Translations under genes and position numbers: made by a program
In this document: piece by piece, positions 1 through 64,000 of the stretch
How the letters are laid out: the number at the start of each line of letters is the position of its first letter
Position numbering within the stretch: position 1 is the stretch's first letter
The notes under the pieces: model-generated
What the model saw: only the letters and a program-made list of their open reading frames with translations
What the model was told of the DNA's origin: nothing
The model's database searches: none
Virus record (IMG/VR): IMGVR_UViG_3300020036_009452
Location: 25,428-89,427 of that record
Reading direction: 5' to 3' (one strand)
Length of the DNA stretch: 64,000 bases
Origin: a virus
Lineage: Duplodnaviria > Caudoviricetes

Positions 1-1
1 T

Positions 2-643
2 TTTGAGGAAGTGCAGGAAGCATTGAATAAGAGAAGGGGAGTTCCAGTATACTATGTAGATAATCCTGGTACCCCATATGAAATAAAAGAGACTATTTTG
101 GAATTTATTCAAAATAGAAAGCTTTTGGAGCGTAACTTAGGGTTGGTAATAACTATCGACCACATTCTTTTAACAAAGGGAAGAAGTGGGGAGAATGAGA
201 AAGAAATCATTGACACATTAATGGATGTGTTAAATGAAATCAAAAAATACTGCGCACACATAGGTCTGCGCTGTCTCATACTGGGATTGAGCCAGTTAAA
301 TAGGGATATTGAAAGAATGGAACGAGTTGAGAATCCACTCTATCATTTCCCCAACAGGAACGACTTGTTTGCTGCTTCGTCTGTTTATCACACTTCCGAC
401 TATGTATTAATATCCCATAGACCGGCAACAGTGAATGGAATGAAGCGAATCATAAATGGTGTAGAGAAGGGATATGGACCGCCTAGAACGGAATTCCCGG
501 ACGGCTGGCCGCTTGTCTACCCAAAAGATCCAACTCGCGATATGGTGTATTGGCATTTGATAAAAGAGCGGTTTGGAAAGCCGGGAGTAATTGCCCTAGC
601 AGAGGATTTTAAACATTATAAATTAGAAGAAGTAACAGTTTAA
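2..643 (+). CDS. DnaB-like replicative helicase, C-terminal part (5' end lies outside the window)
   Basis: Frame open from the window edge. DnaB-type motifs ITIDHILL, LSQLNRDIE, DLFAASSVYHTSD, HLIKERFG. Ends TAA. Confidence 0.8.
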   Translation, partial: FEEVQEALNKRRGVPVYYVDNPGTPYEIKETILEFIQNRKLLERNLGLVITIDHILLTKGRSGENEKEIIDTLMDVLNEIKKYCAHIGLRCLILGLSQLNRDIERMERVENPLYHFPNRNDLFAASSVYHTSDYVLISHRPATVNGMKRIINGVEKGYGPPRTEFPDGWPLVYPKDPTRDMVYWHLIKERFGKPGVIALAEDFKHYKLEEVTV

Positions 644-644
644 T

Positions 645-1304
645 ATGAACTTAGTACAAATTACAGGATTACCCGCAACAGGGAAAACAACTGGGGCAAG
701 ATTCTTGAACCCAGATACTACCTACTATATTGATGCCGATGGAAAAGGCTTGTCTTGAAAGGGGTGGAAAAACAGTTATAATGTAGAGAAGAAAAACTAT
801 GCAAAAACTGCTGACCCAACCACCATATATAAGGTAGTAAAGGCCGTAAGTGAGACTCGGCCAGACATCAACTGCATTGTAATTGATACTATCAATGCTA
901 TGATGACAACGGAAGAAATGGCAATCCTCGAGTCCCCTTCTAGGGATAAATGGGCGGATTTAGCCGTGGACGTATGAAATTTATATAAACTTATCAGGGA
1001 AATAAAACGCGATGATTTTGTTGTGTTTGTCTTAGCCCACTGTGAAACGTATGATGTAAATGGTATTACTCATTATCGTACGATGGTAAACGGAAAGAAA
1101 TTGTCTAAAATCAATTTGAATGCTTTTCTTTCTTACAACCTTTACACAAAAGTGGGAGCTGGTCCCGATGGGAATTTTTCATATGATCTCATTACTAAAA
1201 GTGATGGGACGAATGAAGCCCGTTCAGTGATGGACGTGTTTCCTAATAAAATTGAGAATAATTTAGAAAATGTGAGAACTGCTGTAATCGCAGCAGAAAA
1301 TTAA
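645..1304 (+). CDS. AAA_24/Sak4-like P-loop ATPase, 219 aa, with two in-frame TGA read as Trp (756, 975)
   Basis: ATG 645: MNLVQITGLPATGKTT (Walker A), YYIDADGKGLS[TGA]KGWK, CIVIDTIN (Walker B), DLAVDV[TGA]NLY, then in frame with track ORF 1023..1304 (VLAH). Confidence 0.8.
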
Positions 1305-1325
1305 CAGTTTAAAAGCACAGACAGT

Positions 1326-1919
1326 ATGATACAAGCAAAGTTATTTCTGGATAGTGGTACATCAACCGGCGGGTCTAAGATTCCAGTTGGAATTCACCAA
1401 GGCACGGTAGTGTTTAGCGGGTTGACCACAGACCAGAACTGAACTGACATTCTCTTCACCGAACCAACCACGGGAAGAACAATTCACAAAAGATTATTCG
1501 CGCCAACAGGCAATCGACCGAAGGAAGGAGAGACTGTCCTGGACGCAAAGAATAGGGAACAGAGCAATAGGTTAGGACAATTGTCCAACCTGCTACTAGC
1601 CATAGTGGGATCAGAGGTAGTAGAGACTTTTGAAGCCTCAGATTATACAGAGTTTGTGGCGAAAGCCTCGGCACTGTTGAACCAGTATAAAAACGTACCG
1701 GTTAATTTGAAGGTAGTTCCAGACTACAAGGAGAAAATGTATTCCGATCTCCCCGACTTTGGAAGTTACGTGGAGAAGCATGAGGTCGGAAGTGAAACAC
1801 GCCTAAAATTTTCGGCGAAAGAAACTGCGGCAATCTCGGAAATGGAGCAAAATATTGCTACGAAGCTGAAAAGCGGAGAAGGCGGTATGTCGTCAGAGGA
1901 TCTTCAATCTTTGGTCTAA
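1326..1919 (+). CDS. Putative single-stranded DNA-binding protein, 197 aa, one in-frame TGA (1440)
   Basis: ATG 1326 runs through DQN[TGA]TDILF into track ORF 1581..1919. Position directly after a Sak4-like ATPase and a flexible, partly acidic tail fit an SSB; the function is inferred. Confidence 0.55.
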
Positions 1920-1989
1920 CAGATTTAATGGGATTACAAACTCTCCGTAGATAAGGTAATCCTTGCCCGTGGGGGCGCTATCTTTTCAC

Positions 1990-2024
1990 AGGGGCGGTGG
2001 GCTACAATCTACCGCCCCTTTTTT
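1990..2024 (+). terminator. Intrinsic terminator
   Basis: AGGGGCGGTGG-gctacaat-CTACCGCCCCT: 11-bp stem with one G.U pair, followed by TTTTT. Confidence 0.8.
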
Positions 2025-2032
2025 ATACTCTT

Positions 2033-2302
2033 ATGGTAACACTAGATGAATATGTGGTAACCCCAGGCGCACTAGATGCTCTCCTAAATGCCGAACCCAA
2101 TATATTAAACACAATAGGCATTGCATGTTACTCAGCCACTTTCACAAATCCGAAGGGTGAGGTTAATCAAATAAAGCGAGGATACATAGCCTACAATCCT
2201 ATTTTTTACTTAGAGGTACGTAGTCAAATAGACTGTTTCCTAATCGCACACTTTAAAGCCCAAAAAGTCTTGTCTGTCACCATTCACCATGATAAAAGCT
2301 AG
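2033..2302 (+). CDS. Hypothetical protein (89 aa)
   Basis: ATG 2033 just after the terminator; the track start at 1997 lies inside the hairpin. Ends TAG overlapping the primase start. Confidence 0.5.
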   Translation: MVTLDEYVVTPGALDALLNAEPNILNTIGIACYSATFTNPKGEVNQIKRGYIAYNPIFYLEVRSQIDCFLIAHFKAQKVLSVTIHHDKS

Positions 2303-3251
2303 CGAACACACCGGAACCCTAGATAGAGCTCTAACGATCTCTGCATTTGAGTATTACTTACGTGCAGATGTCCAGATAGGTGGAAAGACTTATCGTAACC
2401 CTCTTAGGGATGACAAGAATCCCAGCTGTGCTTTTTGATTGGGGCAGAATGATTTAATCTTCATAGATTTTGCGACTGGGAAGCGCTATACGATTGTCGA
2501 GTTTGTGAAGACCAAATTTGGGCTTAACTACTCAGATGCCGTTGCGCGCATAAGAAAGGACTCGATTTACTTTAAGTCCAAAGAAATCCAGGTGTCAGAT
2601 AAAGAAGCTGTCACTTTCACATTTACAGCCCAGAATATGGCAGAAGCCATGCACTACTGGGACAAGTATAAAATCCCACAGAACATCGCAGAGAAATACG
2701 CATTCTATGTCAAAAATCTCTACAGGAACGAAGTATTTATTGGGAGAAGTAGCAAAACCAATCCAATTTTTGTATACAAGTTCCAAAGTGGGCACATGAA
2801 GATCTACCGTCCTCTGAGTCCTGATCGGATGAAGAAATGAGGCGGTAATGCAACCGCTGAGGATATTGGTGGATTATTTCAGCTACCCAGGAGAGGCAAG
2901 CTGCTGTTCATCACTTCATCTATTAAAGATATAATGGTATTAAAACAACATGGGTTTAATGCTATTTGCTTTAGCGGAGAAGGAACTGGGACAACCGCTG
3001 CAACATTTGAAGTGGTACGTCCATATGTCAAAGGGTTGCAAAAGCGATTTGAGCATGTGGTGTTGTTCCTTGATGGGGATGAAGCGGGCATAAATTTTAC
3101 CCGCATACTATCCCAGAAATTACGCGTGAAATCTATTAATCTAGATGCCAAGTGCAAAGACATCTCGGATTATCAAAAAATAAACGGTATATATCGTACC
3201 AAAAAAATCATAAAGAAAAAGCTAAGCAAATGTTTCAAGTTTCCCGTTTAA
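2289..3251 (+). CDS. DNA primase (TOPRIM), 320 aa, two in-frame TGA (2436, 2838)
   Basis: N-terminal NPLRDDKNPSCAF[TGA]LGQNDLIFIDFATG; KIYRP...KK[TGA]GGN...GGLFQLP...FITSSIKDIMVL; TOPRIM FLDGDEAG. Joins track ORFs 2439..2840 and 2934..3251 in one frame. Confidence 0.85.
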
Positions 3252-3580
3252 ATGTCATCCTTGCGTGCGTGCTCTCAGCTCTGCTAGCAATGGCCGCCCC
3301 AATCATTGTGCATAAAATAGCACAAAATTTAGAGAACACAATTAACGCATCACAGACGCGTTACAAGATTAACATAACAGAATTCGCCAGTGACAGCACA
3401 GTAATGACATTCACTACATACATGCAGACCCTGAATCGCCCCGAAGCTGAGAAAGAATTCAAACGGCAATGCTTTACAGTTTGCGACGAAGTGGAGTGCC
3501 CCGATAGCATAATTTTCACGCTTGTAGCGGAAACACCCACGACATTAAATGTCCTTATGGACTCAACCATCCGAAAGTAA
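3230..3580 (+). CDS. Hypothetical protein with an N-terminal membrane anchor (116 aa)
   Basis: ATG 3230, hydrophobic LNVILACVLSALLAMAAPIIV; TAATG coupling to ung. Confidence 0.55.
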   Translation: MFQVSRLNVILACVLSALLAMAAPIIVHKIAQNLENTINASQTRYKINITEFASDSTVMTFTTYMQTLNRPEAEKEFKRQCFTVCDEVECPDSIIFTLVAETPTTLNVLMDSTIRK

Positions 3581-4278
3581 TGAAGCATGACAATATGATT
3601 CCATTTGTGGGAGAATCCTGGTTATTACCTTTAGGAAAGGCTTTCGACTATGTGAAAACAGATGTCATCCCATACCTAAAGGAAGAAAGGGAAAGATTAG
3701 AATTAGAAAACCTAGACAATCCGTCAAAGAAAGCTAAGACTATTTATCCCTCTACACTATCCAATGTTTTCAGGGCTTTCAAAGAAACACCCTATCCAAC
3801 GGTAAGAGTAGTTATAATTGGGCAAGATCCCTATCACGATGGATCTGCCACCGGCTGCGCATTTGACAATGCAAAAACTAAGAAACCTTCCCCGTCTTTA
3901 CGAAACATTCTCAAAGAGATAGGAAAGGAATTTGGGAAATCCGCAGCCGATGACAATGTGTTGAGTTACTTGGAGCACCTTCCTTCACAGGGGGTGCTCC
4001 TCCTTAACACTGCCCTAACAGTTGAAAGCGCCAGTCGTGGGTCACATCTTGAAATCTGGCGTCCATTTACTGAGGAAGTAATAAAGGCACTAAACAAAAC
4101 TCCAGACATAGTTTGGGTTTTATGGGGAGGAAAAGCTCATAAATTCAAAGAGCTTATAAATCCAAGACACAAAATTGTTATGGGCGCACATCCTTCTCCT
4201 TTTTCATACCATCTGTTTAAGGATCAAGGGCACTTTTCTAAAATAAACGTTCATTTAAAAAATAAGATCCGATGGTAA
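3580..4278 (+). CDS. ung: Uracil-DNA glycosylase, family 1
   Basis: GQDPYH, PSLRNI, GVLLLN, LWG and HPSP motifs. Confidence 0.93.
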   Translation: MKHDNMIPFVGESWLLPLGKAFDYVKTDVIPYLKEERERLELENLDNPSKKAKTIYPSTLSNVFRAFKETPYPTVRVVIIGQDPYHDGSATGCAFDNAKTKKPSPSLRNILKEIGKEFGKSAADDNVLSYLEHLPSQGVLLLNTALTVESASRGSHLEIWRPFTEEVIKALNKTPDIVWVLWGGKAHKFKELINPRHKIVMGAHPSPFSYHLFKDQGHFSKINVHLKNKIRW

Positions 4279-5042
4279 TCACAGACGAGGCCACAAGGAA
4301 GGCCTTACCAAATCTCCAAGAACTCTTTTTTAACTTAAAGCCAAACGTGTCCGGTGTTTTTAACGACGGCCGTTTCGCCAAAGAGCATGAAAAGAGTGTT
4401 CACATTAACCCCGTAAAAGCTGTAAAGCTGTCAGAAAACAAAGGTGACCTGTTCACAGCGTTGCGCAAAGAAGGCTATGCAGTTCCCGAATTTGCACCCG
4501 CCGAACTTTTTGAAGAAAAAGGAGTGTTCGCCATTGACGTGCTGCAAGAGAAGTTTCCACTGTCTGACCCAGACCTTGAAACATTGTTCACTTGCAAGAA
4601 CAAGATGACGACTATTGAAGACTTGGCCGAGCTGTTGCAGTTGCTGGGAACTGGGATGTCACCTGGCGGTGCCTTCTTTAATTTACCCAAGGGATACCAG
4701 TCTGCAGTTGTTTCAACAATCCCAAACGCCCGAGGCACTAACCTCAACTTGGGCACCACTACCACAAACAATGGGATTCTATCCCAGACTCTTCCATCGT
4801 CCCTGGGGGCAGACCGGCGTGCCGAAGCCCTGGAATTGGCCCGTAATGTAGTCGATGAGTTGAACCTCGATTATGCCCACGTCACAATTGCTCTGTGCGA
4901 AGAGACGATGCTGGTAATCGATGTTGAAACATCACTGCGACGCCAAGATTGTGTCGCTTTGCGGTCTTACATTGACCATCTGATGAAGGCCCAAGCAAGA
5001 AAAAATAATCCACTGCAAAATGCAAGAAGAACCAAAAGGTAG
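4272..5042 (+). CDS. Divergent ATP-grasp (RimK-like) fold protein
   Basis: INPVKAVKLSENKGDLFTALRKEGYAVP resembles the ATP-grasp N-terminus; ELARNVVDELNLDYAHVTI...LVIDVET resembles the C-terminal strands, with the catalytic residues altered. Confidence 0.5.
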   Translation: MVITDEATRKALPNLQELFFNLKPNVSGVFNDGRFAKEHEKSVHINPVKAVKLSENKGDLFTALRKEGYAVPEFAPAELFEEKGVFAIDVLQEKFPLSDPDLETLFTCKNKMTTIEDLAELLQLLGTGMSPGGAFFNLPKGYQSAVVSTIPNARGTNLNLGTTTTNNGILSQTLPSSLGADRRAEALELARNVVDELNLDYAHVTIALCEETMLVIDVETSLRRQDCVALRSYIDHLMKAQARKNNPLQNARRTKR

Positions 5043-5385
5043 AAATCCACTAGAGAATTACGCCTGAGTTAAGTTACGGTCCGCTGGTATACAGTTTGAT
5101 TACGAAAGAGTAGTCGAGCTGTTACCAGCGTTTTTGTATAACGGGCTCATTATAGAAAAAGGGAAGAGAGGCTTATCTGCTAGATCCCCAAACTTTGAAA
5201 ACATCGAATATAAACCGGACTTTATGGGGGTAGACTGGGTGATAGAAACAAAAGGATTGAGACGCCCAGACTTTGATTTACGTTGAAAGCTATTTAAACA
5301 CAAAGTCAAGAGTAAGAAAATGTTATTGCTAATGCCAGGCAATATGAAACAAGTAGATGAATGTATAGAATTACTAAAATTATGA
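5020..5385 (+). CDS. T7 endonuclease I-like Holliday junction resolvase (PD-(D/E)xK); in-frame TGA at 5065 and 5284; ends at TGA 5383 or reads on to TAG 5491
   Basis: Missing from the ORF track. LENYA[TGA]VKLRSAGIQFDYE...YKPDFMGVDWVIETKG...FDLR[TGA]KLFK...QVDECIELL. Confidence 0.75.
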
Positions 5386-5389
5386 ACTA

Positions 5390-6430
5390 ATGGAAAACGA
5401 GATGCCGGATCCTATAGAGCAATACTACAGCTCGCGAAGAATTTCAAACAGCCTGCTAAAAAGCATACAAAATCCAAGAGCAGCAAAGCTTAGGCGAGAT
5501 TTCCCTGAATTATATGAGAAGAATTCAACATCTTTAAAAATAGGCTCAGCAGTTGACTGTTTACTAACTGACCCAAAAGCCTGGATTAAAAAATTTAGAG
5601 TCTTAACGGTAAATAAACCTTACGGCTTCATGGGAAGTTTTGTTGAAGGATTACCAAAAGGTATTACGAAAGAAAGCCCAAGTGAGGATTTTGAAGGGGC
5701 CTATTGGCTCTCAGGATATAAGATGTCACTGGATTGGGTTGTGAATCGTTTTTGAAATACTCCAGATGCAGTTGAGTACTATTACAGCCAGCAAGATCTT
5801 CATGGGATAACTGTTCTCTCTAGAGATGAATATGAGTCCGTATTGAAAGCAGTTGAGCTTATTAACATTTCCCCATTTACAAAACCATACTTCACTTGTG
5901 AGCATAGCTTTGAAGAGTTGATGCACCAAGTTCCTATTTACTTTGAACTAGAGGGGCAGGAATTCAAGGCGCTTCTCGATGGGATTCGTATAAATCATAA
6001 AGACGAAACTATTGAGCCATTTGATTTAAAAACTATAGGCAAGTCAGTATTCGACTTTCCACAAAGTTATGTGGACTACGGGTACTACACACAGGCTGCC
6101 TTGTATGATTATGCAATTAGGACACCAAACAGTCCTGTGTTCGCATACATAGACCAGGGGTACAGGGTTAAAGACTTCACTTTTATAGTAGTTGAAACCA
6201 AGACCTCATCTACAAATCCGGCAATAATCTACACCACTACCCAGAAAGAGCGTAATTGCGGGTTTGAGGGAGGTGTAGTTAATAATAAATACTACAAGGG
6301 CATTTATCAGCTCCTTGATGATTACTTGTGGCACGAGTCCACAGACCAATGAACCTATCCCAAAGAAGTCTTTCAAAATTTAGGTAAAATTACATTGGAC
6401 GTTTTTAAATACAATGAAACACACAATTAG
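5390..6430 (+). CDS. PD-(D/E)xK exonuclease (DUF3799/RecE-like), 346 aa, two in-frame TGA (5753, 6350)
   Basis: ISNSLLK, GSAVDCLLT, FKALLDGI..FDLKT, YYTQAALY, FIVVE, LWH..DQ[TGA]TYPKE. Joins track ORFs 5390..5755 and 5843..6352 and ends at TAG 6428. Confidence 0.75.
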
Positions 6431-6965
6431 CGCATTATTTCTCTCCCCGCTCCTTGAACTAAAGAAGGAAGCGCCGCTAAATATATACGATCCGGCCTAC
6501 TATTTAGACACTTATTCGGGGGACGTACACAGGGAGGAATACCGCAACTGAACAGCAGGAGATTTCGTTCTTCTGGAATATAACAGTAATCTGCCAGAGA
6601 GCTTGATTGAATACTTTCAAAAGCGCTCGACTTTTGTAGAGATGTACGACCCGCAGAAGGGGAAACGTATCTTTGTATTCAGACTACCGCAGGAGGTTAA
6701 AAAGTCTTACACTGCCAAAGTTTTGGCGGGCAAGTACTCAGAAGCAGACAGACAGGTCGTGGACAAGTATTTTCCAAACGATCCTAGCCACCCACTTTAT
6801 GGAAACCGGTTGGTGTTCGATAAGGGTGAACAATGGCGAAACTATTGGGACGCGCGAGGCGTCGTAATACCGGAAAACGCAGAGGTCTATTCAAAGCCAC
6901 AGGCAAAAAATGAACAGTATGGATATGTTAAACCAAATTCAGGGGACGATGGCGAACTTGCTTAA
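6414..6965 (+). CDS. Hypothetical protein (183 aa), one in-frame TGA (6549)
   Basis: ATG 6414 overlaps the exonuclease end and runs through YRN[TGA]TAG(D) into track ORF 6603..6965. Confidence 0.65.
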
Positions 6966-7380
6966 CGCTGGAGTTGAAAAGTTAAAGTTCTTAAATCGAA
7001 TACTGGATCCTGAGCGCATTGCGCAAATTAGCCAAACCCACACTCGAAGGGAAGAGGCTTTGCTAGCCTTAGGTTTAGAGGAAAAAGACCTCATAGTTAT
7101 TGAGGAAGAAAAAGCGGGGAAACGCGAATTTATTCGCCGGGCAATTGCTCGTTCTAACCCCTCATTCGGAAGATTCCTAACCGAGGCTTATGTACATTAC
7201 GAGACAACAAAAAACCCAAAAGCGCAATCGCGCATTAGCAAGGTTGACAGCCTTGAAAAGCTACAACAAGAATTGAACACATGAAATCCCGAAACGTTAA
7301 AAGCGGAGGACCTATTGTCCGCCTGTGTTCAACTCTACTTGCTGCATCGGAAACTGCCCAAAACTAAGCCAGAACCTTAA
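6910..7380 (+). CDS. Hypothetical helical protein; ends at TGA 7282 or, if read through, at TAA 7378
   Basis: Track ORF 6910..7284 plus a protein-like continuation WNPETLKAEDLLSACVQLYLLHRKLPKTKPEP. Confidence 0.5.
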
Positions 7381-7468
7381 GACCTCATTAGTCTCATGCC
7401 ACCTCTGGATTTAGAATGTAAAAAGAAGTCAACGTACTTTGGCAGTTAGAAAGCGCTACAAAAAGAAA

Positions 7469-7505
7469 GCCCCCTTCCTGGATCGCTCCGGGTTGGGGGT
7501 TTTTT
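7469..7505 (+). terminator. Intrinsic terminator closing the replication block (possibly bidirectional)
   Basis: GCCCCC-tt-CCTGGA-tcgc-TCCGGG-tt-GGGGGT with an A-tract upstream and a T-tract downstream. Confidence 0.75.
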
Positions 7506-7544
7506 ATTTTAAATTTTACCTGTTCACCATAAATTTACACACAC

Positions 7545-8516
7545 ATGAATCTTTTTAAAGCTTTCCTATTACTCCTTGCAGGATTCTTCACAGTCGTCAC
7601 GTTTCAACGATGCGCCACTGATCCACAACTCTCTGGCCCAGCTGCCTACCTCCCATACTTGGGGCTTTTGGCAATCCTGGGAGTGGTTGTTTACTTCCGA
7701 AAGCGTTTGGCAAGGTGGTTAAAAGCCACACCAATCCTATTAGTGCTGTTCACGACCAGCTGTGACTTTGTAGCTTCCGACAAGATCGGGGTTTGGGTTA
7801 AGAACTATGGAAAGACAGTCGATGATTACCAGCTAATACTGGGGAAATTCCCTGTTGACTGGTCTTACTCGACTTGGACCCTTGAATACCCCGGTACTAA
7901 CTTTCCAGTCCAAATTGACCCGATACAAATGTACTGTAAGGATGGGGTTGGCGTGTTTGTCGACCCAAGCGTTCTTTGCGCTCTTATCAAGAGTGACGAG
8001 GCGTGCCGAAAGTACGCCTCTCAATTTACTGCTTATCGCGATGGTCCCGCATTTCAAGAAGCGATTGCGCAGACAATCTTCAAAGAGACCATTGCGGCCT
8101 GCCGCCAAGTTGTGCAAAACACAGTGTCTGATTCATTATTGGGAAACCGAGGAAGATACTACACAATGATGGAGGTTGACTTAGGGCAGAAATTAGTTTC
8201 GGTCTATGGCGTATGGTTGAAGCAATTTTCTGTGGAAATCAGTGTCGACCCAACTCTGCAGCAGGCTATCAATGGGAGATTGAATGAACAAGAGAAGACG
8301 AAAAAGACCCTAGCCTCGGTTGAAAACGAAAAGGCGGAGATTAAGTTGATGGAACTGAGAAAAGTGAAAATTGATCTTGAAAGTCAAGCCTATTCACCAC
8401 AATTCCTGCGGAAGTTGGAACTTGACTATTCGTACAATGCCTGGATGGCTCTTGCCAACTCACCCAACAAGGTCTTTGTGGGCGGCACCCCAACGAAATT
8501 TCTAATTAATCCTTAG
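7545..8516 (+). CDS. SPFH/Band-7 (prohibitin-like) membrane protein with a lipobox-like signal
   Basis: N-terminal hydrophobic segments, LLVLFTTSC, IGVWVKNYG, CKDGVGVFVDPSV, and C-terminal coiled coil LQQAINGRLNEQEK..KAEI..KVFV. Confidence 0.8.
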   Translation: MNLFKAFLLLLAGFFTVVTFQRCATDPQLSGPAAYLPYLGLLAILGVVVYFRKRLARWLKATPILLVLFTTSCDFVASDKIGVWVKNYGKTVDDYQLILGKFPVDWSYSTWTLEYPGTNFPVQIDPIQMYCKDGVGVFVDPSVLCALIKSDEACRKYASQFTAYRDGPAFQEAIAQTIFKETIAACRQVVQNTVSDSLLGNRGRYYTMMEVDLGQKLVSVYGVWLKQFSVEISVDPTLQQAINGRLNEQEKTKKTLASVENEKAEIKLMELRKVKIDLESQAYSPQFLRKLELDYSYNAWMALANSPNKVFVGGTPTKFLINP

Positions 8517-8539
8517 TCAATCATCTGTTAGCAGGTAAA

Positions 8540-8571
8540 TCGGTGGCTCTAGTAAAGTCTGGGGCCACCGA
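8540..8571 (+). terminator. Intergenic RNA hairpin (terminator or processing site)
   Basis: TCGGTGGCTCTAG-taaagt-CTGGGGCCACCGA: 13-bp stem with 2 G.U pairs and a weak T-tract. Confidence 0.6.
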
Positions 8572-8583
8572 ACATTTTAATTT

Positions 8584-8889
8584 ATGGAAAACTCATCTAC
8601 AATTTTAAACTGGAACATAGCTGCCCCTGCTAAGTCAGTAAGTGAGCAGCTACAAAAACAAGTAGACTACGCTAAAGGCCTTTTCATGGCCTGGAGAAAA
8701 CGTAACCCAGAAGCGTCAAACATTTTGGTTTTCAAACATGTTCTACAAGGATACCTCGTTCGAGTCCTTCTTAGTGAAGGGCAGTTTGAGGTGGCCTTTG
8801 ACAGGTTGGATGCCTTTTGGGAAGAATACACCATGGATTACATCTCGATTTGGGAAAAAGAATATCAATCTAAGCATGAACTTATTTAG
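8584..8889 (+). CDS. Hypothetical protein (101 aa)
   Basis: ATG after an AT-rich leader; ends TAG; 4 Trp, all TGG. Confidence 0.6.
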   Translation: MENSSTILNWNIAAPAKSVSEQLQKQVDYAKGLFMAWRKRNPEASNILVFKHVLQGYLVRVLLSEGQFEVAFDRLDAFWEEYTMDYISIWEKEYQSKHELI

Positions 8890-9271
8890 AGATCTATTGA
8901 CAAATTTACGTTTGGGGAAGAAAAAGGATTACCCCAAATACACAGCGCACTTTTTGAAACACTTGAATCATTCAATGACTGAACTTGTACTCCGTGAAGA
9001 AGCTTTTCTCTTACATCAAATCCTGTGTAATGAAAAAGTGCTGTTGGAAATCCAGCACATCTCGCGGCGTGTTTCAGTTGTCACAATCGAAAAATATGAA
9101 GAGTCGACTGATTTACTTCGTAATATTCAATCTAGCAATCTTAGGGGGGATGTTTTACATGCTCTACGGGGGGATGAATCCCTCGATCTACTTCATACTG
9201 GTACTCATACTCATTGTGGAATTCTATTTCATGAAAGAGTTGCGATACTTTATCCGGTATGGACGATTTAG
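8876..9271 (+). CDS. Hypothetical protein (131 aa)
   Basis: ATG 8876 overlaps the previous gene's end; part of track ORF 8738..9271. Confidence 0.45.
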   Translation: MNLFRDLLTNLRLGKKKDYPKYTAHFLKHLNHSMTELVLREEAFLLHQILCNEKVLLEIQHISRRVSVVTIEKYEESTDLLRNIQSSNLRGDVLHALRGDESLDLLHTGTHTHCGILFHERVAILYPVWTI

Positions 9272-9287
9272 CCCCCCTAAGATTTGA
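9096..9287 (+). CDS. Small two-TM membrane protein (63 aa), ending in TGA
   Basis: MKSRLIYFVIFNLAILGGMFYMLYGG..SIYFILVLILIVEFYFMKELRYF; TGA 9285 sits 11 nt before a terminator. Confidence 0.55.
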   Translation: MKSRLIYFVIFNLAILGGMFYMLYGGMNPSIYFILVLILIVEFYFMKELRYFIRYGRFSPPKI

Positions 9288-9298
9288 AGTGTGATAGG

Positions 9299-9337
9299 CT
9301 CCCTCGCTGCAAAAGTGCGGTGGGGGAGATTTTTATT
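9299..9337 (+). terminator. Intrinsic terminator
   Basis: CTCCCTCGCTGCA-aaag-TGCGGTGGGGGAG: 13-bp stem with G.U pairs, followed by ATTTTTATTT. Confidence 0.7.
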
Positions 9338-9355
9338 TCATCTAAAACTCAAACA

Positions 9356-10297
9356 ATGAAAAAAGTTGTCGATTTACCACCTAATTTTCTAACATCCGCC
9401 CCCGGAACTTCTATTATAGAGGGAATCCTGGAAGAGCAAATTCAAGAAGAGCCAGTTGAAGAGAAGGAATCCGAAGTGATTGAGGCGGCCGGCCGAGTCG
9501 AAGTGCGTTATCAAGTGGAGTATATTAGTTTAGACCCCACAGTAGCGCCCCCGCAAACTAAATACGGCAAGGAAGCTTTCGACGCAGCAGGTACATTTAA
9601 TGAACTTCCAGAAACTTACAAAGCTACAGATGAAAATGGAGCTAAGTGGTTCATAAAGAAGATTACACCCCGCTCACACACTGAGACTTTTGGCGATACG
9701 GATTTAGTAATCCATACAATCCGTATTGAGCTCGTGCCAGTGGAACCTTCAAAGCGCCCTGCTGATATAGATGCCAATTCATACAATGTCTATTTTTTCA
9801 AGGTGCTCCCCACTGACCACCCGGCGCAACGCAACGAACTACCCGATTTATACGGCAAAGCAGCTTATGATGAGTGGGCTGCAGACATCAGTGCCGGCAA
9901 GGCTGTCGGGTCCAGAATTGTTGACAGTATGGGGGTTGTTTGGGTAGTAATGCGGGCTGTGATTCGCCGAGAGGTAGGGCCTTATGAGAAGCGTATCGAT
10001 GTGGATTTGTTCCCTTTTGTCCCCGGTTTGGATGAACCCACCCAACATATAGACACCGAAGGACCAGCTGAGGAAATTGATGTGCGCGCCCATGCCCAAG
10101 CATTATTTTGCAGGGCGATGCTGGAAGCAAAGATTGAAGGGGGCCTGAAAAGGGCAATCTGGACCTTATTTGTCGATTCCTTCACACCTGAACAACTTGT
10201 GACAGCGCGCAAAGAAATTCTCACCGCTATTCAAACCGAAGAAGCGGACTTGCATAGCCGGAAAAGTAAACTCCTAAACTTAGAATTTCCAAGATGA
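9356..10297 (+). CDS. Hypothetical protein (313 aa) with two copies of an unknown domain; ends in TGA
   Basis: ATG 9356 lies downstream of the terminator. Its TGA overlaps the next ATG as ATGA (10294-10297). Confidence 0.65.
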   Translation: MKKVVDLPPNFLTSAPGTSIIEGILEEQIQEEPVEEKESEVIEAAGRVEVRYQVEYISLDPTVAPPQTKYGKEAFDAAGTFNELPETYKATDENGAKWFIKKITPRSHTETFGDTDLVIHTIRIELVPVEPSKRPADIDANSYNVYFFKVLPTDHPAQRNELPDLYGKAAYDEWAADISAGKAVGSRIVDSMGVVWVVMRAVIRREVGPYEKRIDVDLFPFVPGLDEPTQHIDTEGPAEEIDVRAHAQALFCRAMLEAKIEGGLKRAIWTLFVDSFTPEQLVTARKEILTAIQTEEADLHSRKSKLLNLEFPR

Positions 10298-10800
10298 ACC
10301 CATACGAATTTGCTTTCTTTTGCCTACACGCCTTCGCGGCTAATCCCAGACAGGGAATCAATGACCCCGGCTGGATTGATACTCTCTGGGCATTTACCTT
10401 CATTGGGGCACACTACGAATTGATTGCAGTACTTTGGCGGCTTGCCTGGCGACGCTCAAAGCGTAAGAAGACATCTCCAACGGTACTTCCTGAACCCGAC
10501 GAACCGTCCGAACCCGATGAGCGGGAAATTGTACACAAGGTTCGCCTTATCTACCGGTACCCACCAGACAAAGCCCCAAAACATTCAGTCTGGCTTGCTG
10601 AATACTGCGATAGGGACAGCTTTATAAAATTTAAAGCCGACGAACGTTTACGAGATAATATCTTTAGTTTCCGGGGAATCAACTGGTACATTGGGAGTAG
10701 TTACGAAAGTGGCTGCAAAGGCCCTGGTGGAAAGACCCGTTTACTAGTTGTAATGATGATTCCAATGCCCGATCAAGTTCATCTTTTAAATACTCTGTAA
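10294..10800 (+). CDS. Hypothetical membrane-anchored protein (168 aa)
   Basis: Hydrophobic N-terminus, basic RRSKRKK, PEPDEP linker; TAATG coupling to the next gene. Confidence 0.6.
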   Translation: MNPYEFAFFCLHAFAANPRQGINDPGWIDTLWAFTFIGAHYELIAVLWRLAWRRSKRKKTSPTVLPEPDEPSEPDEREIVHKVRLIYRYPPDKAPKHSVWLAEYCDRDSFIKFKADERLRDNIFSFRGINWYIGSSYESGCKGPGGKTRLLVVMMIPMPDQVHLLNTL

Positions 10801-11351
10801 TGCTTCAACAACAAATATTGGATTACGTTCGCACCCGTCCATGGGCTCCTGCACTCTGTATCGCACTCTGTTTGCTGCTAACCTCTATGGCTCTGGTTGT
10901 TGGTGTTGAACATGGTAAACAACTAGCCAATGCCAAGTTGGAATTAGAGCCATTGCCGGACAGCATCCCTGCCAAATGGAATCGCCTTTACATTTTAAAG
11001 GACACCACAAGAGAAGAGCCCATTTACATAGGGATCATGGACATGAATAAAGACCGTGATTATCAGCCTATCTTTGATGCGCTTAAAGCTCAACCTAACT
11101 GTAAGCTGGATTGGCTTGAGCGAAACACTGCCGATGAAATGTACGTTCAATACCTGCGGGCGCACGCTGGTTACTTCGACATGCGTTGGGAAACCGTATT
11201 TTGCGTAGATCCTGTAACAAAAGACACCTTTGGTCTTAGTTTGGATTGGTCAGAACATGTGCAGCACCAAAGCAATCAGGGCGATTTAGAGGCCTTCAAC
11301 AGGCTTCTTGATGTTATGGAAATGTTGAACTACAAAACGGTTGACCATTAA
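10800..11351 (+). CDS. Hypothetical membrane-anchored protein (183 aa)
   Basis: TM segment WAPALCIALCLLLTSMALVVGV; ends TAA before the convergent terminator. Confidence 0.6.
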   Translation: MLQQQILDYVRTRPWAPALCIALCLLLTSMALVVGVEHGKQLANAKLELEPLPDSIPAKWNRLYILKDTTREEPIYIGIMDMNKDRDYQPIFDALKAQPNCKLDWLERNTADEMYVQYLRAHAGYFDMRWETVFCVDPVTKDTFGLSLDWSEHVQHQSNQGDLEAFNRLLDVMEMLNYKTVDH

Positions 11352-11378
11352 TCCCCACCGCCTTTGTTTAAATTGAAA

Positions 11379-11409
11379 GCCCCTCCTCACCGTCATGGTG
11401 GGAAGGGGC
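11379..11409. terminator. Bidirectional terminator between the converging arms
   Basis: GCCCCTCCTCACCG-tca-TGGTGGGAAGGGGC: about 13 bp with one mismatch, in the 74-nt gap between convergent genes. Confidence 0.7.
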
Positions 11410-11425
11410 CTAAATTTTTCTGCGA

Positions 11426-14400
11426 TTACGGTCTTACTGGAAATATTCCGAATAAATGTTCACTGCTTTCTGAATCATTAGAAAGTAAATCTCCTATCTG
11501 CATGGAGCCGGCTAAACCAGGAATAGCACGGCCAACAGTTTTCAATCCTTTTGGCCAACCTTGTTGATCGGTTTCACCTGTTACACCCTCTGTTAGTAAA
11601 TCAAAGAATGCAAGGGCTGTTTTACCCATTTTATCAAGAGCTACAATTGGTTTCATAGCAGTATCCCATAAGTCAGCAGGGTTAGCACCACGAGTTAAGT
11701 CCATGATGGTTCTTTCTATGGAGCGCCCGACGTATGACTTCTCTTCGTCGTCATCTAGGCTAAGATGGAATATAGCTGATAACAGTAAGAACCAAAGGAA
11801 GGTATTAGTAAGTCCAGCTAGAGCTCTTGCACGGTGACCCTTTAGAGTATTCTCGCCCAGATTTTCCTCTGTTAGATATTGTTTACCCTTACCAGACATC
11901 GCTGCAAATATGGAGCTAGTGAGGACTCTTAATTGGCCTTCCATAACTTCTGAGTGCCACTGATATACGGGCATCCCATCAGGACGTTCACCCTTTAGTA
12001 CGTATTTACCTACTGTAATATCTTTATAGGGAGAAGCAAATAGAACCTTTAAATACTGGTAAAAGTATTTATGGAACTGCATGATGAAATCACCAAGCAC
12101 ACTAACTTCCATTGCAGTCTTCTCTTCTGTCCTATAAGAACCATTCAGCTTCTCATAAGCGCGCTTTAGGGATTTTATCTCAAGAGCAGTTAACTCCTTT
12201 AGTGGAACAAAAGAGCCATCAGCTAATTGTGTTACACCGCGTTCCCCTACAGTCCAGTTTCCTTTATTATCATAGGCATCCCATAGGGTAGTTTCTTTAC
12301 CAGTCGCGTCTTTTATCTTTATAGATTTCATAAGACCGGCCAACTGCCAGAGGGCACCTAGGTTCTCACCTATTTGATAGAACAAGAAGGCATTGGATGT
12401 AGCGGATAACTTTATACTCTGCGATAACAAGCGATCGTTATTCACCGCATATGGGTAGTTATCTGGTAGCCAGTCTAGATTCTTAGCTATGTTCCATAGT
12501 TTAGACTCGTCTTCTTTACCAAACATCTTAGCTTTCATGTAATCCCTAACAGCTACACGCCCGCCATCCAAATTGATAGTTTCAAAAGATTCAGGAGGAA
12601 CGCCTATAATATAGGAGAGGGCTGAATTTACCCAACCTCTAGTAGCCTGTGTGGAATTGGCTGCAGCGATCATAAGAGCATTTCTTACAGGCGACCACAC
12701 TTTAAAAGACATTACAGAATAAGTTACACTACTCTTTATAAATCTAAGTAGTCGGTCTTGTGAGACCACAATGGGCGTCCCTTCGGGGATGTCCGTAAGT
12801 TTTTCTGTGAGTTTATTGGCTTTCAGAGTTATCTTCTTAGCTGTGAGACTATCACTATCTTGTTTACCGGTAACCTGCAGAGTGATTTGATTATCTAACC
12901 ACTGCACAAGTTTGCCGTAGCGCTGTTCTCCAACCTCATTCTTTTCTTCTTGTAGACCATTGTAAACGCCTAAAGCCACATCGTAAACGGGGTCTAGTTG
13001 TTCCTTGGTCTTTAAGGAAGTCATAAAGAACTTAAAGGCGGTTTCTACATTCCAGCTATGGTTAGCTTCTGTCACTACATCTGAACCGCTGTGTTTGAAA
13101 TATCTAAGGGGGATACCAGAGTCTTCTGTTACATAATTATCCTCTAAGAAATTAGTAAGGCTTCTCTTTAGATTAGCGCCAACTACAGTCTTTAATCCGA
13201 AAACATTACTAGCAAAGTTTTCTTCTTCTCTTATTTCCGCTACGGGTTTAGGAACCCTAGGAAGAAAGTCTTCTGGAAGAGTTGGAGGAATGCCTAGCTT
13301 CTCATACCTAAGAAGAGGAACAGAAGGATCGTTAAACTTGTAGCCTACGACAGCACTTGCAAACTTATTATACTCTTTCTGCATGGTGGAGTAAACAAAG
13401 CTACGATATTCTTTCTGAGCGTTCGTAAGTGGTATTTCAACACCGTTCTCTAAATATGTATCCCTTAAGTTTAAATAGTGCCCAGGTCTTCCAATATCAG
13501 AAGACTCGCGCCACATAAACTTGAAGTGTTTCTGTGTAGTTTCATGTACATTTCTAGAAAGTATTCTGTGTGCAACTATACTACCAACGAACCATAAAGG
13601 TGAGAAAGTAGCAATCCCATAAACGTTGGCAATAGTAGCCCCTGCATTTACAACAGTCTTCCAAATACTCTTATTCTCTGGGGAGAGGGCTGCTTTATAC
13701 AGAGCGTCGTGTTCTTTCTCTGTTGTATTTAGAAAAGATTGAACGTTTCTCTTTGCATCCATTATGATTTTATGGAGTGTCTGAACTTTAGGATTAGCAA
13801 TATCGGAAAAGTTCTTAAATTTCCACAGTGATGACAGATCCTCAGTGTTGCTAGCAAGATCTGTTGCTGGGTCTTTTTCAAGTTCTAGTAATGCGTCACT
13901 ATATTGTTTAGCTAGTGGGCGAATGTGCGGATCGTTCTGGATCTCACTCTTCGTTTTACCAGCATACAACATAGCTAGTTGATTCTGTAGATAAAGATGT
14001 TTCTCTTTTAGGGTTAGGTGACCCATCTTATCTTCAAAGCTTACTAGCGATTCAGCTGTTCCTTTATAATTAGAGGCAGCAAATAAACCCTTGGCTTGGA
14101 GTTGTTCGTAGACTTGTGGATGCTTTGCTTTATAGTAATCTGCTATAGTATATAGGTATGGCTGTAAGTCCAGTTCCATTGGAGTAGCCTTTCCCTGATG
14201 ATCGATCTTTACTAATTTAATAGAGCGAAACTTCATCTCAGGAAATTTCTCCTTTAACATTATAGCACGGTAAGCCAGCTCTAGATAACCCTTTGAAAGT
14301 TTTGAGTCATTGATACCATACTTATCTCCAAAGTCCATTAAATATGGGCTACTCTTATCGCTAGTCAGATTACCAGTTTTCCAGTCTAGTAGTGTCACTT

Positions 14401-15955
14401 CACCATTATAGTGCTGAAACAAACCGTCTGCTGTAGTCCCTAGCTTATTGCCTTCTCCATCTACTAGGAGATCAGATACTAAACTAATCTCAGGAGCAGC
14501 CTTGTCTTGCTTACTCTTTGGAATCCCTTGGGTGCCAGTTGTGTCTATAATTACACCAGCTTTATCAAGGAGCGATTGAAAATTATTAGAAAGACCAGCT
14601 AGTCTTGGGTGATTATCAAAAGAAATAAAAGGCTCTCCTAATTCCTTAGCGTAAACTAATCCTTGTTGTTTTATTTTCTCCTTTTCTGTTGGAGAAGTTT
14701 CTAACCTATAGTAAATATAGGAGTGGATGAATTTACCTAAGACCCTACCAGCATTCATACGTTCTTCAAATGCCTTTGTAACTTCTGCAAAGGTAAGAGT
14801 TTGATCTCCGTATGTTATAGTCTCTGTAATGTCTTTAACATCGAGCTTATCAACATTCTTTCCACGCTGCTTAAAGAAACGCTTAGCTGCGCCTTCTGCT
14901 GGTGTGTCACTAAAGCGCTGGGCTTTGCGTGAAAACTCACCATAGACCTTATCGCCAATGAAGGCAGTCAGACGTTTTGCTATATCATTTCCAGCCGTGT
15001 CTTGATAAAATGAAGAGGTATCAGAGGTTGTATATTTTGTATTAGCCCCCATTAACTCCCCCACGTAATCGCGAAACTCTTTCTTCTGTTTTGCAAACTT
15101 ATTAGCAAGCATGTCATAAACATCATCTACCTTCTGAAAGGCTTCTGAAAGCTTTCGCCCCTCTTTACTAACACTTACATTAGATCTAGAGAGTTCCAAT
15201 ATTGTAGAGTAGGCTGTTAGATTATTACTTAATCCTAAGAGATCTCGAACATATTGAAGGAAGTACCCAAGATAGAGGGAAGCTGGATTCTTAGTCGCTA
15301 ACTTTCCTAAATAAGAAGTAACTGCTTCCTCAGCATTGTTAGGAGTCTCACCTCGCTTTACAGCGCTCTTTAATAGAAGTTGAAAAGTTTGTGGCTTTTC
15401 TATCCTGAGGGCGTGAACAAACGGGTGATAGTATTCATGGAATGGTGTGTCTTTTGTAGCGTACGCTAGATTTACAGTAACAGGTGTTTGGGAATCTCCT
15501 GTGTACTTCCCTTTAAATTTAAGCTTTGGATCATTGACTATAGTGAAGCCAAAACCAAATCTAGATTCCAATCGCTTTAATACAGTTTCAAATTCATCGC
15601 GGATAGATGGAAACTCTACTCGTTGCGAAAGAGTCTCTATGTTTGAAGCTGGGAACAGAGTCATCGTCCCCTGACTTGTTTCCACTATATCTCCAGAGAG
15701 TTTAGGATCTAAACCATTGAAACGAGTTCTAAACTTATCTATCATACTAGAATAGTCTAGCGACGTTCCTAGAAAATCTGCATACTTAGTTTTATAATAA
15801 TTGGGATCTTCACCTACTAAAGCAGCTATCTTTTCCAGTACAGGATCAGAATTAGCTGCTATAGCTTGCTCATTAAACTTTACAAGGGCCAAATCCTCAC
15901 CAAAGTCTTGGACTAGCTTTTGCCACTCTGGGCTTTTTTTATTAGGACAAATCAT
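11426..15955 (-). CDS. Giant virion ejection (RNAP-associated) protein, 1509 aa: zincin HExxH, PD-(D/E)xK nuclease-like domain, TM segments
   Basis: MICPNKKSPEWQKLV start; TPFHEYYHPF...AEEAVT; GKFIHS...TADGLF...LLDWKTG; hydrophobic segments near residue 790 and at the C-terminus. Confidence 0.7.
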   Translation of the reverse strand: MICPNKKSPEWQKLVQDFGEDLALVKFNEQAIAANSDPVLEKIAALVGEDPNYYKTKYADFLGTSLDYSSMIDKFRTRFNGLDPKLSGDIVETSQGTMTLFPASNIETLSQRVEFPSIRDEFETVLKRLESRFGFGFTIVNDPKLKFKGKYTGDSQTPVTVNLAYATKDTPFHEYYHPFVHALRIEKPQTFQLLLKSAVKRGETPNNAEEAVTSYLGKLATKNPASLYLGYFLQYVRDLLGLSNNLTAYSTILELSRSNVSVSKEGRKLSEAFQKVDDVYDMLANKFAKQKKEFRDYVGELMGANTKYTTSDTSSFYQDTAGNDIAKRLTAFIGDKVYGEFSRKAQRFSDTPAEGAAKRFFKQRGKNVDKLDVKDITETITYGDQTLTFAEVTKAFEERMNAGRVLGKFIHSYIYYRLETSPTEKEKIKQQGLVYAKELGEPFISFDNHPRLAGLSNNFQSLLDKAGVIIDTTGTQGIPKSKQDKAAPEISLVSDLLVDGEGNKLGTTADGLFQHYNGEVTLLDWKTGNLTSDKSSPYLMDFGDKYGINDSKLSKGYLELAYRAIMLKEKFPEMKFRSIKLVKIDHQGKATPMELDLQPYLYTIADYYKAKHPQVYEQLQAKGLFAASNYKGTAESLVSFEDKMGHLTLKEKHLYLQNQLAMLYAGKTKSEIQNDPHIRPLAKQYSDALLELEKDPATDLASNTEDLSSLWKFKNFSDIANPKVQTLHKIIMDAKRNVQSFLNTTEKEHDALYKAALSPENKSIWKTVVNAGATIANVYGIATFSPLWFVGSIVAHRILSRNVHETTQKHFKFMWRESSDIGRPGHYLNLRDTYLENGVEIPLTNAQKEYRSFVYSTMQKEYNKFASAVVGYKFNDPSVPLLRYEKLGIPPTLPEDFLPRVPKPVAEIREEENFASNVFGLKTVVGANLKRSLTNFLEDNYVTEDSGIPLRYFKHSGSDVVTEANHSWNVETAFKFFMTSLKTKEQLDPVYDVALGVYNGLQEEKNEVGEQRYGKLVQWLDNQITLQVTGKQDSDSLTAKKITLKANKLTEKLTDIPEGTPIVVSQDRLLRFIKSSVTYSVMSFKVWSPVRNALMIAAANSTQATRGWVNSALSYIIGVPPESFETINLDGGRVAVRDYMKAKMFGKEDESKLWNIAKNLDWLPDNYPYAVNNDRLLSQSIKLSATSNAFLFYQIGENLGALWQLAGLMKSIKIKDATGKETTLWDAYDNKGNWTVGERGVTQLADGSFVPLKELTALEIKSLKRAYEKLNGSYRTEEKTAMEVSVLGDFIMQFHKYFYQYLKVLFASPYKDITVGKYVLKGERPDGMPVYQWHSEVMEGQLRVLTSSIFAAMSGKGKQYLTEENLGENTLKGHRARALAGLTNTFLWFLLLSAIFHLSLDDDEEKSYVGRSIERTIMDLTRGANPADLWDTAMKPIVALDKMGKTALAFFDLLTEGVTGETDQQGWPKGLKTVGRAIPGLAGSMQIGDLLSNDSESSEHLFGIFPVRP

Positions 15956-18900
15956 TAGCAGTTCATTATTTTAGTGAAGATTGTGGTGAATTCTGGAATA
16001 GTGAGTGAGCGTGTTTCAATAGCATTGAAGACTTTAGAAGGAAAGGATTGGCAATACAGTGTATCTCCAATAGCACGTAGCACGTACATATAAGTATCTT
16101 CTTTTACGTATATAATGTCCCCAGCTTTCACATCGCTAAACTCGCGCCTAGCTGGCACTTGATGTTCTGCAAAAAGCTCATCATAAACAATATCGATATT
16201 TCCAATGGCTCTTGGAATATCTAGCTCTACACGCTTTTGTGCTTCTTCAAAGCGGCCATCTTCTTGAATAGTCTTTGGTAAGAACCTATCTGAGAATCCA
16301 GTCTTTGCATGTAATACCTTTGCCAAAGCTCGTCTGGCTGCTGGGAATGGAGTAAGGGATTCTAATATACTTGAGTCCACATATACATTTTTACTCAGGT
16401 CTAAAGAGTTTAGTAGTTTTACAGATAGATCGATACGTTTTGTTACTTCGGCAGAATCCATATCTGGAGTTATGTCTGCTAGAGGCAGAACAACTGCTTC
16501 CGGTAGATCCTCCTTGGTAAGTAAGACAGCTCCTGTTTTCAAAGCTTGCTCACGAACATTCTTTATCACATCTACAACAATAGTCGCACCTGTTCGTGCA
16601 CTTGTGAATGAGCCTACAAATTTCTTTATGGCTGGTGCCTGTGTTAGATTCGATAGAGGGATGCTATGTGAATACTTTAGGTTGTATTTTCTTTCAGTAG
16701 CTCCTTTATTGACTGGGGCTACAGTTTGCACTGTATATACACGCAACTCTTCTCCAGAAGCATCCTGCCGATTAAAGGTTGCGATCTTATCTCCTTCCTC
16801 TAATATATAACCATCTAGCTTCTCAACTAGAGTATTATTGCGTAGATTAGAAACATTCACAATTCTTCCATCAAAGTTTTCTAAGACATCTAGACTTAGT
16901 GTGTTATCTAATTCTTCTAGAGCAAACTTGTAGTGGGGTGTCCCGCCTTTATCAGTCAGTTTTACATAGTAGGTGTGCGTGCTACCTGGAGTTTTCTTTA
17001 GCATGTAAACCTCCTCATTGTAAAGTCTAATGAACCTTGGGGCTGTTTCAGTGTAACTTTCAGCGAACTTTAAATCGAAGTAGAATTTCTTATCATTAAG
17101 TACATCTACTCCATGATATATTTTCTGTGTGCCCCATGACACCTTCATCGTGCTTTGTACCAGGGGAGCGGTTTGTTTACGACGAACGAAGTCAGGCCTA
17201 GAGCGTAATAGTTGAAAAGTAAACGCGTCCTTCAATAAGAATAGATGCACACCACTCTTTGGATCGTCTTTTGGTATAACCGCCTCTAGTCTGGCGTCCT
17301 GTGCTGTAGAGTATGCTATTGCCCATTCGGGTGGGAATACTAGCGCCATGCCAGTACGTTCATAGTACATACCATCATTAATCAGTGAGTACTTAAACAG
17401 GTCCTGCATGAGGCTTGCCCAAGAACGTCCAACTTCTGGAATAATAGTAGAGGAAACAGAAAGCTTCAAAAAGTCTTCCCTGATTTGTTCAAGTAATTCT
17501 TCGTCGCTTACCTTATCTCCAACCATCTTTAAAGATGTAAGACCATTAGCATCTAGAGAGGGCTCTATGGCATTTAGGAATTCGTTCTCTGTGTCTGTTG
17601 CCATAGCTTTCATAAATACATTTAGGAACTCTTGTTTCCAAGCGTCCTTCCCGTAATATATTTTGTCGGCAGTTACATAGCGCGCGTCCTTTGGTACGGA
17701 TGTGGTAAACTCAGCACCATTGAGCTCGAATGTTAAATCGGCGCTCAAGAACTTTATTAATTCTTTAGACACCTCATCTACTTTCTCTAACTGGTCAAAT
17801 GCTGAGAAGATATTAGCATCTGTAATCAAACGTTTTACAAAGTTCTGTACGCTAGGATTATAAATGAAAAAGCTATTCTCCAAGATCCGTTTAAATAGTA
17901 GGAGAGCTCTATAAGCCGATAGTACGTGTGGAAGACGAAGAGGTGTTGCATTCTCAAACACAGAACTATTCGTAGGCTTTATCTTTCTGGAGATTGATCT
18001 ACGGAGAACCTTATTTACAAAAGCGGACCTTATCTGATTATAGTAGTAATTAGAAAGTTCTGGTTTCTTCTCATACTCCTTGATCTGTTGCTTCATCAGT
18101 TCTTCTGCTTCATCTACAGACTTCTCGGCTAATGCTTTATAGTCCTCAGATTCTCTAAAGGCTTCTTCTAGGACAGTTCTTAAAACCTGCTTTAGTTCTG
18201 AACTCTTGTTAGGCGTGTCAGCAAACTGAGAGTAGCGTTCTATCTTTTCGATAACAGAATCTACTTTCCAGCGTTTGTTTGGCAGCCCCATGAGTACACT
18301 ATAGATTTGAGATTGAGAGAATAACTCTTCTCCTAGAGGAATTAACTTCTCCATATTAGCAAGCACAATCAGATTAGACACTAGAGTCTGTTCTTTTGTT
18401 GCTGTGCCTGTGTATATAGCGTCAAGAACTTTAGTATTTATACCCGCAGTAGCAAAGGCTTCTAGACCTTTATTCTTGCGTAGACGCTTTATGATTTGGT
18501 CAGTTTCTTGAGGAACCAACTTTCTAATAGCGCTCTCGTAATCTTCTAAAGCGTACAGCTCATCTAGTTGAAGTTGGGCTATAGCTTTAATTTTCTCGGG
18601 AGTCCATCTACCACCTTCGTTTAAGCTCTCCATTATAGGAGTCTTAAATACTCTAGACACATTGTTTAATGAGAATCCCATACCTAGTAGCGCTAAGAAG
18701 GCATTAGCATTAGCGTTTGTTATTCCAAGTAAGTGCAGCTTCTGCATCTTAACGTTGTCAATAGCTAAGTTAATGATGGTGTCGACGGTCTCAAAAACAT
18801 TCTTAAGGTTAGAATCGAACCTTGAGAAGCCTGTTGCTTTTACGTTGTTAATCTTTATGTGTTGCTCCTCTTTTAATCTTACAGGCTCACGCTCATTAAT

Positions 18901-19410
18901 ACGAAAGCCTCCTTTTTGCACAAGACCTTCTGGAGAATTAACTTGATAGGCACGGAGAGCTTCTTCATACTCTGCACTACCCACAGTCATTACCTCTCCA
19001 GCAGGATTGATTAAACTACTTATTGGAGTTAGTTCAAAGAGGTAGGCGAGCATCTTACCAAAGTTAGCTGAAATACCTGTTAGTGCAATCCCTGAGTAAG
19101 TGTTGTAGCGTATAGTTTCCTGTGTACTGTAGTCAGTTAATTGCCCAGCTGGATTAAGCACCACATCAATCTCTTTCTTTGTCAAAGGAGCAGCTAGTTC
19201 TTTGCCTTGTTTTTTAAGTTCAAGTTGAGCCCACAGTTCTGACAGTGATTCTTCCTTAGCACGTGCATCAAAGCGTTCAATAAGTTTTGTAGCTAATTCG
19301 GTAGGTGCCTCACCCTCAAGCAAGGCACCCAATCCGTTTTCGCTTACAAAAGTATTAAACTCCTCGAAACTCATTTCTTTATCTAGAAAAGTTATTTTAC
19401 AATTTAGCAT
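15955..19410 (-). CDS. Virion RNA polymerase C-terminal (beta'-like) subunit, 1151 aa
   Basis: NTYSGIALTGISANFGK and NLAIDNVKMQKLHLLGITNAN resemble segments that follow the catalytic loop in crAss-like virion RNAPs (recalled homology). Confidence 0.65.
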   Translation of the reverse strand: MLNCKITFLDKEMSFEEFNTFVSENGLGALLEGEAPTELATKLIERFDARAKEESLSELWAQLELKKQGKELAAPLTKKEIDVVLNPAGQLTDYSTQETIRYNTYSGIALTGISANFGKMLAYLFELTPISSLINPAGEVMTVGSAEYEEALRAYQVNSPEGLVQKGGFRINEREPVRLKEEQHIKINNVKATGFSRFDSNLKNVFETVDTIINLAIDNVKMQKLHLLGITNANANAFLALLGMGFSLNNVSRVFKTPIMESLNEGGRWTPEKIKAIAQLQLDELYALEDYESAIRKLVPQETDQIIKRLRKNKGLEAFATAGINTKVLDAIYTGTATKEQTLVSNLIVLANMEKLIPLGEELFSQSQIYSVLMGLPNKRWKVDSVIEKIERYSQFADTPNKSSELKQVLRTVLEEAFRESEDYKALAEKSVDEAEELMKQQIKEYEKKPELSNYYYNQIRSAFVNKVLRRSISRKIKPTNSSVFENATPLRLPHVLSAYRALLLFKRILENSFFIYNPSVQNFVKRLITDANIFSAFDQLEKVDEVSKELIKFLSADLTFELNGAEFTTSVPKDARYVTADKIYYGKDAWKQEFLNVFMKAMATDTENEFLNAIEPSLDANGLTSLKMVGDKVSDEELLEQIREDFLKLSVSSTIIPEVGRSWASLMQDLFKYSLINDGMYYERTGMALVFPPEWAIAYSTAQDARLEAVIPKDDPKSGVHLFLLKDAFTFQLLRSRPDFVRRKQTAPLVQSTMKVSWGTQKIYHGVDVLNDKKFYFDLKFAESYTETAPRFIRLYNEEVYMLKKTPGSTHTYYVKLTDKGGTPHYKFALEELDNTLSLDVLENFDGRIVNVSNLRNNTLVEKLDGYILEEGDKIATFNRQDASGEELRVYTVQTVAPVNKGATERKYNLKYSHSIPLSNLTQAPAIKKFVGSFTSARTGATIVVDVIKNVREQALKTGAVLLTKEDLPEAVVLPLADITPDMDSAEVTKRIDLSVKLLNSLDLSKNVYVDSSILESLTPFPAARRALAKVLHAKTGFSDRFLPKTIQEDGRFEEAQKRVELDIPRAIGNIDIVYDELFAEHQVPARREFSDVKAGDIIYVKEDTYMYVLRAIGDTLYCQSFPSKVFNAIETRSLTIPEFTTIFTKIMNC

Positions 19411-22400
19411 TTTATTTGAATTAATCCACTAGCAGCTAGCCGTTGATAAAAGTTTAGATTTTCTGGAGTTAAAAGCGTTGCTAACTCGGCTTCAACGTCA
19501 GATTTTACACGTAGTATATCGTCAAAAGAAATAGGTGTGAGAAGGTCAGCTCTGTTCTTGCGCTCTAATAGGTTAGATGCAAAGTTATGAACTATATCGT
19601 TTTTAGCAACTACTTCTGTTATAGTCGTTAGTTTCCTTAGCGTATCATTCATAGCTGACAATTGTTTATTCAATAAACTACGTTCAGCATAAGAGGCTTC
19701 TGGAATCTGGGACGAGACCGTGGCAATCTGCTGAGTTAACAACACAATATGCTGGGTTAAATAATCTCGTAACTTACTTCCATTCACCAGCACTGGTTCA
19801 CCATTGCTATAACCGTAAACATCTCCTGGGTTCACAACAAGAGCATCGTCTTGTTTATGTGCCGGATTGATTTCCTTCAACATAGGATTTAAATCCAAAG
19901 TTTGTGGATCTCTGTTTGTTTCTTTACGTATTACAAATAAAGAGTCAAGATCATAGTCAGAACCATGATAGTAAACTATCAATGATGGAGCTATTATAAC
20001 ATTACCCGCAGCTCCTTCTGGTGAAGGATAGAAGCCTACAACTTTCATTGGTAGGAGTGAGTGATAGTTTGTAGTTGGAATACGGAACCCAACTAATCCT
20101 TTTGAGATGCCCACCTTATCACCAACAGTCATGTAGTCTTTGTATTCTTCGGGTAGTAAAACTTCGCAGTAACCTTCTTCGTCTCTCCATTTTAAGTTCC
20201 TAAATTCGGTTGTCCCATCAGGATTTGTAACTTCTTGTTTTCCTAGGTCAGCTTGTAAAACTAACTTGGAACCTTTGAATCTAAATCCTGTAGTAGCCGA
20301 AGTTATCATCGAGCTTAAACTAGAAACAACACGATCAGCTATCAGAGGTAGATTAAATGAAACTCTGTCTTGCCCATTACGAGCTTTGAGTAGTTCATAA
20401 ACATCTCGACCTCCTGGTAAGCCCTCCAAGTTGTCTTGGAGTTTATTTCTAATCATAGTCTCAGAGTTCTGCGTAAGTCCACCCTTTGGAGTCAACCGCA
20501 TATCCCTAGCTACCTGCCTAACACCATTGTCTATAATTAACGCACTAGCTTGGTGTAGATCAAATATCTCATTACTGTTTTGTCCATTTGTATTTTGCAT
20601 GGCTGTACCTTGCGATGGATTACTCACAGATGTTTCAATATCACTAGCCGGGTTTAATTGGAAGCGGAGATTGTTATTGTTTATGCTTACAAGAGCCGCA
20701 TCCGATATAGTAGTGGTATCAATTTCACCCGACTCCAAAAGCTTAGCGGCTTTAGAAGGCCCACCTATTTTCACGCCAGAAGCAAATACCATTTGATCGG
20801 CTTTTGCGTCCCGCATGGCTTGTCTATAAGAAGCAAGGTGAGGAAATTTCTCTACTAGTTCGTCTGTTAGAACCTTCACTGAATACTTTAGGGCTCTAGG
20901 AACTCCATTTTCTATGGAGTAATAAACTGGCTTTAACACTACGTCGGTTAACGAGTCAACACCGTAGGCTGCGGCAAGTCTTTCGTAGAACTCTGGTAGC
21001 ATATAACCTTCGGCATCTGAGGCATCATAGGAAGCATCAATAGATGCAGCAATGGCGTCCTCTAGATCATCAGGTATAATTCTTTGTAAATCATCCACAA
21101 CCAGCACATTAGATTCACCTGGTATTCCATGGGTAGGATCTACGAGTACTGTATCCCCAGTAGCTGTTGCTATTTGGATACGTTTGGTTTGATCCTCTTT
21201 GCTTTTGTAGAAAGTTTCATCCCCGTAAACTATTTGAGACAAAGAATACTGATTGATTATGAAGTTGTAATAGAAGCTTTTTAGAACCCCTTCTATAATT
21301 TCATTACGCTGTGTGTGGTAAGCACCAATTTGATCTACCGTCATGTTCTTTGACCAAACAGGGAAAGCTCTTAAGCCCAGAACCCTAGCCGTTTTAGCTA
21401 AGCTATTGTCTGGAATTTTAACTCGTGCTTTTCTTTCTGCTGAGCTTAGAAAGGCTGGTAACAGTTCTTGAACCTTAGTTTGGACATGTTCTTGAATCAT
21501 CTTTAGTGCCGCAGCTTCCGTTAAGCTATCCACTGAACCTTCTAAACCAGGGAAGCGCCATTGTTTATGATTCTTAGCGTAAGTTGGATTGTCATCAACT
21601 AACTTAGGATCAGGACGATTCTTCTGGGCCCTTATAATGTTCTTTAAAGCGGCAGTAACTTGTTCTCCTTTTAATAGATCAACTTCTACATTAGTAATAG
21701 TAGTCCTATTAGACGGGATGGGAAGAGACTGATAGTACTTAGAACGGCTAACTGCAAGTCTTGAGATAAAATTACCAACAATATGTCGTTTTCTAAAGTC
21801 AGTTAGATTTTCTTTTCTAAGGTACTTAGCAAAGCGTTCGTTGCCTTTTTGCTTCCAAGAATCATGGTCATTAAAGGAATGGATTTTATTACCACCTTTG
21901 AAGAATATGTTATCCTGTAGGAATGGATCTTTAGTAGTAAGCTTGTCATTAGCTACTGAGAAAGAACTAAACTTCTTAAAGGGTTTACGTACAAGTGCAT
22001 TTACCATTGCCCCAAGCAGGTCTGTCTGATAAGAAGCGTCTATCCAACCGAAAGCTTTCTTGCCGTCTCCTCGTGTATAGGAGTGTGTATCTCCTAATGT
22101 ATAGTGAGAGTTTATCAGTTCTGTAAGATCATCTACAAAGCTTCCTTCATCAGCTAGGAGCGCTTCTCCACCTTTACTCAAATTGTATTCTTCTAAGGTC
22201 TGGTATTCTCCCTGATCGGATGCAAAAGTCATTTGTAGTTTTGGTAGTACCAGAGTTAGACGTTCGTAAGCTCTCTCAATACTAAGCGGAGAAGCATCAG
22301 TAATACGTTTCTTTAATCCGATGATCTTTAGGAATTCAACAAGTACAGCCCTTTGTTTTTCAATGGTATCTGCTTTTGTAGCATATAGATCATTTAAGAA

Positions 22401-25400
22401 CTTGGTTGGTACTAACTCAGTAATTCCATCAGCGTTCAAGTTAGCTACGTGCTTATTAAAAGCAAAGCGCACGTTAGCTTCGTGAGTGCGTTTACCGCCA
22501 CCCGTTTGAATAAGGTAGTTATAAACTTTATATATACCCAAATCCCAACGTTCAGTAAAAGCAATGGGCCTGTTCTTCCTAAGAGAAGAAACACTAGCAA
22601 TAACACTTTTAAGGAAATCAAGATCTTCAAACAGATAGTAACCGTCACTTAACGCTTGGTAACTAACCTTAGCTTTGGTAGCAAGTCCAAACACAAAGTC
22701 GTGCGTAGAACCTTGTTGATGCTCTACAGCATATCTATCAGGAAACTGTTCAACATTCCTAAGAGTCACTTGTTCTGTGGATGATCCGTCTTTTGAGTAT
22801 ATAGCATATAATCCTTTGAAGGTTGCATCTTTATGGAATGTTACAGACTGAACTCTCTTTGGTGTATTTAAACCTATTTCAATTTGATTCAGTAAGTCTA
22901 AAACGAACTTGCCTGTAGCTTGTTTAATGTTTGGTCTAGCCTTAAACCCTTGGAACTCTTTGAAGTTAGCTTTCAAAGCTTGTATTGCTTCGGCAAGAGA
23001 ACTTCTAGGTATGGATGAGAAACGTTCTAGAAGCAATGAGTAGCTTCTATTTAGATCTGCGAAATCTAGTTCACCGTTCTTCCAGTACTTTATTCCAATT
23101 AATCGCTGCTTTACAACACCTGTTAGTTTTAAACTAGGATCGATTAACATAGAGTCAAAAGTCTCAGACCGCAAACCCTCAAGCTCGCTATCTAGAGCTT
23201 CGATCTCTTCATCATTCTCTGGATCATTAGCAAGTCGTAAGTCATCTAAGCGTTCTTCCTTTTGTTGAATTTCTCGGAACTTATTCTCAGATAGTACTTT
23301 TAATACAGCACCTCTTGTTTGAGTTTGCCCAAAGTAGTATTCTACAATGTTCTTCCATAGAGCCCCATCTTTCAGAACCTTATCAATAGTGGCAACTAGT
23401 GCTCTATCTTCCAAGGTAACAGAGTCTTCACTACCCTTAAACCTACTAGTGTTATCGCGGAAATCTTTCATTCGATCCACGACAGCCTCTAGTATTTCTG
23501 AGAAACTTAGAATTCTTCCTGAACGGCGGGATTCTTGAATATCAGAGAAAGCAGTAAGTACAAAAGTTTTTAAGGCTTTGTATTCAGTGAAGTTGTCAAA
23601 CTTACTTCTTATATTAATGGCTGCTCTTTCAACAGATGTTGGATCTTGCTTCTGATAATAGAAAGCTTTGTTCTCAACTAGATTGAAGAATTGCTCAATA
23701 GACTTTATATTATTATAAGTGAATCCGAGCAAACGTTTCAGCTTATTCCAAATGATGTCAAATATAGTTGGCTTTTTCGTTTGTACGAAACCTTCAAAGC
23801 TTTCAGCCAAGCGTTCTTCTAAACCTTCATTAGAAAGATTACCATAAGTTTCTTTAGCTAAGTTCAATACTTGTATCTGCTCTGCAGGAGTTAAATATTC
23901 CCAAAAGATTTTATGGAATAATTCATGGCGTACAACTCTAGAAGAAACTTTGCCGCTTGCCAAACGAGCAAACGCCATTACTCCATCTTTATACAAACCC
24001 CACACTCTCTGACCTTGCGCATTAACAAGTTGACCATACTTCACTATTTGTGTTAGTTCATTAGGACGACCTTTTAATAATTGCTTAAAGAAGCCTAGAG
24101 GTGTTTGGCCTGTAAAGTTTTGTACATAATCAGTAATATCTGTATCTTCTAATTCTCTACCCAACTCTTCGCCTAAGAATCTTTTAGATCTTTCAAGGTG
24201 AATTTGTTTTAGCAAAGTCATGGCTCCTTGTAAAGGATCACTTTCATTTTCAGCAATAACTCTCTGTTGGAAAGCCTCATTACTAAGTAACGCATTTTCA
24301 AAGTCCTCTGCGGGAGCATCAGCTAGGCTTACTAAAGTCTCTAAGTATCCTGAGAACTCAGATGGGATAGCTAACCGTTCTGCGTCGGCCACGGTAATAG
24401 TAGTCTTTGGGGCTTCTTGTTGACGCGCTAAAGCTCTTAACTCTGTAGTTATTGGAATAAGTTGGTCAAAGATTTCATACAGATCTTCAAGTTCTGTGTA
24501 AGTGATTTGCTGTTTTAATCCAGCCTCAGTTGCTAATGTATTATAATACTTAACAATGTCTCTTAAGGTTTGTCTTGTATATGATTCATCAACTACAAAA
24601 TCACTAACTAGTTCATAAAGTCTTTCATCAAAATCTTCTTTACCAAGAGCTTTTCCTGAGTAGTAATCGGTGCGAGCAAAGTCAGCTATCGTAAATATAT
24701 CAGCTTCTGAGGAAGCATTTAATATCCTACTGATTATGGTGGCTCTAATAAAATCCCGAGACGCCACATTACCTGCGGATCTTCCTATGTCCTTTACATC
24801 CAGTGATGTAGCTACATCTTCTCGTATACGTTCTAAAGAAGAAGTTCTCTGCCCCACAACTTTCTTTAGGGCTCTAAACAAACTTACATTCCTAGTTACA
24901 TATAGTTTGCTAGCTGCAAGATTGGCTTTGTACTTCTCAACCGCCTCTTCAAAAGTGTCAGCGGCCATTACTCTTGTAAACTCTGATATAGCGTCAGAAA
25001 TAGTTTCATCAAGTTCTTCAAGCTCTTCAAGCTCTTCAAGAGTTTTTCCTTGCTCAATAGCCCTTTTTAATTTAGATAAGCTAGAAACTTTTCTAGGTTC
25101 AACCTCTTCAACCGTTTCTGTTGTTATATTAGGAGGCGATCCTACTATAAGTGCAGTGGGAGCAGCGCCAATAAAATTGGAGCCTAGTAATTCTAATGGA
25201 AGGGAAGACAGCGCTGTTTCTCTACTCACATCAAAACTCCTAGGAAGTGGTGTGCGTAACCCGAAACCTTCTGAAATATTACTGTAGTTTCCTTGTTTGT
25301 CTTTACCACGAACAAATAGATCTTCTAGATCTTCTAGAGTTATGGGGGACAAGTGTTTATCTCCCGGCGTCTCCAGTAAATCATTTACGAAATTAAAGCG

Positions 25401-28400
25401 CGAGGTGCCAACACGTGCTCTCTTTATCAGCGAGCCTCTATATACCATCAAACGATTGATGAGTTGCTCTTTAATAAGTGGATTAAAAGCTAATCCTTTT
25501 TTACGTGTGAATTTGATGGGGCCTAATAGGCTAATACCTTTGGAATCCACCATTTCAAATGAGCCATCCTCATAAGCTTTATAATCCCGAAGGATTAAGT
25601 TCTTACCATTAGGCGTAGTCACTATTAAGTTTTGACTACCTATCTCATCCATTAACAGTTGGGCCTCACCCCGATAAGCCCGGCGCTCTCCTTTAGCTAC
25701 ATTTCCATGCACTAAGAAGTCTAATTCAGAAGCCAGTTCTAATAACTTAGTTGGAATCTTTTTCCCATCTACATTTGGAAACAGGGCTTGTAAATGCTTT
25801 GCGTCAGTTAAAGTCAGCATCGCTGCTTCTCCAGCTACTAAAGCTTTATGAGTATTGGATAAGTGTGTTATAAATTCATGAAACGGGTAGTACTTTTCGC
25901 CCGCAACCTCTACGGCTAAACCAGCCCTTAAATCCTTGTATCCACCAGGAAGTTTGGAAGCGGCTAGAGCTTTTTCAAAACTGGCAAGCGTCTTGATAAA
26001 CTTATCTATGGGCTCCATATTTGTGGTCTTAGTATTTAAGACATTTGGAGTAAGATTTATGAACTGTGTTTTTACTACTCGTCCAGTGGTTGTTCTTAAT
26101 CCATGGATCAACATATATGGAGGACCAATCTTAGGCACCTCTCTTGTTGAACGCGCATCTGGGAACCAACGTTCCAAGTCTTTCTGCCCTTTAAATACGC
26201 CTACAGAAACATACTTTTCTGGATTTGCAAGGATGTCTTCATAGTTCTCTAACTTCTCATCAGCATTCGGTCCCCATAGATCATTTAAATACTTTCTTAG
26301 TATTGGCAGAACAGCTTGTGCTCCATCCTTAGAAGAAAAGGTCTCGGTAGTTTCGTTACCATACCTATATAGGATTGGGCGACTACCAGGTTGTACCCAA
26401 ACTTTAGGCCCCCTAACAGATCCTTTAAAAACATTATCCGTAGCGGTGGGTTTCACCTGCATGGTCTGCAAGCTACTTGAAGGTATTCGTACCTGCGCAA
26501 GAAAAGTAGCTTCTTCTTTGTCACCTATAACAGCAACACGCTCAAAGTAGTTTGGTTCGACCTCGCGCATCAAGACAACACGCCGAGCTGGCGATCCGTC
26601 TTTCTTTGGACTTTCGTCTACAGCCACGATGAGTTCATCTCCAGCTTTCATAGGCGCCATACCATCCACTTCTGGAATATGCGTAAATGCGCTATTAGTT
26701 GGGTGCATCATTAGGTGCGCTGATGGTGCGACTGGTTCATCTACCTCTATTGGAGGCAAGACGTCTTCCCAACCAACCTCTACAACACCCTCTTCATTGT
26801 TCTCTAGTTTGGGTGTTATAATTGGTGGTTCAGCTTGATCGGTAAGTTTTTCTAGGGTAGCAATCTTGTTGTCTAAACTAGCTAGTACTTCGGTCTGTGT
26901 AACCTTGCTTTTTGGCTGAGGGACTATCTGTGGATCAACGATATGCTCTACCTGCTGTACGCCACTAATCTGGGCATAAAGTTTAGCTCTTGATAGTGCT
27001 GTGTACACCCATTGATTATAAACTTCAATGTTACTAAAGTTAGCGTGATCTGATGGAGAAATATCAACATATACTTCATCGCGTACAATACCAGCCGCAT
27101 CGGGAACTACAAGTACAAGGGCTCCTGGGAGTGCACTTTCATAAGTAGCTTTCTTCTGCTCGGAACCTACAAGGATAACTCGGGTTCTTCCGGGATTACT
27201 GCTTTGTGATAGACGAAACTTCTCAATGATAGTATTATTCTTTTCCGCAAAGGTGCCTAGAATATTTTCTAATGATCCTTGTGGAGAAGAGGAGGACGCT
27301 GTGAAGTGTTCAGTGATTACTTCTTTACTCTTATAAAGATTCTGTAGATCTATGAGTTCTGAAATATCAGCCCTATAGGTAGATGATAGAGAAGTAATCT
27401 GCGTAAGCTTCTCTACAAACGCAAGGGAGGTTGGATTTTTTACTGCCCTTGTTCCTGATTCGTACTCAGCCTTTACATTAGCATCTCCACTATAATAATC
27501 CGTTTCTGTTTGTTGCATTGCTGCAAAGAACTCCAGATCTAGAGCTGGACGACCAACATTACCAGGAGTAACTTGGTTTGGATCATATAGTAATACGTAC
27601 TTCGTTTTTACCTTAGCGGTCTTATTATAATTGGCTACAGCTCTTGAGAAATTACTAATCGCCTCAATAGATAAGCCACCAGCTTCGTCAACTATCAGCA
27701 GCTGCGCTTCGCCTATATCCCCAGCATTTAACATTGCAGTTAAAGCTTCAACTGTATTAGCACGTGTCTCGTCACCAAGACTTTCTGCAATGTTCTGCGC
27801 GGCTAATGTATAAGGAGCCGCCGAATGTATATCTGTATTTTTTAAATCCAGAACTGCCTTTAGTATTTTAGATACAACCAAAGACTTACCAGCTCCTGCA
27901 GGTGAACGCAGGGCAGCTCCATCTGTATATAGATTGCTATCTGTTTTATTGTTAGAAACGAAAGCAGCTAATTCATATGCAACTCTAATTTGAGCCGAAG
28001 TCGGTGTAGGAAGTGTTGGATTAGCTTTAATGAAATTACGCAGCCTGGTTAGGAAAGTAACAGAACTAAATCCATTACCAGTAGAGGCTTGGATTAACTT
28101 CAAGGTAGCTAACTGGGCTTGTAATTCTAGTAATGATTTTAATTGTTCCGAAGAAGTCCCCGCGCTATAATTAGCAAGATTAGCAATAAAAGTAACAACG
28201 TCATAGTTCTTATTAAATTCTACAAGGGGGCTAATGTTTTGCCCGGCCTCAGCGTTTAGCCGTTCCTTCGCTTCTAATATACGAAAGACTTCTAGGAAAC
28301 CCCTAGATGGGGAAGCTAATATTTTCTCTAGAGATTCATCCGTTAGTCTAGGGCCAAGTCCTTGAGAGAAAAGAAGGTCAATGCCCTTAATAGCATTACG

Positions 28401-31400
28401 CGCTTTTTCTGTATAAGTTTCTATAAGCTGTTTTAATAGGACTGGTTCCTGGCGTAGGAGATCTTGAATACCCATTGCGGCAAGCTCAGGATCTGTTGTA
28501 GACAGTTCTGCAAGCGCTTGTTTGCTATCTTCACCAAGCACATCCTGAAAAGGTAGTATGTTCTGGGCATAAAACATATTCTCCTTAGTATTCTTCAAAT
28601 CTTGGTTACGCAAGTTTGCTTCGACAAGTTGTTTTACCTGACGCAACTGCTGGATAAGATTAGCAGTTTCGCGTTTTATCTGCGTCCCCATATCACCTAG
28701 ATCTGTTAGATCAATTTTATCCAACTTCTCTAAATAACTTAGCTGTTTATTCACAGCCTCTATTGCTGTGTAGTCCTCTGCAATGGTAGTGCCATTAAAA
28801 GCACTTACCTCTAAAATCCTTTTAGCTGCAAAGGTTAATTCTTTAGCTGCAAGTTTTCTGCTATCTTCTTCACTATCTAGCGGTTCAAAGCCAGCTGCCT
28901 TTTCGATTTGCGCAAGGGTTTTCTTGGTGTCGGCAATAAGCGGCTCAGCAGCAGCCTGTTCACTTCTTAGCTGGTCAAAAGCATCAAGAAGATCAAGGAG
29001 TCCATCGCCAATTTCGTCTGGGTCCATCTCGCTTAAAACTTCGTATGGAATCCCTTCTGGTAGTTGTGCTTCTAAAGCCGCTTCTTTTTCTTTCAAAGAA
29101 GACTCTATATTTATTACGTGTTCCTTTAGAGTCTGAACTTCATCAGGATATAGGAATAAATCTTTTGCTTCTACTTCTTTAACTATGTCAGATACAGAAC
29201 TTATAATATCTTTTAAATCACCAGGACGATTTTTATTCAACCTTACAACAGCATTAATTGCATCAGCATAGAAATGACTATTTGCAGTCTTTAGCTTTTG
29301 TTCCAGGTTCAGAGCTGTGGCCCTTTTATTAATATGCTTTGACACAGTACGAACATCGGCTCCCTCATCAAGAACAAGTGTCTTAGCTGCATCTCTTTTA
29401 GTTTTCAGGCTATCAAAATTGTTTGCCCGGATAGCAGCTTGAAAAGCTTTGAATCCTTTACCTGGAGTAATAAGCTTTGTATAGAGTTCGCCTAGATCTT
29501 CTAGCGCAGCATCAATGTCCCTTTTTTGAGAAGTTAATTTTGCTACTTCCTTTTCCACTAAATGATCCTTGGTCATGTACCTAGATAGAATATCCAGATC
29601 ATCGGTTTTAAATGCGTCTTGTATCTCTCTAACACGATCGGCACTTACTAGTGAAGCACTTAGATTTAGTTGTTTTTGTAAGTCCTCAGAAAGACGCTGT
29701 AGGCCCAGGATACGCCCACCCACAGAAGAAGCATATGTTTTAAGCCGCTTCAACTCCTCAGGATCATTTGTAACTCCTAGGATTGAATTTGTTGTCTGTA
29801 GATAGTTGGCCTCTAGTTGTGTTATATGTTGCTTCCATATATCAAGCTGAGAGGTGAGTTCCTTAGGATCTGTAAAGCCAAGTTCTTGGGCCTGTTCAGG
29901 AGTAGCTTGTTTGAGGGTGTCTAGTTTTTGAAGCAACAATTCAGTAGTTCCAGATCGGAAAGCAGTCTGCGCTAAATTGTTTAACTTCTCTAGTTGTAAT
30001 AACTGTAGACGATATTTATTAGCGTTCTCTTTACTAGCCTCTAGATCAAACAGATTATCTAATTCACCATGATACTTAACGTCAGCTGCAAAGGCTGCGG
30101 CTTTTACTTCGTCTTTCAATGGTAGACCGTCTTCCCCAAGTTCTAATTTCTCTGGCACTGTGTAAGCACCAGTCTCATCTGGTTGGAACTGATTGACTAG
30201 ATTGTTGTATTGTACCTCATCTATGGACTGTACCTTACCATCCTGTTCGTGATTGTACTGAGCTGTACCATCTTCGGCAACATCTTTTGTGAGTTTACCT
30301 GAAACAGCTGGTGTCTTTTTCAAGAGATCATTTGAGAAGAAATCTGTGTAGGACTTGTTCATAGACTCAAGGGCCAGATCCCGCTGTTCACGGAAACTCT
30401 TAGCCTGAGCAAAAGGACCACTCTTTACAAGATCGGCACCTAGAGTCTGCACACCACCTATTAAACTACCTAACCCTGCGGCCTTAACGCGCTCAGGATC
30501 AGAAAAGTCTAAAGCCACAGCGTCCTTAGCATAGGCTAATGCTGCGTCTGTAAAGGAAGCGTGCTCATTGAATGCCTCATTTGTTTTCTGTATGGAGTAT
30601 TGCAAGTTCTCTTCCAAGCCTTCTCCAAACATTTGAGACACGGTAGTCTTAGCAAATTGTCCAAAGGAATTACCTTCGTCAAAGAGCAAACGCTCAACAG
30701 CGCTTAGCCCCTCTTTCTTACCTACAACTTTTCCAGTTCCTTTTTGAAGTTCAAGTCCTAATTCATTTATTCGGGTAGAGGCTACCTTAGGACCTACTAT
30801 CGGACGTACTAGTTTAGTAAAGAAGTTATTTGTAACACCAGCTGTAGCGACGTTCAGCCAAAAGACATTAGATAAGGATTGGCTAGCTTTATCTTCAATT
30901 TGAGCATCTGTTAATTCTACTTCGCCACGGCTCCGTGCGGCCTCTAGTTGACTCCGCACTTGGTCCCTAGAATCTATAGCTTCAAGAGCTGACTCATTTA
31001 CTGTTAGGAATGTGTTCAGTGTTAGTTCATCTAGATTACCCGCAATCTTTGCCAGGTTTTGAGAGTTAGCATTTAATAACACATCCTTGAAGGTGCGCCC
31101 CTTAGCTAGTTGATTTATAACCCTAGTACCTACTTGGGCTTTTCCTAATAGACCAGCTAGTCCGAATCCTTGGGTTAGAAAAGATAAGGTCTCCACATTA
31201 GCTGTAGCTAATTGGCCGGGGCTAGTTAATTGTGTTAGGAAGTCTTGTGAACTAAAGTCGGCTTCTTGGAAGTGCGGAAAATACTCATCCCCCCAGGCAC
31301 TGACTGATTCGGCAAGATTCAATAAAGGATTGTTTTTAAATCCATCAGAAAACTTACCTCCGCTTACGGCCGAAGCTATTCCTTCACCTGTTGCCCACAA

Positions 31401-31667
31401 GCTGCCAATTACGGATGGAATCCCCGAAAGTGTTTTTACTCCAAGGTCTCCTAGGAAATTACCAAAAGCATTCAAGCGCCCCTGGTTCCCAAAGCGGACA
31501 TTAGCCTGATTGGAATAATCTAGGAGGCCGGCATCATAGTAATTCCCCCCGATCAATCTTCCAAGAGAAGTATCAGCACTGCCCACAGGGCTACCGCCGC
31601 CATCATAACGAGGGCGTGTGTAACTAGGAGTATTTACTGGGGATGATAATGAACTAATATCTGGCAT
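19404..31667 (-). CDS. Giant virion RNA polymerase protein, 4087 aa: SF1 helicase-like domain, zincin domain, two-barrel RNAP core
   Basis: GFRIPTTNYHS...HGSDYDLDSLF (DxDxD, about 19940-19960); SDAEGYM...KPVYY...KYSV; RHELFH...EERLAESF; SPAGAGKS/IVDEAGG/YDPNQ/YTALSRAK. Confidence 0.85.
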   Translation of the reverse strand: MPDISSLSSPVNTPSYTRPRYDGGGSPVGSADTSLGRLIGGNYYDAGLLDYSNQANVRFGNQGRLNAFGNFLGDLGVKTLSGIPSVIGSLWATGEGIASAVSGGKFSDGFKNNPLLNLAESVSAWGDEYFPHFQEADFSSQDFLTQLTSPGQLATANVETLSFLTQGFGLAGLLGKAQVGTRVINQLAKGRTFKDVLLNANSQNLAKIAGNLDELTLNTFLTVNESALEAIDSRDQVRSQLEAARSRGEVELTDAQIEDKASQSLSNVFWLNVATAGVTNNFFTKLVRPIVGPKVASTRINELGLELQKGTGKVVGKKEGLSAVERLLFDEGNSFGQFAKTTVSQMFGEGLEENLQYSIQKTNEAFNEHASFTDAALAYAKDAVALDFSDPERVKAAGLGSLIGGVQTLGADLVKSGPFAQAKSFREQRDLALESMNKSYTDFFSNDLLKKTPAVSGKLTKDVAEDGTAQYNHEQDGKVQSIDEVQYNNLVNQFQPDETGAYTVPEKLELGEDGLPLKDEVKAAAFAADVKYHGELDNLFDLEASKENANKYRLQLLQLEKLNNLAQTAFRSGTTELLLQKLDTLKQATPEQAQELGFTDPKELTSQLDIWKQHITQLEANYLQTTNSILGVTNDPEELKRLKTYASSVGGRILGLQRLSEDLQKQLNLSASLVSADRVREIQDAFKTDDLDILSRYMTKDHLVEKEVAKLTSQKRDIDAALEDLGELYTKLITPGKGFKAFQAAIRANNFDSLKTKRDAAKTLVLDEGADVRTVSKHINKRATALNLEQKLKTANSHFYADAINAVVRLNKNRPGDLKDIISSVSDIVKEVEAKDLFLYPDEVQTLKEHVINIESSLKEKEAALEAQLPEGIPYEVLSEMDPDEIGDGLLDLLDAFDQLRSEQAAAEPLIADTKKTLAQIEKAAGFEPLDSEEDSRKLAAKELTFAAKRILEVSAFNGTTIAEDYTAIEAVNKQLSYLEKLDKIDLTDLGDMGTQIKRETANLIQQLRQVKQLVEANLRNQDLKNTKENMFYAQNILPFQDVLGEDSKQALAELSTTDPELAAMGIQDLLRQEPVLLKQLIETYTEKARNAIKGIDLLFSQGLGPRLTDESLEKILASPSRGFLEVFRILEAKERLNAEAGQNISPLVEFNKNYDVVTFIANLANYSAGTSSEQLKSLLELQAQLATLKLIQASTGNGFSSVTFLTRLRNFIKANPTLPTPTSAQIRVAYELAAFVSNNKTDSNLYTDGAALRSPAGAGKSLVVSKILKAVLDLKNTDIHSAAPYTLAAQNIAESLGDETRANTVEALTAMLNAGDIGEAQLLIVDEAGGLSIEAISNFSRAVANYNKTAKVKTKYVLLYDPNQVTPGNVGRPALDLEFFAAMQQTETDYYSGDANVKAEYESGTRAVKNPTSLAFVEKLTQITSLSSTYRADISELIDLQNLYKSKEVITEHFTASSSSPQGSLENILGTFAEKNNTIIEKFRLSQSSNPGRTRVILVGSEQKKATYESALPGALVLVVPDAAGIVRDEVYVDISPSDHANFSNIEVYNQWVYTALSRAKLYAQISGVQQVEHIVDPQIVPQPKSKVTQTEVLASLDNKIATLEKLTDQAEPPIITPKLENNEEGVVEVGWEDVLPPIEVDEPVAPSAHLMMHPTNSAFTHIPEVDGMAPMKAGDELIVAVDESPKKDGSPARRVVLMREVEPNYFERVAVIGDKEEATFLAQVRIPSSSLQTMQVKPTATDNVFKGSVRGPKVWVQPGSRPILYRYGNETTETFSSKDGAQAVLPILRKYLNDLWGPNADEKLENYEDILANPEKYVSVGVFKGQKDLERWFPDARSTREVPKIGPPYMLIHGLRTTTGRVVKTQFINLTPNVLNTKTTNMEPIDKFIKTLASFEKALAASKLPGGYKDLRAGLAVEVAGEKYYPFHEFITHLSNTHKALVAGEAAMLTLTDAKHLQALFPNVDGKKIPTKLLELASELDFLVHGNVAKGERRAYRGEAQLLMDEIGSQNLIVTTPNGKNLILRDYKAYEDGSFEMVDSKGISLLGPIKFTRKKGLAFNPLIKEQLINRLMVYRGSLIKRARVGTSRFNFVNDLLETPGDKHLSPITLEDLEDLFVRGKDKQGNYSNISEGFGLRTPLPRSFDVSRETALSSLPLELLGSNFIGAAPTALIVGSPPNITTETVEEVEPRKVSSLSKLKRAIEQGKTLEELEELEELDETISDAISEFTRVMAADTFEEAVEKYKANLAASKLYVTRNVSLFRALKKVVGQRTSSLERIREDVATSLDVKDIGRSAGNVASRDFIRATIISRILNASSEADIFTIADFARTDYYSGKALGKEDFDERLYELVSDFVVDESYTRQTLRDIVKYYNTLATEAGLKQQITYTELEDLYEIFDQLIPITTELRALARQQEAPKTTITVADAERLAIPSEFSGYLETLVSLADAPAEDFENALLSNEAFQQRVIAENESDPLQGAMTLLKQIHLERSKRFLGEELGRELEDTDITDYVQNFTGQTPLGFFKQLLKGRPNELTQIVKYGQLVNAQGQRVWGLYKDGVMAFARLASGKVSSRVVRHELFHKIFWEYLTPAEQIQVLNLAKETYGNLSNEGLEERLAESFEGFVQTKKPTIFDIIWNKLKRLLGFTYNNIKSIEQFFNLVENKAFYYQKQDPTSVERAAINIRSKFDNFTEYKALKTFVLTAFSDIQESRRSGRILSFSEILEAVVDRMKDFRDNTSRFKGSEDSVTLEDRALVATIDKVLKDGALWKNIVEYYFGQTQTRGAVLKVLSENKFREIQQKEERLDDLRLANDPENDEEIEALDSELEGLRSETFDSMLIDPSLKLTGVVKQRLIGIKYWKNGELDFADLNRSYSLLLERFSSIPRSSLAEAIQALKANFKEFQGFKARPNIKQATGKFVLDLLNQIEIGLNTPKRVQSVTFHKDATFKGLYAIYSKDGSSTEQVTLRNVEQFPDRYAVEHQQGSTHDFVFGLATKAKVSYQALSDGYYLFEDLDFLKSVIASVSSLRKNRPIAFTERWDLGIYKVYNYLIQTGGGKRTHEANVRFAFNKHVANLNADGITELVPTKFLNDLYATKADTIEKQRAVLVEFLKIIGLKKRITDASPLSIERAYERLTLVLPKLQMTFASDQGEYQTLEEYNLSKGGEALLADEGSFVDDLTELINSHYTLGDTHSYTRGDGKKAFGWIDASYQTDLLGAMVNALVRKPFKKFSSFSVANDKLTTKDPFLQDNIFFKGGNKIHSFNDHDSWKQKGNERFAKYLRKENLTDFRKRHIVGNFISRLAVSRSKYYQSLPIPSNRTTITNVEVDLLKGEQVTAALKNIIRAQKNRPDPKLVDDNPTYAKNHKQWRFPGLEGSVDSLTEAAALKMIQEHVQTKVQELLPAFLSSAERKARVKIPDNSLAKTARVLGLRAFPVWSKNMTVDQIGAYHTQRNEIIEGVLKSFYYNFIINQYSLSQIVYGDETFYKSKEDQTKRIQIATATGDTVLVDPTHGIPGESNVLVVDDLQRIIPDDLEDAIAASIDASYDASDAEGYMLPEFYERLAAAYGVDSLTDVVLKPVYYSIENGVPRALKYSVKVLTDELVEKFPHLASYRQAMRDAKADQMVFASGVKIGGPSKAAKLLESGEIDTTTISDAALVSINNNNLRFQLNPASDIETSVSNPSQGTAMQNTNGQNSNEIFDLHQASALIIDNGVRQVARDMRLTPKGGLTQNSETMIRNKLQDNLEGLPGGRDVYELLKARNGQDRVSFNLPLIADRVVSSLSSMITSATTGFRFKGSKLVLQADLGKQEVTNPDGTTEFRNLKWRDEEGYCEVLLPEEYKDYMTVGDKVGISKGLVGFRIPTTNYHSLLPMKVVGFYPSPEGAAGNVIIAPSLIVYYHGSDYDLDSLFVIRKETNRDPQTLDLNPMLKEINPAHKQDDALVVNPGDVYGYSNGEPVLVNGSKLRDYLTQHIVLLTQQIATVSSQIPEASYAERSLLNKQLSAMNDTLRKLTTITEVVAKNDIVHNFASNLLERKNRADLLTPISFDDILRVKSDVEAELATLLTPENLNFYQRLAASGLIQIKC

Positions 31668-31671
31668 ATTA

Positions 31672-33549
31672 TTATTGTGTTAAAAATTCTGCTTCGTAAT
31701 TTGGTTTGGTCTTGCTTGGGAATAATTTCTTAACGGTCTCGTCATCAAACAACAACCTCTCTAAATCGTAAGGTTCAGCAATGCGTCCATTGATTGTTAA
31801 TGGATCATCAAAGTTTACTTCCTTACCGTTATTGCGAGCTCCATAGAATATCCTAATAGGCTCCCCATTTTCATAATGTGTAACCCCGACAAGTCCCACT
31901 TTTTTCCCTGTATTCTTATCGTTGATTTCAAAGTAATCACCCTGTTGTCTTCCATCTTTCATGTATCCAAAAGCTTTAGATACAATATCCTGATTAGCCC
32001 TAGCCATATTGGTTTGGGGACTAGCAACAAAATAAACTTTACCCTCTTTGTCAGGGTCTGGAAAAACAGTAGCGCCTGATGGGGCCTGCCCAGTAAAACC
32101 AAGTGATTTACCAATAGCGGGTACTCGAGTCTTCAATGGATTTTTTGGGTCTTTTAATTTCTTGGCCAAGTCAATTTTATCGTCTAACTTTTCGATTTCA
32201 GTAACCTGCCCACCTCCATCCATCTCATACACACGGTATGATCCATTCATTAATCCAGGCAATAATCTATTGGATTCCTCTTGCTGAGAACCAGTGGTTT
32301 TAAATGGATAATAATGAACTTTAGAATAGTTAGTGTCTACTCTTTTAGCATTATACATGTCGATTATCTGACCGTCTGTAGCTTTTGGATTACTTGCCTT
32401 GATAGAACGCAACATCTCTTTATTTACATTCACATCCTTGGTGCTCATAAGATATGCATATGTAGCTGGGAAAGATGATGAACGCGCATCTAAAATCGAC
32501 GTGCCTGTTGTAGCTGTTAATGTTTTAGGAAGCTCTGGGTATGTGGGGGTTAGGGATCTGCCAACAGTAAGCTCAGCAGGAATCAAATCTCCTGCATCAC
32601 TATCCAATTGATTCTTATAATCAATACGTTGTAAGGCATTGCGCTGCTCGATAGCCTTAAGAGCTTTATTGTGCGCAAACCTAAGATTCTCCTTAGCCTT
32701 CCAGTCCTCTTTGTAATCAAATATTTGACTGTTCTCAAGCATCCCACTGCGTGCAGGAATTACCTGTGAAGCATACTGCTGGATAACATCTTGTGTTAAT
32801 TTCTCTGGGTCTTGACCGCTGAGCTGCCCTAAGCTACTGATGTAGTTCTGATACTGAATATCGTTATTAAGTTTTCCAGCTCACCCGGCTGCAGCTTCAT
32901 TTGGGTCAATCATTGTTTGTTTGACCTTCTTGAACTCATGGTAACCGTCTAGTGTTTTACCACCAGTAGGTACAGAGATCTCTACAGTCTTTGGCTTTAC
33001 CTTTCCCATGTACTCCTCAAATTCCTTATGGACATCATATGTCTTAGGAAGATTGAGTGGAGCAACCGAGGAATAGCTGCGTGAGTTAGGATCAAACGTT
33101 GTGGGAGGGAGATTCTGATAATGCTTCTCAAGGAGATTCAATTGCAAAGAATCAATCTCTCCTTTACCTAAGCGTTCTCTTTCTCTTTTCAAGGAGTCTT
33201 CAACTATTGCACGATTACGTTCTAATGCACCAGCTTCTCCATTTGGAGAGAACAGATTATTTACGTCACTTCGTAACTTATACAATTCTTTTGTTGCTTG
33301 CGAGTAGTCACCACTATACTTATTAACAACGTCATCAACTTGCTTTCTCAAACCTTGTTCAAGTTCATTAGCTCTAGCTCGGTCTTGCGGCAAAGCATTG
33401 ATGTACTTAGTTTTAATTTCTTCACTGGCTGCAAAGTTAACATTATATTGTTTCTGCGCAGCTTCTAGTGCCCTCCCAATAAACTCTACTGGGGGGACAT
33501 ATAAACTTCCTTTATAAGGAGTTCCTCTATAATATCTATTGATTGCCAT
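31672..33549 (-). CDS. Virion core/cargo protein, 625 aa, one in-frame TGA (32881-32883)
   Basis: MAINRYYRGTPYKGSLYVPP start. EAAAG[TGA]AGKLNNDIQYQNY...GMLENSQ joins track ORFs 32881..33549 and 31672..32742. Confidence 0.7.
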
Positions 33550-36337
33550 TGGCTGCTGCGTAAATTCTTTGGTAAACTTCGGGATAAAGAGATTTCATTA
33601 TGTTCAATTGTGCGTAGGTCTGTTTCCGCTGATTTAAAGCCTGGCCAAAGTTACCCAGTGAGTTGAAGGCTACATCAGTAGCTTGCTGATAAGCAGCTCT
33701 ATTTTGAGCGTTTATATCATTAGTATAAACTGTCTGAGCAACATTATACCTACGTTGGCTAGCTACCCGATTCTCGTATTCAGTTAACGCGGCTTTATTC
33801 ATCTGGTTGTACTGGCTTAGCGTTTGATTGTCTGCGTTCAGTTTAGAAGCTAACATACTATTAGCATAAGCTCTACGAGAATTAATTGAACCTGAGTTCA
33901 GGCCGCTTAGCGCCCCGTCATAGTTTCTCTGGTTTTGGTATAGAGCCTGGTTTGGATCGTAAGTATTCTTAGTGATGGCTGTTTCATCATAATATGGTTT
34001 CTCCTTTTCAGGACCACCCGATAGCTGAGCAAACTTAGAAAGCACTTCAACGCCCTGCAAGACATCGCCCATAATCAAACCTCTTTTGTTCTGCCTGTCC
34101 TGCGCGTTAGGATTAGCCGTGTTAGCTACACCAGGGATTGTTGGCGTGGTAGCCGTAGTCCTCTTTATCTGTGGAGTGACCTGCCCGACACCAACGCTGG
34201 TAGATACCTGCCGTTGCAGCATATTCAGAGGCTCAACTGGAGACATAGTATACTTATCAGTGTTTTGATTTACAAGTAGATCTAGGTAAGCATCTTTACC
34301 TGAGTAGGGCCCTGGGTAAGTTCCATTAGGTTGGGCTGCGGTTGGGGCTGCTGGATTAGGTTTACCTTGAGGCCCTCGTAGGCGAGGTTGAATTGTAGTC
34401 TGTGGAGCAGGCGCGGTGGCTCTAGGTTTCATAGCTAGATCCATGCCTGTTAACATATCATCTAATGTATTGTATGGAGCATTATTAGCTTGCTCAGGAA
34501 AATACTGCTGTTTATGTGCAGCAATGTTATTTTCATTAGTTTGTTTCCACGCTGCGCCGCGTTGGTAGTCTACTGGATAGTAAGCTCCGAAAGCATCACG
34601 ACCTAAGAATTTGTCAGTTGAAGGATCATAATATATTCCTCGATTGATTCCCATTTGACTATTCTTTCCTTCTACTAACATATAGACAGGATCGCCCATT
34701 TGACCACCTGCTGCAAAACCATTGCCACCTCCTCGCAGTCCCGCAGCACTTGCTTGGTTTTCTTGAGCACCGGCTAGGGAAGCCATGGCCCTTTGATTTA
34801 TAGCAATTGTATTCTGGGATATTGGGTCGTATGGAGAATGCTTAAGACGAAGTTGGGCTTTTCCAGAGGCAGCCTCGATACGTTGAGCCAGCCTAGCATA
34901 TGACTGCCCTGTTTTCTCATCAGCCAATCGATTGGAATAAACGAAGTTATCTTTAACTACTTCATTATGGTCTAACCGTACATTCTTAGTTGGATAGTAA
35001 TTTCCATCAACTTGGTTTGGACTACCTTGAATTTGAACGGCGGAGTCAGAAAGTGCTATATCCCCTCCCATAGCACGTTCCCGGAAACGCTCTCTTGATT
35101 TACTATGTGACGCTGCTTCACGTTGTTTAGGTAATGCTACAGTCATGTTACCAAGTAATCCATTTATAACCATTGAAGGTTGAATAACTGGCTGGGTTGT
35201 ATTAGACACTTTTGGATTCGTGATGGTGGGCATATAAATAGGACCACCATTATTATAAGCACCAGGAGTTGCAGACATTACCATTTTCCGACGTTGCTGT
35301 TCGTCCCTATGTTTCTTTATTAATTCAGAAACAATACCAACACCTCCAGACGAAAGAACATTACCCCAATCTACTTTATAGGGATCATCATTTGGATTAG
35401 CTTGATAGTTTCCAATACTTAAGAGTTGTTGTGCTGCATTTCCAGCTAACCCCAAAAGGGCCCCACCAGTGAAATAATTTTTTGGTCCTGGAATACCTTT
35501 AGTTTTTGTTTTCATGTCTTCTTCATAAATTCTACCATATAATTCTAATGGTTTTCCTATTCCTCCACTATTAGCTAAATCTCATTTATCGTAGTAGCTA
35601 ACATAGTTACCTTTCGCATCAACTCCTCTTGAAAGGGTATAGGTTCCCATTGTACCCATGGTTGGGGTTTCTTCGTAAGTTTCAAAAGGCTGAGTAAAAT
35701 CAAAAGCCAACGTGGCTTTATCCCCCACATTATTTGGGGCTAATTCAAACATACTTTTCTTTACGGCTTCCGGGACATTCGTAAACTCATAATATAGTTT
35801 ATTGGGATCTCCTTTTGTTGGACTTTGTGATGCTATTTTTAATGTATTATTTTGTTGTGGTTTCCCCAGATACATAGACCAAACATCTAGTCTATTATCC
35901 CGTCCTACGCGGTCTATATTACGATCGTCCGCAACTTTGTTCTCTACAACAGCCTCATAAAAACGAGATACTCCATTTTTATAAGTGTATGGACTAAAGT
36001 TCTTATTTAAGCGAGATAAAATTTCTTCTGGTCAAAACTGGCCTTGACGTCTTTCTCAATTAGTTCCGGTTTTATCTAGTTGTGTTTGCAGTTCCCCATG
36101 TCCTACAGCCGAACGCATATTTGGAGCGCTATCTGTAATTGTAGGTTGGTAAACTCCATTCTGATTATACCTATTTATGGCGGCTTCTGTCAAAGGTCCG
36201 TACACCCCATCTATCTTCCCTGTATATAAATTTCTACTTTTTAGATCGGCCTGTATAAGTTTTAATTGGGCACGGTCTAACTTTGCGATTATACTTGGAT
36301 CAATAGAAGGCCCTCCAGAAAGTTTTTCAGGTTTCAT
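33536..36337 (-). CDS. Modular virion/cargo protein, 933 aa, with an N-terminal peptidoglycan-binding domain; three in-frame TGA (36056, 36032, 35582)
   Basis: IQADLKSRNLYTGKIDGVYGPLTEAAI (PG_binding_1-like); TN[TGA]ERRQGQF[TGA]PEE; SYYDK[TGA]DL...IYEEDMKTK joins three track ORFs in one frame. Confidence 0.7.
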
Positions 36338-39300
36338 TATCTATTTCTGTTTTGTATTTGGGTACCTACGAGATCTAATTTTATATTGTAATCTTCGCTA
36401 GGAAAATAAAAGAGTCTAACACCTAGATAATAATCTTTTAGGCGAGCACTTTCATAGAAAGGTTTATCGGGATTGATATTTGAATTATTTACAGTCTTGT
36501 CTATATAACTATAGGGCACACTGGCTTTTGATTCTCAAGATGAATCCCATATTGGTGCATTAGGACTAATTGATAAATCTCTTAGATTATTAATCCGCCA
36601 CTGTTTATCAGTTTTTCTGACTAGGGATAAAGTATTAGTTATATCCGTAGCAAAGTCTTCAACTCGTACTAGGGGTAGTTCCCCAGAAATCTGGTTGCTA
36701 TTATAGAACGTAGCCGCTGTGTAAGTGCTGTTCACTTGAGCGATCTCTTTTGTAGTAGCATCAAGAGCTGTTGCAAAAGCTGAATAACCTATCCCAGTGG
36801 TAGTCTTAATTTCCTTTGGGTTCTGAGAAGCAATAAAGTCTACTATATGGGGAAACTTTACTCCGTAATAAGTTTGGAAATTTGAGTTTCCATGCTTATA
36901 GATTTCAGAGTATCCGTTTTGGCTAAAGAGATTATTTGAATTAGCAAATAGAAAAGAAGGCAAGTAAGAGTGGTATGAGATCCAGTTCTGAGTTAGAAAA
37001 GAATATGACATAGTAAAAGACTTATTCTCAAAGAATGTTACGTTGTCAAAGTCTATACTTTGGACTGCTCCTGTTGGGGGATTGTAATAAAATGAGTGCC
37101 CGTTAAAGAACACTTTATCAGGAGTAACATAATAGAGAGGTTGGTCTGTTTCAGTTGGATTGTACACGAACTTTGTTTCCCACTGGGGTAACAACTTAAA
37201 GTCTCTCTTGTGAACTATAAGACGTTTAAATCTAGGATCATAGCTTGCTTTGTACCCAACACCTATTGGTGAAGTGTGCGAGATGTATGGAAACTTGTAA
37301 TTCGTTAATCGCTCATACTGAGCTAGAAAGGATAATTCTCCGTTCTCTTGCCAGAAGTTACGTGTTCCTTTTAGGGATAAATCATTTAGTTCTCCTCCTA
37401 ATAAGAAAGGATGCCCCGCGAATGAGTCTACATAGAAAGTACCGTACTCTGTCGATAAGCGTGATGTGAAGTGTGGCTGACCAGCAAAAGCTAGTTGAGT
37501 ATTCTTTAACTCTATAGGTGGCACGCTAAAGATAGCACCAGTTCCTAAATACACATTTGCTAAGTCAGTCTGTAGCGTCTGTGTTTGGGTAGGAAGTAGG
37601 AAGATAGAACGAGTAGTAGTTACATACAGCTTATTGAAATTCATAAACATATCTGTAATTGGTCCTGATGTTCCTCCAATTGCATCTGTATAGTTGCTAG
37701 TTAGGATAATCCTATTGGCGTCCTCTAGAGTTTCATTGTTATCTGGTAGTGAGTGATAGACCGTGTGTGGCTTATCTTCATTACACATATTACAATAAGG
37801 ATACGCAAACTGTATTGGATAGTCATATGTAAGCCCGTCTAAGAAAGAAAAAGACTTATTGTATAAGTATCTCTCTGGATAGTATGCGAAAGCTTTGTCC
37901 CCACTTTTGTATTGCCGAATCTTCATGTACTTCCTAAGGTGCGTATGATTGTCCGCAAAAGTAGTTGGATTCATATGCTGGAAGTATAGAAACTCTCGAT
38001 TGGTCTTAGACCCGTGTCTAAAGTTATAATTCAATAACGTATCCTGAGTTGGGAAGGACAGGAAGTAACTATCATAATCCATAGTTATAGAGCCTGTGTC
38101 TCCAGCTTCGGGTACGCCTGTTTGACGATAGTTGAAGTCAACCATTGATAAGCGACTAACTGCAGTGTCCCCACCGTAAACAGTATATGTAGTACTAGGA
38201 CTTCCTTCCCTAGATAAGCAGTTGCCAAAGCGTTTAAACTTTATCTCATACAGATTGCTAAATGTGTCTAAGTACTGGTGGATCGCCCCGTAATACATCT
38301 TCCCGCGCCAAGCTCCTCCTGCAGTAGTAATGTCTGCTGACCCAGAGTTTAGTCTAATAATCTGATAGTTATTGTTTATACTGTTATTAGTAAACGTAGT
38401 ATTTGATAATGGCTCATAGACTTCTACACCATCCTGTGCGCCGGCGTAAGATTTCTGTAGGAACAGATCCGTGCGCATGGTGTGGATAAGATTATTTTGT
38501 GCTGGGAGATTATACCTAGAGAAGTACCGAAACTGTGTGGTAGCATCTAGCGTGCCTATCCAATCTTGTTCAGCATCAAACACATAAGACCCTGAGGTAA
38601 AGTTGTTAGTTATCGACGCATCAGAGTTCTCTTGATTTAAATCCCTATAGATCTTTTCAAACTTAACATAAGCACCTCTTGTAGTCTGCTCATTTAATAG
38701 TAGATCACTACTTATAAATGCATAGGCATTCTTGAGTATGCCTGAGTTAGGAGAGGGTGTTGGATTGTATGTTTGGGCAGATATTGTAGAAGGATCAATG
38801 GTGTGTGTATTACCCACAATTTCAAGAGGGATAAACACTCCCTTAGCTAAGATCTTACGTTCAAAGGACCTATCACCATAAACAAAGTAGTGCCCCACAA
38901 TATCCTGATCTGGTGGATATTCAACATTAGAGAAGCGGACGCCAGTTCTAAAATTATGTGCCGTAGCACCTGAGTCACGAATCTCGGCTCCTGGCATCCG
39001 GTGATGGCGAATCTTTGTTACACCTGGCACTATAAGATTACCGTGCCAGTCTCTACCCCAGTAACCATCAGTCAACGCTTCGCATGTAGGTATATCTGGG
39101 TATGTCTCGGAATCTGACTCATGGTATCCTGGAAGTCCTACAAGAGAGGTTCCATACTGAACAGCGGTAGAAATCTGCCCCCAACGCTTTGTGTAGGCAA
39201 TTCCGTCTCCATAAGAAGCAGTACCAGTATCCCAAGGATTGCCATCTGTAGCAACTCCTAAAGATCCTATATAAGGGTGATACCCATTAGCTGGAATGTC

Positions 39301-40560
39301 AGTATCAGCGGCTCTGCCAATTGTATAAAATACTGGAGAAACATCTCCATTACCAAATACGTAAACTATTCCAAATGGATAGGTTTCATCTTCCATAAGA
39401 GAACCTTCACCAAAGTAATACACAGGCTGTTTATTTCTAGCCCCAGTATCTGATGTTATGGCGGTCTTTACAAACTCTGTCTTTATCTTAGACGCGTACT
39501 GTTGATACTTTGTGTAGTCTCTGTAATTGCCGCTAGTATTAGCTAGGAACAGATGGTCCTTATCAAAAGCTTGCGCTAATACTTTTTTAATTCTTGTTCT
39601 AGAAGAAAGAACTTCATCTAGGGTTATGGTTGACTTTATTTGGTCCTCTGTGCCTTTATACACAAAGGGAACAGCGCCAGATTCCATGGGCTGTGGATTC
39701 AATAACTGTACTTCTGAGATGCTGCCATCGTCGCTTGTTCGTTTTATCACAGCAATCTGGAAGTAGCTGAAAAGATCAGCCGTGCCAGTGATTAGAAACG
39801 AGATTGCTTTACTAGTCTTATTTACATAATCATCAGCACCAACAGTATTAGAACCGCCATCATATAAATTAACCGTTGCTATGTCTTGGGTATAAGAAAA
39901 AGGTTCGTCAGCTACAGGTACTGGCCTTGTTATAGTAATCCAGTTTGTTGCGTTTTGATACTTATCGAGGAAACGAATGGCGAAATAGTAAACACCTACT
40001 TCAAGTTGTCCACCCATATTCTCAACAATACCTGAATTATTGGTGCCTTTATATAAATTAAAACATGGAATGTAATAATCTCTATTGTAGTCCATCTTTG
40101 GGCAGTAAGGCACGCCACTTAAATTATACTGTTCTAAATCTGCAAGATTCAGTACCTTGTAGTTATTTAGATTATCAGTGAAGTATATGTGCGGATCACA
40201 GCCATTACGTAATTTATAAAGAGCGTTGATAGGGTACTTATCAGAGAAATTCAAACACTCTGCCACTAGCAAGGTATCATACCTACAGGTATTAGAAATT
40301 AGTTTACCTATTTCGTGTTCTCCGGCAGGATCATATAGAAAAAGAATTACATCATCGTGCTCATCCACAACAGAACCAATAATCTTTTTATTTCCTGTGA
40401 AATTAAAAGAGCAGCTTGTGTTTCCACCTTCATTGGATATAGAAGGGCTCTCTCCTTGGATGGTCTCGAGCACCGCATTTAGAGCAAATCTATAGGTGCC
40501 CTCTTCCTGATACTTTGGATGGTTGTCCGAATTTAGTCCTTTTGTGAATACATTTTCCAT
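36337..40560 (-). CDS. Tail stabilization/muzzle protein (P22 gp10-like), 1407 aa, one in-frame TGA (36535)
   Basis: MENVFTKGLNSD...YRFALNAV start; YYFAIRF; SYDPRFKRLIVHK; SYHSYLP; IWDSS[TGA]ESK..YIDK..RLKDYYLGVRL joins track ORF 36337..36519. Confidence 0.8.
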
Positions 40561-41261
40561 TAAAAGCCTATATTTTCTTGTTGGTTCAAGCCTCCAAATA
40601 GACCCTCAAACATATTAGTTCTAGGAACTAGTCTATTTTGTTGGTTCTTTATATTCTCCAAAACAGAAAGTTCTGGAAGATTATTGTTTAGAGCTTTCTT
40701 CGATAGCGTATTCCACATGGTTAAGTGGAAGTTCATACGCTGGGCAGCGCCCTCTTCCTTCATCAAATCCTTAGCTAACCAGTATTTGTAGAGAACAAAA
40801 TGTGTTAGAGCTTCTTTTACAACCTCATCATCTGGGATTAGAATGTCACCATTCTCGTCTGTAGGGACAGCGAGGTAAGCAAGTAACAATTCACCAGTTT
40901 TAAAATTCAATGTGAATATACCTCTTGGGGAGAGATGAAATTCATACTTACAAGTTGAACAAAGGCATAAACTAGAGTCAAGGCAAATACCTGTAGCAAA
41001 TGTATTAGAAGACGCCTTCAAGGGGAAGAGCTGTCCTGATATTTTACCTACCACCTGCAGGACATATTTTATATCTTCCGGGGCTGTAGCTTTGTGCTCG
41101 TCAACAGGAAGGACAACAGTCTTCTGTTCGTACTTAGTTTCGAGATTCATTTGTAAGAATCCCTTGGCGGCATGTTCTAACATAACGGCTTCATTCCAGT
41201 ATCTATCATCTATAGATAGGCTGAGACCCGCTAGTACTGATTTAATAGAAATACTTCTCAT
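40560..41261 (-). CDS. Tail ring / tail tubular protein (P22 gp4-like)
   Basis: FTLNFKTGELLLAYLAVPTDENGDILIPDD..EALTHFV motif; conserved crAss position between the IHF-like and muzzle genes. Confidence 0.7.
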   Translation of the reverse strand: MRSISIKSVLAGLSLSIDDRYWNEAVMLEHAAKGFLQMNLETKYEQKTVVLPVDEHKATAPEDIKYVLQVVGKISGQLFPLKASSNTFATGICLDSSLCLCSTCKYEFHLSPRGIFTLNFKTGELLLAYLAVPTDENGDILIPDDEVVKEALTHFVLYKYWLAKDLMKEEGAAQRMNFHLTMWNTLSKKALNNNLPELSVLENIKNQQNRLVPRTNMFEGLFGGLNQQENIGF

Positions 41262-41673
41262 CTGGGGTTCTATATTTTTGTATGTAATTCTCGGTCTTTA
41301 GTAACTGCGCGAGCCTTCTGGCTTGTTGGCGCTTGAGCTTAAATTTGAATGTAGATTTTAAATACCCTGGAGTACTCTTCATTCAAGTAGGAACAACTGT
41401 ATACCCTTCGGTATGGAGATTCTTCATGTTAGCTCGTATGTCATGTTTATCTAACAGTACGTAGTCAGGTATAGGAGCTTGTTTTTTGAAGCATCCAAGT
41501 ATGCCGGCCCCCTGTGGCAACTTAACAAATCGCCCATTGAAAATCTCGCGGCACACTAAGTTATGAAATAATCTTAACACTAAACGGAATTGTTCTTTAG
41601 GGATCTGATCTTTGTCTGGGAATAACTCATATAGAGTCAACCAATTAGCTAGATACTTGGTCGTCTTTGGCAT
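41242..41673 (-). CDS. IHF/HU-like DNA-binding protein, 143 aa, one in-frame TGA (41383)
   Basis: REIFNGRFVKLPQGAGIL; NLHTEGYTVVPT[TGA]MKSTPGYLKSTFKFKLKRQQARRLAQLLK; ends TAA 41242. Confidence 0.7.
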
Positions 41674-42328
41674 TATTTTCGTTATCTTTTGGAGGGAAGG
41701 CTAGCCCATAGCGCATCAAGTCCAGAACCTTCTTATACATGGCTTCAATCAAATCAGGGTCTATTGGATATTCTTCTTCATAAACCTCTTTGCAAAGAGT
41801 AGAAGTAGTGTCAGTAGCGCAATTAAAACTATTAATTTCAGCTGGGTTGTCAAACAAAGAGTTTAATAACGCAACTTCTATATTTGTGTTATTGATTATG
41901 TATAGATACCCATCGTGTAGAAACCAACCCGCTTTAGGATTTTTATTTGTTAAAGAGTACTTAGCTAACTTATTAGCCGTAATGGAAGTCTTACTTATGT
42001 TCTCTCCAGCCAGTGTTAATACCTTAGCAAATTCTCCCCAACGGGTATTCAAGAACTTAGGTATTTTTATGGTTGAGCGCATTAGCGTGCAGCCAGCAGA
42101 TGGGTAATCACAACAGTTGTGTAGTGTGGCGGGTATCAGGGGAACGCAAAGTGATTGAAAACTTTGTTCAGAGATGTACCTGTATCGATCCGCTTTTTGT
42201 TCAGTTAATGTAGCCCGGGCTACATTCAGAAAATGAGCAATAAGCTCTAGACTAAAGCTGCTGTCTTTAGATCCAGAACCTTTCGCTACTAAATTTCTTA
42301 CAGCATAAATATGTTCTAGTAGGGTCAT
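41645..42328 (-). CDS. Tail ring (structural) protein
   Basis: MTLLEHIYAVRN..G...SFSLELIAHFLNVARATL and YLYIINN...LFDNP...YPIDPDLI, as in crAss ring proteins. Confidence 0.65.
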   Translation of the reverse strand: MTLLEHIYAVRNLVAKGSGSKDSSFSLELIAHFLNVARATLTEQKADRYRYISEQSFQSLCVPLIPATLHNCCDYPSAGCTLMRSTIKIPKFLNTRWGEFAKVLTLAGENISKTSITANKLAKYSLTNKNPKAGWFLHDGYLYIINNTNIEVALLNSLFDNPAEINSFNCATDTTSTLCKEVYEEEYPIDPDLIEAMYKKVLDLMRYGLAFPPKDNENNAKDDQVSS

Positions 42329-42329
42329 A

Positions 42330-42369
42330 TGTAAATATACGAAATAAAGGGCTAGTAATGTACAAAATA
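42330..42369 (-). promoter_or_regulatory. Possible Bacteroidetes sigma-A-type promoter for the ring/muzzle genes
   Basis: Minus strand: TTTG-23 nt-TATATTTA-cat-ATG. The -7 box is a variant (TAnnTTTA) and the spacer is longer than usual. Confidence 0.35.
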
Positions 42370-42813
42370 CTAGTTGCTAGGTTGACAGGGTAGTATTTCA
42401 ATAAATACTTTTTGTCGTTTTATGGCTGCCATTAGTAATACGATAAACTTACGTACAGTTTCACGGGAATTAATGATCTTTCTCTCTCCCTTCTGTCCCA
42501 ATAATAAGCATCCACTTGTGTCGGCCTCTGTTGTTCCAGAGTGGGCTCTGATACCATCGAAACCTGGTACTGCTAAGAGTAGGGGAAGCATCTTTTGGAA
42601 GCGTTCGGAGAAGCTCATTACAACTTCGTAACGACCATAAGGAATAGCCGTTTTATGTTTTATCTTTAATGCTTTTATTTTAGCTGGATCAGAACTATAC
42701 AAGTCCCGATCCTGGTCCTCTAGTACATAACAGAATAGAATTCCATCAATATACATGGGAGAAATAGTCTGGGCATCACCAGAAATTGGTGGACGTATTA
42801 TTTGAATATTCAT
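42370..42813 (-). CDS. DUF5675-family protein, putative endolysin (L,D-peptidase-like)
   Basis: CYVLEDQDR...TAIPYGRYEV..SERF...LPLLLAVPGFDGIRAHSG..DTSGCLLLG. Likely start MNIQ at 42813. Confidence 0.75.
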   Translation of the reverse strand: MNIQIIRPPISGDAQTISPMYIDGILFCYVLEDQDRDLYSSDPAKIKALKIKHKTAIPYGRYEVVMSFSERFQKMLPLLLAVPGFDGIRAHSGTTEADTSGCLLLGQKGERKIINSRETVRKFIVLLMAAIKRQKVFIEILPCQPSN

Positions 42814-42857
42814 AAATAAAAAATGCCCAGAGTACCATACGGCGCCCTGGGCTTGGT

Positions 42858-44186
42858 TTAAAGGGTAAAGGTCTTTGTTATAACACACTCGCCACCTGCA
42901 AAGGTAACTTTATACTGGTAAGTACCCGCAGTAGGATTTGTGAGCGTTAGATTGCTGCCCGTACCCAAAACAGTTAAACTTGGTGAGAGCCACTGTTGGG
43001 TATAGGGGGCACTAGTAGTTACAATGCCTTCGAGATTCTTAATTACACAATTGTTTATTGTCCCATCCACTGTTAATTGTGGATTTGTAAATACAGTTGT
43101 TGTATTCGGTGATGCTAAGGCAATAGCATAGAATGTGGTCGACGCCTGCTGTACCTGAGGTGTAGCTATACCATTTACATTTAATGTACTTGTACCGCAA
43201 GTATTGACAAAATTAAAAGTAGTATATGTAAAGCCAGGACGAGTATAGATGGGTGTAGCCCAGCCATTATCCAAACTACTTAATGTTAGAGTTGTATTGC
43301 TTGGGAACCAGAAATAACTAATCTGTATATCTTGTGGATTAATTCCCCACCATTTACCACTAGGTAGATGTTTTGTTCGCGTGATAAAATTCAAATGGCG
43401 ACCAACTTGTGATGTAACAATTTCTACATCTAAATCAATGTTCAAAGCTCCATCTATGGACTTTACGGCATTCTCTATTTGGGCTTTTAAAGCTGTTGTG
43501 AGATTCACTGAGTTAAGATCTAGGTCAGCTGGATTGACAGCACTACAAGTTCCACATACCCAAATATTAGTAGGTGAAATATCTAAATTGAAAGCTGTCA
43601 CATTACCATTCTCATAACGATAAAGCTTTATCGTTTTTATGTAGGAGCTCGCAGTACCAACTATGGGTTTAGTCATGTATTGTATTCCAACAGCTGGGTG
43701 ATACTGAGAACCTGATAATACTGTGGCTCCGTTGAAGTATGTTCCAGTTGTAAAAGCAGTTGTATGTACAATATTGGAATTGGCGTCTCTGACAATGGCA
43801 GAAGCTCCAGCAGGTTGTGCTACAGAATTTGGTGTTAATGTGATTGACATATAAGCAGAACTGTCGAAATCATTTTCGACTGCTTTTGTATAGCCACCAC
43901 CAGAAGTCTGCTGTTTCACACTGCTAGATAATAGGTCTGCACAAGCTGGTGTGCTTGAGCAGGTGCTTGGAAGGATTTCTAATCCTTGTATGCTGCATAG
44001 TTGCGCGTCTGGTAGTGTACAATCTGTCTCATCCAATTTAGCCCAACGCCACAATAAGTAAGCCTCTTTAGCGGCTTCTTCTTGTAAGCAACAATCTAAT
44101 TGGTATCTCAGACATTTCTTATATTCTATTACCTTGGCGACAAAATTACATTGTGCAGCTGCAACTTGCGCAGGTTGTAGTATCAT
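42858..44186 (-). CDS. Tail/structural protein with a Cys-rich N-terminus and a C-terminal Ig/PKD-like repeat
   Basis: Thr/Ser-rich; ends QWLSPSLTVLGTGSNLTLTNPTAGTYQYKVT...CVITKTF. Confidence 0.55.
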   Translation of the reverse strand: MILQPAQVAAAQCNFVAKVIEYKKCLRYQLDCCLQEEAAKEAYLLWRWAKLDETDCTLPDAQLCSIQGLEILPSTCSSTPACADLLSSSVKQQTSGGGYTKAVENDFDSSAYMSITLTPNSVAQPAGASAIVRDANSNIVHTTAFTTGTYFNGATVLSGSQYHPAVGIQYMTKPIVGTASSYIKTIKLYRYENGNVTAFNLDISPTNIWVCGTCSAVNPADLDLNSVNLTTALKAQIENAVKSIDGALNIDLDVEIVTSQVGRHLNFITRTKHLPSGKWWGINPQDIQISYFWFPSNTTLTLSSLDNGWATPIYTRPGFTYTTFNFVNTCGTSTLNVNGIATPQVQQASTTFYAIALASPNTTTVFTNPQLTVDGTINNCVIKNLEGIVTTSAPYTQQWLSPSLTVLGTGSNLTLTNPTAGTYQYKVTFAGGECVITKTFTL

Positions 44187-44604
44187 CTGTGTCTATTGAG
44201 TTGAACATTGATTGAAGAGTTGCACAATCACAGGTTGCACACGAATTTGATGCCTTCAAGGCTTCGTAAGCTAGTACTTTTTCTAGTACTGGTGTTGCAT
44301 ACCAACTTAGTGTTGTAGCAGCGCACTCTTTTCCACAAAGTATGACAGCGCAGCCTAGATCGCTTTGTATACTGGAACTAGCTAGCGTGTTTATAAATTT
44401 AATTGTGTATACCCCATCGGTGAAGGTATCCTCCATATCTACATGTTCAGGCAGAAGCGTGAAGGAGGAAATTCCTGTGGGGACAGTAACGGTGTGAGCA
44501 GTGCCGTTATATGTTACTGTTAATGTGTTAGCTGTATTTAAGACTAACAGAATATCAGATGTAATAACGATCTGAGAACACGTAGAATTAGGTGTTATAG
44601 TCAT
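44146..44604 (-). CDS. Cys-rich tail hub/structural protein
   Basis: FTDGVYTIKF; LGCAVILCGKEC; SCATCDC; CASCSC. Confidence 0.5.
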   Translation of the reverse strand: MTITPNSTCSQIVITSDILLVLNTANTLTVTYNGTAHTVTVPTGISSFTLLPEHVDMEDTFTDGVYTIKFINTLASSSIQSDLGCAVILCGKECAATTLSWYATPVLEKVLAYEALKASNSCATCDCATLQSMFNSIDTDDTTTCASCSCTM

Positions 44605-44614
44605 TTAATTTCTT

Positions 44615-45313
44615 TTAAAACATTTGCATGAAGTCTCCTCCACCATTATAACTAATTATCATTGCGCCAGCCCTGCCAGCACCACCAGCTCTGTCAGTAG
44701 CACTATTTGCCCTACCTCCAGAACCACCACCTCCATAATAAGTTGTTGGTGAAGCACCAGCTGTATTTGAGTTTACGCCGTTGGCGCCTGGGCCAGCTAC
44801 TGAACCTGTTCCGGTTCCAGCCGTTCCACCAGTAGCGCCAGAAGCATTGCCACCAACTGATCCTGGGCCAGCACAACCACCACCGGCCCCGCCGCCACTA
44901 GTATAGTTACCATTTGAACCATCTCCACCATCGTTTAGAACAGTACCAGCTGTTGCAGTACCGCCAGGACCAGCAAATCCATTTGCACCATTTATAGAAG
45001 TGCCCGTACCCCCTTGTCCTCCGTCTGCGTTTAAGGTAGATGAATTATTAAAGAAAGTAGACCCACCAGTACCGCCATTACCTCCAACGGAAGTACCAGC
45101 AGCACCTGCTGCTCCAATTTGGATTGTATATGAAGTCCCTGGAGTTACACCTTGAGTAGCAGCAGCATAAGCGCCACCGCCACCACCTCCGCCGCCAGAA
45201 CCATTACCTGCGGCTCCACCACCGCCGCCGCCTCCTCCATAACATTCTACATAAATTGACGTTACACCATAAGGACAAACCCATGATGTACCTGATGTTA
45301 TAATTGTTCTCAT
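44615..45313 (-). CDS. Glycine-rich tail-tip domain protein
   Basis: WVCPYGVTSIYVECYGGGGGGG...GGGGGAY...YTIQIGAAG...GRAGAMIISY. Confidence 0.7.
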   Translation of the reverse strand: MRTIITSGTSWVCPYGVTSIYVECYGGGGGGGGAAGNGSGGGGGGGGAYAAATQGVTPGTSYTIQIGAAGAAGTSVGGNGGTGGSTFFNNSSTLNADGGQGGTGTSINGANGFAGPGGTATAGTVLNDGGDGSNGNYTSGGGAGGGCAGPGSVGGNASGATGGTAGTGTGSVAGPGANGVNSNTAGASPTTYYGGGGSGGRANSATDRAGGAGRAGAMIISYNGGGDFMQMF

Positions 45314-45314
45314 A

Positions 45315-47153
45315 TTAAGCTTCCATGTTTACAGAAACTACATCCCATTTTGTATCTGTAGAATTATAGATACAACCAAGATATAATGTCTTGTTAATTA
45401 CTGTAGTCGTTGGTAATGTTACACCCATTGCTCTATAAACAGCATTATATGCTAAAGTCCTGGCAGTACCATTATCTTTAACTCTATAAATTAATTTAGT
45501 TCCTTGTACTGGAGTACCGGTTGGGGCACCAAAAGTACAGTTACCAGCTAAGGCCGTCATGATATAAATATCTGTAGTAGATACGTCTGGAGCAGGAGCC
45601 GTATTAGAAGTTGTAGAAGCTATTCTAGGATCAATACGTTTGTTAGTAAGAGTCTGAGTATCAGTATTACCAACGATTGTCCCAGAAGGGGCAGTAACTA
45701 CTCCGTAAGCACCAGATGTTGCTGTAACAATACCAGAAGTAGTAGCGGCTTTAATAACTTTACCAGAAGTGGAGTTAAAGAGTACTATCTGATTATCTAC
45801 AGAAGAACCCGGACCAGTAACGTCTCCGCTACCAACTGTTGACCAAGATAAAGTGCCAGAACCGTTTGTTATAAGTGCTTCACCACTATTACCATCCGTT
45901 GTAGGTAAGATAAGAGTGTATGAAGTGGTTAATGCCCCTGTAGATGGTGTTTGTATTCCAATATATTGTGTTTGGTCAGAATCATATAAACGAAGTACAC
46001 CATCAATATATTCCATTTGAGTAGTGCCAGAACCAATTGCAACGGAAGTATTACTTACATTCACATACTGAGTTCCATCTTCTGAGAATAAAGACGCAGA
46101 AGAGTTAGCATCATCTAAAAATACGGCACTAGATCCAGAGTTATAGTTAAAAGCTAAAACCCCAGAGTTTACCATTGTCCCAGTTAAGTTAGCTGCTAAT
46201 GTACCATTGGTTAATTTAGCAAAGCTAACATCATTGATCTTAGCGTTTGTTACAGCTGACGCATCAATAGTCCAAACTGTACCACTAGAAGAAACTGTTA
46301 TATCGCCTTTATCACCGTCAGCTACGGAGGCTGCTTGTTGGTCTAGTTGATACCTAGTAGATCCCACCGTGAAATATAGGTGGGATGTATGATACTCTAA
46401 TGCTCCATCCTCTGGTGTAGTCATAGCAGTACCAGAAGTGAATTTTAAGGGCGCTGTGCTTGCCGAAGCAGTGCCTGCGCCTAGGTGCAACTTAGCGGTG
46501 GGGCTTGTTTGCATAACACCCATTGCTGAACCAGTAAGTGTAATATTACTAGTTGACATTGTGGATGGGTCAGTACCCAAGCCAATATAGAACTTATCAC
46601 TTCCTGAATTGTCAACACCTACCACATATCCAACCTCTGCAGTTGTTAATTTAACAAAGGGGTCTCCACCACCTGTTGAGGTAGAAAGAGATAATGCTGC
46701 GTGAGAAGTAGAAGAGCTTGTATTACTGTTTGTAATACTTACATTAATTGTTCCCGTAGCGTCAGTATTGCTTCTAAAAGGAATGAAGGCGCCAGTAACG
46801 CTAGACGCGGCGGAAGCATCTACACCTCCATTCTGGCCTTGAATTCTTATACCATAGGATGTTCCACCAGTCATTTGCAATTGATTGGTAGAATCATCGA
46901 AAAAGAAATTAGTGGCGTCGGAACTAAAGGCTCCTGAACCACCTGAAAATTGAACTGCACCGGCAATACCAGAGGAAGATCCCCCGCCTGCTGCGGCTTG
47001 GAATGTAGGGGCGGCACCAGCTCCATTGGACGTCAGCACATGTCCTGCAGTTCCAACAGCTACTGTTGTGGGATTTCCAGAGGAGTCCCATGTTATTAGT
47101 TCTCCATCTGTACCGTTTGCAAGTTGCGCGACTTTAAATCCTGTTCTGGCCAT
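45315..47153 (-). CDS. Tail fibre protein
   Basis: [23 protein letters not shown] and C-terminal YRVKDNGTARTLAYN..YRAMG..LPTTT modules typical of phage fibres. Confidence 0.7.
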   Translation of the reverse strand: MARTGFKVAQLANGTDGELITWDSSGNPTTVAVGTAGHVLTSNGAGAAPTFQAAAGGGSSSGIAGAVQFSGGSGAFSSDATNFFFDDSTNQLQMTGGTSYGIRIQGQNGGVDASAASSVTGAFIPFRSNTDATGTINVSITNSNTSSSTSHAALSLSTSTGGGDPFVKLTTAEVGYVVGVDNSGSDKFYIGLGTDPSTMSTSNITLTGSAMGVMQTSPTAKLHLGAGTASASTAPLKFTSGTAMTTPEDGALEYHTSHLYFTVGSTRYQLDQQAASVADGDKGDITVSSSGTVWTIDASAVTNAKINDVSFAKLTNGTLAANLTGTMVNSGVLAFNYNSGSSAVFLDDANSSASLFSEDGTQYVNVSNTSVAIGSGTTQMEYIDGVLRLYDSDQTQYIGIQTPSTGALTTSYTLILPTTDGNSGEALITNGSGTLSWSTVGSGDVTGPGSSVDNQIVLFNSTSGKVIKAATTSGIVTATSGAYGVVTAPSGTIVGNTDTQTLTNKRIDPRIASTTSNTAPAPDVSTTDIYIMTALAGNCTFGAPTGTPVQGTKLIYRVKDNGTARTLAYNAVYRAMGVTLPTTTVINKTLYLGCIYNSTDTKWDVVSVNMEA

Positions 47154-47156
47154 ATA

Positions 47157-49079
47157 TTATCCAAATTTAATAATGAGAAGACTTTCGTCTGATGTAAGTG
47201 CTGAGGCAAGGGTAAGTACACCGGTTGCTGATACGAGTGTGTAGTCACGAGAAACAGTGCCTGAACGAGATAGTACAATACCGTTACGGATAACCATAAC
47301 CAGATCAAGATCTGTAGGAACAGTGAAGGCGATATTGTTGCCATCTACGTCAGTAACAGCGGTTCCTGAGTCAAGGTCAATTACAGAAGAAGTGCTACCA
47401 GTTAAGTAAGCCCTAGTTCCAGCAATAGATGCGGCCCAGCTAGCTGTGGTACCATTTGATTTCAGCACAGTACCGTTGGAGCCGATAGTAAGCTTATTCC
47501 ACGTATTGGAAGCTGCGCCGACTAATAGATCACCGACAGCATTTGTTGTATGCCCAGTCCCACCAAAAGTTGCACCGATAGCAGTACCATTCCATGTTCC
47601 TGTAGAAATTGTACCTAAGGTAGTAATGGTAGCTTGGCCAACATAGGAAGAAGAAATATCGATAGTTGGATCACCGGATACACCAGTACCATTAGTAATA
47701 GTAATGCGATTGCTTGTCCCAGTAACAGTTCTTGTTGCCCAAGTAGATGTACCTGTACGAACAGCAACCCCACTAGTAGACAATCCTTCTACGGCAGCCA
47801 AATCATCTGCAAGTGCAAATGTAAATGTACCAGAAGAAGTAATTGGGCCACCAGTGATAGTAAGACCCGCGGCTGGTTGGGTTGTAGCAACAGAAGAAAC
47901 CGTGCCTGTTGTTTGAATTCTAGAGAACGCAATAGCATCTGTACCTAAGGTAGTAACCTCAGAAACAGTGAACCACAGAGTTCCATTATTAGTTGTGCCA
48001 TCTTGAACTAAGACATATACACCGTCGATTTCTGCGGCAGTATTCATCCAGGCAACACGGGTAAGAAGAATAGAAGTACCTACACCAGAAACGACATAAA
48101 CACCGTTATTGAACGTACCACCGCTACCACCAGTCACAGAATCTTTTACAAGAATTGTTTCATCGTTAGCGTAAGTCACACCATCGTGTGTGAAAGAAGT
48201 ACCACCTAAGGTAATAGTAGTAGCAGTTTGCGCAGAGGCAGTAAGAATACCGGTTGTAGCACCGCGTACTGAACCAGACTTAAAGCCCGCTACGTTGTTT
48301 AATACCCAGCCCACAGTAGCCACGTCAGTATTAGCCGAAGGGGTACCGTTTAGGGTTATATTGTTAGAGAAGGTCCAAGTACCAGAAATAGTTTCGTTGG
48401 CGTTCTTGAATGCTACGTTTGAATCAATATCAATTGTAGGATTACCAGAAACACCACCACCATTTGTGATAGACACTCTACTTGCAGTTCCAGTGATAGT
48501 CCTTACAGACCAAGTATCCGAACCCGTACGAGCAGCAAAGCCATTAGAAGCAAGAGCTTCCAAAGCAGATAGGTCGTTAGCAAGAGCTAGGGTTGGGTTA
48601 CCAGACACACCATTACCATTAGTAACAGTAATACCGGCAGCAGGGCCAGTTAAGGTGCGACCAGTGAATGTATCGGCCGCTGTTTGAACTAGGATACCGT
48701 TTGTATTATAGGCAGCTAGTGCATTCAAAGTAGCGTCAAGCGTAATAGATGTTACACCACCACCAGCATCGGCAGCCGTGAATCCACCGCCAATAAGGTT
48801 TAAAGTACTGTTACCCGGTCCTACAGTTACACCCTCTTCTTGCATAGTTGTGTAACCACCAGCACCAGCTGTGGCATTAAGAGTAGTACCAGAAATTGAA
48901 AGGTTTGTGCCAATAGTCAGCGGTACTAATGCTGTGGCAGAGTGGTCATAAAACCACAGGTGATCGGCTCCTAAACTAGGGCTGACAATAGCGAACTTAT
49001 TGGAACTATCAGACGCTATTAACGATCCAGGATTGGTTGAATCCTTAATTTGTTTCGGTTGAACTTGTGTAATTGCCAT
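47157..49079 (-). CDS. Tail fibre protein with repeated TNG.GVSG[ND]PT modules
   Basis: Three GVSG[ND]PT repeats; ILVKD...NGVYVV...RVAWMN...VLVQDGT.NNGTLW. Confidence 0.7.
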
Positions 49080-51163
49080 TATATGTAGTAAATTGCTGTG
49101 ACTTTATCATTTGATGCTAGTATAGTCACCCAGGTAATTGTGGCACCTGCTAATGTATAATCGTCAGTAACTATTTGGTATAAACCATTTCGATATAGAG
49201 TGAATGGAGCATAACTTAGAGGAGTAGCCGCTAGAGTTGTTGACATGCTAGTTACTCCTGATTGAGTCTCTGTGATTGGCGAAAGTGAGACATAATCAGT
49301 TCCATTGTGAACAAGAATGTCACCTAATGAGCCCCCTGGAAGAGATCCGCCTCCACCTCCGGCAGCTTGCCATGTAGGAAGTGTTCCAGCTCCGTTACTT
49401 GTTAGAACATAACCGGAAGTTCCAGCTGCGATTCTTTGTATGTTACCAGCAGAATTCCTAGTGAATAAGTCACCCGTAGCGTCAGAACCCAGATCAATTT
49501 TTAAAGCCGAATCTATATAGACCAGCCCTGATACAGTGGTTAGAGTTAAATCTCCCGATGTTGTCTTTATATAATAATCATCTGCCTTTAGTATGCCAAA
49601 GTTACCAATCGTTAATGGTGTCCCAGTAGAATCACCTATATAGATTGTTCCATCATCATCTAAAGAAAAGACTATATTATCAGAGGCGTCTAGGTGCTGG
49701 TAGCCCCAAGCAGATGAGCCAGTACTCAAACCTTTAGTGGTAAGAATAACATTTGTAGGTATAGAAGGAGTGTTTATCGCTAACCCTGTTCCATCGTAGA
49801 TGAAGTTTACATCACTGATAAGAGCAGTCGCCCCAGCATTCCAGTAAGGAACTTGATAAGCACCACCACTTCCAGATATACCACCTCCTCCAGTGCTGTT
49901 TACTGTTAGTGTATTGGCAACATCATTATATGTTAGTGTGATGTTTGTGCCAGCAACTAATAAACTATTAACTCGGTCATCTACAGCTTCACTAAAGTCG
50001 GTGACCTCAGAAGCTGTGATTGGAGTAGCTGTTGAACTTATTGTAAGCGTATTAGCTACATCATTGTACGTTAATGTAATGTCAGTTCCAGCAACAAGTA
50101 GTGCACTTACTCGATCATCTATAGTTTCAACTAGATCGGTTATTTGGCCTACACCAATAACTACAGGTGTATCGGAAGCCGCTGTAAGTTGTCCCTGTGA
50201 ATTTACTGTAAAACTAGGTATTGAAGAGGCGCTTCCATAAGAAGCTGCAACAACCCCGGTATCAGTTATGCTCAATGTTCTATTGGCTGTAATATTACCG
50301 CCACCAGTTAGTCCAGTACCAGCTAGAATAGACACAGTTGAGTGATCTATGTGTTTATTAGCCTCCCAGTTTAAAAGAGCATTGTGGTCTATGGCTCCAG
50401 TAATAACAGAACCTGTAATACTCGCAGAAGCGTCATTATAGGTAAAGTTTATTGTAGAAGAATCTACTATCATATTCCCAACGGCATCTTGCGCCATCTC
50501 ATCTGTATACGCAGTTAAGGTAGATGAGATTGTTAGAGAATTTGTAGCATCATTGTAAAATAAACCAACACCCGATCCAGCAACTAAAAAAGAAGCTACT
50601 TCATCTTGAATGAATTCTTCTAGGTCACTAACTTGAGCAGGATCAATAATAATAGGCATTGCTGCCACAGCTGTTAAGCGACCTTGTGCATCAACAGTGA
50701 TACTAGGAACTGTGGAAGCGTTTCCATAAGTTCCAGCAGTAACCCCAGTATTGGTAAGGTTTAAAGTTCTATTTGCCACTAATGTACCACCACCGCTCAA
50801 ACCAGTTCCTGCTAAAATAGAAATAGTCGAGTGGTCTATGTGCTCATTAGCTACAAAATTTAATAGTGCGTCATGGTCTACACCACCAGGTATAACCACA
50901 CCTGTTATGAAGGGAGTACTATCGTCATAAGTAAAATTAATGCTGCTGGAGTCTGTGAAAATACTACCAACGGCATCTTGTATAACTTCCGTAGTTACAG
51001 AACTACCACCCCCTAGACTATTAACAACAAGCTCAATTGATTCGTATAAATTTACCGAATCATTATATAGGACAAGTCCGGCCTCGGCTGGATTCCTATT
51101 GTTTCTTTTTCTGGATATGTTTATAGGGATATCCAGTTCCTTGATTTTATCAATTGTTAACAT
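49079..51163 (-). CDS. Tail fibre protein with long internal tandem repeats
   Basis: Two ~155-aa repeats plus a partial third (see repeat feature); C-terminal [13 protein letters not shown]. Confidence 0.7.
49895..50988 (-). repeat. Protein-level tandem duplication inside the tail fibre gene
   Basis: [14 protein letters not shown]...[25 protein letters not shown]...ANRTL occurs twice; LVAG....YND..N.LT occurs three times. Confidence 0.8.
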
Positions 51164-51196
51164 CTCTTGCTTTGAATAAGGGCACTAGTATAGAAT

Positions 51197-51234
51197 AAAA
51201 AGAAAAGGGGAACAGAGCATAAGCCCCATCCCCC
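51197..51234 (-). terminator. Intrinsic terminator after the 459-aa structural gene
   Basis: Minus strand: GGGGGATGGGGC-ttat-GCTCTGTTCCCC (12 bp, 4 G.U pairs) followed by TTTTCTTTTT. Confidence 0.75.
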
Positions 51235-51245
51235 TAATTTCATAT

Positions 51246-52625
51246 CTACACGAGATTCAATATAGATGGGTTTCCTGTGGAAGGAAGCCAGCTATTGAGC
51301 GCCGTATCCAAAAGAGCAATAACAGGGTGAGCTGTAGTGCCAATTGAGTACCTAGGAATTAAAATAACTTCCCGCTTTGGAGCGTAGCTGGAGTGATGAA
51401 TGTCGTTATTACGCAGTTCACCGTGATGAATTACATAAGTTACATAACGCTGAGCCGTATCTACAGGTGATGGGAAATTGATAACTGGATCAACGGTATT
51501 ACGCTGCATGAACTTTGTTTGTCCATCAGTAGCTTGGTACCAAAGATCGAGTGGCCGACCATAACCTTGGCCTTCGTCGGTCAGTACAGTTTCAACATTA
51601 GAAACAACAGTGTAATCAAAACCAGCTGGGAGTTTTACATCCAAGTTAACTTTGGTTTGTGGAATACGATCAACATAAGCTGTGTTGTGATCTAGAGCGA
51701 TCAAGAACAGACCAGTTGCAGTACCACCTACGTTTGTTCCAGCATTTGCTGTGTCAATAGTAAATACGTGCGTAAAGCTAGATGCAGTAGCAGCGGCGTT
51801 GATAGAAGCAAGAATTTCTTCTGTCAAAGTGATCGAGCGAACTACACCGCGATAGTTAAACACAGCCAAAGTAGTACCAGCAGTCAATGAAGAAATTGCA
51901 GTACCAGCAGCAGCGCCACCAGGACCAGAAAGAGCTTCACCAACAGCAAGTGCTACGACTGGGGCAGAACCACGGTAGCGATTATATGCCAGGAACGCAG
52001 AAGAGTTACGATTTACTTCGTAGCCAAACTGTGTTACGATCCAGTCAATTGGGAGTGGATATGTAGCGGACAGAGTTGTAAAATTAGGGGTAGTTTTAGA
52101 CAGCACCAGAGTGTTAGCCATTACATTAGTAGCCATCAGCTCGTCATAACGACGTGAGCGGAAACCAATGCTAAGACGATATTCTGTGGTGTTTAAAACG
52201 TTAATATCTCCTGCTGTAGCAGCAGTAGGTACACCCAATACCCAAACGTTATGAGCAGCAAGACGAAAGTTTTGTTTCGTTACTAAGATGTTGTTATTGC
52301 GCCCATCTATTTCGTGGGATGACTCATGCGACCGAACCCACAGCGGATATTGAGCAGTGGATCCGACAACATTTGCAGAATATTGCGTTCCTTGTACAAT
52401 ACGAAGTACTGCGTTTTCAGCCAAAGTAGGAGTGGCGTCCATGAAGGAACCAAGGGCTACAGTACCAAAAGAAGAGGAAGCAACGATGCCAAGCTGGCCA
52501 TCAGCCAAGTTGACATTACCAGTAGAAGAATCTACCAGTGTCCCAGTTACAGGGACAGTAGTGGAAGAAGTCTTGGCAACCAAGAACTTTTCGACACCGC
52601 GTTTGTTTGATTTTGTCGGGATCAT
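51246..52625 (-). CDS. Abundant structural protein (crAss auxiliary capsid/'sheath'-type)
   Basis: Conserved position two genes after the MCP-adjacent gene; NTTEYRLSIGF, GQGYG; followed by a strong terminator. Identity inferred from synteny. Confidence 0.55.
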   Translation of the reverse strand: MIPTKSNKRGVEKFLVAKTSSTTVPVTGTLVDSSTGNVNLADGQLGIVASSSFGTVALGSFMDATPTLAENAVLRIVQGTQYSANVVGSTAQYPLWVRSHESSHEIDGRNNNILVTKQNFRLAAHNVWVLGVPTAATAGDINVLNTTEYRLSIGFRSRRYDELMATNVMANTLVLSKTTPNFTTLSATYPLPIDWIVTQFGYEVNRNSSAFLAYNRYRGSAPVVALAVGEALSGPGGAAAGTAISSLTAGTTLAVFNYRGVVRSITLTEEILASINAAATASSFTHVFTIDTANAGTNVGGTATGLFLIALDHNTAYVDRIPQTKVNLDVKLPAGFDYTVVSNVETVLTDEGQGYGRPLDLWYQATDGQTKFMQRNTVDPVINFPSPVDTAQRYVTYVIHHGELRNNDIHHSSYAPKREVILIPRYSIGTTAHPVIALLDTALNSWLPSTGNPSILNLV

Positions 52626-52637
52626 TATTTATTTTGG

Positions 52638-53363
52638 TTATTCATTTATCAATGTTTTTTGATCTCTTACATTGATGTACTCTGGATTTTCTATATTTCT
52701 AGCGGCTAATTGACAGGCAATATCCAATATTTCTAAGTGGGTATGCTCTGCTGTTTCAAAAGTTCTTGCTGGATAAATAGTGCCGTCCAAGTAGGTATAA
52801 GACCCAAGAGAAACCCTCGAGGGATATTTTATGTATTCGATAGCCACACTATTGATAACTTGCGTCGTATATAAGAACAGTGAAGAACCAGTGTTAGTGG
52901 TGTTCCGCCCGTAATTGTACGGAATAGATATTCTAGATCCCCGATTAAATGGGTCTCGTAGAGTATCATTAAAGTCATCGTGCTGAGTAAACTTAAGCGG
53001 AACTTTACGTTCACAGTTATCATTCACCTGCACTAGTGCATAGGCATTTACTAGGAAAAAATAGGGAAAAGTGGTCTTTGTCAAATCTACCTCATAAAGT
53101 CCTGGAGAAACTTCCTCTGGAACAATAGCAGGTTGTAGTGGATATTTGACTACAAGATTTGCAAGATCATCAATCCTCTTTTGTGAGGTTTCAAATCCAG
53201 CTTTCTTGGAATTATTGATACCCATCCTTTGTTTTATAAAAATCAATTGCGCTTCATTAAGAAGTATATCGATTTCTAAAGGGTTAAGGTCTGGATTTGT
53301 CAAAGAAGCTACTCTATCCATATTTAATGTAAATTGGTAGTGTAGTTCTTTTATAGAAGCCAT
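52638..53363 (-). CDS. Tail ring / head-tail adaptor protein
   Basis: MASIKELHYQF..MDRVAS...EIDILLNEAQ..FIKQR...FE.SQKRIDDLANLV..YIKYP...HLEILDIA. Confidence 0.7.
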   Translation of the reverse strand: MASIKELHYQFTLNMDRVASLTNPDLNPLEIDILLNEAQLIFIKQRMGINNSKKAGFETSQKRIDDLANLVVKYPLQPAIVPEEVSPGLYEVDLTKTTFPYFFLVNAYALVQVNDNCERKVPLKFTQHDDFNDTLRDPFNRGSRISIPYNYGRNTTNTGSSLFLYTTQVINSVAIEYIKYPSRVSLGSYTYLDGTIYPARTFETAEHTHLEILDIACQLAARNIENPEYINVRDQKTLINE

Positions 53364-54364
53364 TATTGTTTAGCTTTTATTTGGTTTTGTAACTCCTCGA
53401 ATTCAGTGCTTTTCTTGGGGTCCATAAGGAAGTCCACAGCTTCTGAAAAACGGTCGCCGATAACAAGGGTAGCTCCGCTTTCACGAATCCAGGTCCAAGT
53501 ATCTTGTTTTGCAAATATGATTCTTAGAGCCTGCGCAAGTCTTAGCATATAAGTGGTCTCAAAACGTACTTTTCCTTCGGCGGTTTTCAGCAGCTCAAAG
53601 TAATGATTGTACTTTTCTAGATTCTTATTTGTGGAGGCAGCAGCCTCAATATAATCATATAATAGATTATAAGTAGTCTCAGCTGAGAGTTTAGATGAAG
53701 GGGAACCAATTTCAAGTAAAACCAACATCTTGGCCCTGAGTGTTTCAGTTAAATCTTTCGATTCCAATGAAGCCAGTGCTTTTGCACGAGCTTTCACACG
53801 ACTGTATTTCAAGGCGTCTGATTCATTCTCAAGCGCAATGTAGTGTGTAGCTTTTGGCCACTTATGTTCACGCCATTCTTTTTCAGAATTAGCTACTTTA
53901 GAAGAAGCCAGTAGAACATAATATCCAATTTCATCATCCATGATACTTAAATCAAAGGCGGTAGTGCCGTCTAGAAGTGGCCAAGAGTGGTTGTAATAAT
54001 AACCAAGTTCTCGTCCATCCCCTTTATAGTTAGCTTCAACTAAATGATTATTGAAGAAACCAGCGGGCTTATTCCACTTTTTCTCTAAGTATGCTTGTAA
54101 TGTTACTGGATTACCATTAGCATCTAGCTCAGGTTGTCCTGTAGCTGGATCAGTCTTATAATTATAAGATATGTAGTTAGCAAGCCCGCCTACTTTTGCA
54201 GAAGGTAGAGCTACTAAAATGTCCTGAGCTCGGCCTACTTTCGTTTTTTTCAGTTTTAATCCTGAACTAGCCGATACCCAATCGGAGATTCCTGTTGCGG
54301 TTGCTCTAGGAATTGAGGTTACAAATACTATTTTTGACATTATCCTTTTATTTTCATTAAACAA
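53363..54364 (-). CDS. Conserved crAss-like protein downstream of the major capsid gene
   Basis: FDLSIMDDEIGYYVL and KATHYIALENE; conserved syntenic position. Confidence 0.6.
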   Translation of the reverse strand: MFNENKRIMSKIVFVTSIPRATATGISDWVSASSGLKLKKTKVGRAQDILVALPSAKVGGLANYISYNYKTDPATGQPELDANGNPVTLQAYLEKKWNKPAGFFNNHLVEANYKGDGRELGYYYNHSWPLLDGTTAFDLSIMDDEIGYYVLLASSKVANSEKEWREHKWPKATHYIALENESDALKYSRVKARAKALASLESKDLTETLRAKMLVLLEIGSPSSKLSAETTYNLLYDYIEAAASTNKNLEKYNHYFELLKTAEGKVRFETTYMLRLAQALRIIFAKQDTWTWIRESGATLVIGDRFSEAVDFLMDPKKSTEFEELQNQIKAKQ

Positions 54365-54389
54365 AAAGTCTAGTATCCGGTGGATACTA
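54363..54389 (-). terminator. Hairpin/terminator after the capsid-holin unit
   Basis: TAGTATCC-acc-GGATACTA perfect 8-bp stem, then GACTTTTT. Confidence 0.55.
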
Positions 54390-54391
54390 TA

Positions 54392-54637
54392 TTAGAATTT
54401 CTTTATTATATATACTTTTGTCAGTGCTAGTGTTGCGTTTAAAAATACCAATGGTATACTAACAGGAGTGAGTAACGAGGCGAGTTGCGCGGCATTTAAA
54501 CCAGCAATTAAACCTCTAATCGTTATTCTGTCTGCGTGTGTTAGTGCGGAAGAGTTTGAAACAATAAATTTCTCTTGCAACAAGTAGACTGAACTAATCG
54601 TGCTTAGAAGGACTGCTATTGCGTTTAAAATCTCCAT
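54392..54637 (-). CDS. Small membrane protein (possible holin partner)
   Basis: 81 aa, hydrophobic N- and C-terminal segments, basic end; overlaps the holin end. Confidence 0.5.
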   Translation of the reverse strand: MEILNAIAVLLSTISSVYLLQEKFIVSNSSALTHADRITIRGLIAGLNAAQLASLLTPVSIPLVFLNATLALTKVYIIKKF

Positions 54638-54929
54638 TTACCGTAAAGTATTTATTCAACAAGCCTTCGGTATTAGCAATTAAGAAGTTTATAACTTTCA
54701 TCGATACTAACCCAAGGACAAACCCAATGCCTGATGAGAACTTACTATCCATTGATAGATAGTGCTCAGCAAAAGGATGAAGATAGGCGGCTGTGGAGGC
54801 ACCACCAACAATAAGCAACAAAGCACGCATAAACGATAACTTTGTTTCATATGTTAGTGAAACTATGCCTCCTATCAACCCTGCTACTAGAACGGACAAC
54901 TTTATACCAAGTTGCGTTTCTAGATTCAT
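54594..54929 (-). CDS. Putative holin (about three TM segments)
   Basis: LVAGLIGGIVSL...LLLIVGGASTAAYL...GIGFVLGLVSMKVI, then a charged tail. Confidence 0.6.
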   Translation of the reverse strand: MNLETQLGIKLSVLVAGLIGGIVSLTYETKLSFMRALLLIVGGASTAAYLHPFAEHYLSMDSKFSSGIGFVLGLVSMKVINFLIANTEGLLNKYFTVNGDFKRNSSPSKHD

Positions 54930-54931
54930 AA

Positions 54932-56428
54932 CTACGCTTCGGTATCAGAGATAAGTTCACCGCAAGCGGTGACGTCGCGAATAACAGCACCTAAGGTACC
55001 TTCAATATGCACGCTATAACCAGCTTTAGCTGTAACAGCAAAACCTTTACCAGTGATTGGACCCATTGGGGTTACAGATCCTGGAACATAGAAGTAACGG
55101 AAAGTGTCTTTCACTTTCAACAGTTCAAGGTTTTTACCCATACCACGAGCAGTTTCTACACCACGGCCTTCGATATTAAGGAAGGTCATACGAGCAGAGT
55201 CGATTGGCATGTTAGGATAAAGTGGGTGCATGCGCTTGCAGTAACGAAGATCATCGTACATTGGGTTGTGCACCAAACGTACTTTGATACCAAGAGGACC
55301 AGTGTACTCAACGAATTGAGCGCCGTAAGCCAAACCTGGAGTAGAAGATCCTTCGTTAGAAGCAGAACGTACATAGTGAGAATCAACGGTAAGGAACCCG
55401 TTAGCTACAGCTTGGAGTGCGTTGTGGAACAACAGCTGACCAAGTTGACCAGTCATAAGGGTGATACCCCTTTGAGATTCGTCTGTACGACCGAAGAAGA
55501 TGTTCAAGAGGAAGTCTTGGAGAAGGTTAACAGTCAAAGGACCGTTTACATACTGTATCCAAGAATCTTTGAGTTGTTGGCGAATACCAGGGCCGGTTTT
55601 CTGCCAGTAGCCATCAGGACCTTTGAGTGTGGATTTTTCACCATACACCAGAGCCCACTCCATGGACTTATAAAGCTCGTCAACCATTACAGCTTCTGCA
55701 TAAGGCAGGAACTTGGAAACAGAGCTAGTCTTTCCATTAGAATCAGTAGCCAAGAATTCAAAGCCAAGACGGCCTTGTTGACGCCAAGCTTTGTCTGTAA
55801 CTTCAATTTTCTGTGCGAATGCACCGAGTTGAGATTGCAGTTCAAAGATGCTTGGGTACTGTTGGGTACTGAAGTCACCATTCATTTCAGACGGTACAGC
55901 AGAACTTACTTTATCGAAAGAACGACCAGAAGCTAGGTAGCGTGGATCGAGGAATTTAGTAGGATCATCAGTCAAAAGGCGCAGCGTATAGATAGTACCA
56001 GTTGAGTCTGTGATTTTATCAGTAACTTGGATGTTGAAGTCGTTATCTTCGCTGATGAGGACGTCTGGGTACTGGTAGTAGTCAAGATCCAATTTAACAC
56101 GGAAGGGCTGTTGGTTAAGACCTGGGGTTGTGTTGGATGGTTCGACGTTTTCTACAACACGGGCAGATTTTTGTTCTGCACCTTGCATACGCCAGCGTAC
56201 GATTTCATCTTCAATTTCAAGACCGCCATTTGTTCCCATACCAGTGAGGTTAAGGAATGGTTTTACTTTGAAGAAGTCCGAGCCAGAAGAGAAGATCTTC
56301 ATCAAGGCTCCAGGAAGATAATAGGGTTTACCCGTCTCATAAGCTTGGGCCAGGTAGTTGGAATCAATGAAGGAACCTCCAAATGAATCCCAGTGTTTAA
56401 TGATTAAGGAAGATTGAGGATTTGCCAT
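54932..56428 (-). CDS. Major capsid protein (crAss-like HK97 fold)
   Basis: 498 aa; WRMQG, GEKST..GPG..QQ, TGQLG.LLF, YGAQF.EY..P.G..V.LVHNPMYDD; followed by the usual crAss synteny. Confidence 0.88.
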   Translation of the reverse strand: MANPQSSLIIKHWDSFGGSFIDSNYLAQAYETGKPYYLPGALMKIFSSGSDFFKVKPFLNLTGMGTNGGLEIEDEIVRWRMQGAEQKSARVVENVEPSNTTPGLNQQPFRVKLDLDYYQYPDVLISEDNDFNIQVTDKITDSTGTIYTLRLLTDDPTKFLDPRYLASGRSFDKVSSAVPSEMNGDFSTQQYPSIFELQSQLGAFAQKIEVTDKAWRQQGRLGFEFLATDSNGKTSSVSKFLPYAEAVMVDELYKSMEWALVYGEKSTLKGPDGYWQKTGPGIRQQLKDSWIQYVNGPLTVNLLQDFLLNIFFGRTDESQRGITLMTGQLGQLLFHNALQAVANGFLTVDSHYVRSASNEGSSTPGLAYGAQFVEYTGPLGIKVRLVHNPMYDDLRYCKRMHPLYPNMPIDSARMTFLNIEGRGVETARGMGKNLELLKVKDTFRYFYVPGSVTPMGPITGKGFAVTAKAGYSVHIEGTLGAVIRDVTACGELISDTEA

Positions 56429-56430
56429 AA

Positions 56431-57459
56431 TTATAAGTTCCGCAGTATAGTATCGTCATTAACGACTTGCGGTGGTTTGTTCGAGGCTTTTTGTGCCTGT
56501 TTTGGATCAAGAATCCTGGAAACAGCTTCTTGAAATTGTTGGGTTGCTTTGGTTTTTACTTTGCGCTCTATGCGGTCTAGAGAAAAGCCTGTATTTGGAT
56601 CGTATTCCAAAAGCAAATCTGCTAGTTGTGCTTGGTGTTCTGGGTTTGTCAGTATAGAGCTAATAGCCTGATTAAATCCAGTTGAAGTCCCTTGAGGGGT
56701 ATTTATTGGTTCAAAGAAGAAAGCCTTAACCTTGTTACGTCTTTGCGGATGTACATACTGAGATGTATCAATAGCATTGTGAAGGGCTTGAGTTTTCTCT
56801 TCCATAGCGAGCCTATCGGTCCGCTCTTTTTCTTTTAAACGATTAATTTCATTTGCCTGCTCAGTCTGACGTAGTTGTTGCAGTTCCTGATAAGACATAT
56901 TAGCTTCTTCGGCTAAGTCTTCGGGACTTTCAGCTAAACGTTCTACTATCTTATTGATACGCTCATCAGAGTAATTAGACGTTCTTTTAAGTGCTAGAAA
57001 GATAGCTGCTTTCTGCCCATCTTCTGTAGTCAAATCTACATCCATTAATGGGTCAACAGCATGTCGTTCTAGGAATCCCCGAACATCTTGCCCGCCATTT
57101 TGAACATACTCCAGAACAGACTTAAAATCCTCTGGTAACATGTTTCCCAGCTCCTCAGCAGCTTTCTCAGCCTGCCTTTGCTTAGTGTAGTTGAAGATAG
57201 TTTCTAACTCAGTTGCATCCCCTGAAAACTCTAAGTCTTCTGGAATCTCAATAAGATTGTTAGTTTTTAGAAATTCAACGTAAGCTTGGATCTGGGGATC
57301 ACCACTAGGAGTGGAGTCGTCAGAAGCATCATCATTGTTCTGCGTAGTTACTATAGGGGCATCCCCTTCCTCAGTACTATCTAACTGTTGGTCAGAGTCT
57401 GTTTGGGGGTCGGATGTTTCTTGAAACATTGCCGCAAGGAAATCAATTTCATTTTCCAT
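56431..57459 (-). CDS. Scaffolding-like protein (acidic, between portal and MCP)
   Basis: Acidic N-terminus, LPEDFKSVLEYVQNGG, helical C-terminus. The true start may be the second ATG (57429). Confidence 0.65.
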   Translation of the reverse strand: MENEIDFLAAMFQETSDPQTDSDQQLDSTEEGDAPIVTTQNNDDASDDSTPSGDPQIQAYVEFLKTNNLIEIPEDLEFSGDATELETIFNYTKQRQAEKAAEELGNMLPEDFKSVLEYVQNGGQDVRGFLERHAVDPLMDVDLTTEDGQKAAIFLALKRTSNYSDERINKIVERLAESPEDLAEEANMSYQELQQLRQTEQANEINRLKEKERTDRLAMEEKTQALHNAIDTSQYVHPQRRNKVKAFFFEPINTPQGTSTGFNQAISSILTNPEHQAQLADLLLEYDPNTGFSLDRIERKVKTKATQQFQEAVSRILDPKQAQKASNKPPQVVNDDTILRNL

Positions 57460-57460
57460 A

Positions 57461-57492
57461 CAAAGATACTAAATTTTTATTTTTTTGTCAAG
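57461..57492 (-). promoter_or_regulatory. Bacteroidetes sigma-A promoter (-33/-7) driving scaffold-MCP
   Basis: Minus strand: CTTG-20 nt-TATCTTTG, matching TTTG-N19-21-TAnnTTTG, in the intergenic gap. Confidence 0.75.
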
Positions 57493-57526
57493 TTTTTTGA
57501 GAACTTTCGCATCCAACTCCATAGCC

Positions 57527-59935
57527 CTACGTACTTTTTGAGGGTTTTCTAGCCTTGATTTTGAGCTCTTTTTCTTTTAAATCAGATTCTTTTTCAAAGC
57601 GTTTTTCTTCCAAATCCAGCTTCCGTTCTTCCAAATCTTTATCGGATAAGAACTTTTGAATCTCTAGGGGATCGGGAATTCCATTGTTATCTACGTCAAT
57701 ATCTTGTTGGAATTTGAACACTTCTATCTGAGCAATACGCTCCTTGTGCTCATGGTCAAGACGTTGTTTCAACAGCTCAAATTCCTGTTGAGCAGCTTGT
57801 GCTTCTTTTGCAGCTTGGATTTCACCTTCTTGTGCTTGATTGTTACGTTGGAAGGTTTCTTCTTCGGATTGCTTAATAGCATGCTTTAATTCAGAAACAG
57901 AGTTGCTCTCATAAAGAGTAATCAGATCTGAGAAGGTGGCCCGATTAGTGTTAAGAAGCCCGTCAGAGATTCCTTTAAGGGCTTGGAACATTTCGTGTTC
58001 TTTACCAGAATCTGTAACAAATATACCTAGATCGCAATCTAATAATTCATCTGCTTCAACTTCTAGGGTAGCTAGGGACAGATCATCTAGAACATACTGT
58101 TTAACGATGTTTCTTCCACGCCAAGCGTACTTTGTAGCATACACTATGGAGGACAAAATTTTCTCCCATAACTTTGCGTGACTTTGGAAATAGATCTCAG
58201 TAATCAAGGCAGACATCTGAATGTTAGACTGGGCGTTTGACACAGCCTCAGTTGGTGCTGTTTGGCCTTCGCGCTGTCTAGAAACACCTGCTACCTCAGA
58301 AATTTGTGCATCTATAGACTCTAGAAGTCCGACATAATTCATAATATTTTGCATATTAGACATGTCGGCTACACCCGTTACTTTACCACGTTGGCTCTGG
58401 CCTGGGGCATCACCGTTGGCTAGTGAGTTGTATAAATCTATGTTCATACGCTTCAAATAATAAAGCGTTTTCTCTAGACCAATCTTTGGGTCCACCATAG
58501 ATATATCAAATGGGAATACTTTCCCTTGATCCTGGGCAATAAGTTCTTTGAGCTTGTGAGCTACAATCAAGTATAAATACTGGAAGGGCTTCATGCGATC
58601 CATCAAACTGACAGATTCGGCATTCATGGCATTGTAAATCAAGCCATGATAACCTAAGGACACTTTAAATGGATTATCTACAGGACGATATTGAAGTTCT
58701 TTAGGTCCGATCATAGTATAAATATCATTACCGATGCGTGTACCAGTCCAGACTTCTGGGATATAATCCCAATAGAGCTTATAAATAATACCATCGAGCT
58801 CCCATATATAATAGGTTGTCTTAGCTCCAAACTGTTTTACTATATCTTCTTTGGTATAGAGAGTTGGGATTTCAAAGTCCTCCGATACCATTTTCTTCTC
58901 AACTTCACCAAATTCATTAGTGAACTCAAGAAAACCAACTTTGCGTTGTGATACCCATTCTACATGGGAAACGAGAATATCTTCTTGATTTTTAGACCCA
59001 TAGCTTCCGTGCTGGCTGTTTGAAATCAAATCCATCATTGGATCAGCTTCTGTATGCCCATACTTAGCAGTACCCGACATTGAAAAATCCCGCAGTGCAT
59101 AAGCTGTATTAGAGTTATCTAACCGGTCTTTTTGTTTCTCTGTTAAGTATTTACCATATTGATCTAATACTTCTGCGACAGTCATGTATACGCTTTGTCC
59201 GGCGTACAATGAATCTTGCACCCATTTGGTTTCACCACTCTTATGACAGAAGAAATTAAGGGAGTTTACAACAGACACAGAGGTCTCTCCATTATCCATA
59301 CCAACGTACACTACCTCTTCGCCAGAGATAAGAGCGTGTTTAAAAGCATCAACCTTTAGGTCTCTTAAATCCAGTGCTCTTTGTTGATACTGGAGGATGG
59401 CTTGAGCTAGTAATTCGCGCCGTTCCCTGTAATCATAGCGCATGTACCTATTGACGTCTTTTGGATCAATAGCTGGGAACATTTCTTCTTGCTGGGAATT
59501 ACCCATTGCTGATGCCTTTGCCTGCTGTATTACTTGTTCAACATAGTTTTTAAACATGTTGTCCCTGGCCGCAAGCTTAGAGCGAACACCTTCACTATTG
59601 ACTAAAACAGCTCTAAAGTTGAATGGGCGTTTAGAAAGATCAGAAAGAAGGATTTGGATTTTATTATATGCCTTATTATAAGGCTGGATTTCATCTTTTA
59701 ATTGCCCCACATCTAATCCTAGGGGATTACATGCGCGTTCAAAGTCAGCTTGATTTAACTGGTTATTGTATAGTTGATAATTCGATAACTTTCTTTGATA
59801 GGGTGTGGCATTATTAATAACCCCATTGTCCATAGGGGAGTGAGCAAGGATCGAATCCATAACCTTCTTAGCCCACGCAAAATCATCTTTTGCTTTATTG
59901 TTGTATGATAGTCGTTGTTTGGGAAAATTGAACAT
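57527..59935 (-). CDS. Portal protein
   Basis: 802 aa; FPKQRLS...NYQLYNNQL; DAFKHALISGEEVVYV; VEWVS; EVWTGTRIG; MDRMKPFQYLY; GVSRQREGQ. Confidence 0.88.
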   Translation of the reverse strand: MFNFPKQRLSYNNKAKDDFAWAKKVMDSILAHSPMDNGVINNATPYQRKLSNYQLYNNQLNQADFERACNPLGLDVGQLKDEIQPYNKAYNKIQILLSDLSKRPFNFRAVLVNSEGVRSKLAARDNMFKNYVEQVIQQAKASAMGNSQQEEMFPAIDPKDVNRYMRYDYRERRELLAQAILQYQQRALDLRDLKVDAFKHALISGEEVVYVGMDNGETSVSVVNSLNFFCHKSGETKWVQDSLYAGQSVYMTVAEVLDQYGKYLTEKQKDRLDNSNTAYALRDFSMSGTAKYGHTEADPMMDLISNSQHGSYGSKNQEDILVSHVEWVSQRKVGFLEFTNEFGEVEKKMVSEDFEIPTLYTKEDIVKQFGAKTTYYIWELDGIIYKLYWDYIPEVWTGTRIGNDIYTMIGPKELQYRPVDNPFKVSLGYHGLIYNAMNAESVSLMDRMKPFQYLYLIVAHKLKELIAQDQGKVFPFDISMVDPKIGLEKTLYYLKRMNIDLYNSLANGDAPGQSQRGKVTGVADMSNMQNIMNYVGLLESIDAQISEVAGVSRQREGQTAPTEAVSNAQSNIQMSALITEIYFQSHAKLWEKILSSIVYATKYAWRGRNIVKQYVLDDLSLATLEVEADELLDCDLGIFVTDSGKEHEMFQALKGISDGLLNTNRATFSDLITLYESNSVSELKHAIKQSEEETFQRNNQAQEGEIQAAKEAQAAQQEFELLKQRLDHEHKERIAQIEVFKFQQDIDVDNNGIPDPLEIQKFLSDKDLEERKLDLEEKRFEKESDLKEKELKIKARKPSKST

Positions 59936-62141
59936 TAAATAATCTGTTATTATTTATTATGAGCCTATTGAGGTCCTTATCAAGTTGGGATATCTCAGCT
60001 TGATTATACAACTTTCGTTGCTCCATATTGGATAATTCTTCAAGACCTAGTATACAGCCAATCAAGGAAGATACTCGGTCGAAGTTTCCATCTAAGTTAT
60101 AAGCAATTAGTTCTTGGAGTAGTGCTGGGTCAGGTATAAGGTCCAAATTGCGTTTCCCATCTCCTCGATCTTCTAACAAGAAAGATCGAACATACTGTAG
60201 TGCTTCCCATTTTATCTTATCGTTTGATAGGGGGTAGCCATAGATAACCTGTGGGCCACTATCATAGGAAGCTTTTTTATTAAAAATAGTTACAGGTTGA
60301 CGAGCTAGGAGATCTAATCGACGAATCTTCTCAAAGTAATCCTTTACGTTGCCTACGTTATTCTCAAAATATATCTTTGCGTTACCATAAAACAAGGATA
60401 GTTTGTATAGTAATTCATTCACATGATTCTTTCCTAAATAGGGGCGACCAATATAGTTAGCCACTATTTCTGAATACCCAACAGATGAGGGATGTTTGTT
60501 TGTCTTTATAACGTATATGGATGCCAAGGAAGCCCCTGTTTGCCCGTCGTCTTTATAAGGGTCACAACCTATAATATAGGCCCCCTCGGGGATAACCTCC
60601 TGTATAACCTTTGGAAATTCATATATAACTACTGCCCCTTCTAATTCATCGCCTTCATATGGAAATCGATTTATGGCCTGGAGCTTTTCGCTGAGTTCAT
60701 AATTCACACCATTATATATTTTAGCAGATGGATCAAAGTAAAGTGTTACCTTCTTCTCCAAATAATCACTCATTTTGTGAGTTTGGATTTCGGATAATCT
60801 CCTACGAAGTTCCGCTGTGGGGAATATATTAGCTGTCTTGGTAAGAAACATCTCAGAAGGAACAATAGGTCGATACTGCATTTCCTTATTCAATGCTTCT
60901 GATCCGCCTGAGTCCCCTGCTTTTTTCTTTCTTACATTTAATAATGCCTGCTTTGCTGCCGCAGCATCAGTTACACCATCATCATCCTTATACTCGTTGA
61001 GTACTTCATAGGCGGGTAAGAAGTAACCTATATCACCCCTAAATTCCCATGTGTCTTCAAAGGGAAGAATACCATATTTATGCGGCTCATAAAACATCTC
61101 AGCAGCATCAAGGGTACCTTTTGACATGTCACCACCAGTACCCAGCATCATAAGCATGCCTGTTTTTACAAGACCATTACGAAGGTTATCCACTGTGTTA
61201 GTGTATACATCCTTTAAGCCCGCGAACATACCAACCTCTTCTAAAACTAAGAGGAGTGGACGTGTTCCTTGTGCAGCAAATGAGTTAGACGAGAAGGATT
61301 TATGCTTTATAGATGATTTAGAACCGGCTACGAGCCAAGCTCCATTTTCACGCCTTTTGTATTCAGCAATGATCTCCCTATTAACATCTCAAGAACCTCG
61401 ATACCGTTTTAAAAACGGAGAAGGATAAGTTCTATCATGGAGAGTTTGTTTACCTGGCAACCAGTCAAAAGCGTCTCGAACCTTCTTTAAAAGGTCAGCC
61501 GAACGGTCAGACTTCTCAGCACCAACCAATATCTCTGCTGGTTTAGGAAATTTTCTAGTAAACTCATTGTACACTGTAGATCCATCCATCAGGAAGTTAT
61601 GCGCTATAAGTCCTGAAACTGAATAGGATTTACCTGATTCACGAGAACCAAGTAGCATAAAGTTCTGTAGGGGGTTTTCAAACAGCGGGGCGCCTAGTGG
61701 GGCATCATATGTTTGAAAGAGCGCTTTTCTAGGGGAGATGTATTCCTTTCGCTGTCCTGTAATTGGAGATATTGTGTTTGGGTGTCAGCGCATTAATATA
61801 TCATCCGTAACATTTTCATCTAGGAGTACGTTATTGGATGAGTAATAATGGTCATCTTGGAAACCAGAAAAGCCCCTGGCTTCGGTGTAGTAGTTAAAAA
61901 ATTTATACTCTACATCACGTAACCAGGGGCGATCGAAGGTTTTCAGGGCTGAACCTCTTTTGTTTAATCGTATTGTATGGAAGTTTACATAATAGTAAAG
62001 GGCCGGTGGAATAAAAGTTCCACTAGCCCACATACCTTCTATACACCTACGGCGTTGTTCTCTCCAAAAAATTCTGTAATCCACCGAGAGAGGGTGGAAA
62101 TTTGGTATTTCTTTTACTATTACATCTGTAGCTTTAAGCAT
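59895..62141 (-). CDS. terL: Terminase large subunit, 748 aa, two in-frame TGA (61785, 61389)
   Basis: FWREQRRRCIEG; Walker A LGSRESGKSY; Walker B LVLEEVGMF; GTGGD; nuclease IGCDPY, ENN, NFDRVSS. Three track ORFs join in one frame through ILMR[TGA]HPN and YRGS[TGA]DVN. Confidence 0.9.
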
Positions 62142-63738
62142 AGTCCATTTGTGGCGGCGCGTAAGGCGGCGTTCTATCCACGTTTGTTAGGGATACCTCT
62201 GCAAGAATTAGCATATTAGCTGCGGATACAGCATTAGTAATAGCCTGTTCAACAACTAGAAGAGGGTCAATAATTCCTCGATCTCTTAAGTTATCGAATT
62301 CTTGTGTTTTGGCATTGAAACCAAAGTCGGGTTCGTCTTTTTCCAGAATCCTTTCGATAATAGCCTCGGCTGTTTTGCCTGAATTCTTTATAATCAAACG
62401 CAAAGGCTCAGTTAATCCATCTACAAAAGCATTTACTATTGGAGTTGGATCTTTCTTTGTGAGTTCTTGCGCGGCCCAAAGAAGTGCTAATCCCCCACCA
62501 ACTAAGTAACCTTTAGCTACTGCAGCAGAAGTGGCTCGAAGTGCGTCATCTACACGATCTTTTACCTCTTTTTGCTCTGTCTCAGTGGCAGCTCCAACAT
62601 TAATAGTTGCTACTTTTGCAGCTAGATCAGCTAGGCGTTTCTGATATTGAGATGTAAGATATGGATTATCTGGAACATTATTCAATTGCTCCTTTATAAG
62701 AGCAATACGTTCTTCTACACGTGCATTATCTTTCTTTGGTTCAACAAAAACTGTACGTTCTTTGGAAACAACAACCTTCTCTGCTGATCCAAGATAATGA
62801 GGACCAAAGTCAGTGTTTGCAGTATCATTAGACAGAATCTTACTAGAGGTAATCGCAGCCAAATCTTTAAGCAGTTCAGCGCGATTTTCTCCAAATGAAG
62901 GACCTTCAATAGCAGCTACACGTACGATTCCTTTTATCTTGTTCACAGCTAGTATCTGTAAGGCGTGGCCGTCAATAGAATCACATATTATAAGTACAGG
63001 GCGTTTAGATTCATGGGCAGCTTCTAGTACCGGAACTACATCTTCAAGGGTACGAAGCTTATTATCTGTAATGTAGATAAGTGGTTTTTCCAAAATAGCC
63101 TCACCTTTTGCTGCATCCGTAATGAAATACGGAGATGCGTAGCCTTTATTCACGGAAGCACCAGGAACTAGTTCAACCTCAGTCTTACCTGTTTTGGAAT
63201 CTCCTAAGGTAATCAAACCTTCTTTACCAACATACTCAAAAGCTGAGTGTATAAGGGCTCCAATAGTCTCATCATTATTAGCTGAGATAGTGGCAATCTT
63301 TAAAATATCCTCACTAGAAACAGGGCTGGCATTCTTTACTAAGTTCAAACGAACCTTATGGAGTAAATCTTCAAATGTCCTTTTGATCTCAATTGGTTGA
63401 AAGCCTAGCTTTATTAGTTTAAAAGCTTGTTTAACTAGCGCAGCAGCAATAACTGTAGATGTAGTGGTGCCATCGCCTGCTAAATTAGCTGTGCGATCAG
63501 CAGCCTGGCGAACAATTGTTACAGCTAAGTTCTCTGTAGGATCTTCTAGTGTAAGATGTTTTGCGACAGTAACACCATCTTTTGTGACTGTAGTTGCTCC
63601 ATATTGGGTTTCGATGATAACATTCTTACCCATTGGCCCTAGAGTGGACCCGACAACCTTGGCCATCTGTTCTACTCCGCTGAGTAACTTTTCTTGTGTG
63701 GCAACTTGTAAATCTATTTTTTTAGCTGGCATCAACAT
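62134..63738 (-). CDS. groEL: Phage-encoded GroEL-like chaperonin
   Basis: TLGPMGKNV, VTKDGVTVAK, AGDGTTT, VGAATETEQKEVKDRVDDALRAT, GGG, GIIDP. Lacks the GGM tail. Confidence 0.92.
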   Translation of the reverse strand: MLMPAKKIDLQVATQEKLLSGVEQMAKVVGSTLGPMGKNVIIETQYGATTVTKDGVTVAKHLTLEDPTENLAVTIVRQAADRTANLAGDGTTTSTVIAAALVKQAFKLIKLGFQPIEIKRTFEDLLHKVRLNLVKNASPVSSEDILKIATISANNDETIGALIHSAFEYVGKEGLITLGDSKTGKTEVELVPGASVNKGYASPYFITDAAKGEAILEKPLIYITDNKLRTLEDVVPVLEAAHESKRPVLIICDSIDGHALQILAVNKIKGIVRVAAIEGPSFGENRAELLKDLAAITSSKILSNDTANTDFGPHYLGSAEKVVVSKERTVFVEPKKDNARVEERIALIKEQLNNVPDNPYLTSQYQKRLADLAAKVATINVGAATETEQKEVKDRVDDALRATSAAVAKGYLVGGGLALLWAAQELTKKDPTPIVNAFVDGLTEPLRLIIKNSGKTAEAIIERILEKDEPDFGFNAKTQEFDNLRDRGIIDPLLVVEQAITNAVSAANMLILAEVSLTNVDRTPPYAPPQMDYA

Positions 63739-63955
63739 GCGTTAATTTTTTTAATTGTTCTAAGTCTACTGTTGTATTTGGATACCACGTATTAGGGTGG
63801 TACATCTTAACATGGGTGAGTAACCGCATTTTCAAATTAGACACCATTGAATCAACATAAGTGTCCATATTACTAAAGGATTCAGCTGGGATATTGACAG
63901 CCATTGTCTCTTCATACGGCCACAATTCATACTTTATCTCTACCTTAATTTGCAT
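63722..63955 (-). CDS. Hypothetical protein (77 aa)
   Basis: ATG 63955, TAA 63722, overlaps the groEL start; no GroES-like motif. Confidence 0.5.
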   Translation of the reverse strand: MQIKVEIKYELWPYEETMAVNIPAESFSNMDTYVDSMVSNLKMRLLTHVKMYHPNTWYPNTTVDLEQLKKLTHVDAS

Positions 63956-64000
63956 TGACTGTATTTAAAATTTCAGTTGCTGTTGGGGATACTCCCTCTG

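Follow-up and report, generated by a model that had tools for sequence, protein, structure and literature searches.

The window analyzed here is a stretch of 64,000 nt, covering positions 25,428-89,427 of the 89.4-kb record IMGVR_UViG_3300020036_009452; coordinates prefixed with "genome" are positions of that record, and all others are positions of the window. The Crassvirales gene set is present, with a crAss-type large terminase (TerL), portal, MCP, and cargo protein encoded co-directionally and followed by giant genes, and the assignment is based on PHROGs 6681, 6547, and 11589, Pfam crAss_CARG1, and Crass_capsid on an identical record. The best cultured match is Cellulophaga phage phi14:2 (TerL 34.5% identical), and in contrast to the gut crAss-like groups, the present phage is an environmental relative of phi14:2. 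A 102,154-bp record (L105), reached by look-up of the identical GroEL-like chaperonin protein, matches the end of the 89.4-kb record with 100% identity over the 11.9 kb compared (L105:9739-21605), and the source genome is a crAss-like phage of ∼102 kb. The last 39 bases of the record had no exact match among the metagenome contigs scanned. Homologue columns were drawn from up to 120 database homologues per protein family, and the site-by-site comparison of TGA and TGG was based on 39 related loci obtained by a TerL locus search; locus searches with PolA, the exonuclease, or the 1407-aa protein as single query returned almost no loci.

Eighteen in-frame TGA codons between 645 and 62141 had been predicted to be read as Trp, and each is indeed a TGA in the frame of its surrounding gene. 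With two further sites, at 5383 and 7282, the sense TGAs number 20 in the window and 30 in the record. When TGA is treated as sense, the share of the 89.4-kb record covered by ORFs rises from 85.8% to 92.6%, while freeing TAG or TAA in its place gives only 86.8%. The interruptions are, as predicted, solely TGA (no gene requires TAG, TAA, or a frameshift for joining), and PHROG and Pfam family profile matches extend across the in-frame TGAs of conserved, otherwise intact genes.

The replication block (genome 16.3-32.8 kb) contains 22 sense TGAs vs. 42 TGG and no TGA stops, and in the phage's own replication enzymes TGA accounts for 34% of Trp codons. The original prediction that recoding is densest here holds, although its count of 10 TGA vs. 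about 17 TGG is revised to 12 vs. at least 15 (645-7380). PolA, an SF2-type helicase, and the resolvase carry three sense TGAs each, the Sak4-like ATPase, primase, and exonuclease two each, and a DnaB-like helicase one, such that all seven are interrupted under the standard code; all core replication genes thus need TGA to be read as Trp, in agreement with the suggestion that replication itself would depend on the code switch. The Sak4-like ATPase (PF13479; 645..1304, plus strand, as are all genes of this block described here) matches PHROG 2872 over its whole length (E 1.5e-38) and has TGAs at 756 and 975, with a homologue column at 975 of Y 88, W 26, and F 6. A protein at 1326..1919, for which the PHROG/Pfam family search found no match, has a sense TGA at 1440 (W, Y, or S in relatives), with coding scores of 0.17 before and 0.22 after it. 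The Toprim-type DNA primase (2289..3251; PHROG 12622, E 2.9e-20, residues 12-277) is interrupted at 2436 (column F 12, Y 11, W 4) and 2838, and there are relatives with TGA at both positions. The Holliday-junction resolvase-like gene is corrected in extent to 5020..5493, overlapping the next gene by ∼100 nt, and has TGAs at 5065 (TGA, A, or Y in relatives), at 5284, which is spanned by its PHROG 190 match, and at 5383, the additional site, where relatives also have TGA and the conserved tail goes on past it. The exonuclease (5390..6430; PHROG 412, exonuclease VIII, with PF12684 in homologues) has TGAs at 5753 and 6350, and two small genes (6414-6965 and 6910-7380) have one each: two relatives share the TGA at 6549, and the alignment to the orthologue in the related genome G002 continues through 7282. 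An M15 endolysin reading of genome 16657-17268 was rejected, as PHROGs and Pfam yield weak coiled-coil matches only. Gene callers using code 11 fragment such replication genes, and truncated homologues are already in databases, with many entries of 134-160, 194-275, and 257-258 aa.

The identity of the inserted residue is indicated by the homologue columns opposite TGA, where W occurs in all 110 ungapped homologues at 756 (the LSWKGW motif), in 94/111 at 5753, in 109/115 at 6350 (QWTYP), and in 35 of 50 at 2838 (the primase KW motif, with Y 9 and F 6); the remaining columns are aromatic. The proposed Trp of LRWKLFK (5284) is likewise W in three of three relatives. For YYDKWDL (35582), no homologue exists, and the site is supported by coding potential only. 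Opposite the phage's own TGAs, relatives have W 58 times, TGA 31 times, and Y 19 times among 157 aligned codons, and opposite its own TGGs they have W 970 times and TGA 80 times; across the ∼39 related phages, TGA and TGG interchange at the same sites, and at some of them (e.g., the DnaB-like site and 6549) TGA is retained in genomes only 46-61% identical. Because the homologue columns are Trp-dominated and the two codons interchange among relatives, TGA can be assigned to Trp on comparative grounds. The same data refute the idea that these TGAs are assembly or sequencing errors, mark pseudogenes, or encode Gly, Cys, or Sec, to which we assign almost no probability: nothing favors it beyond the stops that appear under code 11, independent assemblies have either TGA or TGG at these positions, an independent record is identical across 11.9 kb, and the opposing columns are W or aromatic, with G at a single one of the 157 codons.

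The virion arm, on the minus strand, has 8 TGA vs. 134 TGG (replication block 22/42 vs. minus arm 8/134, Fisher p = 3e-7), and sense TGA is limited to TerL and four cargo-region genes. As had been predicted for the late arm, the 26 minus-arm genes all have TAA (20) or TAG (6) as their stop. Three giant genes (11426..31667; 1509, 1151, and 4087 aa) have 0 TGA vs. 46 TGG; a PHROG search gave no match and Pfam finds an AAA domain only, and from crAss-like gene order they may encode virion RNA polymerase or cargo proteins. The block at 41645..59935, with the MCP (54932-56428), the portal (57527-59935), and 13 other genes, has 0 TGA vs. 58 TGG and uses TAA and TAG stops, so that the giant and virion genes together have no TGA among 104 Trp codons. 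The TGAs at 54957 and 54945 were discarded as sense codons, as they lie upstream of a conserved start at 54929. TerL itself (59895..62141; PHROG 6681, E 3.5e-101, residues 5-728) has TGAs at 61785, a variable column (Y 11, W 1), and 61389, where relatives have W 27, TGA 12, and F 2. Among the ∼39 relatives, TGA makes up 0/107 of the Trp codons in the MCP, 6% in the portal, and 20% in TerL. The adjacent GroEL-like chaperonin (62134..63738; PHROG 5725, E 7e-132), also on the minus strand, has no TGA; it is the last long gene before the record end, with a 77-aa ORF (63722-63955) beyond it.

Among the four cargo-region genes, the 1407-aa virion structural protein (36337..40560; PHROG 15100, E 2e-93) has a TGA at 36535 that is W in three relatives, the 143-aa protein (41242..41673) has one at 41383 (W in two relatives, R in one) that is spanned by the alignment to the orthologue in related genome G004, and the 625-aa protein (31672..33549) has one at 32881 (W, M, V, and I in relatives), with coding scores of 0.34 before and 0.38 after it. 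The 933-aa protein (33536..36337), with PG_binding_1 and crAss cargo-protein-1 domains (Pfam), has TGAs at 36056, 36032, and 35582, for which read-through is based on coding potential and an unbroken frame only; no homologues cover its first 274 residues. Coding scores along its TGA-containing frame are 0.35-0.56, and codons 103-154, which lie between TGAs and include no ATG, GTG, or TTG, score 0.40 in frame vs. -0.8 and -1.5 out of frame.

Two accessory blocks on the same strand as the replication block show the converse use of this codon, with no sense TGA vs. 86 TGG and ten genes that end in TGA. The expectation that TGA is sense throughout the span is therefore borne out at the 20 sites above and fails at 10295-10297, within a standard-code island (7545..11351; no sense TGA vs. 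25 TGG), where TGA is a stop that overlaps the ATG at 10294 as ATGA; past this TGA, the coding score of the frame is -0.09, lower than that of the overlapping frame of 10294-10800. Four TGA-ended accessory genes have such ATGA overlaps. The TGA at genome 6801, just beyond the end of a complete Glucosaminidase domain, aligns with the TAA stop of an endolysin-like gene in G002, and orthologues in G001 (another related genome) and G002 have their TAA stops opposite the TGA at genome 9428, the next in-frame ORF being a separate gene in G002. The differences are significant both for sense TGA (replication block 22 TGA/42 TGG vs. accessory 0/86, p = 6e-10), where the zero has a circular element, since gene calling in these blocks treated TGA as a stop, and for TGA stops (10/27 accessory vs. 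0/26 minus-arm genes, p = 7e-4), which have independent support from two orthologue stops and four ATGA overlaps only. These alignments and overlaps indicate that TGA is still a true stop in the two accessory blocks. The +4 base does not separate the two uses, with purines mostly following both. Along the plus strand, standard-code, code-4, and standard-code blocks thus follow one another, and the changes of code do not fall at the strand switch.

The original analysis suggested searching elsewhere in the genome for a tRNA-Trp(TCA). None is present in the assembled 89-kb record, and one lies on the identical 102-kb record at L105:6985-7083, 2.7 kb past the window end and adjoining a phage tmRNA. 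It scores 50.9 bits (E 5e-10) against a covariance model (R1) built from the tRNA(UCA) genes of other phages, and has A1-U72, G73, an encoded CCA end, and the anticodon loop CUUCAAA; A1-U72 and G73 are features of bacterial tRNA-Trp. It is missed by ARAGORN and scores under Rfam gathering cut-offs; its T loop (UGCAAGU) is non-canonical, its D loop lacks GG, and this copy could be defective. Across the family, compensatory changes occur in all five helices around the invariant CUUCAAA loop, and the gene is syntenic, with this phage and most relatives carrying their own copy; G001, which is 95% complete and has in-frame TGAs, has no clear tRNA(UCA). Like class II tRNAs (tRNA-Sec, Ser, and Leu), the suppressor is long (94-100 nt), has an extra hairpin between the anticodon and T arms, and is labeled tRNA-SeC by ARAGORN, but it differs in its standard 7-bp acceptor and 5-bp T stems as well as in A1-U72 and G73. 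This additional hairpin has the architecture of an anticodon arm, with a 5-6 bp stem and a loop of 7-9 nt showing UCCAA, the Trp anticodon loop, so that a wild-type CCA loop is on display. A full-text search on tRNAs bearing a second arm that resembles an anticodon arm returned nothing relevant, which is no proof that it is undescribed. Other aberrant tRNA-like genes occur at genome 2315-2383 and 2433-2509, and also in G002; the one at genome 2433-2509 (Rfam tRNA 53.6 bits; "Gly(acc)" by ARAGORN) was rejected as the suppressor, because its anticodon region is 22 nt long and it lacks both U33 and UCA.

Taken as a whole, these observations are probably explained by a phage with a mosaic code, infecting a standard-code Bacteroidota host and translating UGA as Trp with tRNA(UCA) in competition with RF2. 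The mosaic code and the tRNA(UCA) gene are evident from the sequence, and expression and charging of the tRNA would follow under this explanation. A Trp-type phage tRNA(UCA) would read UGA in the replication block, TerL, and the four cargo-region genes. Since accessory genes end at UGA, host RF2 would still be active, and UGA decoding would be a contest between suppressor and release factor, whereas the abundant virion genes, which use TGA neither as sense nor as stop, would read alike under either code. The replication and packaging enzymes could be made at full length only once the suppressor is present, and the yield loss from incomplete suppression would be tolerable only in low-copy proteins. 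The gene for tRNA(UCA) lies on the virion-arm strand, however, and its early expression is not evident. Across five genomes, a purine follows 79 of 91 sense TGAs, vs. 70% after TGG (p = 5e-4) and 63% after all codons; a purine 3' of a stop codon is a context that favors nonsense suppression. Release factor and TrpRS genes were searched for in the same five genomes, and none were found. The host is probably a standard-code member of the Bacteroidota, as suggested by the true TGA stops, the absence of SD motifs (an SD-like 4-mer upstream of 0/61 genes vs. 14% background), and the hosts of the nearest cultured relatives, Cellulophaga and Flavobacterium.

Were the host itself to use code 4 (UGA = Trp, no RF2), the phage would simply follow it and uneven TGA use would be codon bias, which would fit the clade-wide TGA/TGG interchange, the in-frame TGAs of G001 with no recognized tRNA(UCA), and the lack of TGA-ended genes in the virion arm. 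We regard this as very improbable, given the ten accessory genes that stop at TGA (with their two matching TAA stops and four ATGA overlaps), the tRNA(UCA) genes carried by the phage and most of its relatives, the Bacteroidota-like absence of SD motifs, and the 104 Trp codons without TGA in the giant and virion genes; we know of no code-4 lineage in the Bacteroidota. Somewhat less improbable, though still unlikely, is that UGA is read with no working dedicated tRNA, through RF2 inhibition or the host tRNA-Trp(CCA), the tRNA-like genes being, for example, decoys. The aberrant D and T loops of the phage's tRNA(UCA), its failure in standard detectors, and the further aberrant tRNA-like genes are in keeping with that, but the compensatory changes in five helices, the invariant loop, and the synteny of the gene argue against it, and near-cognate reading would, from established knowledge, not suffice for genes that contain three TGAs.

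A more serious contender concerns only what shaped the distribution, namely that TGG drifted neutrally to TGA where yield is not limiting, with dosage as the sole factor and no temporal gating. The rise in TGA share from the MCP through portal and TerL to the replication enzymes is as this would predict, and because the distribution also tracks protein abundance, a timing gate is not the sole reading. Dosage alone nevertheless does not predict that low-copy accessory genes would use TGG for all 86 Trp codons while retaining TGA as a stop, nor that some TGA sites would be kept in genomes 46-61% identical, and we consider it possible but doubtful as a full account. Under the mosaic code, the pattern may reflect timing, dosage, or both.

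The polarity is unusual, as originally proposed: recoding in crAss-like phages has been described mostly for late and structural genes (Yutin 2021, PMC7886860; Borges 2021, 10.1101/2021.08.26.457843; Pfennig 2022, 10.1101/2022.06.29.495998), and it is reversed here. The TGA-to-Trp crAss-like phages (PMC7886860; Zeta-group phage Lera, PMC12386605) share the Crassvirales-type genome, TGA at Trp in TerL and further conserved genes, a suppressor tRNA with anticodon UCA, and recoding of only part of the genome, and differ in that here the MCP, portal, and 13 neighboring virion genes have no sense TGA and the replication block has the most. In the late-gene lysis timer (10.1101/2021.08.26.457843), as here, the host is inferred to be standard-code, the earliest or accessory genes can be read in that code, and a later gene set needs a phage suppressor tRNA; here, however, the glucosaminidase (endolysin-like) gene ends at a true TGA, the replication genes are recoded, and structural and lysis genes show no enrichment of recoded stops (0/58 in the virion block, 0/107 in the MCP). 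Multi-code genomes found with Mgcod (10.1101/2022.06.29.495998) also combine single-code blocks with a "dual-coded" block readable in both, but there it comprises early replication and transcription genes and the code changes at the strand switch, whereas here it is the virion arm and two changes (near genome 16.3 and 32.9 kb) occur within one strand. Organisms of NCBI table 4 (Mycoplasmatota and some insect endosymbionts) also read UGA as Trp via tRNA-Trp(UCA), but lack RF2 and never use TGA stops, unlike this phage with its ten TGA-ended accessory genes. Recoded replication genes have precedents in Lak phages, in a Zeta-group PolB, and in the Lera helicase. Clades differ in the code that their replication genes use, and since the replication genes of Lak phages are mostly recoded (10.1101/2021.08.26.457843), the present layout is a variant of known phage recoding.

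More tentatively, tRNA(UCA) might represent a new kind of suppressor (UCA plus a duplicated CCA arm, or alternative folds) that gates replication and packaging enzymes rather than virion genes, with the first genes relying on RF2. Host TrpRS recognizes C34-C35-A36; the true anticodon arm with UCA would read UGA, while the duplicated arm with its CCA loop would preserve charging by host TrpRS, or alternatively the RNA may fold either way. The two-armed tRNA(UCA), found in many unrelated phage contigs, thereby offers a testable idea for how a suppressor keeps its amino-acid identity, and its being missed by ARAGORN and Rfam cut-offs bears on the reported lack of suppressor tRNA in most TGA-recoded phages. 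For annotation, calling all genes with table 4 would produce erroneous extensions or fusions of at least ten genes. The current interpretation of stop-codon recoding in phages is that it holds back late and lysis genes, and in this phage and its relatives the layout is the opposite: the replication and packaging enzymes are recoded, the abundant virion proteins read alike in both codes, and RF2 is still needed by the accessory genes. Recoding can thus act on a different set of phage genes, or its pattern may mainly mirror where yield loss is tolerable.

The 89,427-bp record (also locus L040) is linear, with 42% GC and a CheckV completeness of 89%; the window covers its bases 25,428-89,427. PHROG and Pfam matches on the minus strand include a crAss-type TerL, the portal, the major capsid protein (MCP), a crAss cargo-protein domain, and a GroEL-like chaperonin, and profile matches on the plus strand include a family-A DNA polymerase, two helicases, a Sak4-like ATPase, primase, resolvase, and exonuclease. 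The chaperonin gene is full-length (window 62134-63738, minus strand), lies directly upstream of TerL, and is kept in all four larger relatives that were retrieved in full (G001-G004). The closest cultured phage is Cellulophaga phage phi14:2 (TerL identity of 34.5%), and 39 related TerL loci (44-84% identity) occur in IMG/VR. At the extreme start of the record (L040:88-148), before the first plus-strand genes, is a full-length match to the pistol ribozyme (Rfam RF02679; 63.3 bits).

All 18 TGA codons listed as sense codons in the original prediction are in the frame of their enclosing gene. ORF coverage rose from 85.8% to 92.6% with TGA freed, and reached 86.8% with TAG or TAA freed instead. 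Two additional sense TGAs were identified, at window 5383 and 7282; the former is the third in the resolvase gene (window 5020-5493, plus strand), the tail of which, past this TGA, is conserved in G002. This gene and the exonuclease gene overlap by ∼100 nt in different frames (window 5390-5493), and the overlapping tail, with a sense TGA inside, is likewise conserved in G002. Candidate sense TGAs at window 54957 and 54945 were rejected, as the true gene start is a conserved Met at 54929. The N-terminal 274 residues of the 933-aa cargo protein contain three TGA sites and matched no homologue; these sites are supported by an uninterrupted reading frame that scores strongly as coding, the evidence including a 52-codon stretch without any possible start codon.

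The residue encoded by TGA was assessed for Sak4, exonuclease, and primase (all plus strand), each aligned with up to 120 database homologues. The columns opposite TGA are Trp in 110/110 homologues at window 756 (Sak4), 94/111 at 5753, and 109/115 at 6350 (both exonuclease), and are aromatic at 975 (Sak4; Y 88, W 26, F 6), 2838 (primase; W 35, Y 9, F 6), and 2436 (primase; F 12, Y 11, W 4). In the DNA of relatives, the positions opposite this phage's TGA sites hold W (58), TGA (31), Y (19), and G (1), those opposite its TGG sites hold W (970) and TGA (80), and the codon for TerL residue 251 is TGG in 27 relatives and TGA in 12. Because of these columns and the TGA/TGG interchange among relatives, TGA means Trp throughout the clade, as originally proposed for this phage, and Gly, Cys, Sec, or sequence error are ruled out by the same two lines of evidence. 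Many database homologues of Sak4, primase, and exonuclease are truncated (134-160, 257-258, and 194-275 aa, respectively); code-11 gene calling in related phages probably ended these proteins at a TGA.

Code 4 applies strictly in the replication block and code 11 strictly in the two accessory blocks; the virion arm is code-neutral, and both code changes fall within one strand. Based on curated gene lists, the 20 plus-strand genes of the replication block (genome 16.3-32.8 kb; window up to 7380) have 22 sense TGA and 42 TGG codons, versus 8 and 134 in the 26 minus-arm genes; none of the genes in either block ends in TGA. These counts agree with the original observations that recoding is densest in the replication block and that late-arm genes all stop at TAA or TAG. 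The eight minus-arm sense TGAs are confined to TerL and four genes at 31672-41673, while TGA/TGG counts are 0/46 in three giant genes and 0/58 in fifteen virion genes. In the accessory blocks, TGA/TGG counts are 0/61 for 22 plus-strand genes at genome 0.3-16.3 kb (nine TGA-ended) and 0/25 for five plus-strand genes at window 7545-11351 (one TGA-ended), counts which are partly circular because TGA was already called as a stop there, and for which independent support was sought. The TGA of the glucosaminidase gene (genome 6801) lies opposite the TAA stop of its G002 orthologue and just beyond a complete Pfam domain; in both G001 and G002, the orthologue has a TAA stop opposite the TGA at genome 9428, and the ORF that follows in frame stands as a gene of its own in G002. 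Four TGA stops form ATGA overlaps with the next start (window 10294-10297 among them), and the frame 3′ of accessory-block TGA stops scores as non-coding, versus coding for replication-block TGAs. At genome 8262-10493, two same-frame genes are parted only by a TGA stop with TTG immediately after, where suppression would yield a 743-aa fusion. Among relatives, the replication orthologues of G001-G003 have one to four TGAs each and their virion genes mostly none, and TGA makes up 20% of Trp codons in TerL, 6% in portal, and 0/107 in MCP (∼39 relatives). The pattern is common to the clade.

No tRNA(UCA) was found in a scan of the 89-kb record, in which the only tRNA-like features are two aberrant genes, one at genome 2433-2509 and the other, which is weaker, at 2315-2383. 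Both head the plus-strand accessory block, before the window, and resemble G002:38241-38331: the acceptor, D, and T arms are good, and the anticodon region is oversized (22 nt without U33 at genome 2433-2509; a 10-bp stem with GUUCAA at its tip in G002). In relatives, tRNA(UCA) lies 2.4-3.5 kb upstream of TerL, and G004 homology reaches the last bases of the record; the record therefore stops just short of this place. An exact look-up of the GroEL protein located a 102,154-bp JGI record, whose locus L105 matches the final 11,867 bases of the 89-kb record at 100% identity and continues for another 9.7 kb. There, 2.7 kb past the window end and on the TerL strand, is a gene of the kind that the original proposal suggested searching for, tRNA-Trp(TCA): a Trp-like tRNA(UCA) (L105:6985-7083, plus strand) that reads CUUCAAA in the anticodon loop, has A1-U72 and discriminator G73, and carries its CCA end in the gene. 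It was missed by ARAGORN on L105, and Rfam gave only a sub-threshold tRNA-Sec match (26.7 bits), likely because of its T loop (UGCAAGU) and a D loop lacking GG. It is recovered by R1, a covariance model derived from tRNA(UCA) genes of other phages (50.9 bits, E 5e-10), along with a similar tRNA, also missed by ARAGORN, in the complete genome G003 (51868-51966), which had seemed to have none. Searches of five genomes for release-factor or TrpRS genes found none. The L105 extension has 24 small genes (one with a Lar-type restriction-alleviation domain); when called under code 11, these show no internal TGA and just a single TGA stop. A tmRNA (L105:6072-6333, plus strand; Rfam 76 bits) precedes the suppressor tRNA by ∼650 nt, and G002 has a tmRNA at 48478-48758; the tag peptide is long, with VYA at its end, and the tmRNA might rescue ribosomes that read past host stops. 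Two more weak tRNA-/tmRNA-like elements occur in gene-free gaps upstream of GroEL (L105:8477-8583 and L105:264-359; R1 25.7 and 14.7 bits, tmRNA 22.5, tRNA 29 bits).

This phage, G003, G004/L001, and the phage loci L003/L005 and L031 all have a tRNA(UCA) of 94-100 nt in which an additional hairpin (5-6 bp) separates the anticodon and T arms; the 7-9 nt loop of this hairpin carries UCCAA, the loop of tRNA-Trp(CCA). Copies of this tRNA lie at L006:5520-5617, L003:216-309, and L031:3368-3467, and in L074-L091. An exact-pattern scan requiring both loops and a T loop found 18 loci in IMG/VR (∼1 estimated by chance), which are on contigs of 7.6-230 kb and are all classed as tRNA(tca) by ARAGORN. Applied to 596 Gb of bacterial genomes, the scan gave 13 matches, comprising nine non-tRNA chance matches and four tRNAs on short MAG contigs. 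The two-armed tRNA is present in many unrelated phage contigs, and strongly TGA-recoded DNA surrounds several of the scanned loci. A 17-sequence alignment has compensatory changes in 5/5 pairs of the extra hairpin. Among these 17, GUCCAAA is conserved by construction, as the scan required it; the unbiased evidence comes from the five lineages reached via TerL and GroEL. Because C34, C35, and A36 are Trp identity elements, the extra arm with its CCA loop may keep TrpRS recognition of a UCA tRNA, or it may permit two alternative folds. A literature search for a tRNA with a second anticodon-like arm found no description.

An SD-like 4-mer at -20 to -4 occurs in 0/61 genes, versus 14% of random windows, and upstream regions are 42% A. 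Absent SD motifs and A-rich upstream regions are a Bacteroidota habit, which fits the hosts of cultured relatives. A purine follows 79/91 (87%) of homology-supported sense TGAs in five genomes, the corresponding shares being 70% for TGG (p = 5e-4) and 63% for codons overall (p = 6e-7); a purine after the stop is the classical context favoring nonsense suppression. Combined with the genuine TGA stops, this context argues for a suppressor that would compete with RF2 in a standard-code host, rather than a native code-4 host.

Recoding in crAss-like phages (TGA to Trp, TAG to Gln) has been described “mostly in late genes,” along with a Zeta-group PolB with TGAs (Yutin 2021; PMC7886860). The recoded set was reported as structural and lysis genes, with replication genes standard-code in crAss-like phages, variable elsewhere, and mostly recoded in Lak (Borges 2021; 10.1101/2021.08.26.457843); here, in contrast, replication is recoded and fifteen virion genes are TGA-free. 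In other phages, the code-neutral block is early replication and the code change tracks the strand switch (Pfennig 2022; 10.1101/2022.06.29.495998), whereas in this phage the virion arm is code-neutral, the replication block is code 4, and two changes occur on one strand.

This layout could reflect timing, in which accessory genes would be translated before the suppressor builds up, and replication and packaging enzymes afterwards. It could also reflect dosage, in which only low-copy proteins could bear incomplete suppression, giving the MCP-portal-TerL gradient. Timing alone leaves the gradient inside the virion arm unexplained, and dosage alone does not account for the absence of sense TGAs, and the presence of TGA stops, in low-copy accessory genes. 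The two are non-exclusive, and the layout is compatible with both.

Follow-up and report, generated by a model that had tools for sequence, protein, structure and literature searches.

A 3.8-kb accessory island in the genome of a crAss-like phage uses TGA as a genuine stop codon and never as a sense codon, directly downstream of replication genes in which TGA is a tryptophan codon. UGA is therefore Trp and a working stop in one phage, within 300 bases and on one strand, and this split persists in the accessory slot from lineage to lineage although the genes there differ. Mixed genetic codes have already been described for crAss-like phages, and the island adds a clear new case. The window analysed here is a stretch of 64,000 nucleotides from an 89-kb source record (G000; linear, about 89% complete) of a phage whose genome is roughly 102 kb; a fuller 102-kb contig of the same phage (L045) was also used. 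Coordinates follow the numbering of the window unless prefixed G000 or L045, and the features of the island are collected in Table 1.

Table 1. Features of the island and its borders.
Feature	Positions	Strand	TGG codons	Stop	Remarks
Last replication-block gene, 156 aa	6910..7380	+			recoded; 163 nt upstream of the island's first gene
Terminator-like hairpin and T run	7470..7512	+			-28.3 kcal/mol, z -4.7; between replication block and island
323-aa membrane protein or lipoprotein, candidate SPFH/Band_7 domain	7545..8516	+	6	TAG	no TGA
Strong hairpin between 323-aa and 101-aa genes	8540..8571	+			13 pairs, -24.4 kcal/mol, z -7.8
101-aa gene	8584..8889	+	4	TAG
131-aa ORF	8876..9271	+	1		residues 1-76 fall in a 77-aa protein family
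63-aa protein, two hydrophobic segments (two-TM)	9096..9287	+	0	TGA 9285-9287	start ATG 9096
Intrinsic-terminator-like hairpin and T run	9299..9338	+			13-pair stem 9299-9328; -26.4 kcal/mol, z -5.3
313-aa ORFan	9356..10297	+	4	TGA 10295-10297	ATGA overlap with 168-aa gene
168-aa protein, hydrophobic N-terminus	10294..10800	+	6	TAA
183-aa protein, N-terminal hydrophobic segment	10800..11351	+	5	TAA	codon score +0.16
Hairpin and T run	11379..11424	.			convergent junction with minus-strand 1509-aa gene; -22.2 kcal/mol, z -3.4

Codon use across the phage genome

The phage is a member of Crassvirales, as seen from its cargo, capsid, portal, terminase and giant RNA-polymerase-type proteins. A profile search matched one phage protein to the crAss cargo domain PF25725, PHROG matches were obtained for the terminase, the portal and the major head protein, PF23898 (Crass_capsid) was found on an identical gene, and the giant RNA-polymerase-type open reading frames measure 4087, 1151 and 1509 aa. 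Codon use is mosaic along its genome. TGA encodes Trp in the terminase, in the replication genes and in the cargo and tail-associated genes; it does not occur in the giant RNA-polymerase genes or in most virion genes. In two blocks, a 16-kb early block and the 3.8-kb island, it is a genuine stop and never sense. Both the switch from the early to the replication block and that from the replication block to the island take place on the plus strand, with no strand switch.

The replication block just upstream of the island holds 41 TGG and 26 TGA codons. TerL matches phrog_6681 in one stretch which spans two TGAs, and an AAA_24 profile match likewise spans two. When real genes of G000 were aligned with those of four relatives (G001-G003 and L047), their TGAs fell opposite W or TGA at nearly every site; over all aligned open reading frames they stand opposite 53 W and 50 TGA. 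Such alignment with relatives proves TGA to be a Trp codon outside the island. The gene nearest to the island gives an instance of this: in 6910-7380 the in-frame TGA at 7282-7284 lies opposite W in L047 and opposite L in G001-G003, and homology continues past it, up to residue 147 of 156, thus it is read as sense. Together with the stops inside the island, this Trp-aligned codon bears out the preliminary description in its claim that UGA has two meanings in one genome. Wherever a relative could be matched, the in-frame TGAs of the recoded and late blocks are all sense, and TGA marks the end of none of about 55 genes there (code-4 calls). One ORFan of the recoded replication block, at G000 23828-24241, seems to have a TGA stop too, which suggests that UGA stops can be tolerated beside recoded genes.

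Two simple indicators proved uninformative. We considered G000 8262-10493 as a single read-through gene, as its codon score is good before and after its TGA, yet the region forms two genes in relatives; a TGA flanked by good codon scores is no proof of read-through. The base after TGA failed to separate sense codons (G 13, A 13, T 2, C 2) from stop candidates (A 7, G 2, T 1).

The early block, which lies outside the window, has 48 TGG codons, no internal TGA and 7 of its 15 genes ending in TGA, and the orthologues of its genes end at the same places. We searched for the suppressor tRNA as well. No tRNA(UCA) was found in the window or in G000. The fuller contig carries a tRNA-like gene with the anticodon loop CUUCAAA (L045:6984-7080), which scores 26.7 bits, below the Rfam cut-off of 47, and was missed by ARAGORN; the relative G002 has a tRNA(UCA), called tRNA(tca) by ARAGORN. 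No match to the release-factor domain PF00472 was obtained in G000-G003. The phage has a tmRNA of its own. Hosts of crAss-like phages belong to Bacteroidota (PMC7886860). From the many functional TGA stops and the candidate phage tRNA(UCA), together with this host range, we infer a standard-code host, in agreement with the code-11 host that had been deduced earlier.

TGA as a stop codon in the island

A recount of the island gave 26 TGG and no in-frame TGA, exactly the pattern noted in the preliminary description (about 26 Trp codons, all TGG, with no internal TGA). The ratio differs from that of the replication block (26:0 versus 41:26 TGG:TGA, Fisher p = 5e-5). Two of the seven genes end in TGA.

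The first of them is the two-TM gene. A 63-aa two-TM protein lies in the same position in L049 and L050, and residues 33-63 of our protein align with residues 33-63 of the L049 homologue at 42% identity (pairwise E 1e-7). The two-TM proteins of both lineages end in GRF(S/N)PPK(I/L), and the stop in L049 and L050 is TAA. The homologue thus ends at the same residue, with no extension past the TGA, which establishes TGA 9285-9287 as the stop of this gene. An off-frame artefact had been considered for this open reading frame and was rejected on finding the L049/L050 homologue. Its codon score is -0.16, against +0.10 in the overlapping frame, and its GC3 of 0.58 is atypical. The JGI annotation has the overlapping 131-aa open reading frame in its place, and the two-TM protein has no entry in the protein collection. 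BLASTP was misled on the two-TM gene of L047 because a 1-nt insertion lies within it. In the 131-aa open reading frame the final 55 codons overlie the two-TM gene in another frame. A search of 1.8 billion proteins matched it to a 77-aa protein (P0003; 43% identity, E 1.6e-10), and its L047 counterpart has a TAA stop at residue 77.

The second TGA, at 10295-10297, ends the 313-aa gene, as had been proposed, and the coding frame switches there. Per codon, the 313-aa gene scores +0.25-0.28 as far as the TGA; past it the values drop to -0.12 and -0.09, and the frame of 10294-10800 becomes the best-scoring one from about 10300. The substitution pattern past this TGA was examined in L005, a 99.5% variant. 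Read in the 168-aa frame, its substitutions at 10578, 10605 and 10611 are silent, and the variant patch brings 5 residue changes in the read-through frame versus 2 in the 168-aa frame.

If the TGAs at 9285 and 10295 were sense as well, their products would be extended by 34 and 109 residues, respectively, and there would be no standard-code island. Under code 4 both frames do stay open. However, the exact counterpart of TGA 9285-9287 in the two-TM homologue is a TAA stop, and the extension would run across a conserved terminator hairpin, which begins 11 nt past that TGA; the 109 codons added to the 313-aa gene have a negative codon score and lie wholly within the next gene, whose frame shows synonymous variation. 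We consider this reading very unlikely. Even harder to credit is an artefact of chimeric assembly or miscalled genes, in which case the pattern would not be that of one phage genome. The sequences come from metagenomes, and the source record is incomplete and linear, but the block occurs with the same flanks on 5 contigs that stem from several samples and include one of 102 kb, and the homologous block with its flanking genes is present in L047, L049 and L050, which come from other projects.

The two genes are the only TGA-terminated ones in the window, a claim that also survived inspection of the other TGAs in real genes, which align with Trp or TGA or have homology that continues past them. 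Beyond the window, at least 7 further genes end in TGA within the preceding 25 kb of the genome.

An accessory slot between conserved terminators

The island is an accessory-gene slot at the convergent junction of two gene arms, bounded by conserved terminator hairpins; in all, four strong hairpins with T runs bound and divide it. The element at its 5' border recurs as the same GGGTTGGGGG and T run at the matching place in L047, and a similar element is present in G003, where the first slot gene begins 8 nt past the T run. The hairpin at 9299 is kept in L047 by paired changes (GCTGC/GCGGT to GTTAC/GTAAT), and the one at 11379..11424 is nearly identical there. A sigma-70 scan for an island promoter gave hits at the level of shuffled sequence, and no 8-mer was common to four or more intergenic regions.

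Gene content of the slot differs in each of five lineages, and the slot is always free of sense TGA (49 TGG, no TGA); 5 of the 22 genes end in TGA. In this survey G004 belongs to the same lineage as G001, and a metagenome scan added one lineage, L056. An earlier tally, with 5 of 17 slot genes ending in TGA, was tested against recoded and late genes (p = 4e-4). Within L047 the island stands at 11:0 (TGG:TGA) versus 16:13 for the replication genes (p = 0.007), and TGA is the stop of its 102-aa and 242-aa genes.

The hairpin at 9299..9338 splits the island into a shared and a lineage-specific half. The first half (7545-9290) is common to the L047 lineage at 43-64% protein identity, about the divergence of core genes. 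Here the 323-aa protein is 64% identical to an L047 gene and matches phrog_200, 'lipoprotein'. Its score against PF01145 is 21.5 bits (cut-off 23.6), and 10 of 10 homologues carry PF01145 in a precomputed table; IMG/VR pattern scans with this protein found nothing. The 101-aa gene is 59% identical to the 102-aa gene of L047, whose TGA stop falls at the homologous C-terminus and is part of an ATGA overlap. The three genes of the second half are ORFans. For the 313-aa protein no homologue was found by an IMG/VR pattern scan or in five related records, and the ESM Atlas gave no usable hit; it matched only itself, the same protein being present on 5 contigs from several samples.

The preliminary description had also suggested that the island was recently acquired from a code-11 phage. 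This does not hold for 7545-9290: the shared half is not a recent import, because it is common to a relative at 43-64% identity, and no foreign composition was seen. GC content of the island is 0.38-0.47 versus 0.38-0.48 in the neighbouring replication genes, and its codon scores fall inside the span seen in the genes next to it. The suggestion is left with the 313-, 168- and 183-aa ORFans. The absence of TGA from the shared half is not compelling on its own, because turnover is low: about 4 of 27 shared replication-gene Trp sites have changed state since the G000/L047 split, a rate which predicts only about 1.5 new TGAs in this half.

Phage morons are accessory genes flanked by their own transcription signals. 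The slot genes resemble them in being small, fast-changing and mostly membrane proteins, placed between conserved modules and flanked by terminator hairpins. They differ in that no promoter was found for the slot (by the sigma-70 scan and the search for shared 8-mers), and the slot may or may not be expressed independently of the neighbouring operon. Moreover, crAss-like phages are not known to be lysogens.

Timing of translation and comparison with other recoded phages

The slot genes are most likely translated while UGA is unsuppressed, a reading which we favour with moderate confidence; the timing itself is something that we purely infer. Host RF2 would terminate the island genes at UGA, and in the recoded genes a phage suppressor tRNA(UCA) would let ribosomes insert Trp at this codon. 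The slot genes, most of which encode small membrane proteins, would be made with suppression absent or weak, like the early block; after the onset of suppression, ribosomes would read through the UGA stops of the slot genes. Lack of sense TGA alone is no mark of early genes, as the virion RNA-polymerase and capsid genes are also without it.

The slot could instead be a hot spot of fast gain and loss from a standard-code gene pool, with no special timing, and we regard such neutral legacy as possible but rather unlikely. Its genes would have had too little time to acquire TGA Trp codons, and their TGA stops would persist with suppression incomplete and some read-through harmless. Several observations fit: gene content differs in each of the five lineages, the genes of the second half are ORFans, TGG/TGA turnover has been low, a possible TGA-terminated ORFan lies inside the recoded block, and the 323-aa gene is 39% identical to one in an unrelated standard-code phage from the same samples, a phage with TGA stops in 15 of 26 genes. 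However, the first half of the island was already in place before G000 and L047 diverged, the composition and codon score of the island resemble those of its neighbours, and TGA-marked gene ends number none of about 55 in the recoded and late blocks versus 5 of 22 in the slots. Moreover, the early block keeps the regime of TGA stops and TGG-only Trp codons in old, conserved genes, for which recent arrival is no explanation.

A bolder form of translation without suppression, which we think improbable, is that code use follows the expression slot and not gene ancestry. Any genes that come to lie between the two conserved terminators would be held to the host code and made suppressor-free, either very early or in a non-lytic carrier state, and their UGA stops would double as an off-switch. 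If this is true, then with the phage tRNA(UCA) active, ribosomes that read through at 9285 would enter the terminator and leave the mRNA at its 3' end, and the read-through products would be extended or passed to trans-translation by the phage tmRNA. One codon would in this way turn late genes on and early accessory genes off.

Block-wise reassignment of TGA to Trp has already been described in crAss-like phages (Yutin et al. 2021, PMC7886860; Pfennig et al., Mgcod, 10.1101/2022.06.29.495998), and block-wise stop-codon reassignment is attributed to Ivanova et al. 2014, as cited in PMC7886860. As in the published crAss-like cases, TGA is Trp in part of the genome with the standard code in the rest, in-frame TGAs lie opposite TGA or TGG in relatives, and the suppressor tRNA(UCA) is hard to detect. 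Unlike them, at least three code regimes occur here in more than four blocks, rather than two; the code switch, which usually comes with a strand switch, stands alone at the 5' boundary of the island; and recoding affects the replication genes but spares those for the RNA polymerase and the capsid. TGA is in active use as a stop codon in the standard-code blocks, in contrast to published 'dual-coded' blocks. The island makes up 4% of the genome, a block too small to have been retained by Mgcod.

A timed, dual meaning of a stop codon within one genome is the published model for recoded phages (10.1101/2021.08.26.457843; PMC7886860; 10.1101/2022.06.29.495998). Our reading agrees with that of Borges et al. 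(10.1101/2021.08.26.457843) in that host-code genes are assumed to come first and genes with in-frame stops need phage suppressor machinery; the same authors report that replication genes are variably recoded among clades. Their model places the emphasis on recoding of lysis and structural genes and on a reassigned stop that has become rare before recoding. In the present phage many genes terminate at TGA (7 of 15 in the early block, 2 of 7 in the island), and no release-factor gene was detected in G000-G003, both unlike that model.

Because both meanings of UGA stand on one strand and the split is kept across lineages, the genome is a compact natural test case for the idea of genetic-code switching during recoded-phage infection. 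Annotation with any single code miscalls it: code 11 breaks the replication genes and the terminase, and code 4 fuses or extends the early and slot genes.

Sense and stop meanings of TGA

The source IMG/VR record (89,427 bp, linear, completeness about 89%), of which the window covers positions 25428-89427, comes from a crAss-like phage. A crAss cargo-protein domain was found in the phage genome, the terminase, portal and major head protein were recognised by PHROG profiles, and an identical capsid gene, located on another contig, carries a Crass_capsid match. A 102,154-bp contig, here called the fuller contig, covers more of this phage. Sequence comparison shows that TGA is a sense codon here. 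The greedy ORF coverage increased from 92.7% to 96.4% when code 4 was used, one unbroken PHROG profile match of TerL spans two TGAs, and the match of the AAA_24 ATPase spans two further ones. The comparison set comprised G001-G003, three near-complete genomes of related phages (portal identity 63-67%), and a closer relative, contig L047. Where a TGA of this phage lies in a real gene, it almost always faces Trp or TGA in this set, e.g., W/W/W in the 414-aa gene, W in all three of G001-G003 at residue 1342 of the 1407-aa gene, and W/W at residue 251 of TerL. From these alignments, the residue inserted at UGA is presumed to be Trp.

The preliminary description had reported that an accessory gene block, here called the island, contains about 26 TGG codons and no in-frame TGA, and this is borne out for its genes. 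The difference from the replication block is significant, since the counts are 26 TGG : 0 TGA and 41:26, respectively (Fisher p = 5e-5). The TGA-free state is not unique to the island, as TGA is likewise missing from the three giant genes and from most virion genes; the island is set apart from these by TGA serving as a gene end. As had been claimed, the window holds no other clearly TGA-terminated genes; the remaining TGA-ended ORFs with coding signal proved to be sense TGAs or antisense noise. UGA does have a dual meaning within one genome, with TGA stops in the island and sense TGAs in adjoining genes.

The two TGA-ended island genes

The two-TM ORF was at first suspected to be a wrong-frame pick, which was ruled out by its homologue in L049 and L050, two related phage contigs. 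The overlapping 131-aa ORF scores better over the overlap (codon score +0.10 vs -0.16) and was called in preference by the JGI gene caller; the two-TM ORF is absent from the protein collection. When the 131-aa ORF was used as query in an exhaustive search, a 77-aa homologue was returned that matches only the first 76 residues of the ORF, and the contigs encoding this homologue (L047-L050) bear a homologous island. The L049 and L050 copies of the 77-aa gene end in TAA; overlapping them is a 63-aa ORF that has two hydrophobic segments and the C-terminus ...EFGRFNPPKL; the 63-aa ORF of this phage ends in ...RYGRFSPPKI. BLASTP aligned residues 33-63 of the two proteins on each other with 42% identity, and the stop at the equivalent codon is TAA in the relative and TGA here. 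As length and C-terminus are equal while TAA and TGA occupy the same codon, it can be concluded that the two-TM gene is real and that TGA 9285 is its stop, as originally proposed. The first comparison, made with L047, failed because the gene carries a 1-nt insertion there, either a sequencing error or a natural frameshift; it is intact in the 99.3% identical L049 and L050. The run-on of the 77-aa family gene in this phage is either a true overlapping extension or tolerated.

Since no homologue of the 313-aa gene was found in any search made, its C-termini could not be compared. Internal evidence, namely codon score, frame takeover and variant sites, consistently supports the claim that TGA 10295 is its stop. 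Up to this TGA the score per codon is +0.25; the two segments that read-through would add score -0.12 and -0.09, and the reading frame of the 168-aa gene takes over from its start at the ATGA overlap. In L005, a 99.5% identical variant, three substitutions lie in the would-be extension, all synonymous in the 168-aa frame; over this patch, five residues change in the read-through frame vs two in the 168-aa frame.

A conserved slot and an early block

In every relative the slot, i.e., the position equivalent to the island, lies between the last replication gene and the 1509-aa gene, whose 3' end faces it in convergent orientation, and its gene content varies from lineage to lineage. The slot start is preceded by a conserved hairpin with a T run: GGGTTGGGGG and its T run are identical between this phage and L047, and a similar element occurs in G003. 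Another conserved hairpin marks the slot end at the convergent junction. Two additional strong hairpins subdivide the island of this phage, and the one 3' of the two-TM gene is maintained in L047 via paired changes.

L047 is nearer to this phage than G001-G003 (UDG 75% and C-terminus of the 1509-aa protein 80% identical) and is recoded at the same sites. Its island has 11 TGG and 0 TGA, compared with 16:13 in its replication genes (p = 0.007). The 102-aa gene of L047 ends with TGA in an ATGA overlap, whereas its counterpart here has TAG after a homologous C-terminus; thus TGA and TAA/TAG replace one another freely as stops in this block. The 242-aa gene of L047 also stops at TGA. The proposed survey of related genomes revealed TGG-only slots in all five lineages examined (49 TGG, 0 TGA), with 5 of the 22 genes TGA-ended; in each lineage the replication genes beside the slot do carry sense TGAs.

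Outside the window, the first 16.3 kb of the record resemble the island, with 48 TGG and no internal TGA. TGA is the stop of 7 of the 15 genes in this early block, in several cases within ATGA overlaps, and orthologues confirm three of these stops. Identity of these genes between lineages is 30-45%, thus the standard-code regime is old and maintained, and not a sign of recent arrival. Of the earlier interpretation, the dual meaning of UGA stands; recent acquisition of the island is unlikely for half of the block, whose genes are common to L047 at 43-64% identity.

Locations and contents of the features discussed (plain numbers, window positions; G000:C1, positions in the whole record)
Feature	Location	Details
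Last gene before island	6910-7380	TGA at 7282 opposite W in L047; homology extends beyond TGA
Island	7545-11351
131-aa ORF	8876-9271	Stop TAG; 77-aa family gene that has lost its stop; 55 extra codons across two-TM gene, in another frame
Two-TM gene	9096-9287	63 aa
Chaperonin, GroEL-type	62134-63738 (-)	Full-length; immediately upstream of terminase; phrog_5725, E 7e-132; Cpn60_TCP1
Three minus-strand ORFs		4087, 1151 and 1509 aa
L047 island gene 1		Extra 105-aa gene
L047 island gene 2		Band_7 gene, 64% identical to this phage's
L047 island gene 3		102-aa gene, 59% identical
L047 island gene 4		77-aa gene, 43% identical
L047 island, next	L047:8300 (1-nt insertion)	Two-TM gene, broken by the insertion; then conserved hairpin
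L047 island, last		242-aa gene, unrelated to this phage's genes
Slot in G001, G002 and G004 (related genomes)		Single 201-aa gene
Slot in G003		Four small genes, first ending TGA-TAA
Slot in L056 (further lineage)		Four genes, two from families found in L047 and this phage
G003 stretch	G003 36669-37297 (L031:16669-17297)	About 630 nt without convincing ORF, last replication gene to slot terminator hairpin; could be non-coding RNA or regulatory region
Early gene	G000 6028-6801	Homologues in G001 and G003 end in TGA at same place
Early gene	G000 7063-8265	Homologues also end at same place
Apparent 743-aa ORF	G000:C1:8262-10493	Two neighbouring early genes sharing a frame, with only TGA 9426-9428 and four codons between them; read-through would fuse them; in G001 and G003, two genes each in its own frame
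Similarly joined gene pair	G002 20206-22092	Adjacent genes
Small ORFan	G000:C1:23828-24241	Within recoded replication block; apparent TGA end in ATGA context; coding signal vanishes past TGA, then 270-nt non-coding gap
Band_7 gene, unrelated phage	L052:8001-8966	Standard-code phage, same JGI samples
RF-1 domain protein, same phage	L052:12029-12487	152 aa, ArfB-like
tRNA of the record	L001:1501-1577 (= G000:C1:2433-2509)	53.6 bits; abnormal anticodon loop GAACCGT, no U33; ARAGORN 'Gly acc'
Weak tRNA-like element	L001:1383-1450	24.9 bits; just upstream of that tRNA
tRNA-like gene	L045:6984-7080	On fuller contig
tRNA(tca) of G002	c[7643,7736]	94 nt, long variable arm
tmRNA gene	L045:6072-6333	RF00023, 76 bits; ARAGORN predicts 32-residue tag
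tmRNA-like piece	L045:8477-8583	Second, short

Probable timing of translation and probable decoding of UGA

The standard-code block, its real TGA stops, the adjoining sense TGAs and the conserved slot are facts. The finding is real and clear, and the case belongs to an already published phenomenon, with some unusual details. In the model of Borges et al. (10.1101/2021.08.26.457843) standard-code genes come first and recoded genes follow the switch, with replication genes variably recoded. Pfennig et al. (10.1101/2022.06.29.495998) built Mgcod, which splits such genomes into code blocks; they found that the code switch usually tracks a strand switch, and that dual coding is usual in early blocks. 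The present case is unusual in that there are more than two code blocks, that the replication genes are recoded while the polymerase and capsid genes are not, that the code switches without a strand switch, and that the standard-code blocks do not avoid TGA but employ it as a stop.

The slot genes are most likely made without UGA suppression, i.e., they would be translated while UGA is unsuppressed, as the early block must be; the timing itself we infer. This reading is suggested by the parallel between slot and early block, by the lack of sense TGA among the 49 slot Trp codons, and by the different use of stops: TGA marks the end of 0 of about 55 code-4-called genes in the recoded and late blocks, where all in-frame TGAs with a matched relative are sense, but of 5 of 22 genes in the slots (p = 4e-4 for an earlier tally of 5 of 17). 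The main rival is a neutral legacy, in which genes turn over quickly from a standard-code pool and read-through is tolerated. The variable slot content speaks for this rival, as does the Band_7 gene, which has a relative of 39% identity in an unrelated phage from the same samples, where 15 of 26 genes are TGA-ended. We keep unsuppressed translation conditional because a promoter search of the island found none, because too little TGG/TGA turnover has occurred since the L047 split for the shared half to settle the matter by itself, and because a further apparent TGA end belongs to a small ORFan within the recoded block.

No tRNA(UCA) was found in the window or in the 89,427-bp record, and no release-factor domain in the four genomes searched (G000, i.e., the whole record, and G001-G003). 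The fuller contig extends about 10 kb past the record's end, and this extra DNA contains a candidate UGA-suppressor tRNA (L045). Its anticodon stem has 5 bp and its anticodon loop reads CUUCAAA; the variable arm is long, the T loop (UGCAAGU) is odd, G73-CCA is present, and the overall shape resembles tRNA-Sec, so that insertion of a residue other than Trp, such as Ser, is conceivable. On the tRNA-Sec model RF01852 it reaches 26.7 bits, under the cut-off, and it is not called by ARAGORN. Relative G002 has a tRNA(tca). Both tmRNA elements lie near the suppressor candidate, and it is conceivable that UGA read-through is tied to ribosome rescue.

Follow-up and report, generated by a model that had tools for sequence, protein, structure and literature searches.

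No phages are more abundant in the human gut than crassviruses. The closest described counterparts of the locus studied here are the cargo proteins of phages phi14:2 and crAss001, whose presence in the virion and ejection into the host have been demonstrated (10.1101/2020.03.07.982082; PMC10172136). The phi14:2 protein gp66 is the virion RNA polymerase studied in a preprint that also describes a zincin domain in gp65 (10.1101/2020.03.07.982082). The crAss001 proteins gp47, gp49 and gp50 are virion cargo that must traverse the tail partly unfolded, which raises the question of how nearly 700 kDa of protein per cargo set passes so narrow a tube before the DNA does (PMC10172136). Inter-subunit disulfides are present in crAss001 virions, many of them in tail and portal-vertex proteins (PMC10172136). 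Neither of these two papers mentions terminal cysteines in the cargo proteins.

Identity of the three giant proteins

The window analyzed here, a 64,000-nucleotide stretch of the IMG/VR virus record IMGVR_UViG_3300020036_009452 (positions 25,428 to 89,427), carries three very long open reading frames, A, B and C (Table 1), which we identify by gene context and profile matches as RNA-polymerase-associated cargo proteins of a Crassvirales phage. The portal protein of the window matches phrog_6547 (E = 9e-108) and is 27-29% identical to Crassvirales portals (cr4_1, cr10_1 and others), and Pfam domains CrAss_Ring_1 (PF24228, E = 5e-25) and CrAss_Ring_2 (PF25702, E = 4e-24) lie just upstream of the giant genes, with a crAss_CARG1 match (PF25725; 27.7 bits, cut-off 27) upstream as well. 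The 659-aa upstream protein is the carrier of the Crassvirus cargo protein 1 domain; this protein and its 222- and 356-aa neighbors have no terminal Cys and are not part of the chain discussed below.

A-B-C occupies the same place in the genome as phi14:2 gp67-gp66-gp65 (GenBank gp078-gp077-gp076) and crAss001 gp47-gp50-gp49, after the ring, muzzle and cargo 1 genes, and shares with them the DxDxD polymerase, putatively two-barrel here, the third protein and the terminal-Cys rule. It differs from both in that a single 4087-aa chain unites the first protein with the front of the polymerase, and in that the polymerase is cut at about residue 1535 of phi14:2 gp66, an extra cut with its own Cys pair approximately 180 aa downstream of the DYDLD motif.

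When crAss001, phi14:2 and others were searched directly with phmmer, A, B and C reached only protein P0187 of the relative L016, so that profiles were required to establish homology for A and C. A profile of A residues 3050-4087 matched the phi14:2 virion RNA polymerase (E = 3e-22, residues 853-1533), crAss001 gp50 (3e-19), DAC15_63 (2e-16), crAss002 gp33 (7e-13) and p-crAssphage gp44 (2e-12). The catalytic motif extends to HGSDYDLD at residues 3901-3908, with HGSDxDxD invariant in alignment A4 and counterparts GSDFDID in phi14:2 and GSDFDVD in crAss001. On these matches, A joins an N-terminal part, which has a helicase-like AAA_30 domain, to the N-terminal and catalytic regions of the virion RNA polymerase; the 2363-aa upstream protein of L016 likewise has AAA_30/AAA_19 in Pfam. 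B is assigned as the C-terminal part of the split polymerase because it is collinear with P0187 and with the fused reference P0132, on which it falls at about 4354-5504, directly after A; the B profile gave no direct match to phi14:2. C is, by profile, the third cargo protein and the orthologue of phi14:2 GenBank gp076 (E = 6e-11) and crAss001 gp49 (E = 6e-4), with a further match to DAC15_62 (E = 4e-8). Its HEYYH residues H173, E174 and H177 are invariant in the alignment of homologues, with HEIMH as the counterpart in phi14:2 gp076; C has no peptidase family match in Pfam, and its protease role is a candidate one.

PHROGs gave nothing for A, B or C, Pfam gave AAA_30 and AAA_19 in A and nothing else in the three proteins, B and C had no tblastn match among GenBank phages, and PDB sequence searches with part of A and with the B and C profiles gave noise only. 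An AlphaFold2 model of A 3050-4087 from a five-row alignment had a mean pLDDT of 49.7, too low for a fold search. Given the orthology to the phi14:2 and crAss001 cargo and the avoidance of Cys, A, B and C, the RNA polymerase among them, are most likely packed into the virion and injected. The initial annotation, which had called the three giants ejection/RNAP proteins with a split RNAP, is borne out by the profile matches and collinearity: the cassette is that of Crassvirales cargo, and the A|B boundary divides the polymerase.

Table 1. Features of the cargo cassette, in window coordinates
Feature	Position	Strand	Extent	Remarks
Gene A	19404..31667	-	4087 aa	N-end MPDISS, C-end IQIKC; two Cys, 3834 and 4087
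AAA_30 / AAA_19 P-loop (helicase-like) domain in A	27555..27914	-	Residues 1252-1371	Pfam
DYDLD in A	19944..19958	-	Residues 3904-3908	Metal-binding motif of the (putatively two-barrel) RNA polymerase
Codon of A Cys4087 (TGC)	19407..19409	-	Last residue	Overlaps ATG of B
Gene B	15955..19410	-	1151 aa	N-end MLNC, C-end KIMNC; three Cys, 4, 1120 and 1151
Codon of B Cys4 (TGT)	19399..19401	-		
Codon of B Cys1151 (TGC)	15958..15960	-	Last residue	Invariant column, alignment A3
Gene C	11426..15955	-	1509 aa	N-end MIC, C-end FPVRP; Cys3 only
Codon of C Cys3 (TGT)	15947..15949	-		Only Cys of C; invariant, alignments A5 and A6
HEYYH (HExxH) in C	15425..15439	-	Residues 173-177	Candidate zincin-type metalloprotease motif
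Upstream Cys-free proteins	31672..35515	-	659 + 222 + 356 aa	0 Cys in 1,237 aa

Cysteines at facing chain ends

A, B and C together have 6 Cys in 6,747 aa (0.09%), and the other ORFs of the window have 0.75% (93 Cys in 12,339 aa). Four of the six occupy the facing chain ends, one on either side of each of the two junctions, and the two outer ends are without Cys. The six Cys and their placement had been noted in the initial annotation, and a recount returned exactly its six cysteines with four of them terminal, as well as Cys-less free ends at the N-terminus of A and the C-terminus of C. If six Cys were placed at random, at least four would come within 5 residues of the four facing ends with P = 1.2e-9, a post-hoc figure for which the comparative data below are the actual test. 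Among the roughly 37 other ORFs of the window, none has a Cys near the N-end and just two, both Cys-rich ORFs of the tail region, have one near the C-end. The internal Cys1120 of B is not conserved among homologues, and the Cys at the N-end of C belongs to a motif MxCPNKxSxEW.

When cassettes are read from the DNA, Cys is found on both sides at 27 of 27 junctions in 18 cassettes, a set that includes phi14:2, crAss001, p-crAssphage, DAC15 and Fpv1 and in which crAss002 is counted with a corrected start, since it conforms only if gp33 begins at an internal MSC. The outer ends of the same cassettes have no Cys (0/12 N-ends and 0/18 C-ends). For phi14:2, the first protein (1797 aa) has one Cys, its last residue, the RNA polymerase has only Cys 3 and 2179, and the third protein (1421 aa) has one Cys at position 3; for crAss001, gp47 has one Cys at 2339, gp50 has Cys 5 and 2404, and gp49 has one Cys at 5. 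At the L016 junction, a protein with a single Cys as its last residue meets one with a single Cys at position 5. In crAss001 and DAC15, the first gene of the cassette lies on the opposite strand.

We observe the same pattern in protein homologues down to 28-30% identity. Homologues of B have Cys at positions 3-6 and in the last 1-3 residues, mostly as their only Cys, and homologues of C, about 1,500 aa long, have a single Cys, the third residue. An exhaustive profile search gave Cys within 8 residues of all 35 true N-ends of B and within 9 residues of all 60 true C-ends, whereas proteins fused at the N-side of B have a Cys within 60 residues in just 2 of 74 cases and those fused downstream of B have a nearby Cys in 0 of 20; these counts depend on our rules for what is a true end, many apparent exceptions in the protein sets being fragments or wrong start calls. 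Two such exceptions were discarded as artifacts, namely the N-ends of P0156, which starts 113 nt from a contig end, and of P0099, which follows a TGA in a frame in which TGA encodes W. Several A-B fusions longer than 5,000 aa contain a single Cys, at or adjoining the last residue, and the fully fused forms (6,108-7,277 aa) have 0-3 Cys, five of them none, and none of these is terminal. As the MxCPNK motif of C was sought inside fused proteins and found to have no alignable counterpart there, what we state of the fused forms concerns Cys-free wide windows or whole proteins rather than Cys-to-X changes at single residues.

Mapped onto P0132, Cys pairs occur at three distinct break positions (about 2,530-2,970, 4,330-4,450 and 5,200-5,500), and outer chain ends on this map never have a Cys. 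On a FastTree phylogeny of the B region, the split or fused state changes at least four times at the N-side of B and at least eight times at the C-side, and in independent contrasts Cys tracks splitting in 3/3 (N-side) and about 6/7 (C-side), never the reverse; the rows are related and the tree is a quick one, so that the evidence amounts to about ten independent events and not a hundred. One contig, L017, is no simple fit: its B-C fusion P0134 has Cys 4, and the RNAP-bearing protein upstream, from which it is separated by nine small genes, ends without a terminal Cys. We conclude from these comparisons that relatives keep facing Cys where the genes are separate and lack them where they are fused, and that this is not chance. 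The check that the initial annotation had set, co-occurrence across Crassvirales of a C-end Cys in one gene with an N-end Cys in the next, came out strongly positive, with the cysteines both conserved and paired. Its authors were not aware of any description of terminal-Cys pairing, and our literature search found none.

Possible roles of the cysteine pairs

Beyond the protein identities and the pairing rule, we infer a bond, the place and time of its formation, the threading and the release. The reading that we consider probable is that disulfides formed in the virion join A, B and C into one ejection thread that the host cytoplasm reduces. Lineages differ in whether this material comes as one, two or three chains, and wherever the coding sequence is broken into genes, each new chain end bears one Cys. 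Each C-end Cys would bond to its counterpart at the N-end of the following chain, in the simplest case by a disulfide, after packaging into the capsid and once the particle has left the reducing cell. Linked in this way, A-B-C would form a single 6,747-residue thread that lacks free internal ends. It would leave by way of portal and tail in fixed order and 1:1:1 stoichiometry like the single-chain fused versions, and host reductants would split it into separate proteins in the cytoplasm. The near-lack of other Cys would avert mispairing as well as oxidation during passage through the periplasm. Extended to Crassvirales as a whole, the proposal, which we hold at slightly better than even chances, is that the polymerase cargo leaves the capsid as one continuous thread, that split genomes restore continuity by terminal disulfides, and that the A-B-C thread of this phage is one such case, reduced apart in the host. 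Because the phage is assembled under reducing cytoplasmic conditions and the anoxic gut is home to many crassviruses, such a disulfide would need proximity within the capsid and some oxidant. A search of the phage record found neither a thioredoxin nor a glutaredoxin gene. A complex prediction for B 850-1151 with C 1-330 scored 0.26 (mark 0.32) and is neutral on binding.

The pairing rule by itself only needs the two ends to meet, which would also suit a shared metal site or another noncovalent clasp, for instance one Zn held by four thiolates from the junctions of two copies of the chain, on the model of the Rad50 zinc hook. Such a clasp would work under reducing or anoxic conditions, and the estimate of about six copies of each protein per crAss001 virion would allow for it (PMC10172136). 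We nevertheless regard it as unlikely, as there is one Cys per end with no conserved His or second Cys beside it, and as a metal clasp would be more prone to give way during the unfolding that tail passage demands.

That the terminal Cys bind another part of the virion (portal, tail barrel or inner face of the capsid), or the same end of a second copy, so that the proteins are anchored or dimerized rather than concatenated, seems to us quite unlikely. The abundance of inter-subunit disulfides among crAss001 tail and portal-vertex proteins speaks for it (PMC10172136), and the contrast between fused and split forms is not decisive alone, since a fusion deletes both ends whatever they bind. Anchoring or dimerization would not, however, spare exactly the two outer ends, which are always Cys-free, and the Cys always come in matched pairs of C-end and N-end.

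A role confined to the time after entry, for example in reassembly of the active polymerase complex or as a redox switch, is very unlikely. In its favor, the A|B break falls within the polymerase fold, so that those two ends must meet in the active enzyme; the cytoplasm is reducing, however, the rule holds equally between the polymerase and its two non-polymerase neighbors, and single-chain forms, which need no such device, still avoid all other Cys.

Selection acts on the amino acid and not on the DNA, as judged from the junction codons, which include both TGT and TGC, from the location of the Cys, which ranges from position 2 to 6 at N-ends and from 0 to 8 residues from C-ends, and from the spacing of the genes, which overlap by as much as 10 nt or lie as far as 130 nt apart. 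It is hardly credible, therefore, that the Cys pattern is a functionless by-product of junction DNA (start/stop overlaps, coupling signals) or of common descent: A Cys4087 alone might be one, because in the window junction aaATGCtaa the final TGC of A is shared with the ATG of B, and TGCTAATG is common to the B|C junctions of close relatives, but relatives rule this out in that, besides the variation just described, Cys is kept when the genes are far apart or on opposite strands, pairs arise at three different break points and disappear at fusions, and Cys is conserved at 28% identity in proteins otherwise stripped of it. Two other ways of joining the chains were considered and rejected. Against programmed frameshifting or readthrough stand the lack of a conserved slippery site and the divergence of the junction sequences among relatives; against an intein or trans-splicing stand the lack of any segment of intein size and a Cys that does not keep to a +1 position.

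The rule that a chain break equals a Cys pair makes the disulfide thread directly testable in cultured phi14:2, crAss001 and DAC15. If true, the thread would explain both the avoidance of other Cys and the free tolerance of gene fusions and fissions in this block, and it would represent a novel means of controlling the order and dosage of ejected proteins, as well as a natural head-to-tail concatenation of proteins via single terminal Cys. For annotation, the Mx(1-4)C motif marks the correct start codon, by which the start of crAss002 gp33 looks wrong, and the order of the chains becomes readable even for genes that are not adjacent.

Comparison with single-chain and other ejected proteins

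The single-chain forms among the relatives (P0132, P0115, P0082, P0154 and P0188; 6,100-7,300 aa) are collinear with A+B+C over their whole length and differ from the window in being one chain with no end Cys. Such forms show that an unbroken thread can work, and the Cys pairs would mimic that state. Drobysheva et al. described single-chain polyprotein forms as "likely cleaved."

In N4-like phages (Schitoviridae: N4 gp50, DEV gp71-73), a giant packaged polymerase is ejected before the DNA, as is probable here, and shows the marked Cys avoidance seen in A-B-C, and the Cys-free state of the ejected proteins has been explained by their passage through the periplasm (PMC11445570). Unlike A-B-C, the N4-like polymerase is one chain with zero Cys and has nothing to pair. 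It is also a T7-like single-subunit enzyme and not a two-barrel one. Two-chain bacterial toxins offer an analogy of mechanism only, with no homology. In diphtheria toxin, for example, a single disulfide holds the A and B fragments together until they have been translocated and the cytosol reduces it, so that the chains cross a membrane linked and are then released, the same logic as is proposed here. The toxin chains arise by cleavage of a precursor, whereas the chains considered here are separate gene products, up to three or four of them, that would be joined end to end.

Cargo proteins of the window and their cysteines

The three giant cargo proteins of the window, A, B, and C, are encoded head to tail, all on the minus strand. 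No PHROG matches were found for any of them, and Pfam reports an AAA_30 domain in A only. A profile of A residues 3050 to 4087 together with four relatives matches the virion RNA polymerase of phi14:2 (gp66; E = 3e-22, residues 853 to 1533, a stretch containing the catalytic DFDID), as well as crAss001 gp50, DAC15_63, crAss002 gp33, and p-crAssphage gp44, with the catalytic motif of A being HGSDYDLD (residues 3901 to 3908). The C profile matches phi14:2 GenBank gp076, DAC15_62, crAss001 gp49, and p-crAssphage gp44 at its C-terminal end. A, B, and C are furthermore collinear with the 3,811-aa relative P0187 and with fully fused proteins of 6,100 to 7,300 aa. Based on these matches and this collinearity, we assign A as a fusion of the first cargo protein with the front and catalytic portion of the polymerase, B as the remainder of the polymerase, and C as the third cargo protein. 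The A|B boundary splits the polymerase about 180 residues past the Asp triad, at roughly residue 1535 of gp66. The cargo of phi14:2 and crAss001 is known to be packaged in virions and ejected (10.1101/2020.03.07.982082, PMC10172136), and we infer the same for A, B, and C.

Translation of the three ORFs yields six cysteines in total: residues 3834 and 4087 in A, the latter being the last residue (...IQIKC); residues 4 (MLNC), 1120, and 1151 (last residue, ...KIMNC) in B; and residue 3 only (MIC) in C. Both the six-cysteine count and the split RNA polymerase had been put forward in the initial annotation, and both hold, the break inside the polymerase having its own cysteine pair. The outer ends, MPDISS in A and FPVRP in C, are without cysteine. 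Cysteine accounts for 0.09% of residues in A, B, and C, compared with 0.75% (93 in 12,339 aa) in the remaining ORFs of the window, and the three small proteins directly upstream of A contain none. Under random placement, the probability that four of six cysteines lie no more than five residues from the four facing ends is ~1e-9, calculated post hoc.

A also carries a P-loop helicase-like domain, and the separate first cargo protein of one relative (L016) contains the same families (Viral_helicase1, AAA_30); such a packaged module is absent from the usual description of the RNA polymerase cargo block.

Coordinates of features in the window and in other genomes (L-numbers denote loci of the latter)
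Feature	Location	Strand	Description
A	window 19404-31667	minus	ORF, 4087 aa
B	window 15955-19410	minus	ORF, 1151 aa
C	window 11426-15955	minus	ORF, 1509 aa
Helicase-like domain of A	window 27555-27914	minus	AAA_30 / AAA_19, residues 1252-1371
Cys-rich protein	window 44146-44604	minus	152 aa, 10 Cys, ends CASCSCTM
Cys-rich protein	window 42858-44186	minus	442 aa, 13 Cys
GroEL-type chaperonin gene	window 62134-63738	minus	phrog_5725, E 7e-132
Insert in A gene	L005:4160-5503
Insert in A gene	L008:4640-6001
In-frame TGA	L003:6178-6180		corresponds to W60 in window B
Annotated start of crAss002 gp33	L013:11088-11190		32 codons
Exceptional cassette	L017:1-17209		B-C fusion P0134
P0173	L020:9001-16491		2496 aa, GCA_002557795.1
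Thioredoxin genes, p-crAssphage	L012:24978-26245		gp39, gp37
Thioredoxin gene, cr8_1	L023:25230-25499

Terminal cysteines at chain breaks and fusions

A profile built from the B alignment retrieved, in an exhaustive search, 247 proteins of many architectures, for which the counts rest on explicit rules for what is a true end. When B stands at the start of a protein, a cysteine is present in the first 8 residues in 35/35 cases, and when the profile end is the protein end, in the last 9 residues in 60/60 cases, whereas only 2/74 proteins fused upstream of B have one at a distance of up to 60 residues from the projected junction and 0/20 fused downstream have one in a wide window around it. The pairing of terminal cysteines that the initial annotation had proposed checking in homologues is borne out, with cysteines on both sides of breaks and nearly none at fusions. 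A-B fusions longer than 5,000 aa often have one cysteine, at or beside the last residue (P0059, P0068, P0069, P0073, P0078, P0079). Of the fully fused forms, five are free of cysteine (P0082, P0115, P0132, P0154, P0188), others have a single internal one, and P0131 has three, all internal; a terminal cysteine never occurs in them. P0187, a polymerase-plus-C fusion, has a cysteine at position 5 only, and the only cysteine of its upstream neighbor is the last residue.

Mapping all proteins onto the cysteine-free, fully fused P0132 revealed three break zones (~2,530 to 2,970; 4,330 to 4,450, the window A|B junction; and 5,200 to 5,500, the B|C junction), each with cysteines on both sides, and never a cysteine at the outer ends. 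A FastTree phylogeny of the B region places at least 4 switches between split and fused on the N-side of B and at least 8 on its C-side. Cysteine follows state in 3/3 (N-side) and ~6/7 (C-side; sign test, median P = 0.03) phylogenetically independent contrasts, the opposite never being observed; given the quick tree, we regard these contrasts as supportive, not decisive.

Conservation extends to distant homologues. The 29 B homologues from a word-indexed search, reaching down to 28% identity, have cysteines at position 3 to 6 and among the final one to three residues, in most cases without any others; those without the N-end cysteine are truncated gene calls, and C1151 is invariant in the alignment. 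C homologues have a single cysteine in ~1,500 residues, at position 3, as do distant 1,719-aa homologues starting MACK. In the C alignments, M1, C3, and P4 are invariant columns.

Across 18 cassettes, both-sided cysteines were found at 27/27 junctions, counting crAss002 with a moved start, and outer-end cysteines at 0/12 observed N-ends and 0/18 C-ends. In phi14:2, the single cysteine of the first protein (1,797 aa) is its last residue, the polymerase has only residues 3 and 2179, and the third protein (1,421 aa) only residue 3. In crAss001, gp47 has one cysteine (2339 of 2,341 residues), gp50 has three (5, 1334, and 2404 of 2,412), and gp49 one (residue 5). The rule is also kept in DAC15, p-crAssphage, crAss002, Fpv1, cr50_1, cr1_1, cr8_1, and cr6_1 and in the IMG/VR relatives L003 and L005 to L009. 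For crAss002 gp33 it applies only when translation starts at an internal MSC, 32 codons downstream of the annotated start; since this MSC agrees with the start of p-crAssphage gp44 as well as with the terminal-cysteine rule, the annotated start is probably too early. The exception is L017, where the B-C fusion P0134 has a cysteine at position 4 and no clear partner upstream: the 4,014-aa RNA polymerase-bearing protein ends in SLWES, without cysteine, and is separated from P0134 by nine small genes, one of them encoding an 82-aa protein with a single cysteine two residues before the last. L017 also encodes RecA, RusA, and an ART-PolyVal domain.

Several further features were observed outside the window. 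The A genes of L005 and L008 are broken exactly at the catalytic DxDxD codons by an insert containing a 250-aa LAGLIDADG-type ORF (AMLLGDGSI), hence a probable group I intron that encodes a homing endonuclease; past it, A restarts at YDVDTLF, and its end, which overlaps the B start, is still VQC or LVC. TGA encodes Trp in the cargo genes of L001, L002, L003, L006, and L008, where code 4 turns broken ORFs into full-length proteins; those of the window use the standard code. P0173, a homologue of the polymerase part without terminal cysteines, lies in a 5.28-Mb bacterial chromosome. Only a few genes separate it from an AAA ATPase and from CIS_TMP, a contractile injection system tape-measure gene, and it may be cargo of such a system.

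Proposed covalent chain

At the sequence level, a pairing rule across chain breaks is strongly supported, and a covalent daisy chain is, with moderate confidence, the best explanation. Every C-end cysteine would bond the N-end cysteine of the next chain, and reduction in the cytoplasm would release the separate chains, a step that would fall to host reductants because no thioredoxin or glutaredoxin was found in the phage record. The always bare outer ends, the matching numbers of C-end and N-end cysteines, and the existence of cysteine-free single-chain forms speak for mutual pairing of the ends over binding of other partners. Given a single thiol at each end, a disulfide is both the simplest reading and the most economical chemistry, and inter-subunit disulfides are present in crAss001 particles (PMC10172136). 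Avoidance of all other cysteines fits both specific pairing and the known cysteine avoidance of ejected proteins (PMC11445570). Assembly in a reducing compartment and the exception of L017 are weak points of this model, and a metal bridge between the facing cysteines is a less likely alternative to the disulfide. A by-product of the junction DNA, where in the window the TGC codon of A overlaps the ATG of B (7-nt overlap) and TAATG is common to the B end and C start, is ruled out by variation in codon (TGT or TGC), position (2 to 6 residues from the N-end, 0 to 8 from the C-end), spacing (10-nt overlap to 130-nt gap), and strand, the C-end cysteine being kept in crAss001 and DAC15 although the first gene lies opposite to the other two.

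In Intestiviridae genomes, thioredoxin genes lie near the cargo block but are encoded on the other strand; that they serve to reduce the proposed chain is mere speculation.

Full-text literature searches returned no description of these terminal cysteines, and the initial annotation likewise knew of none for the proposed linkage. The phi14:2 preprint nowhere mentions cysteine (10.1101/2020.03.07.982082), and the crAss001 atlas names disulfides for tail and portal-vertex proteins only (PMC10172136).

Comparison with crAss001

The 89-kb IMG/VR virus contig is placed within or adjoining Crassvirales by its portal (27 to 29% identity to Crassvirales portals), its Pfam matches to CrAss_Ring_1 and CrAss_Ring_2, and a crassvirus cargo protein 1 domain in the product (659 aa) of the gene two positions upstream of A. 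A GroEL-type chaperonin gene lies beside the structural module. Two cysteine-rich proteins are encoded among otherwise cysteine-poor structural genes and, by analogy with crAss001, may be part of a disulfide-stabilized tail hub. A 1,341-aa protein (phrog_15100, "virion structural protein") is a putative muzzle by position only. From the portal, ring, and cargo protein 1 matches, the window follows the gene order of crAss001, with ring proteins, muzzle-position protein, cargo proteins, and giant "RNA-polymerase-associated" proteins in succession.
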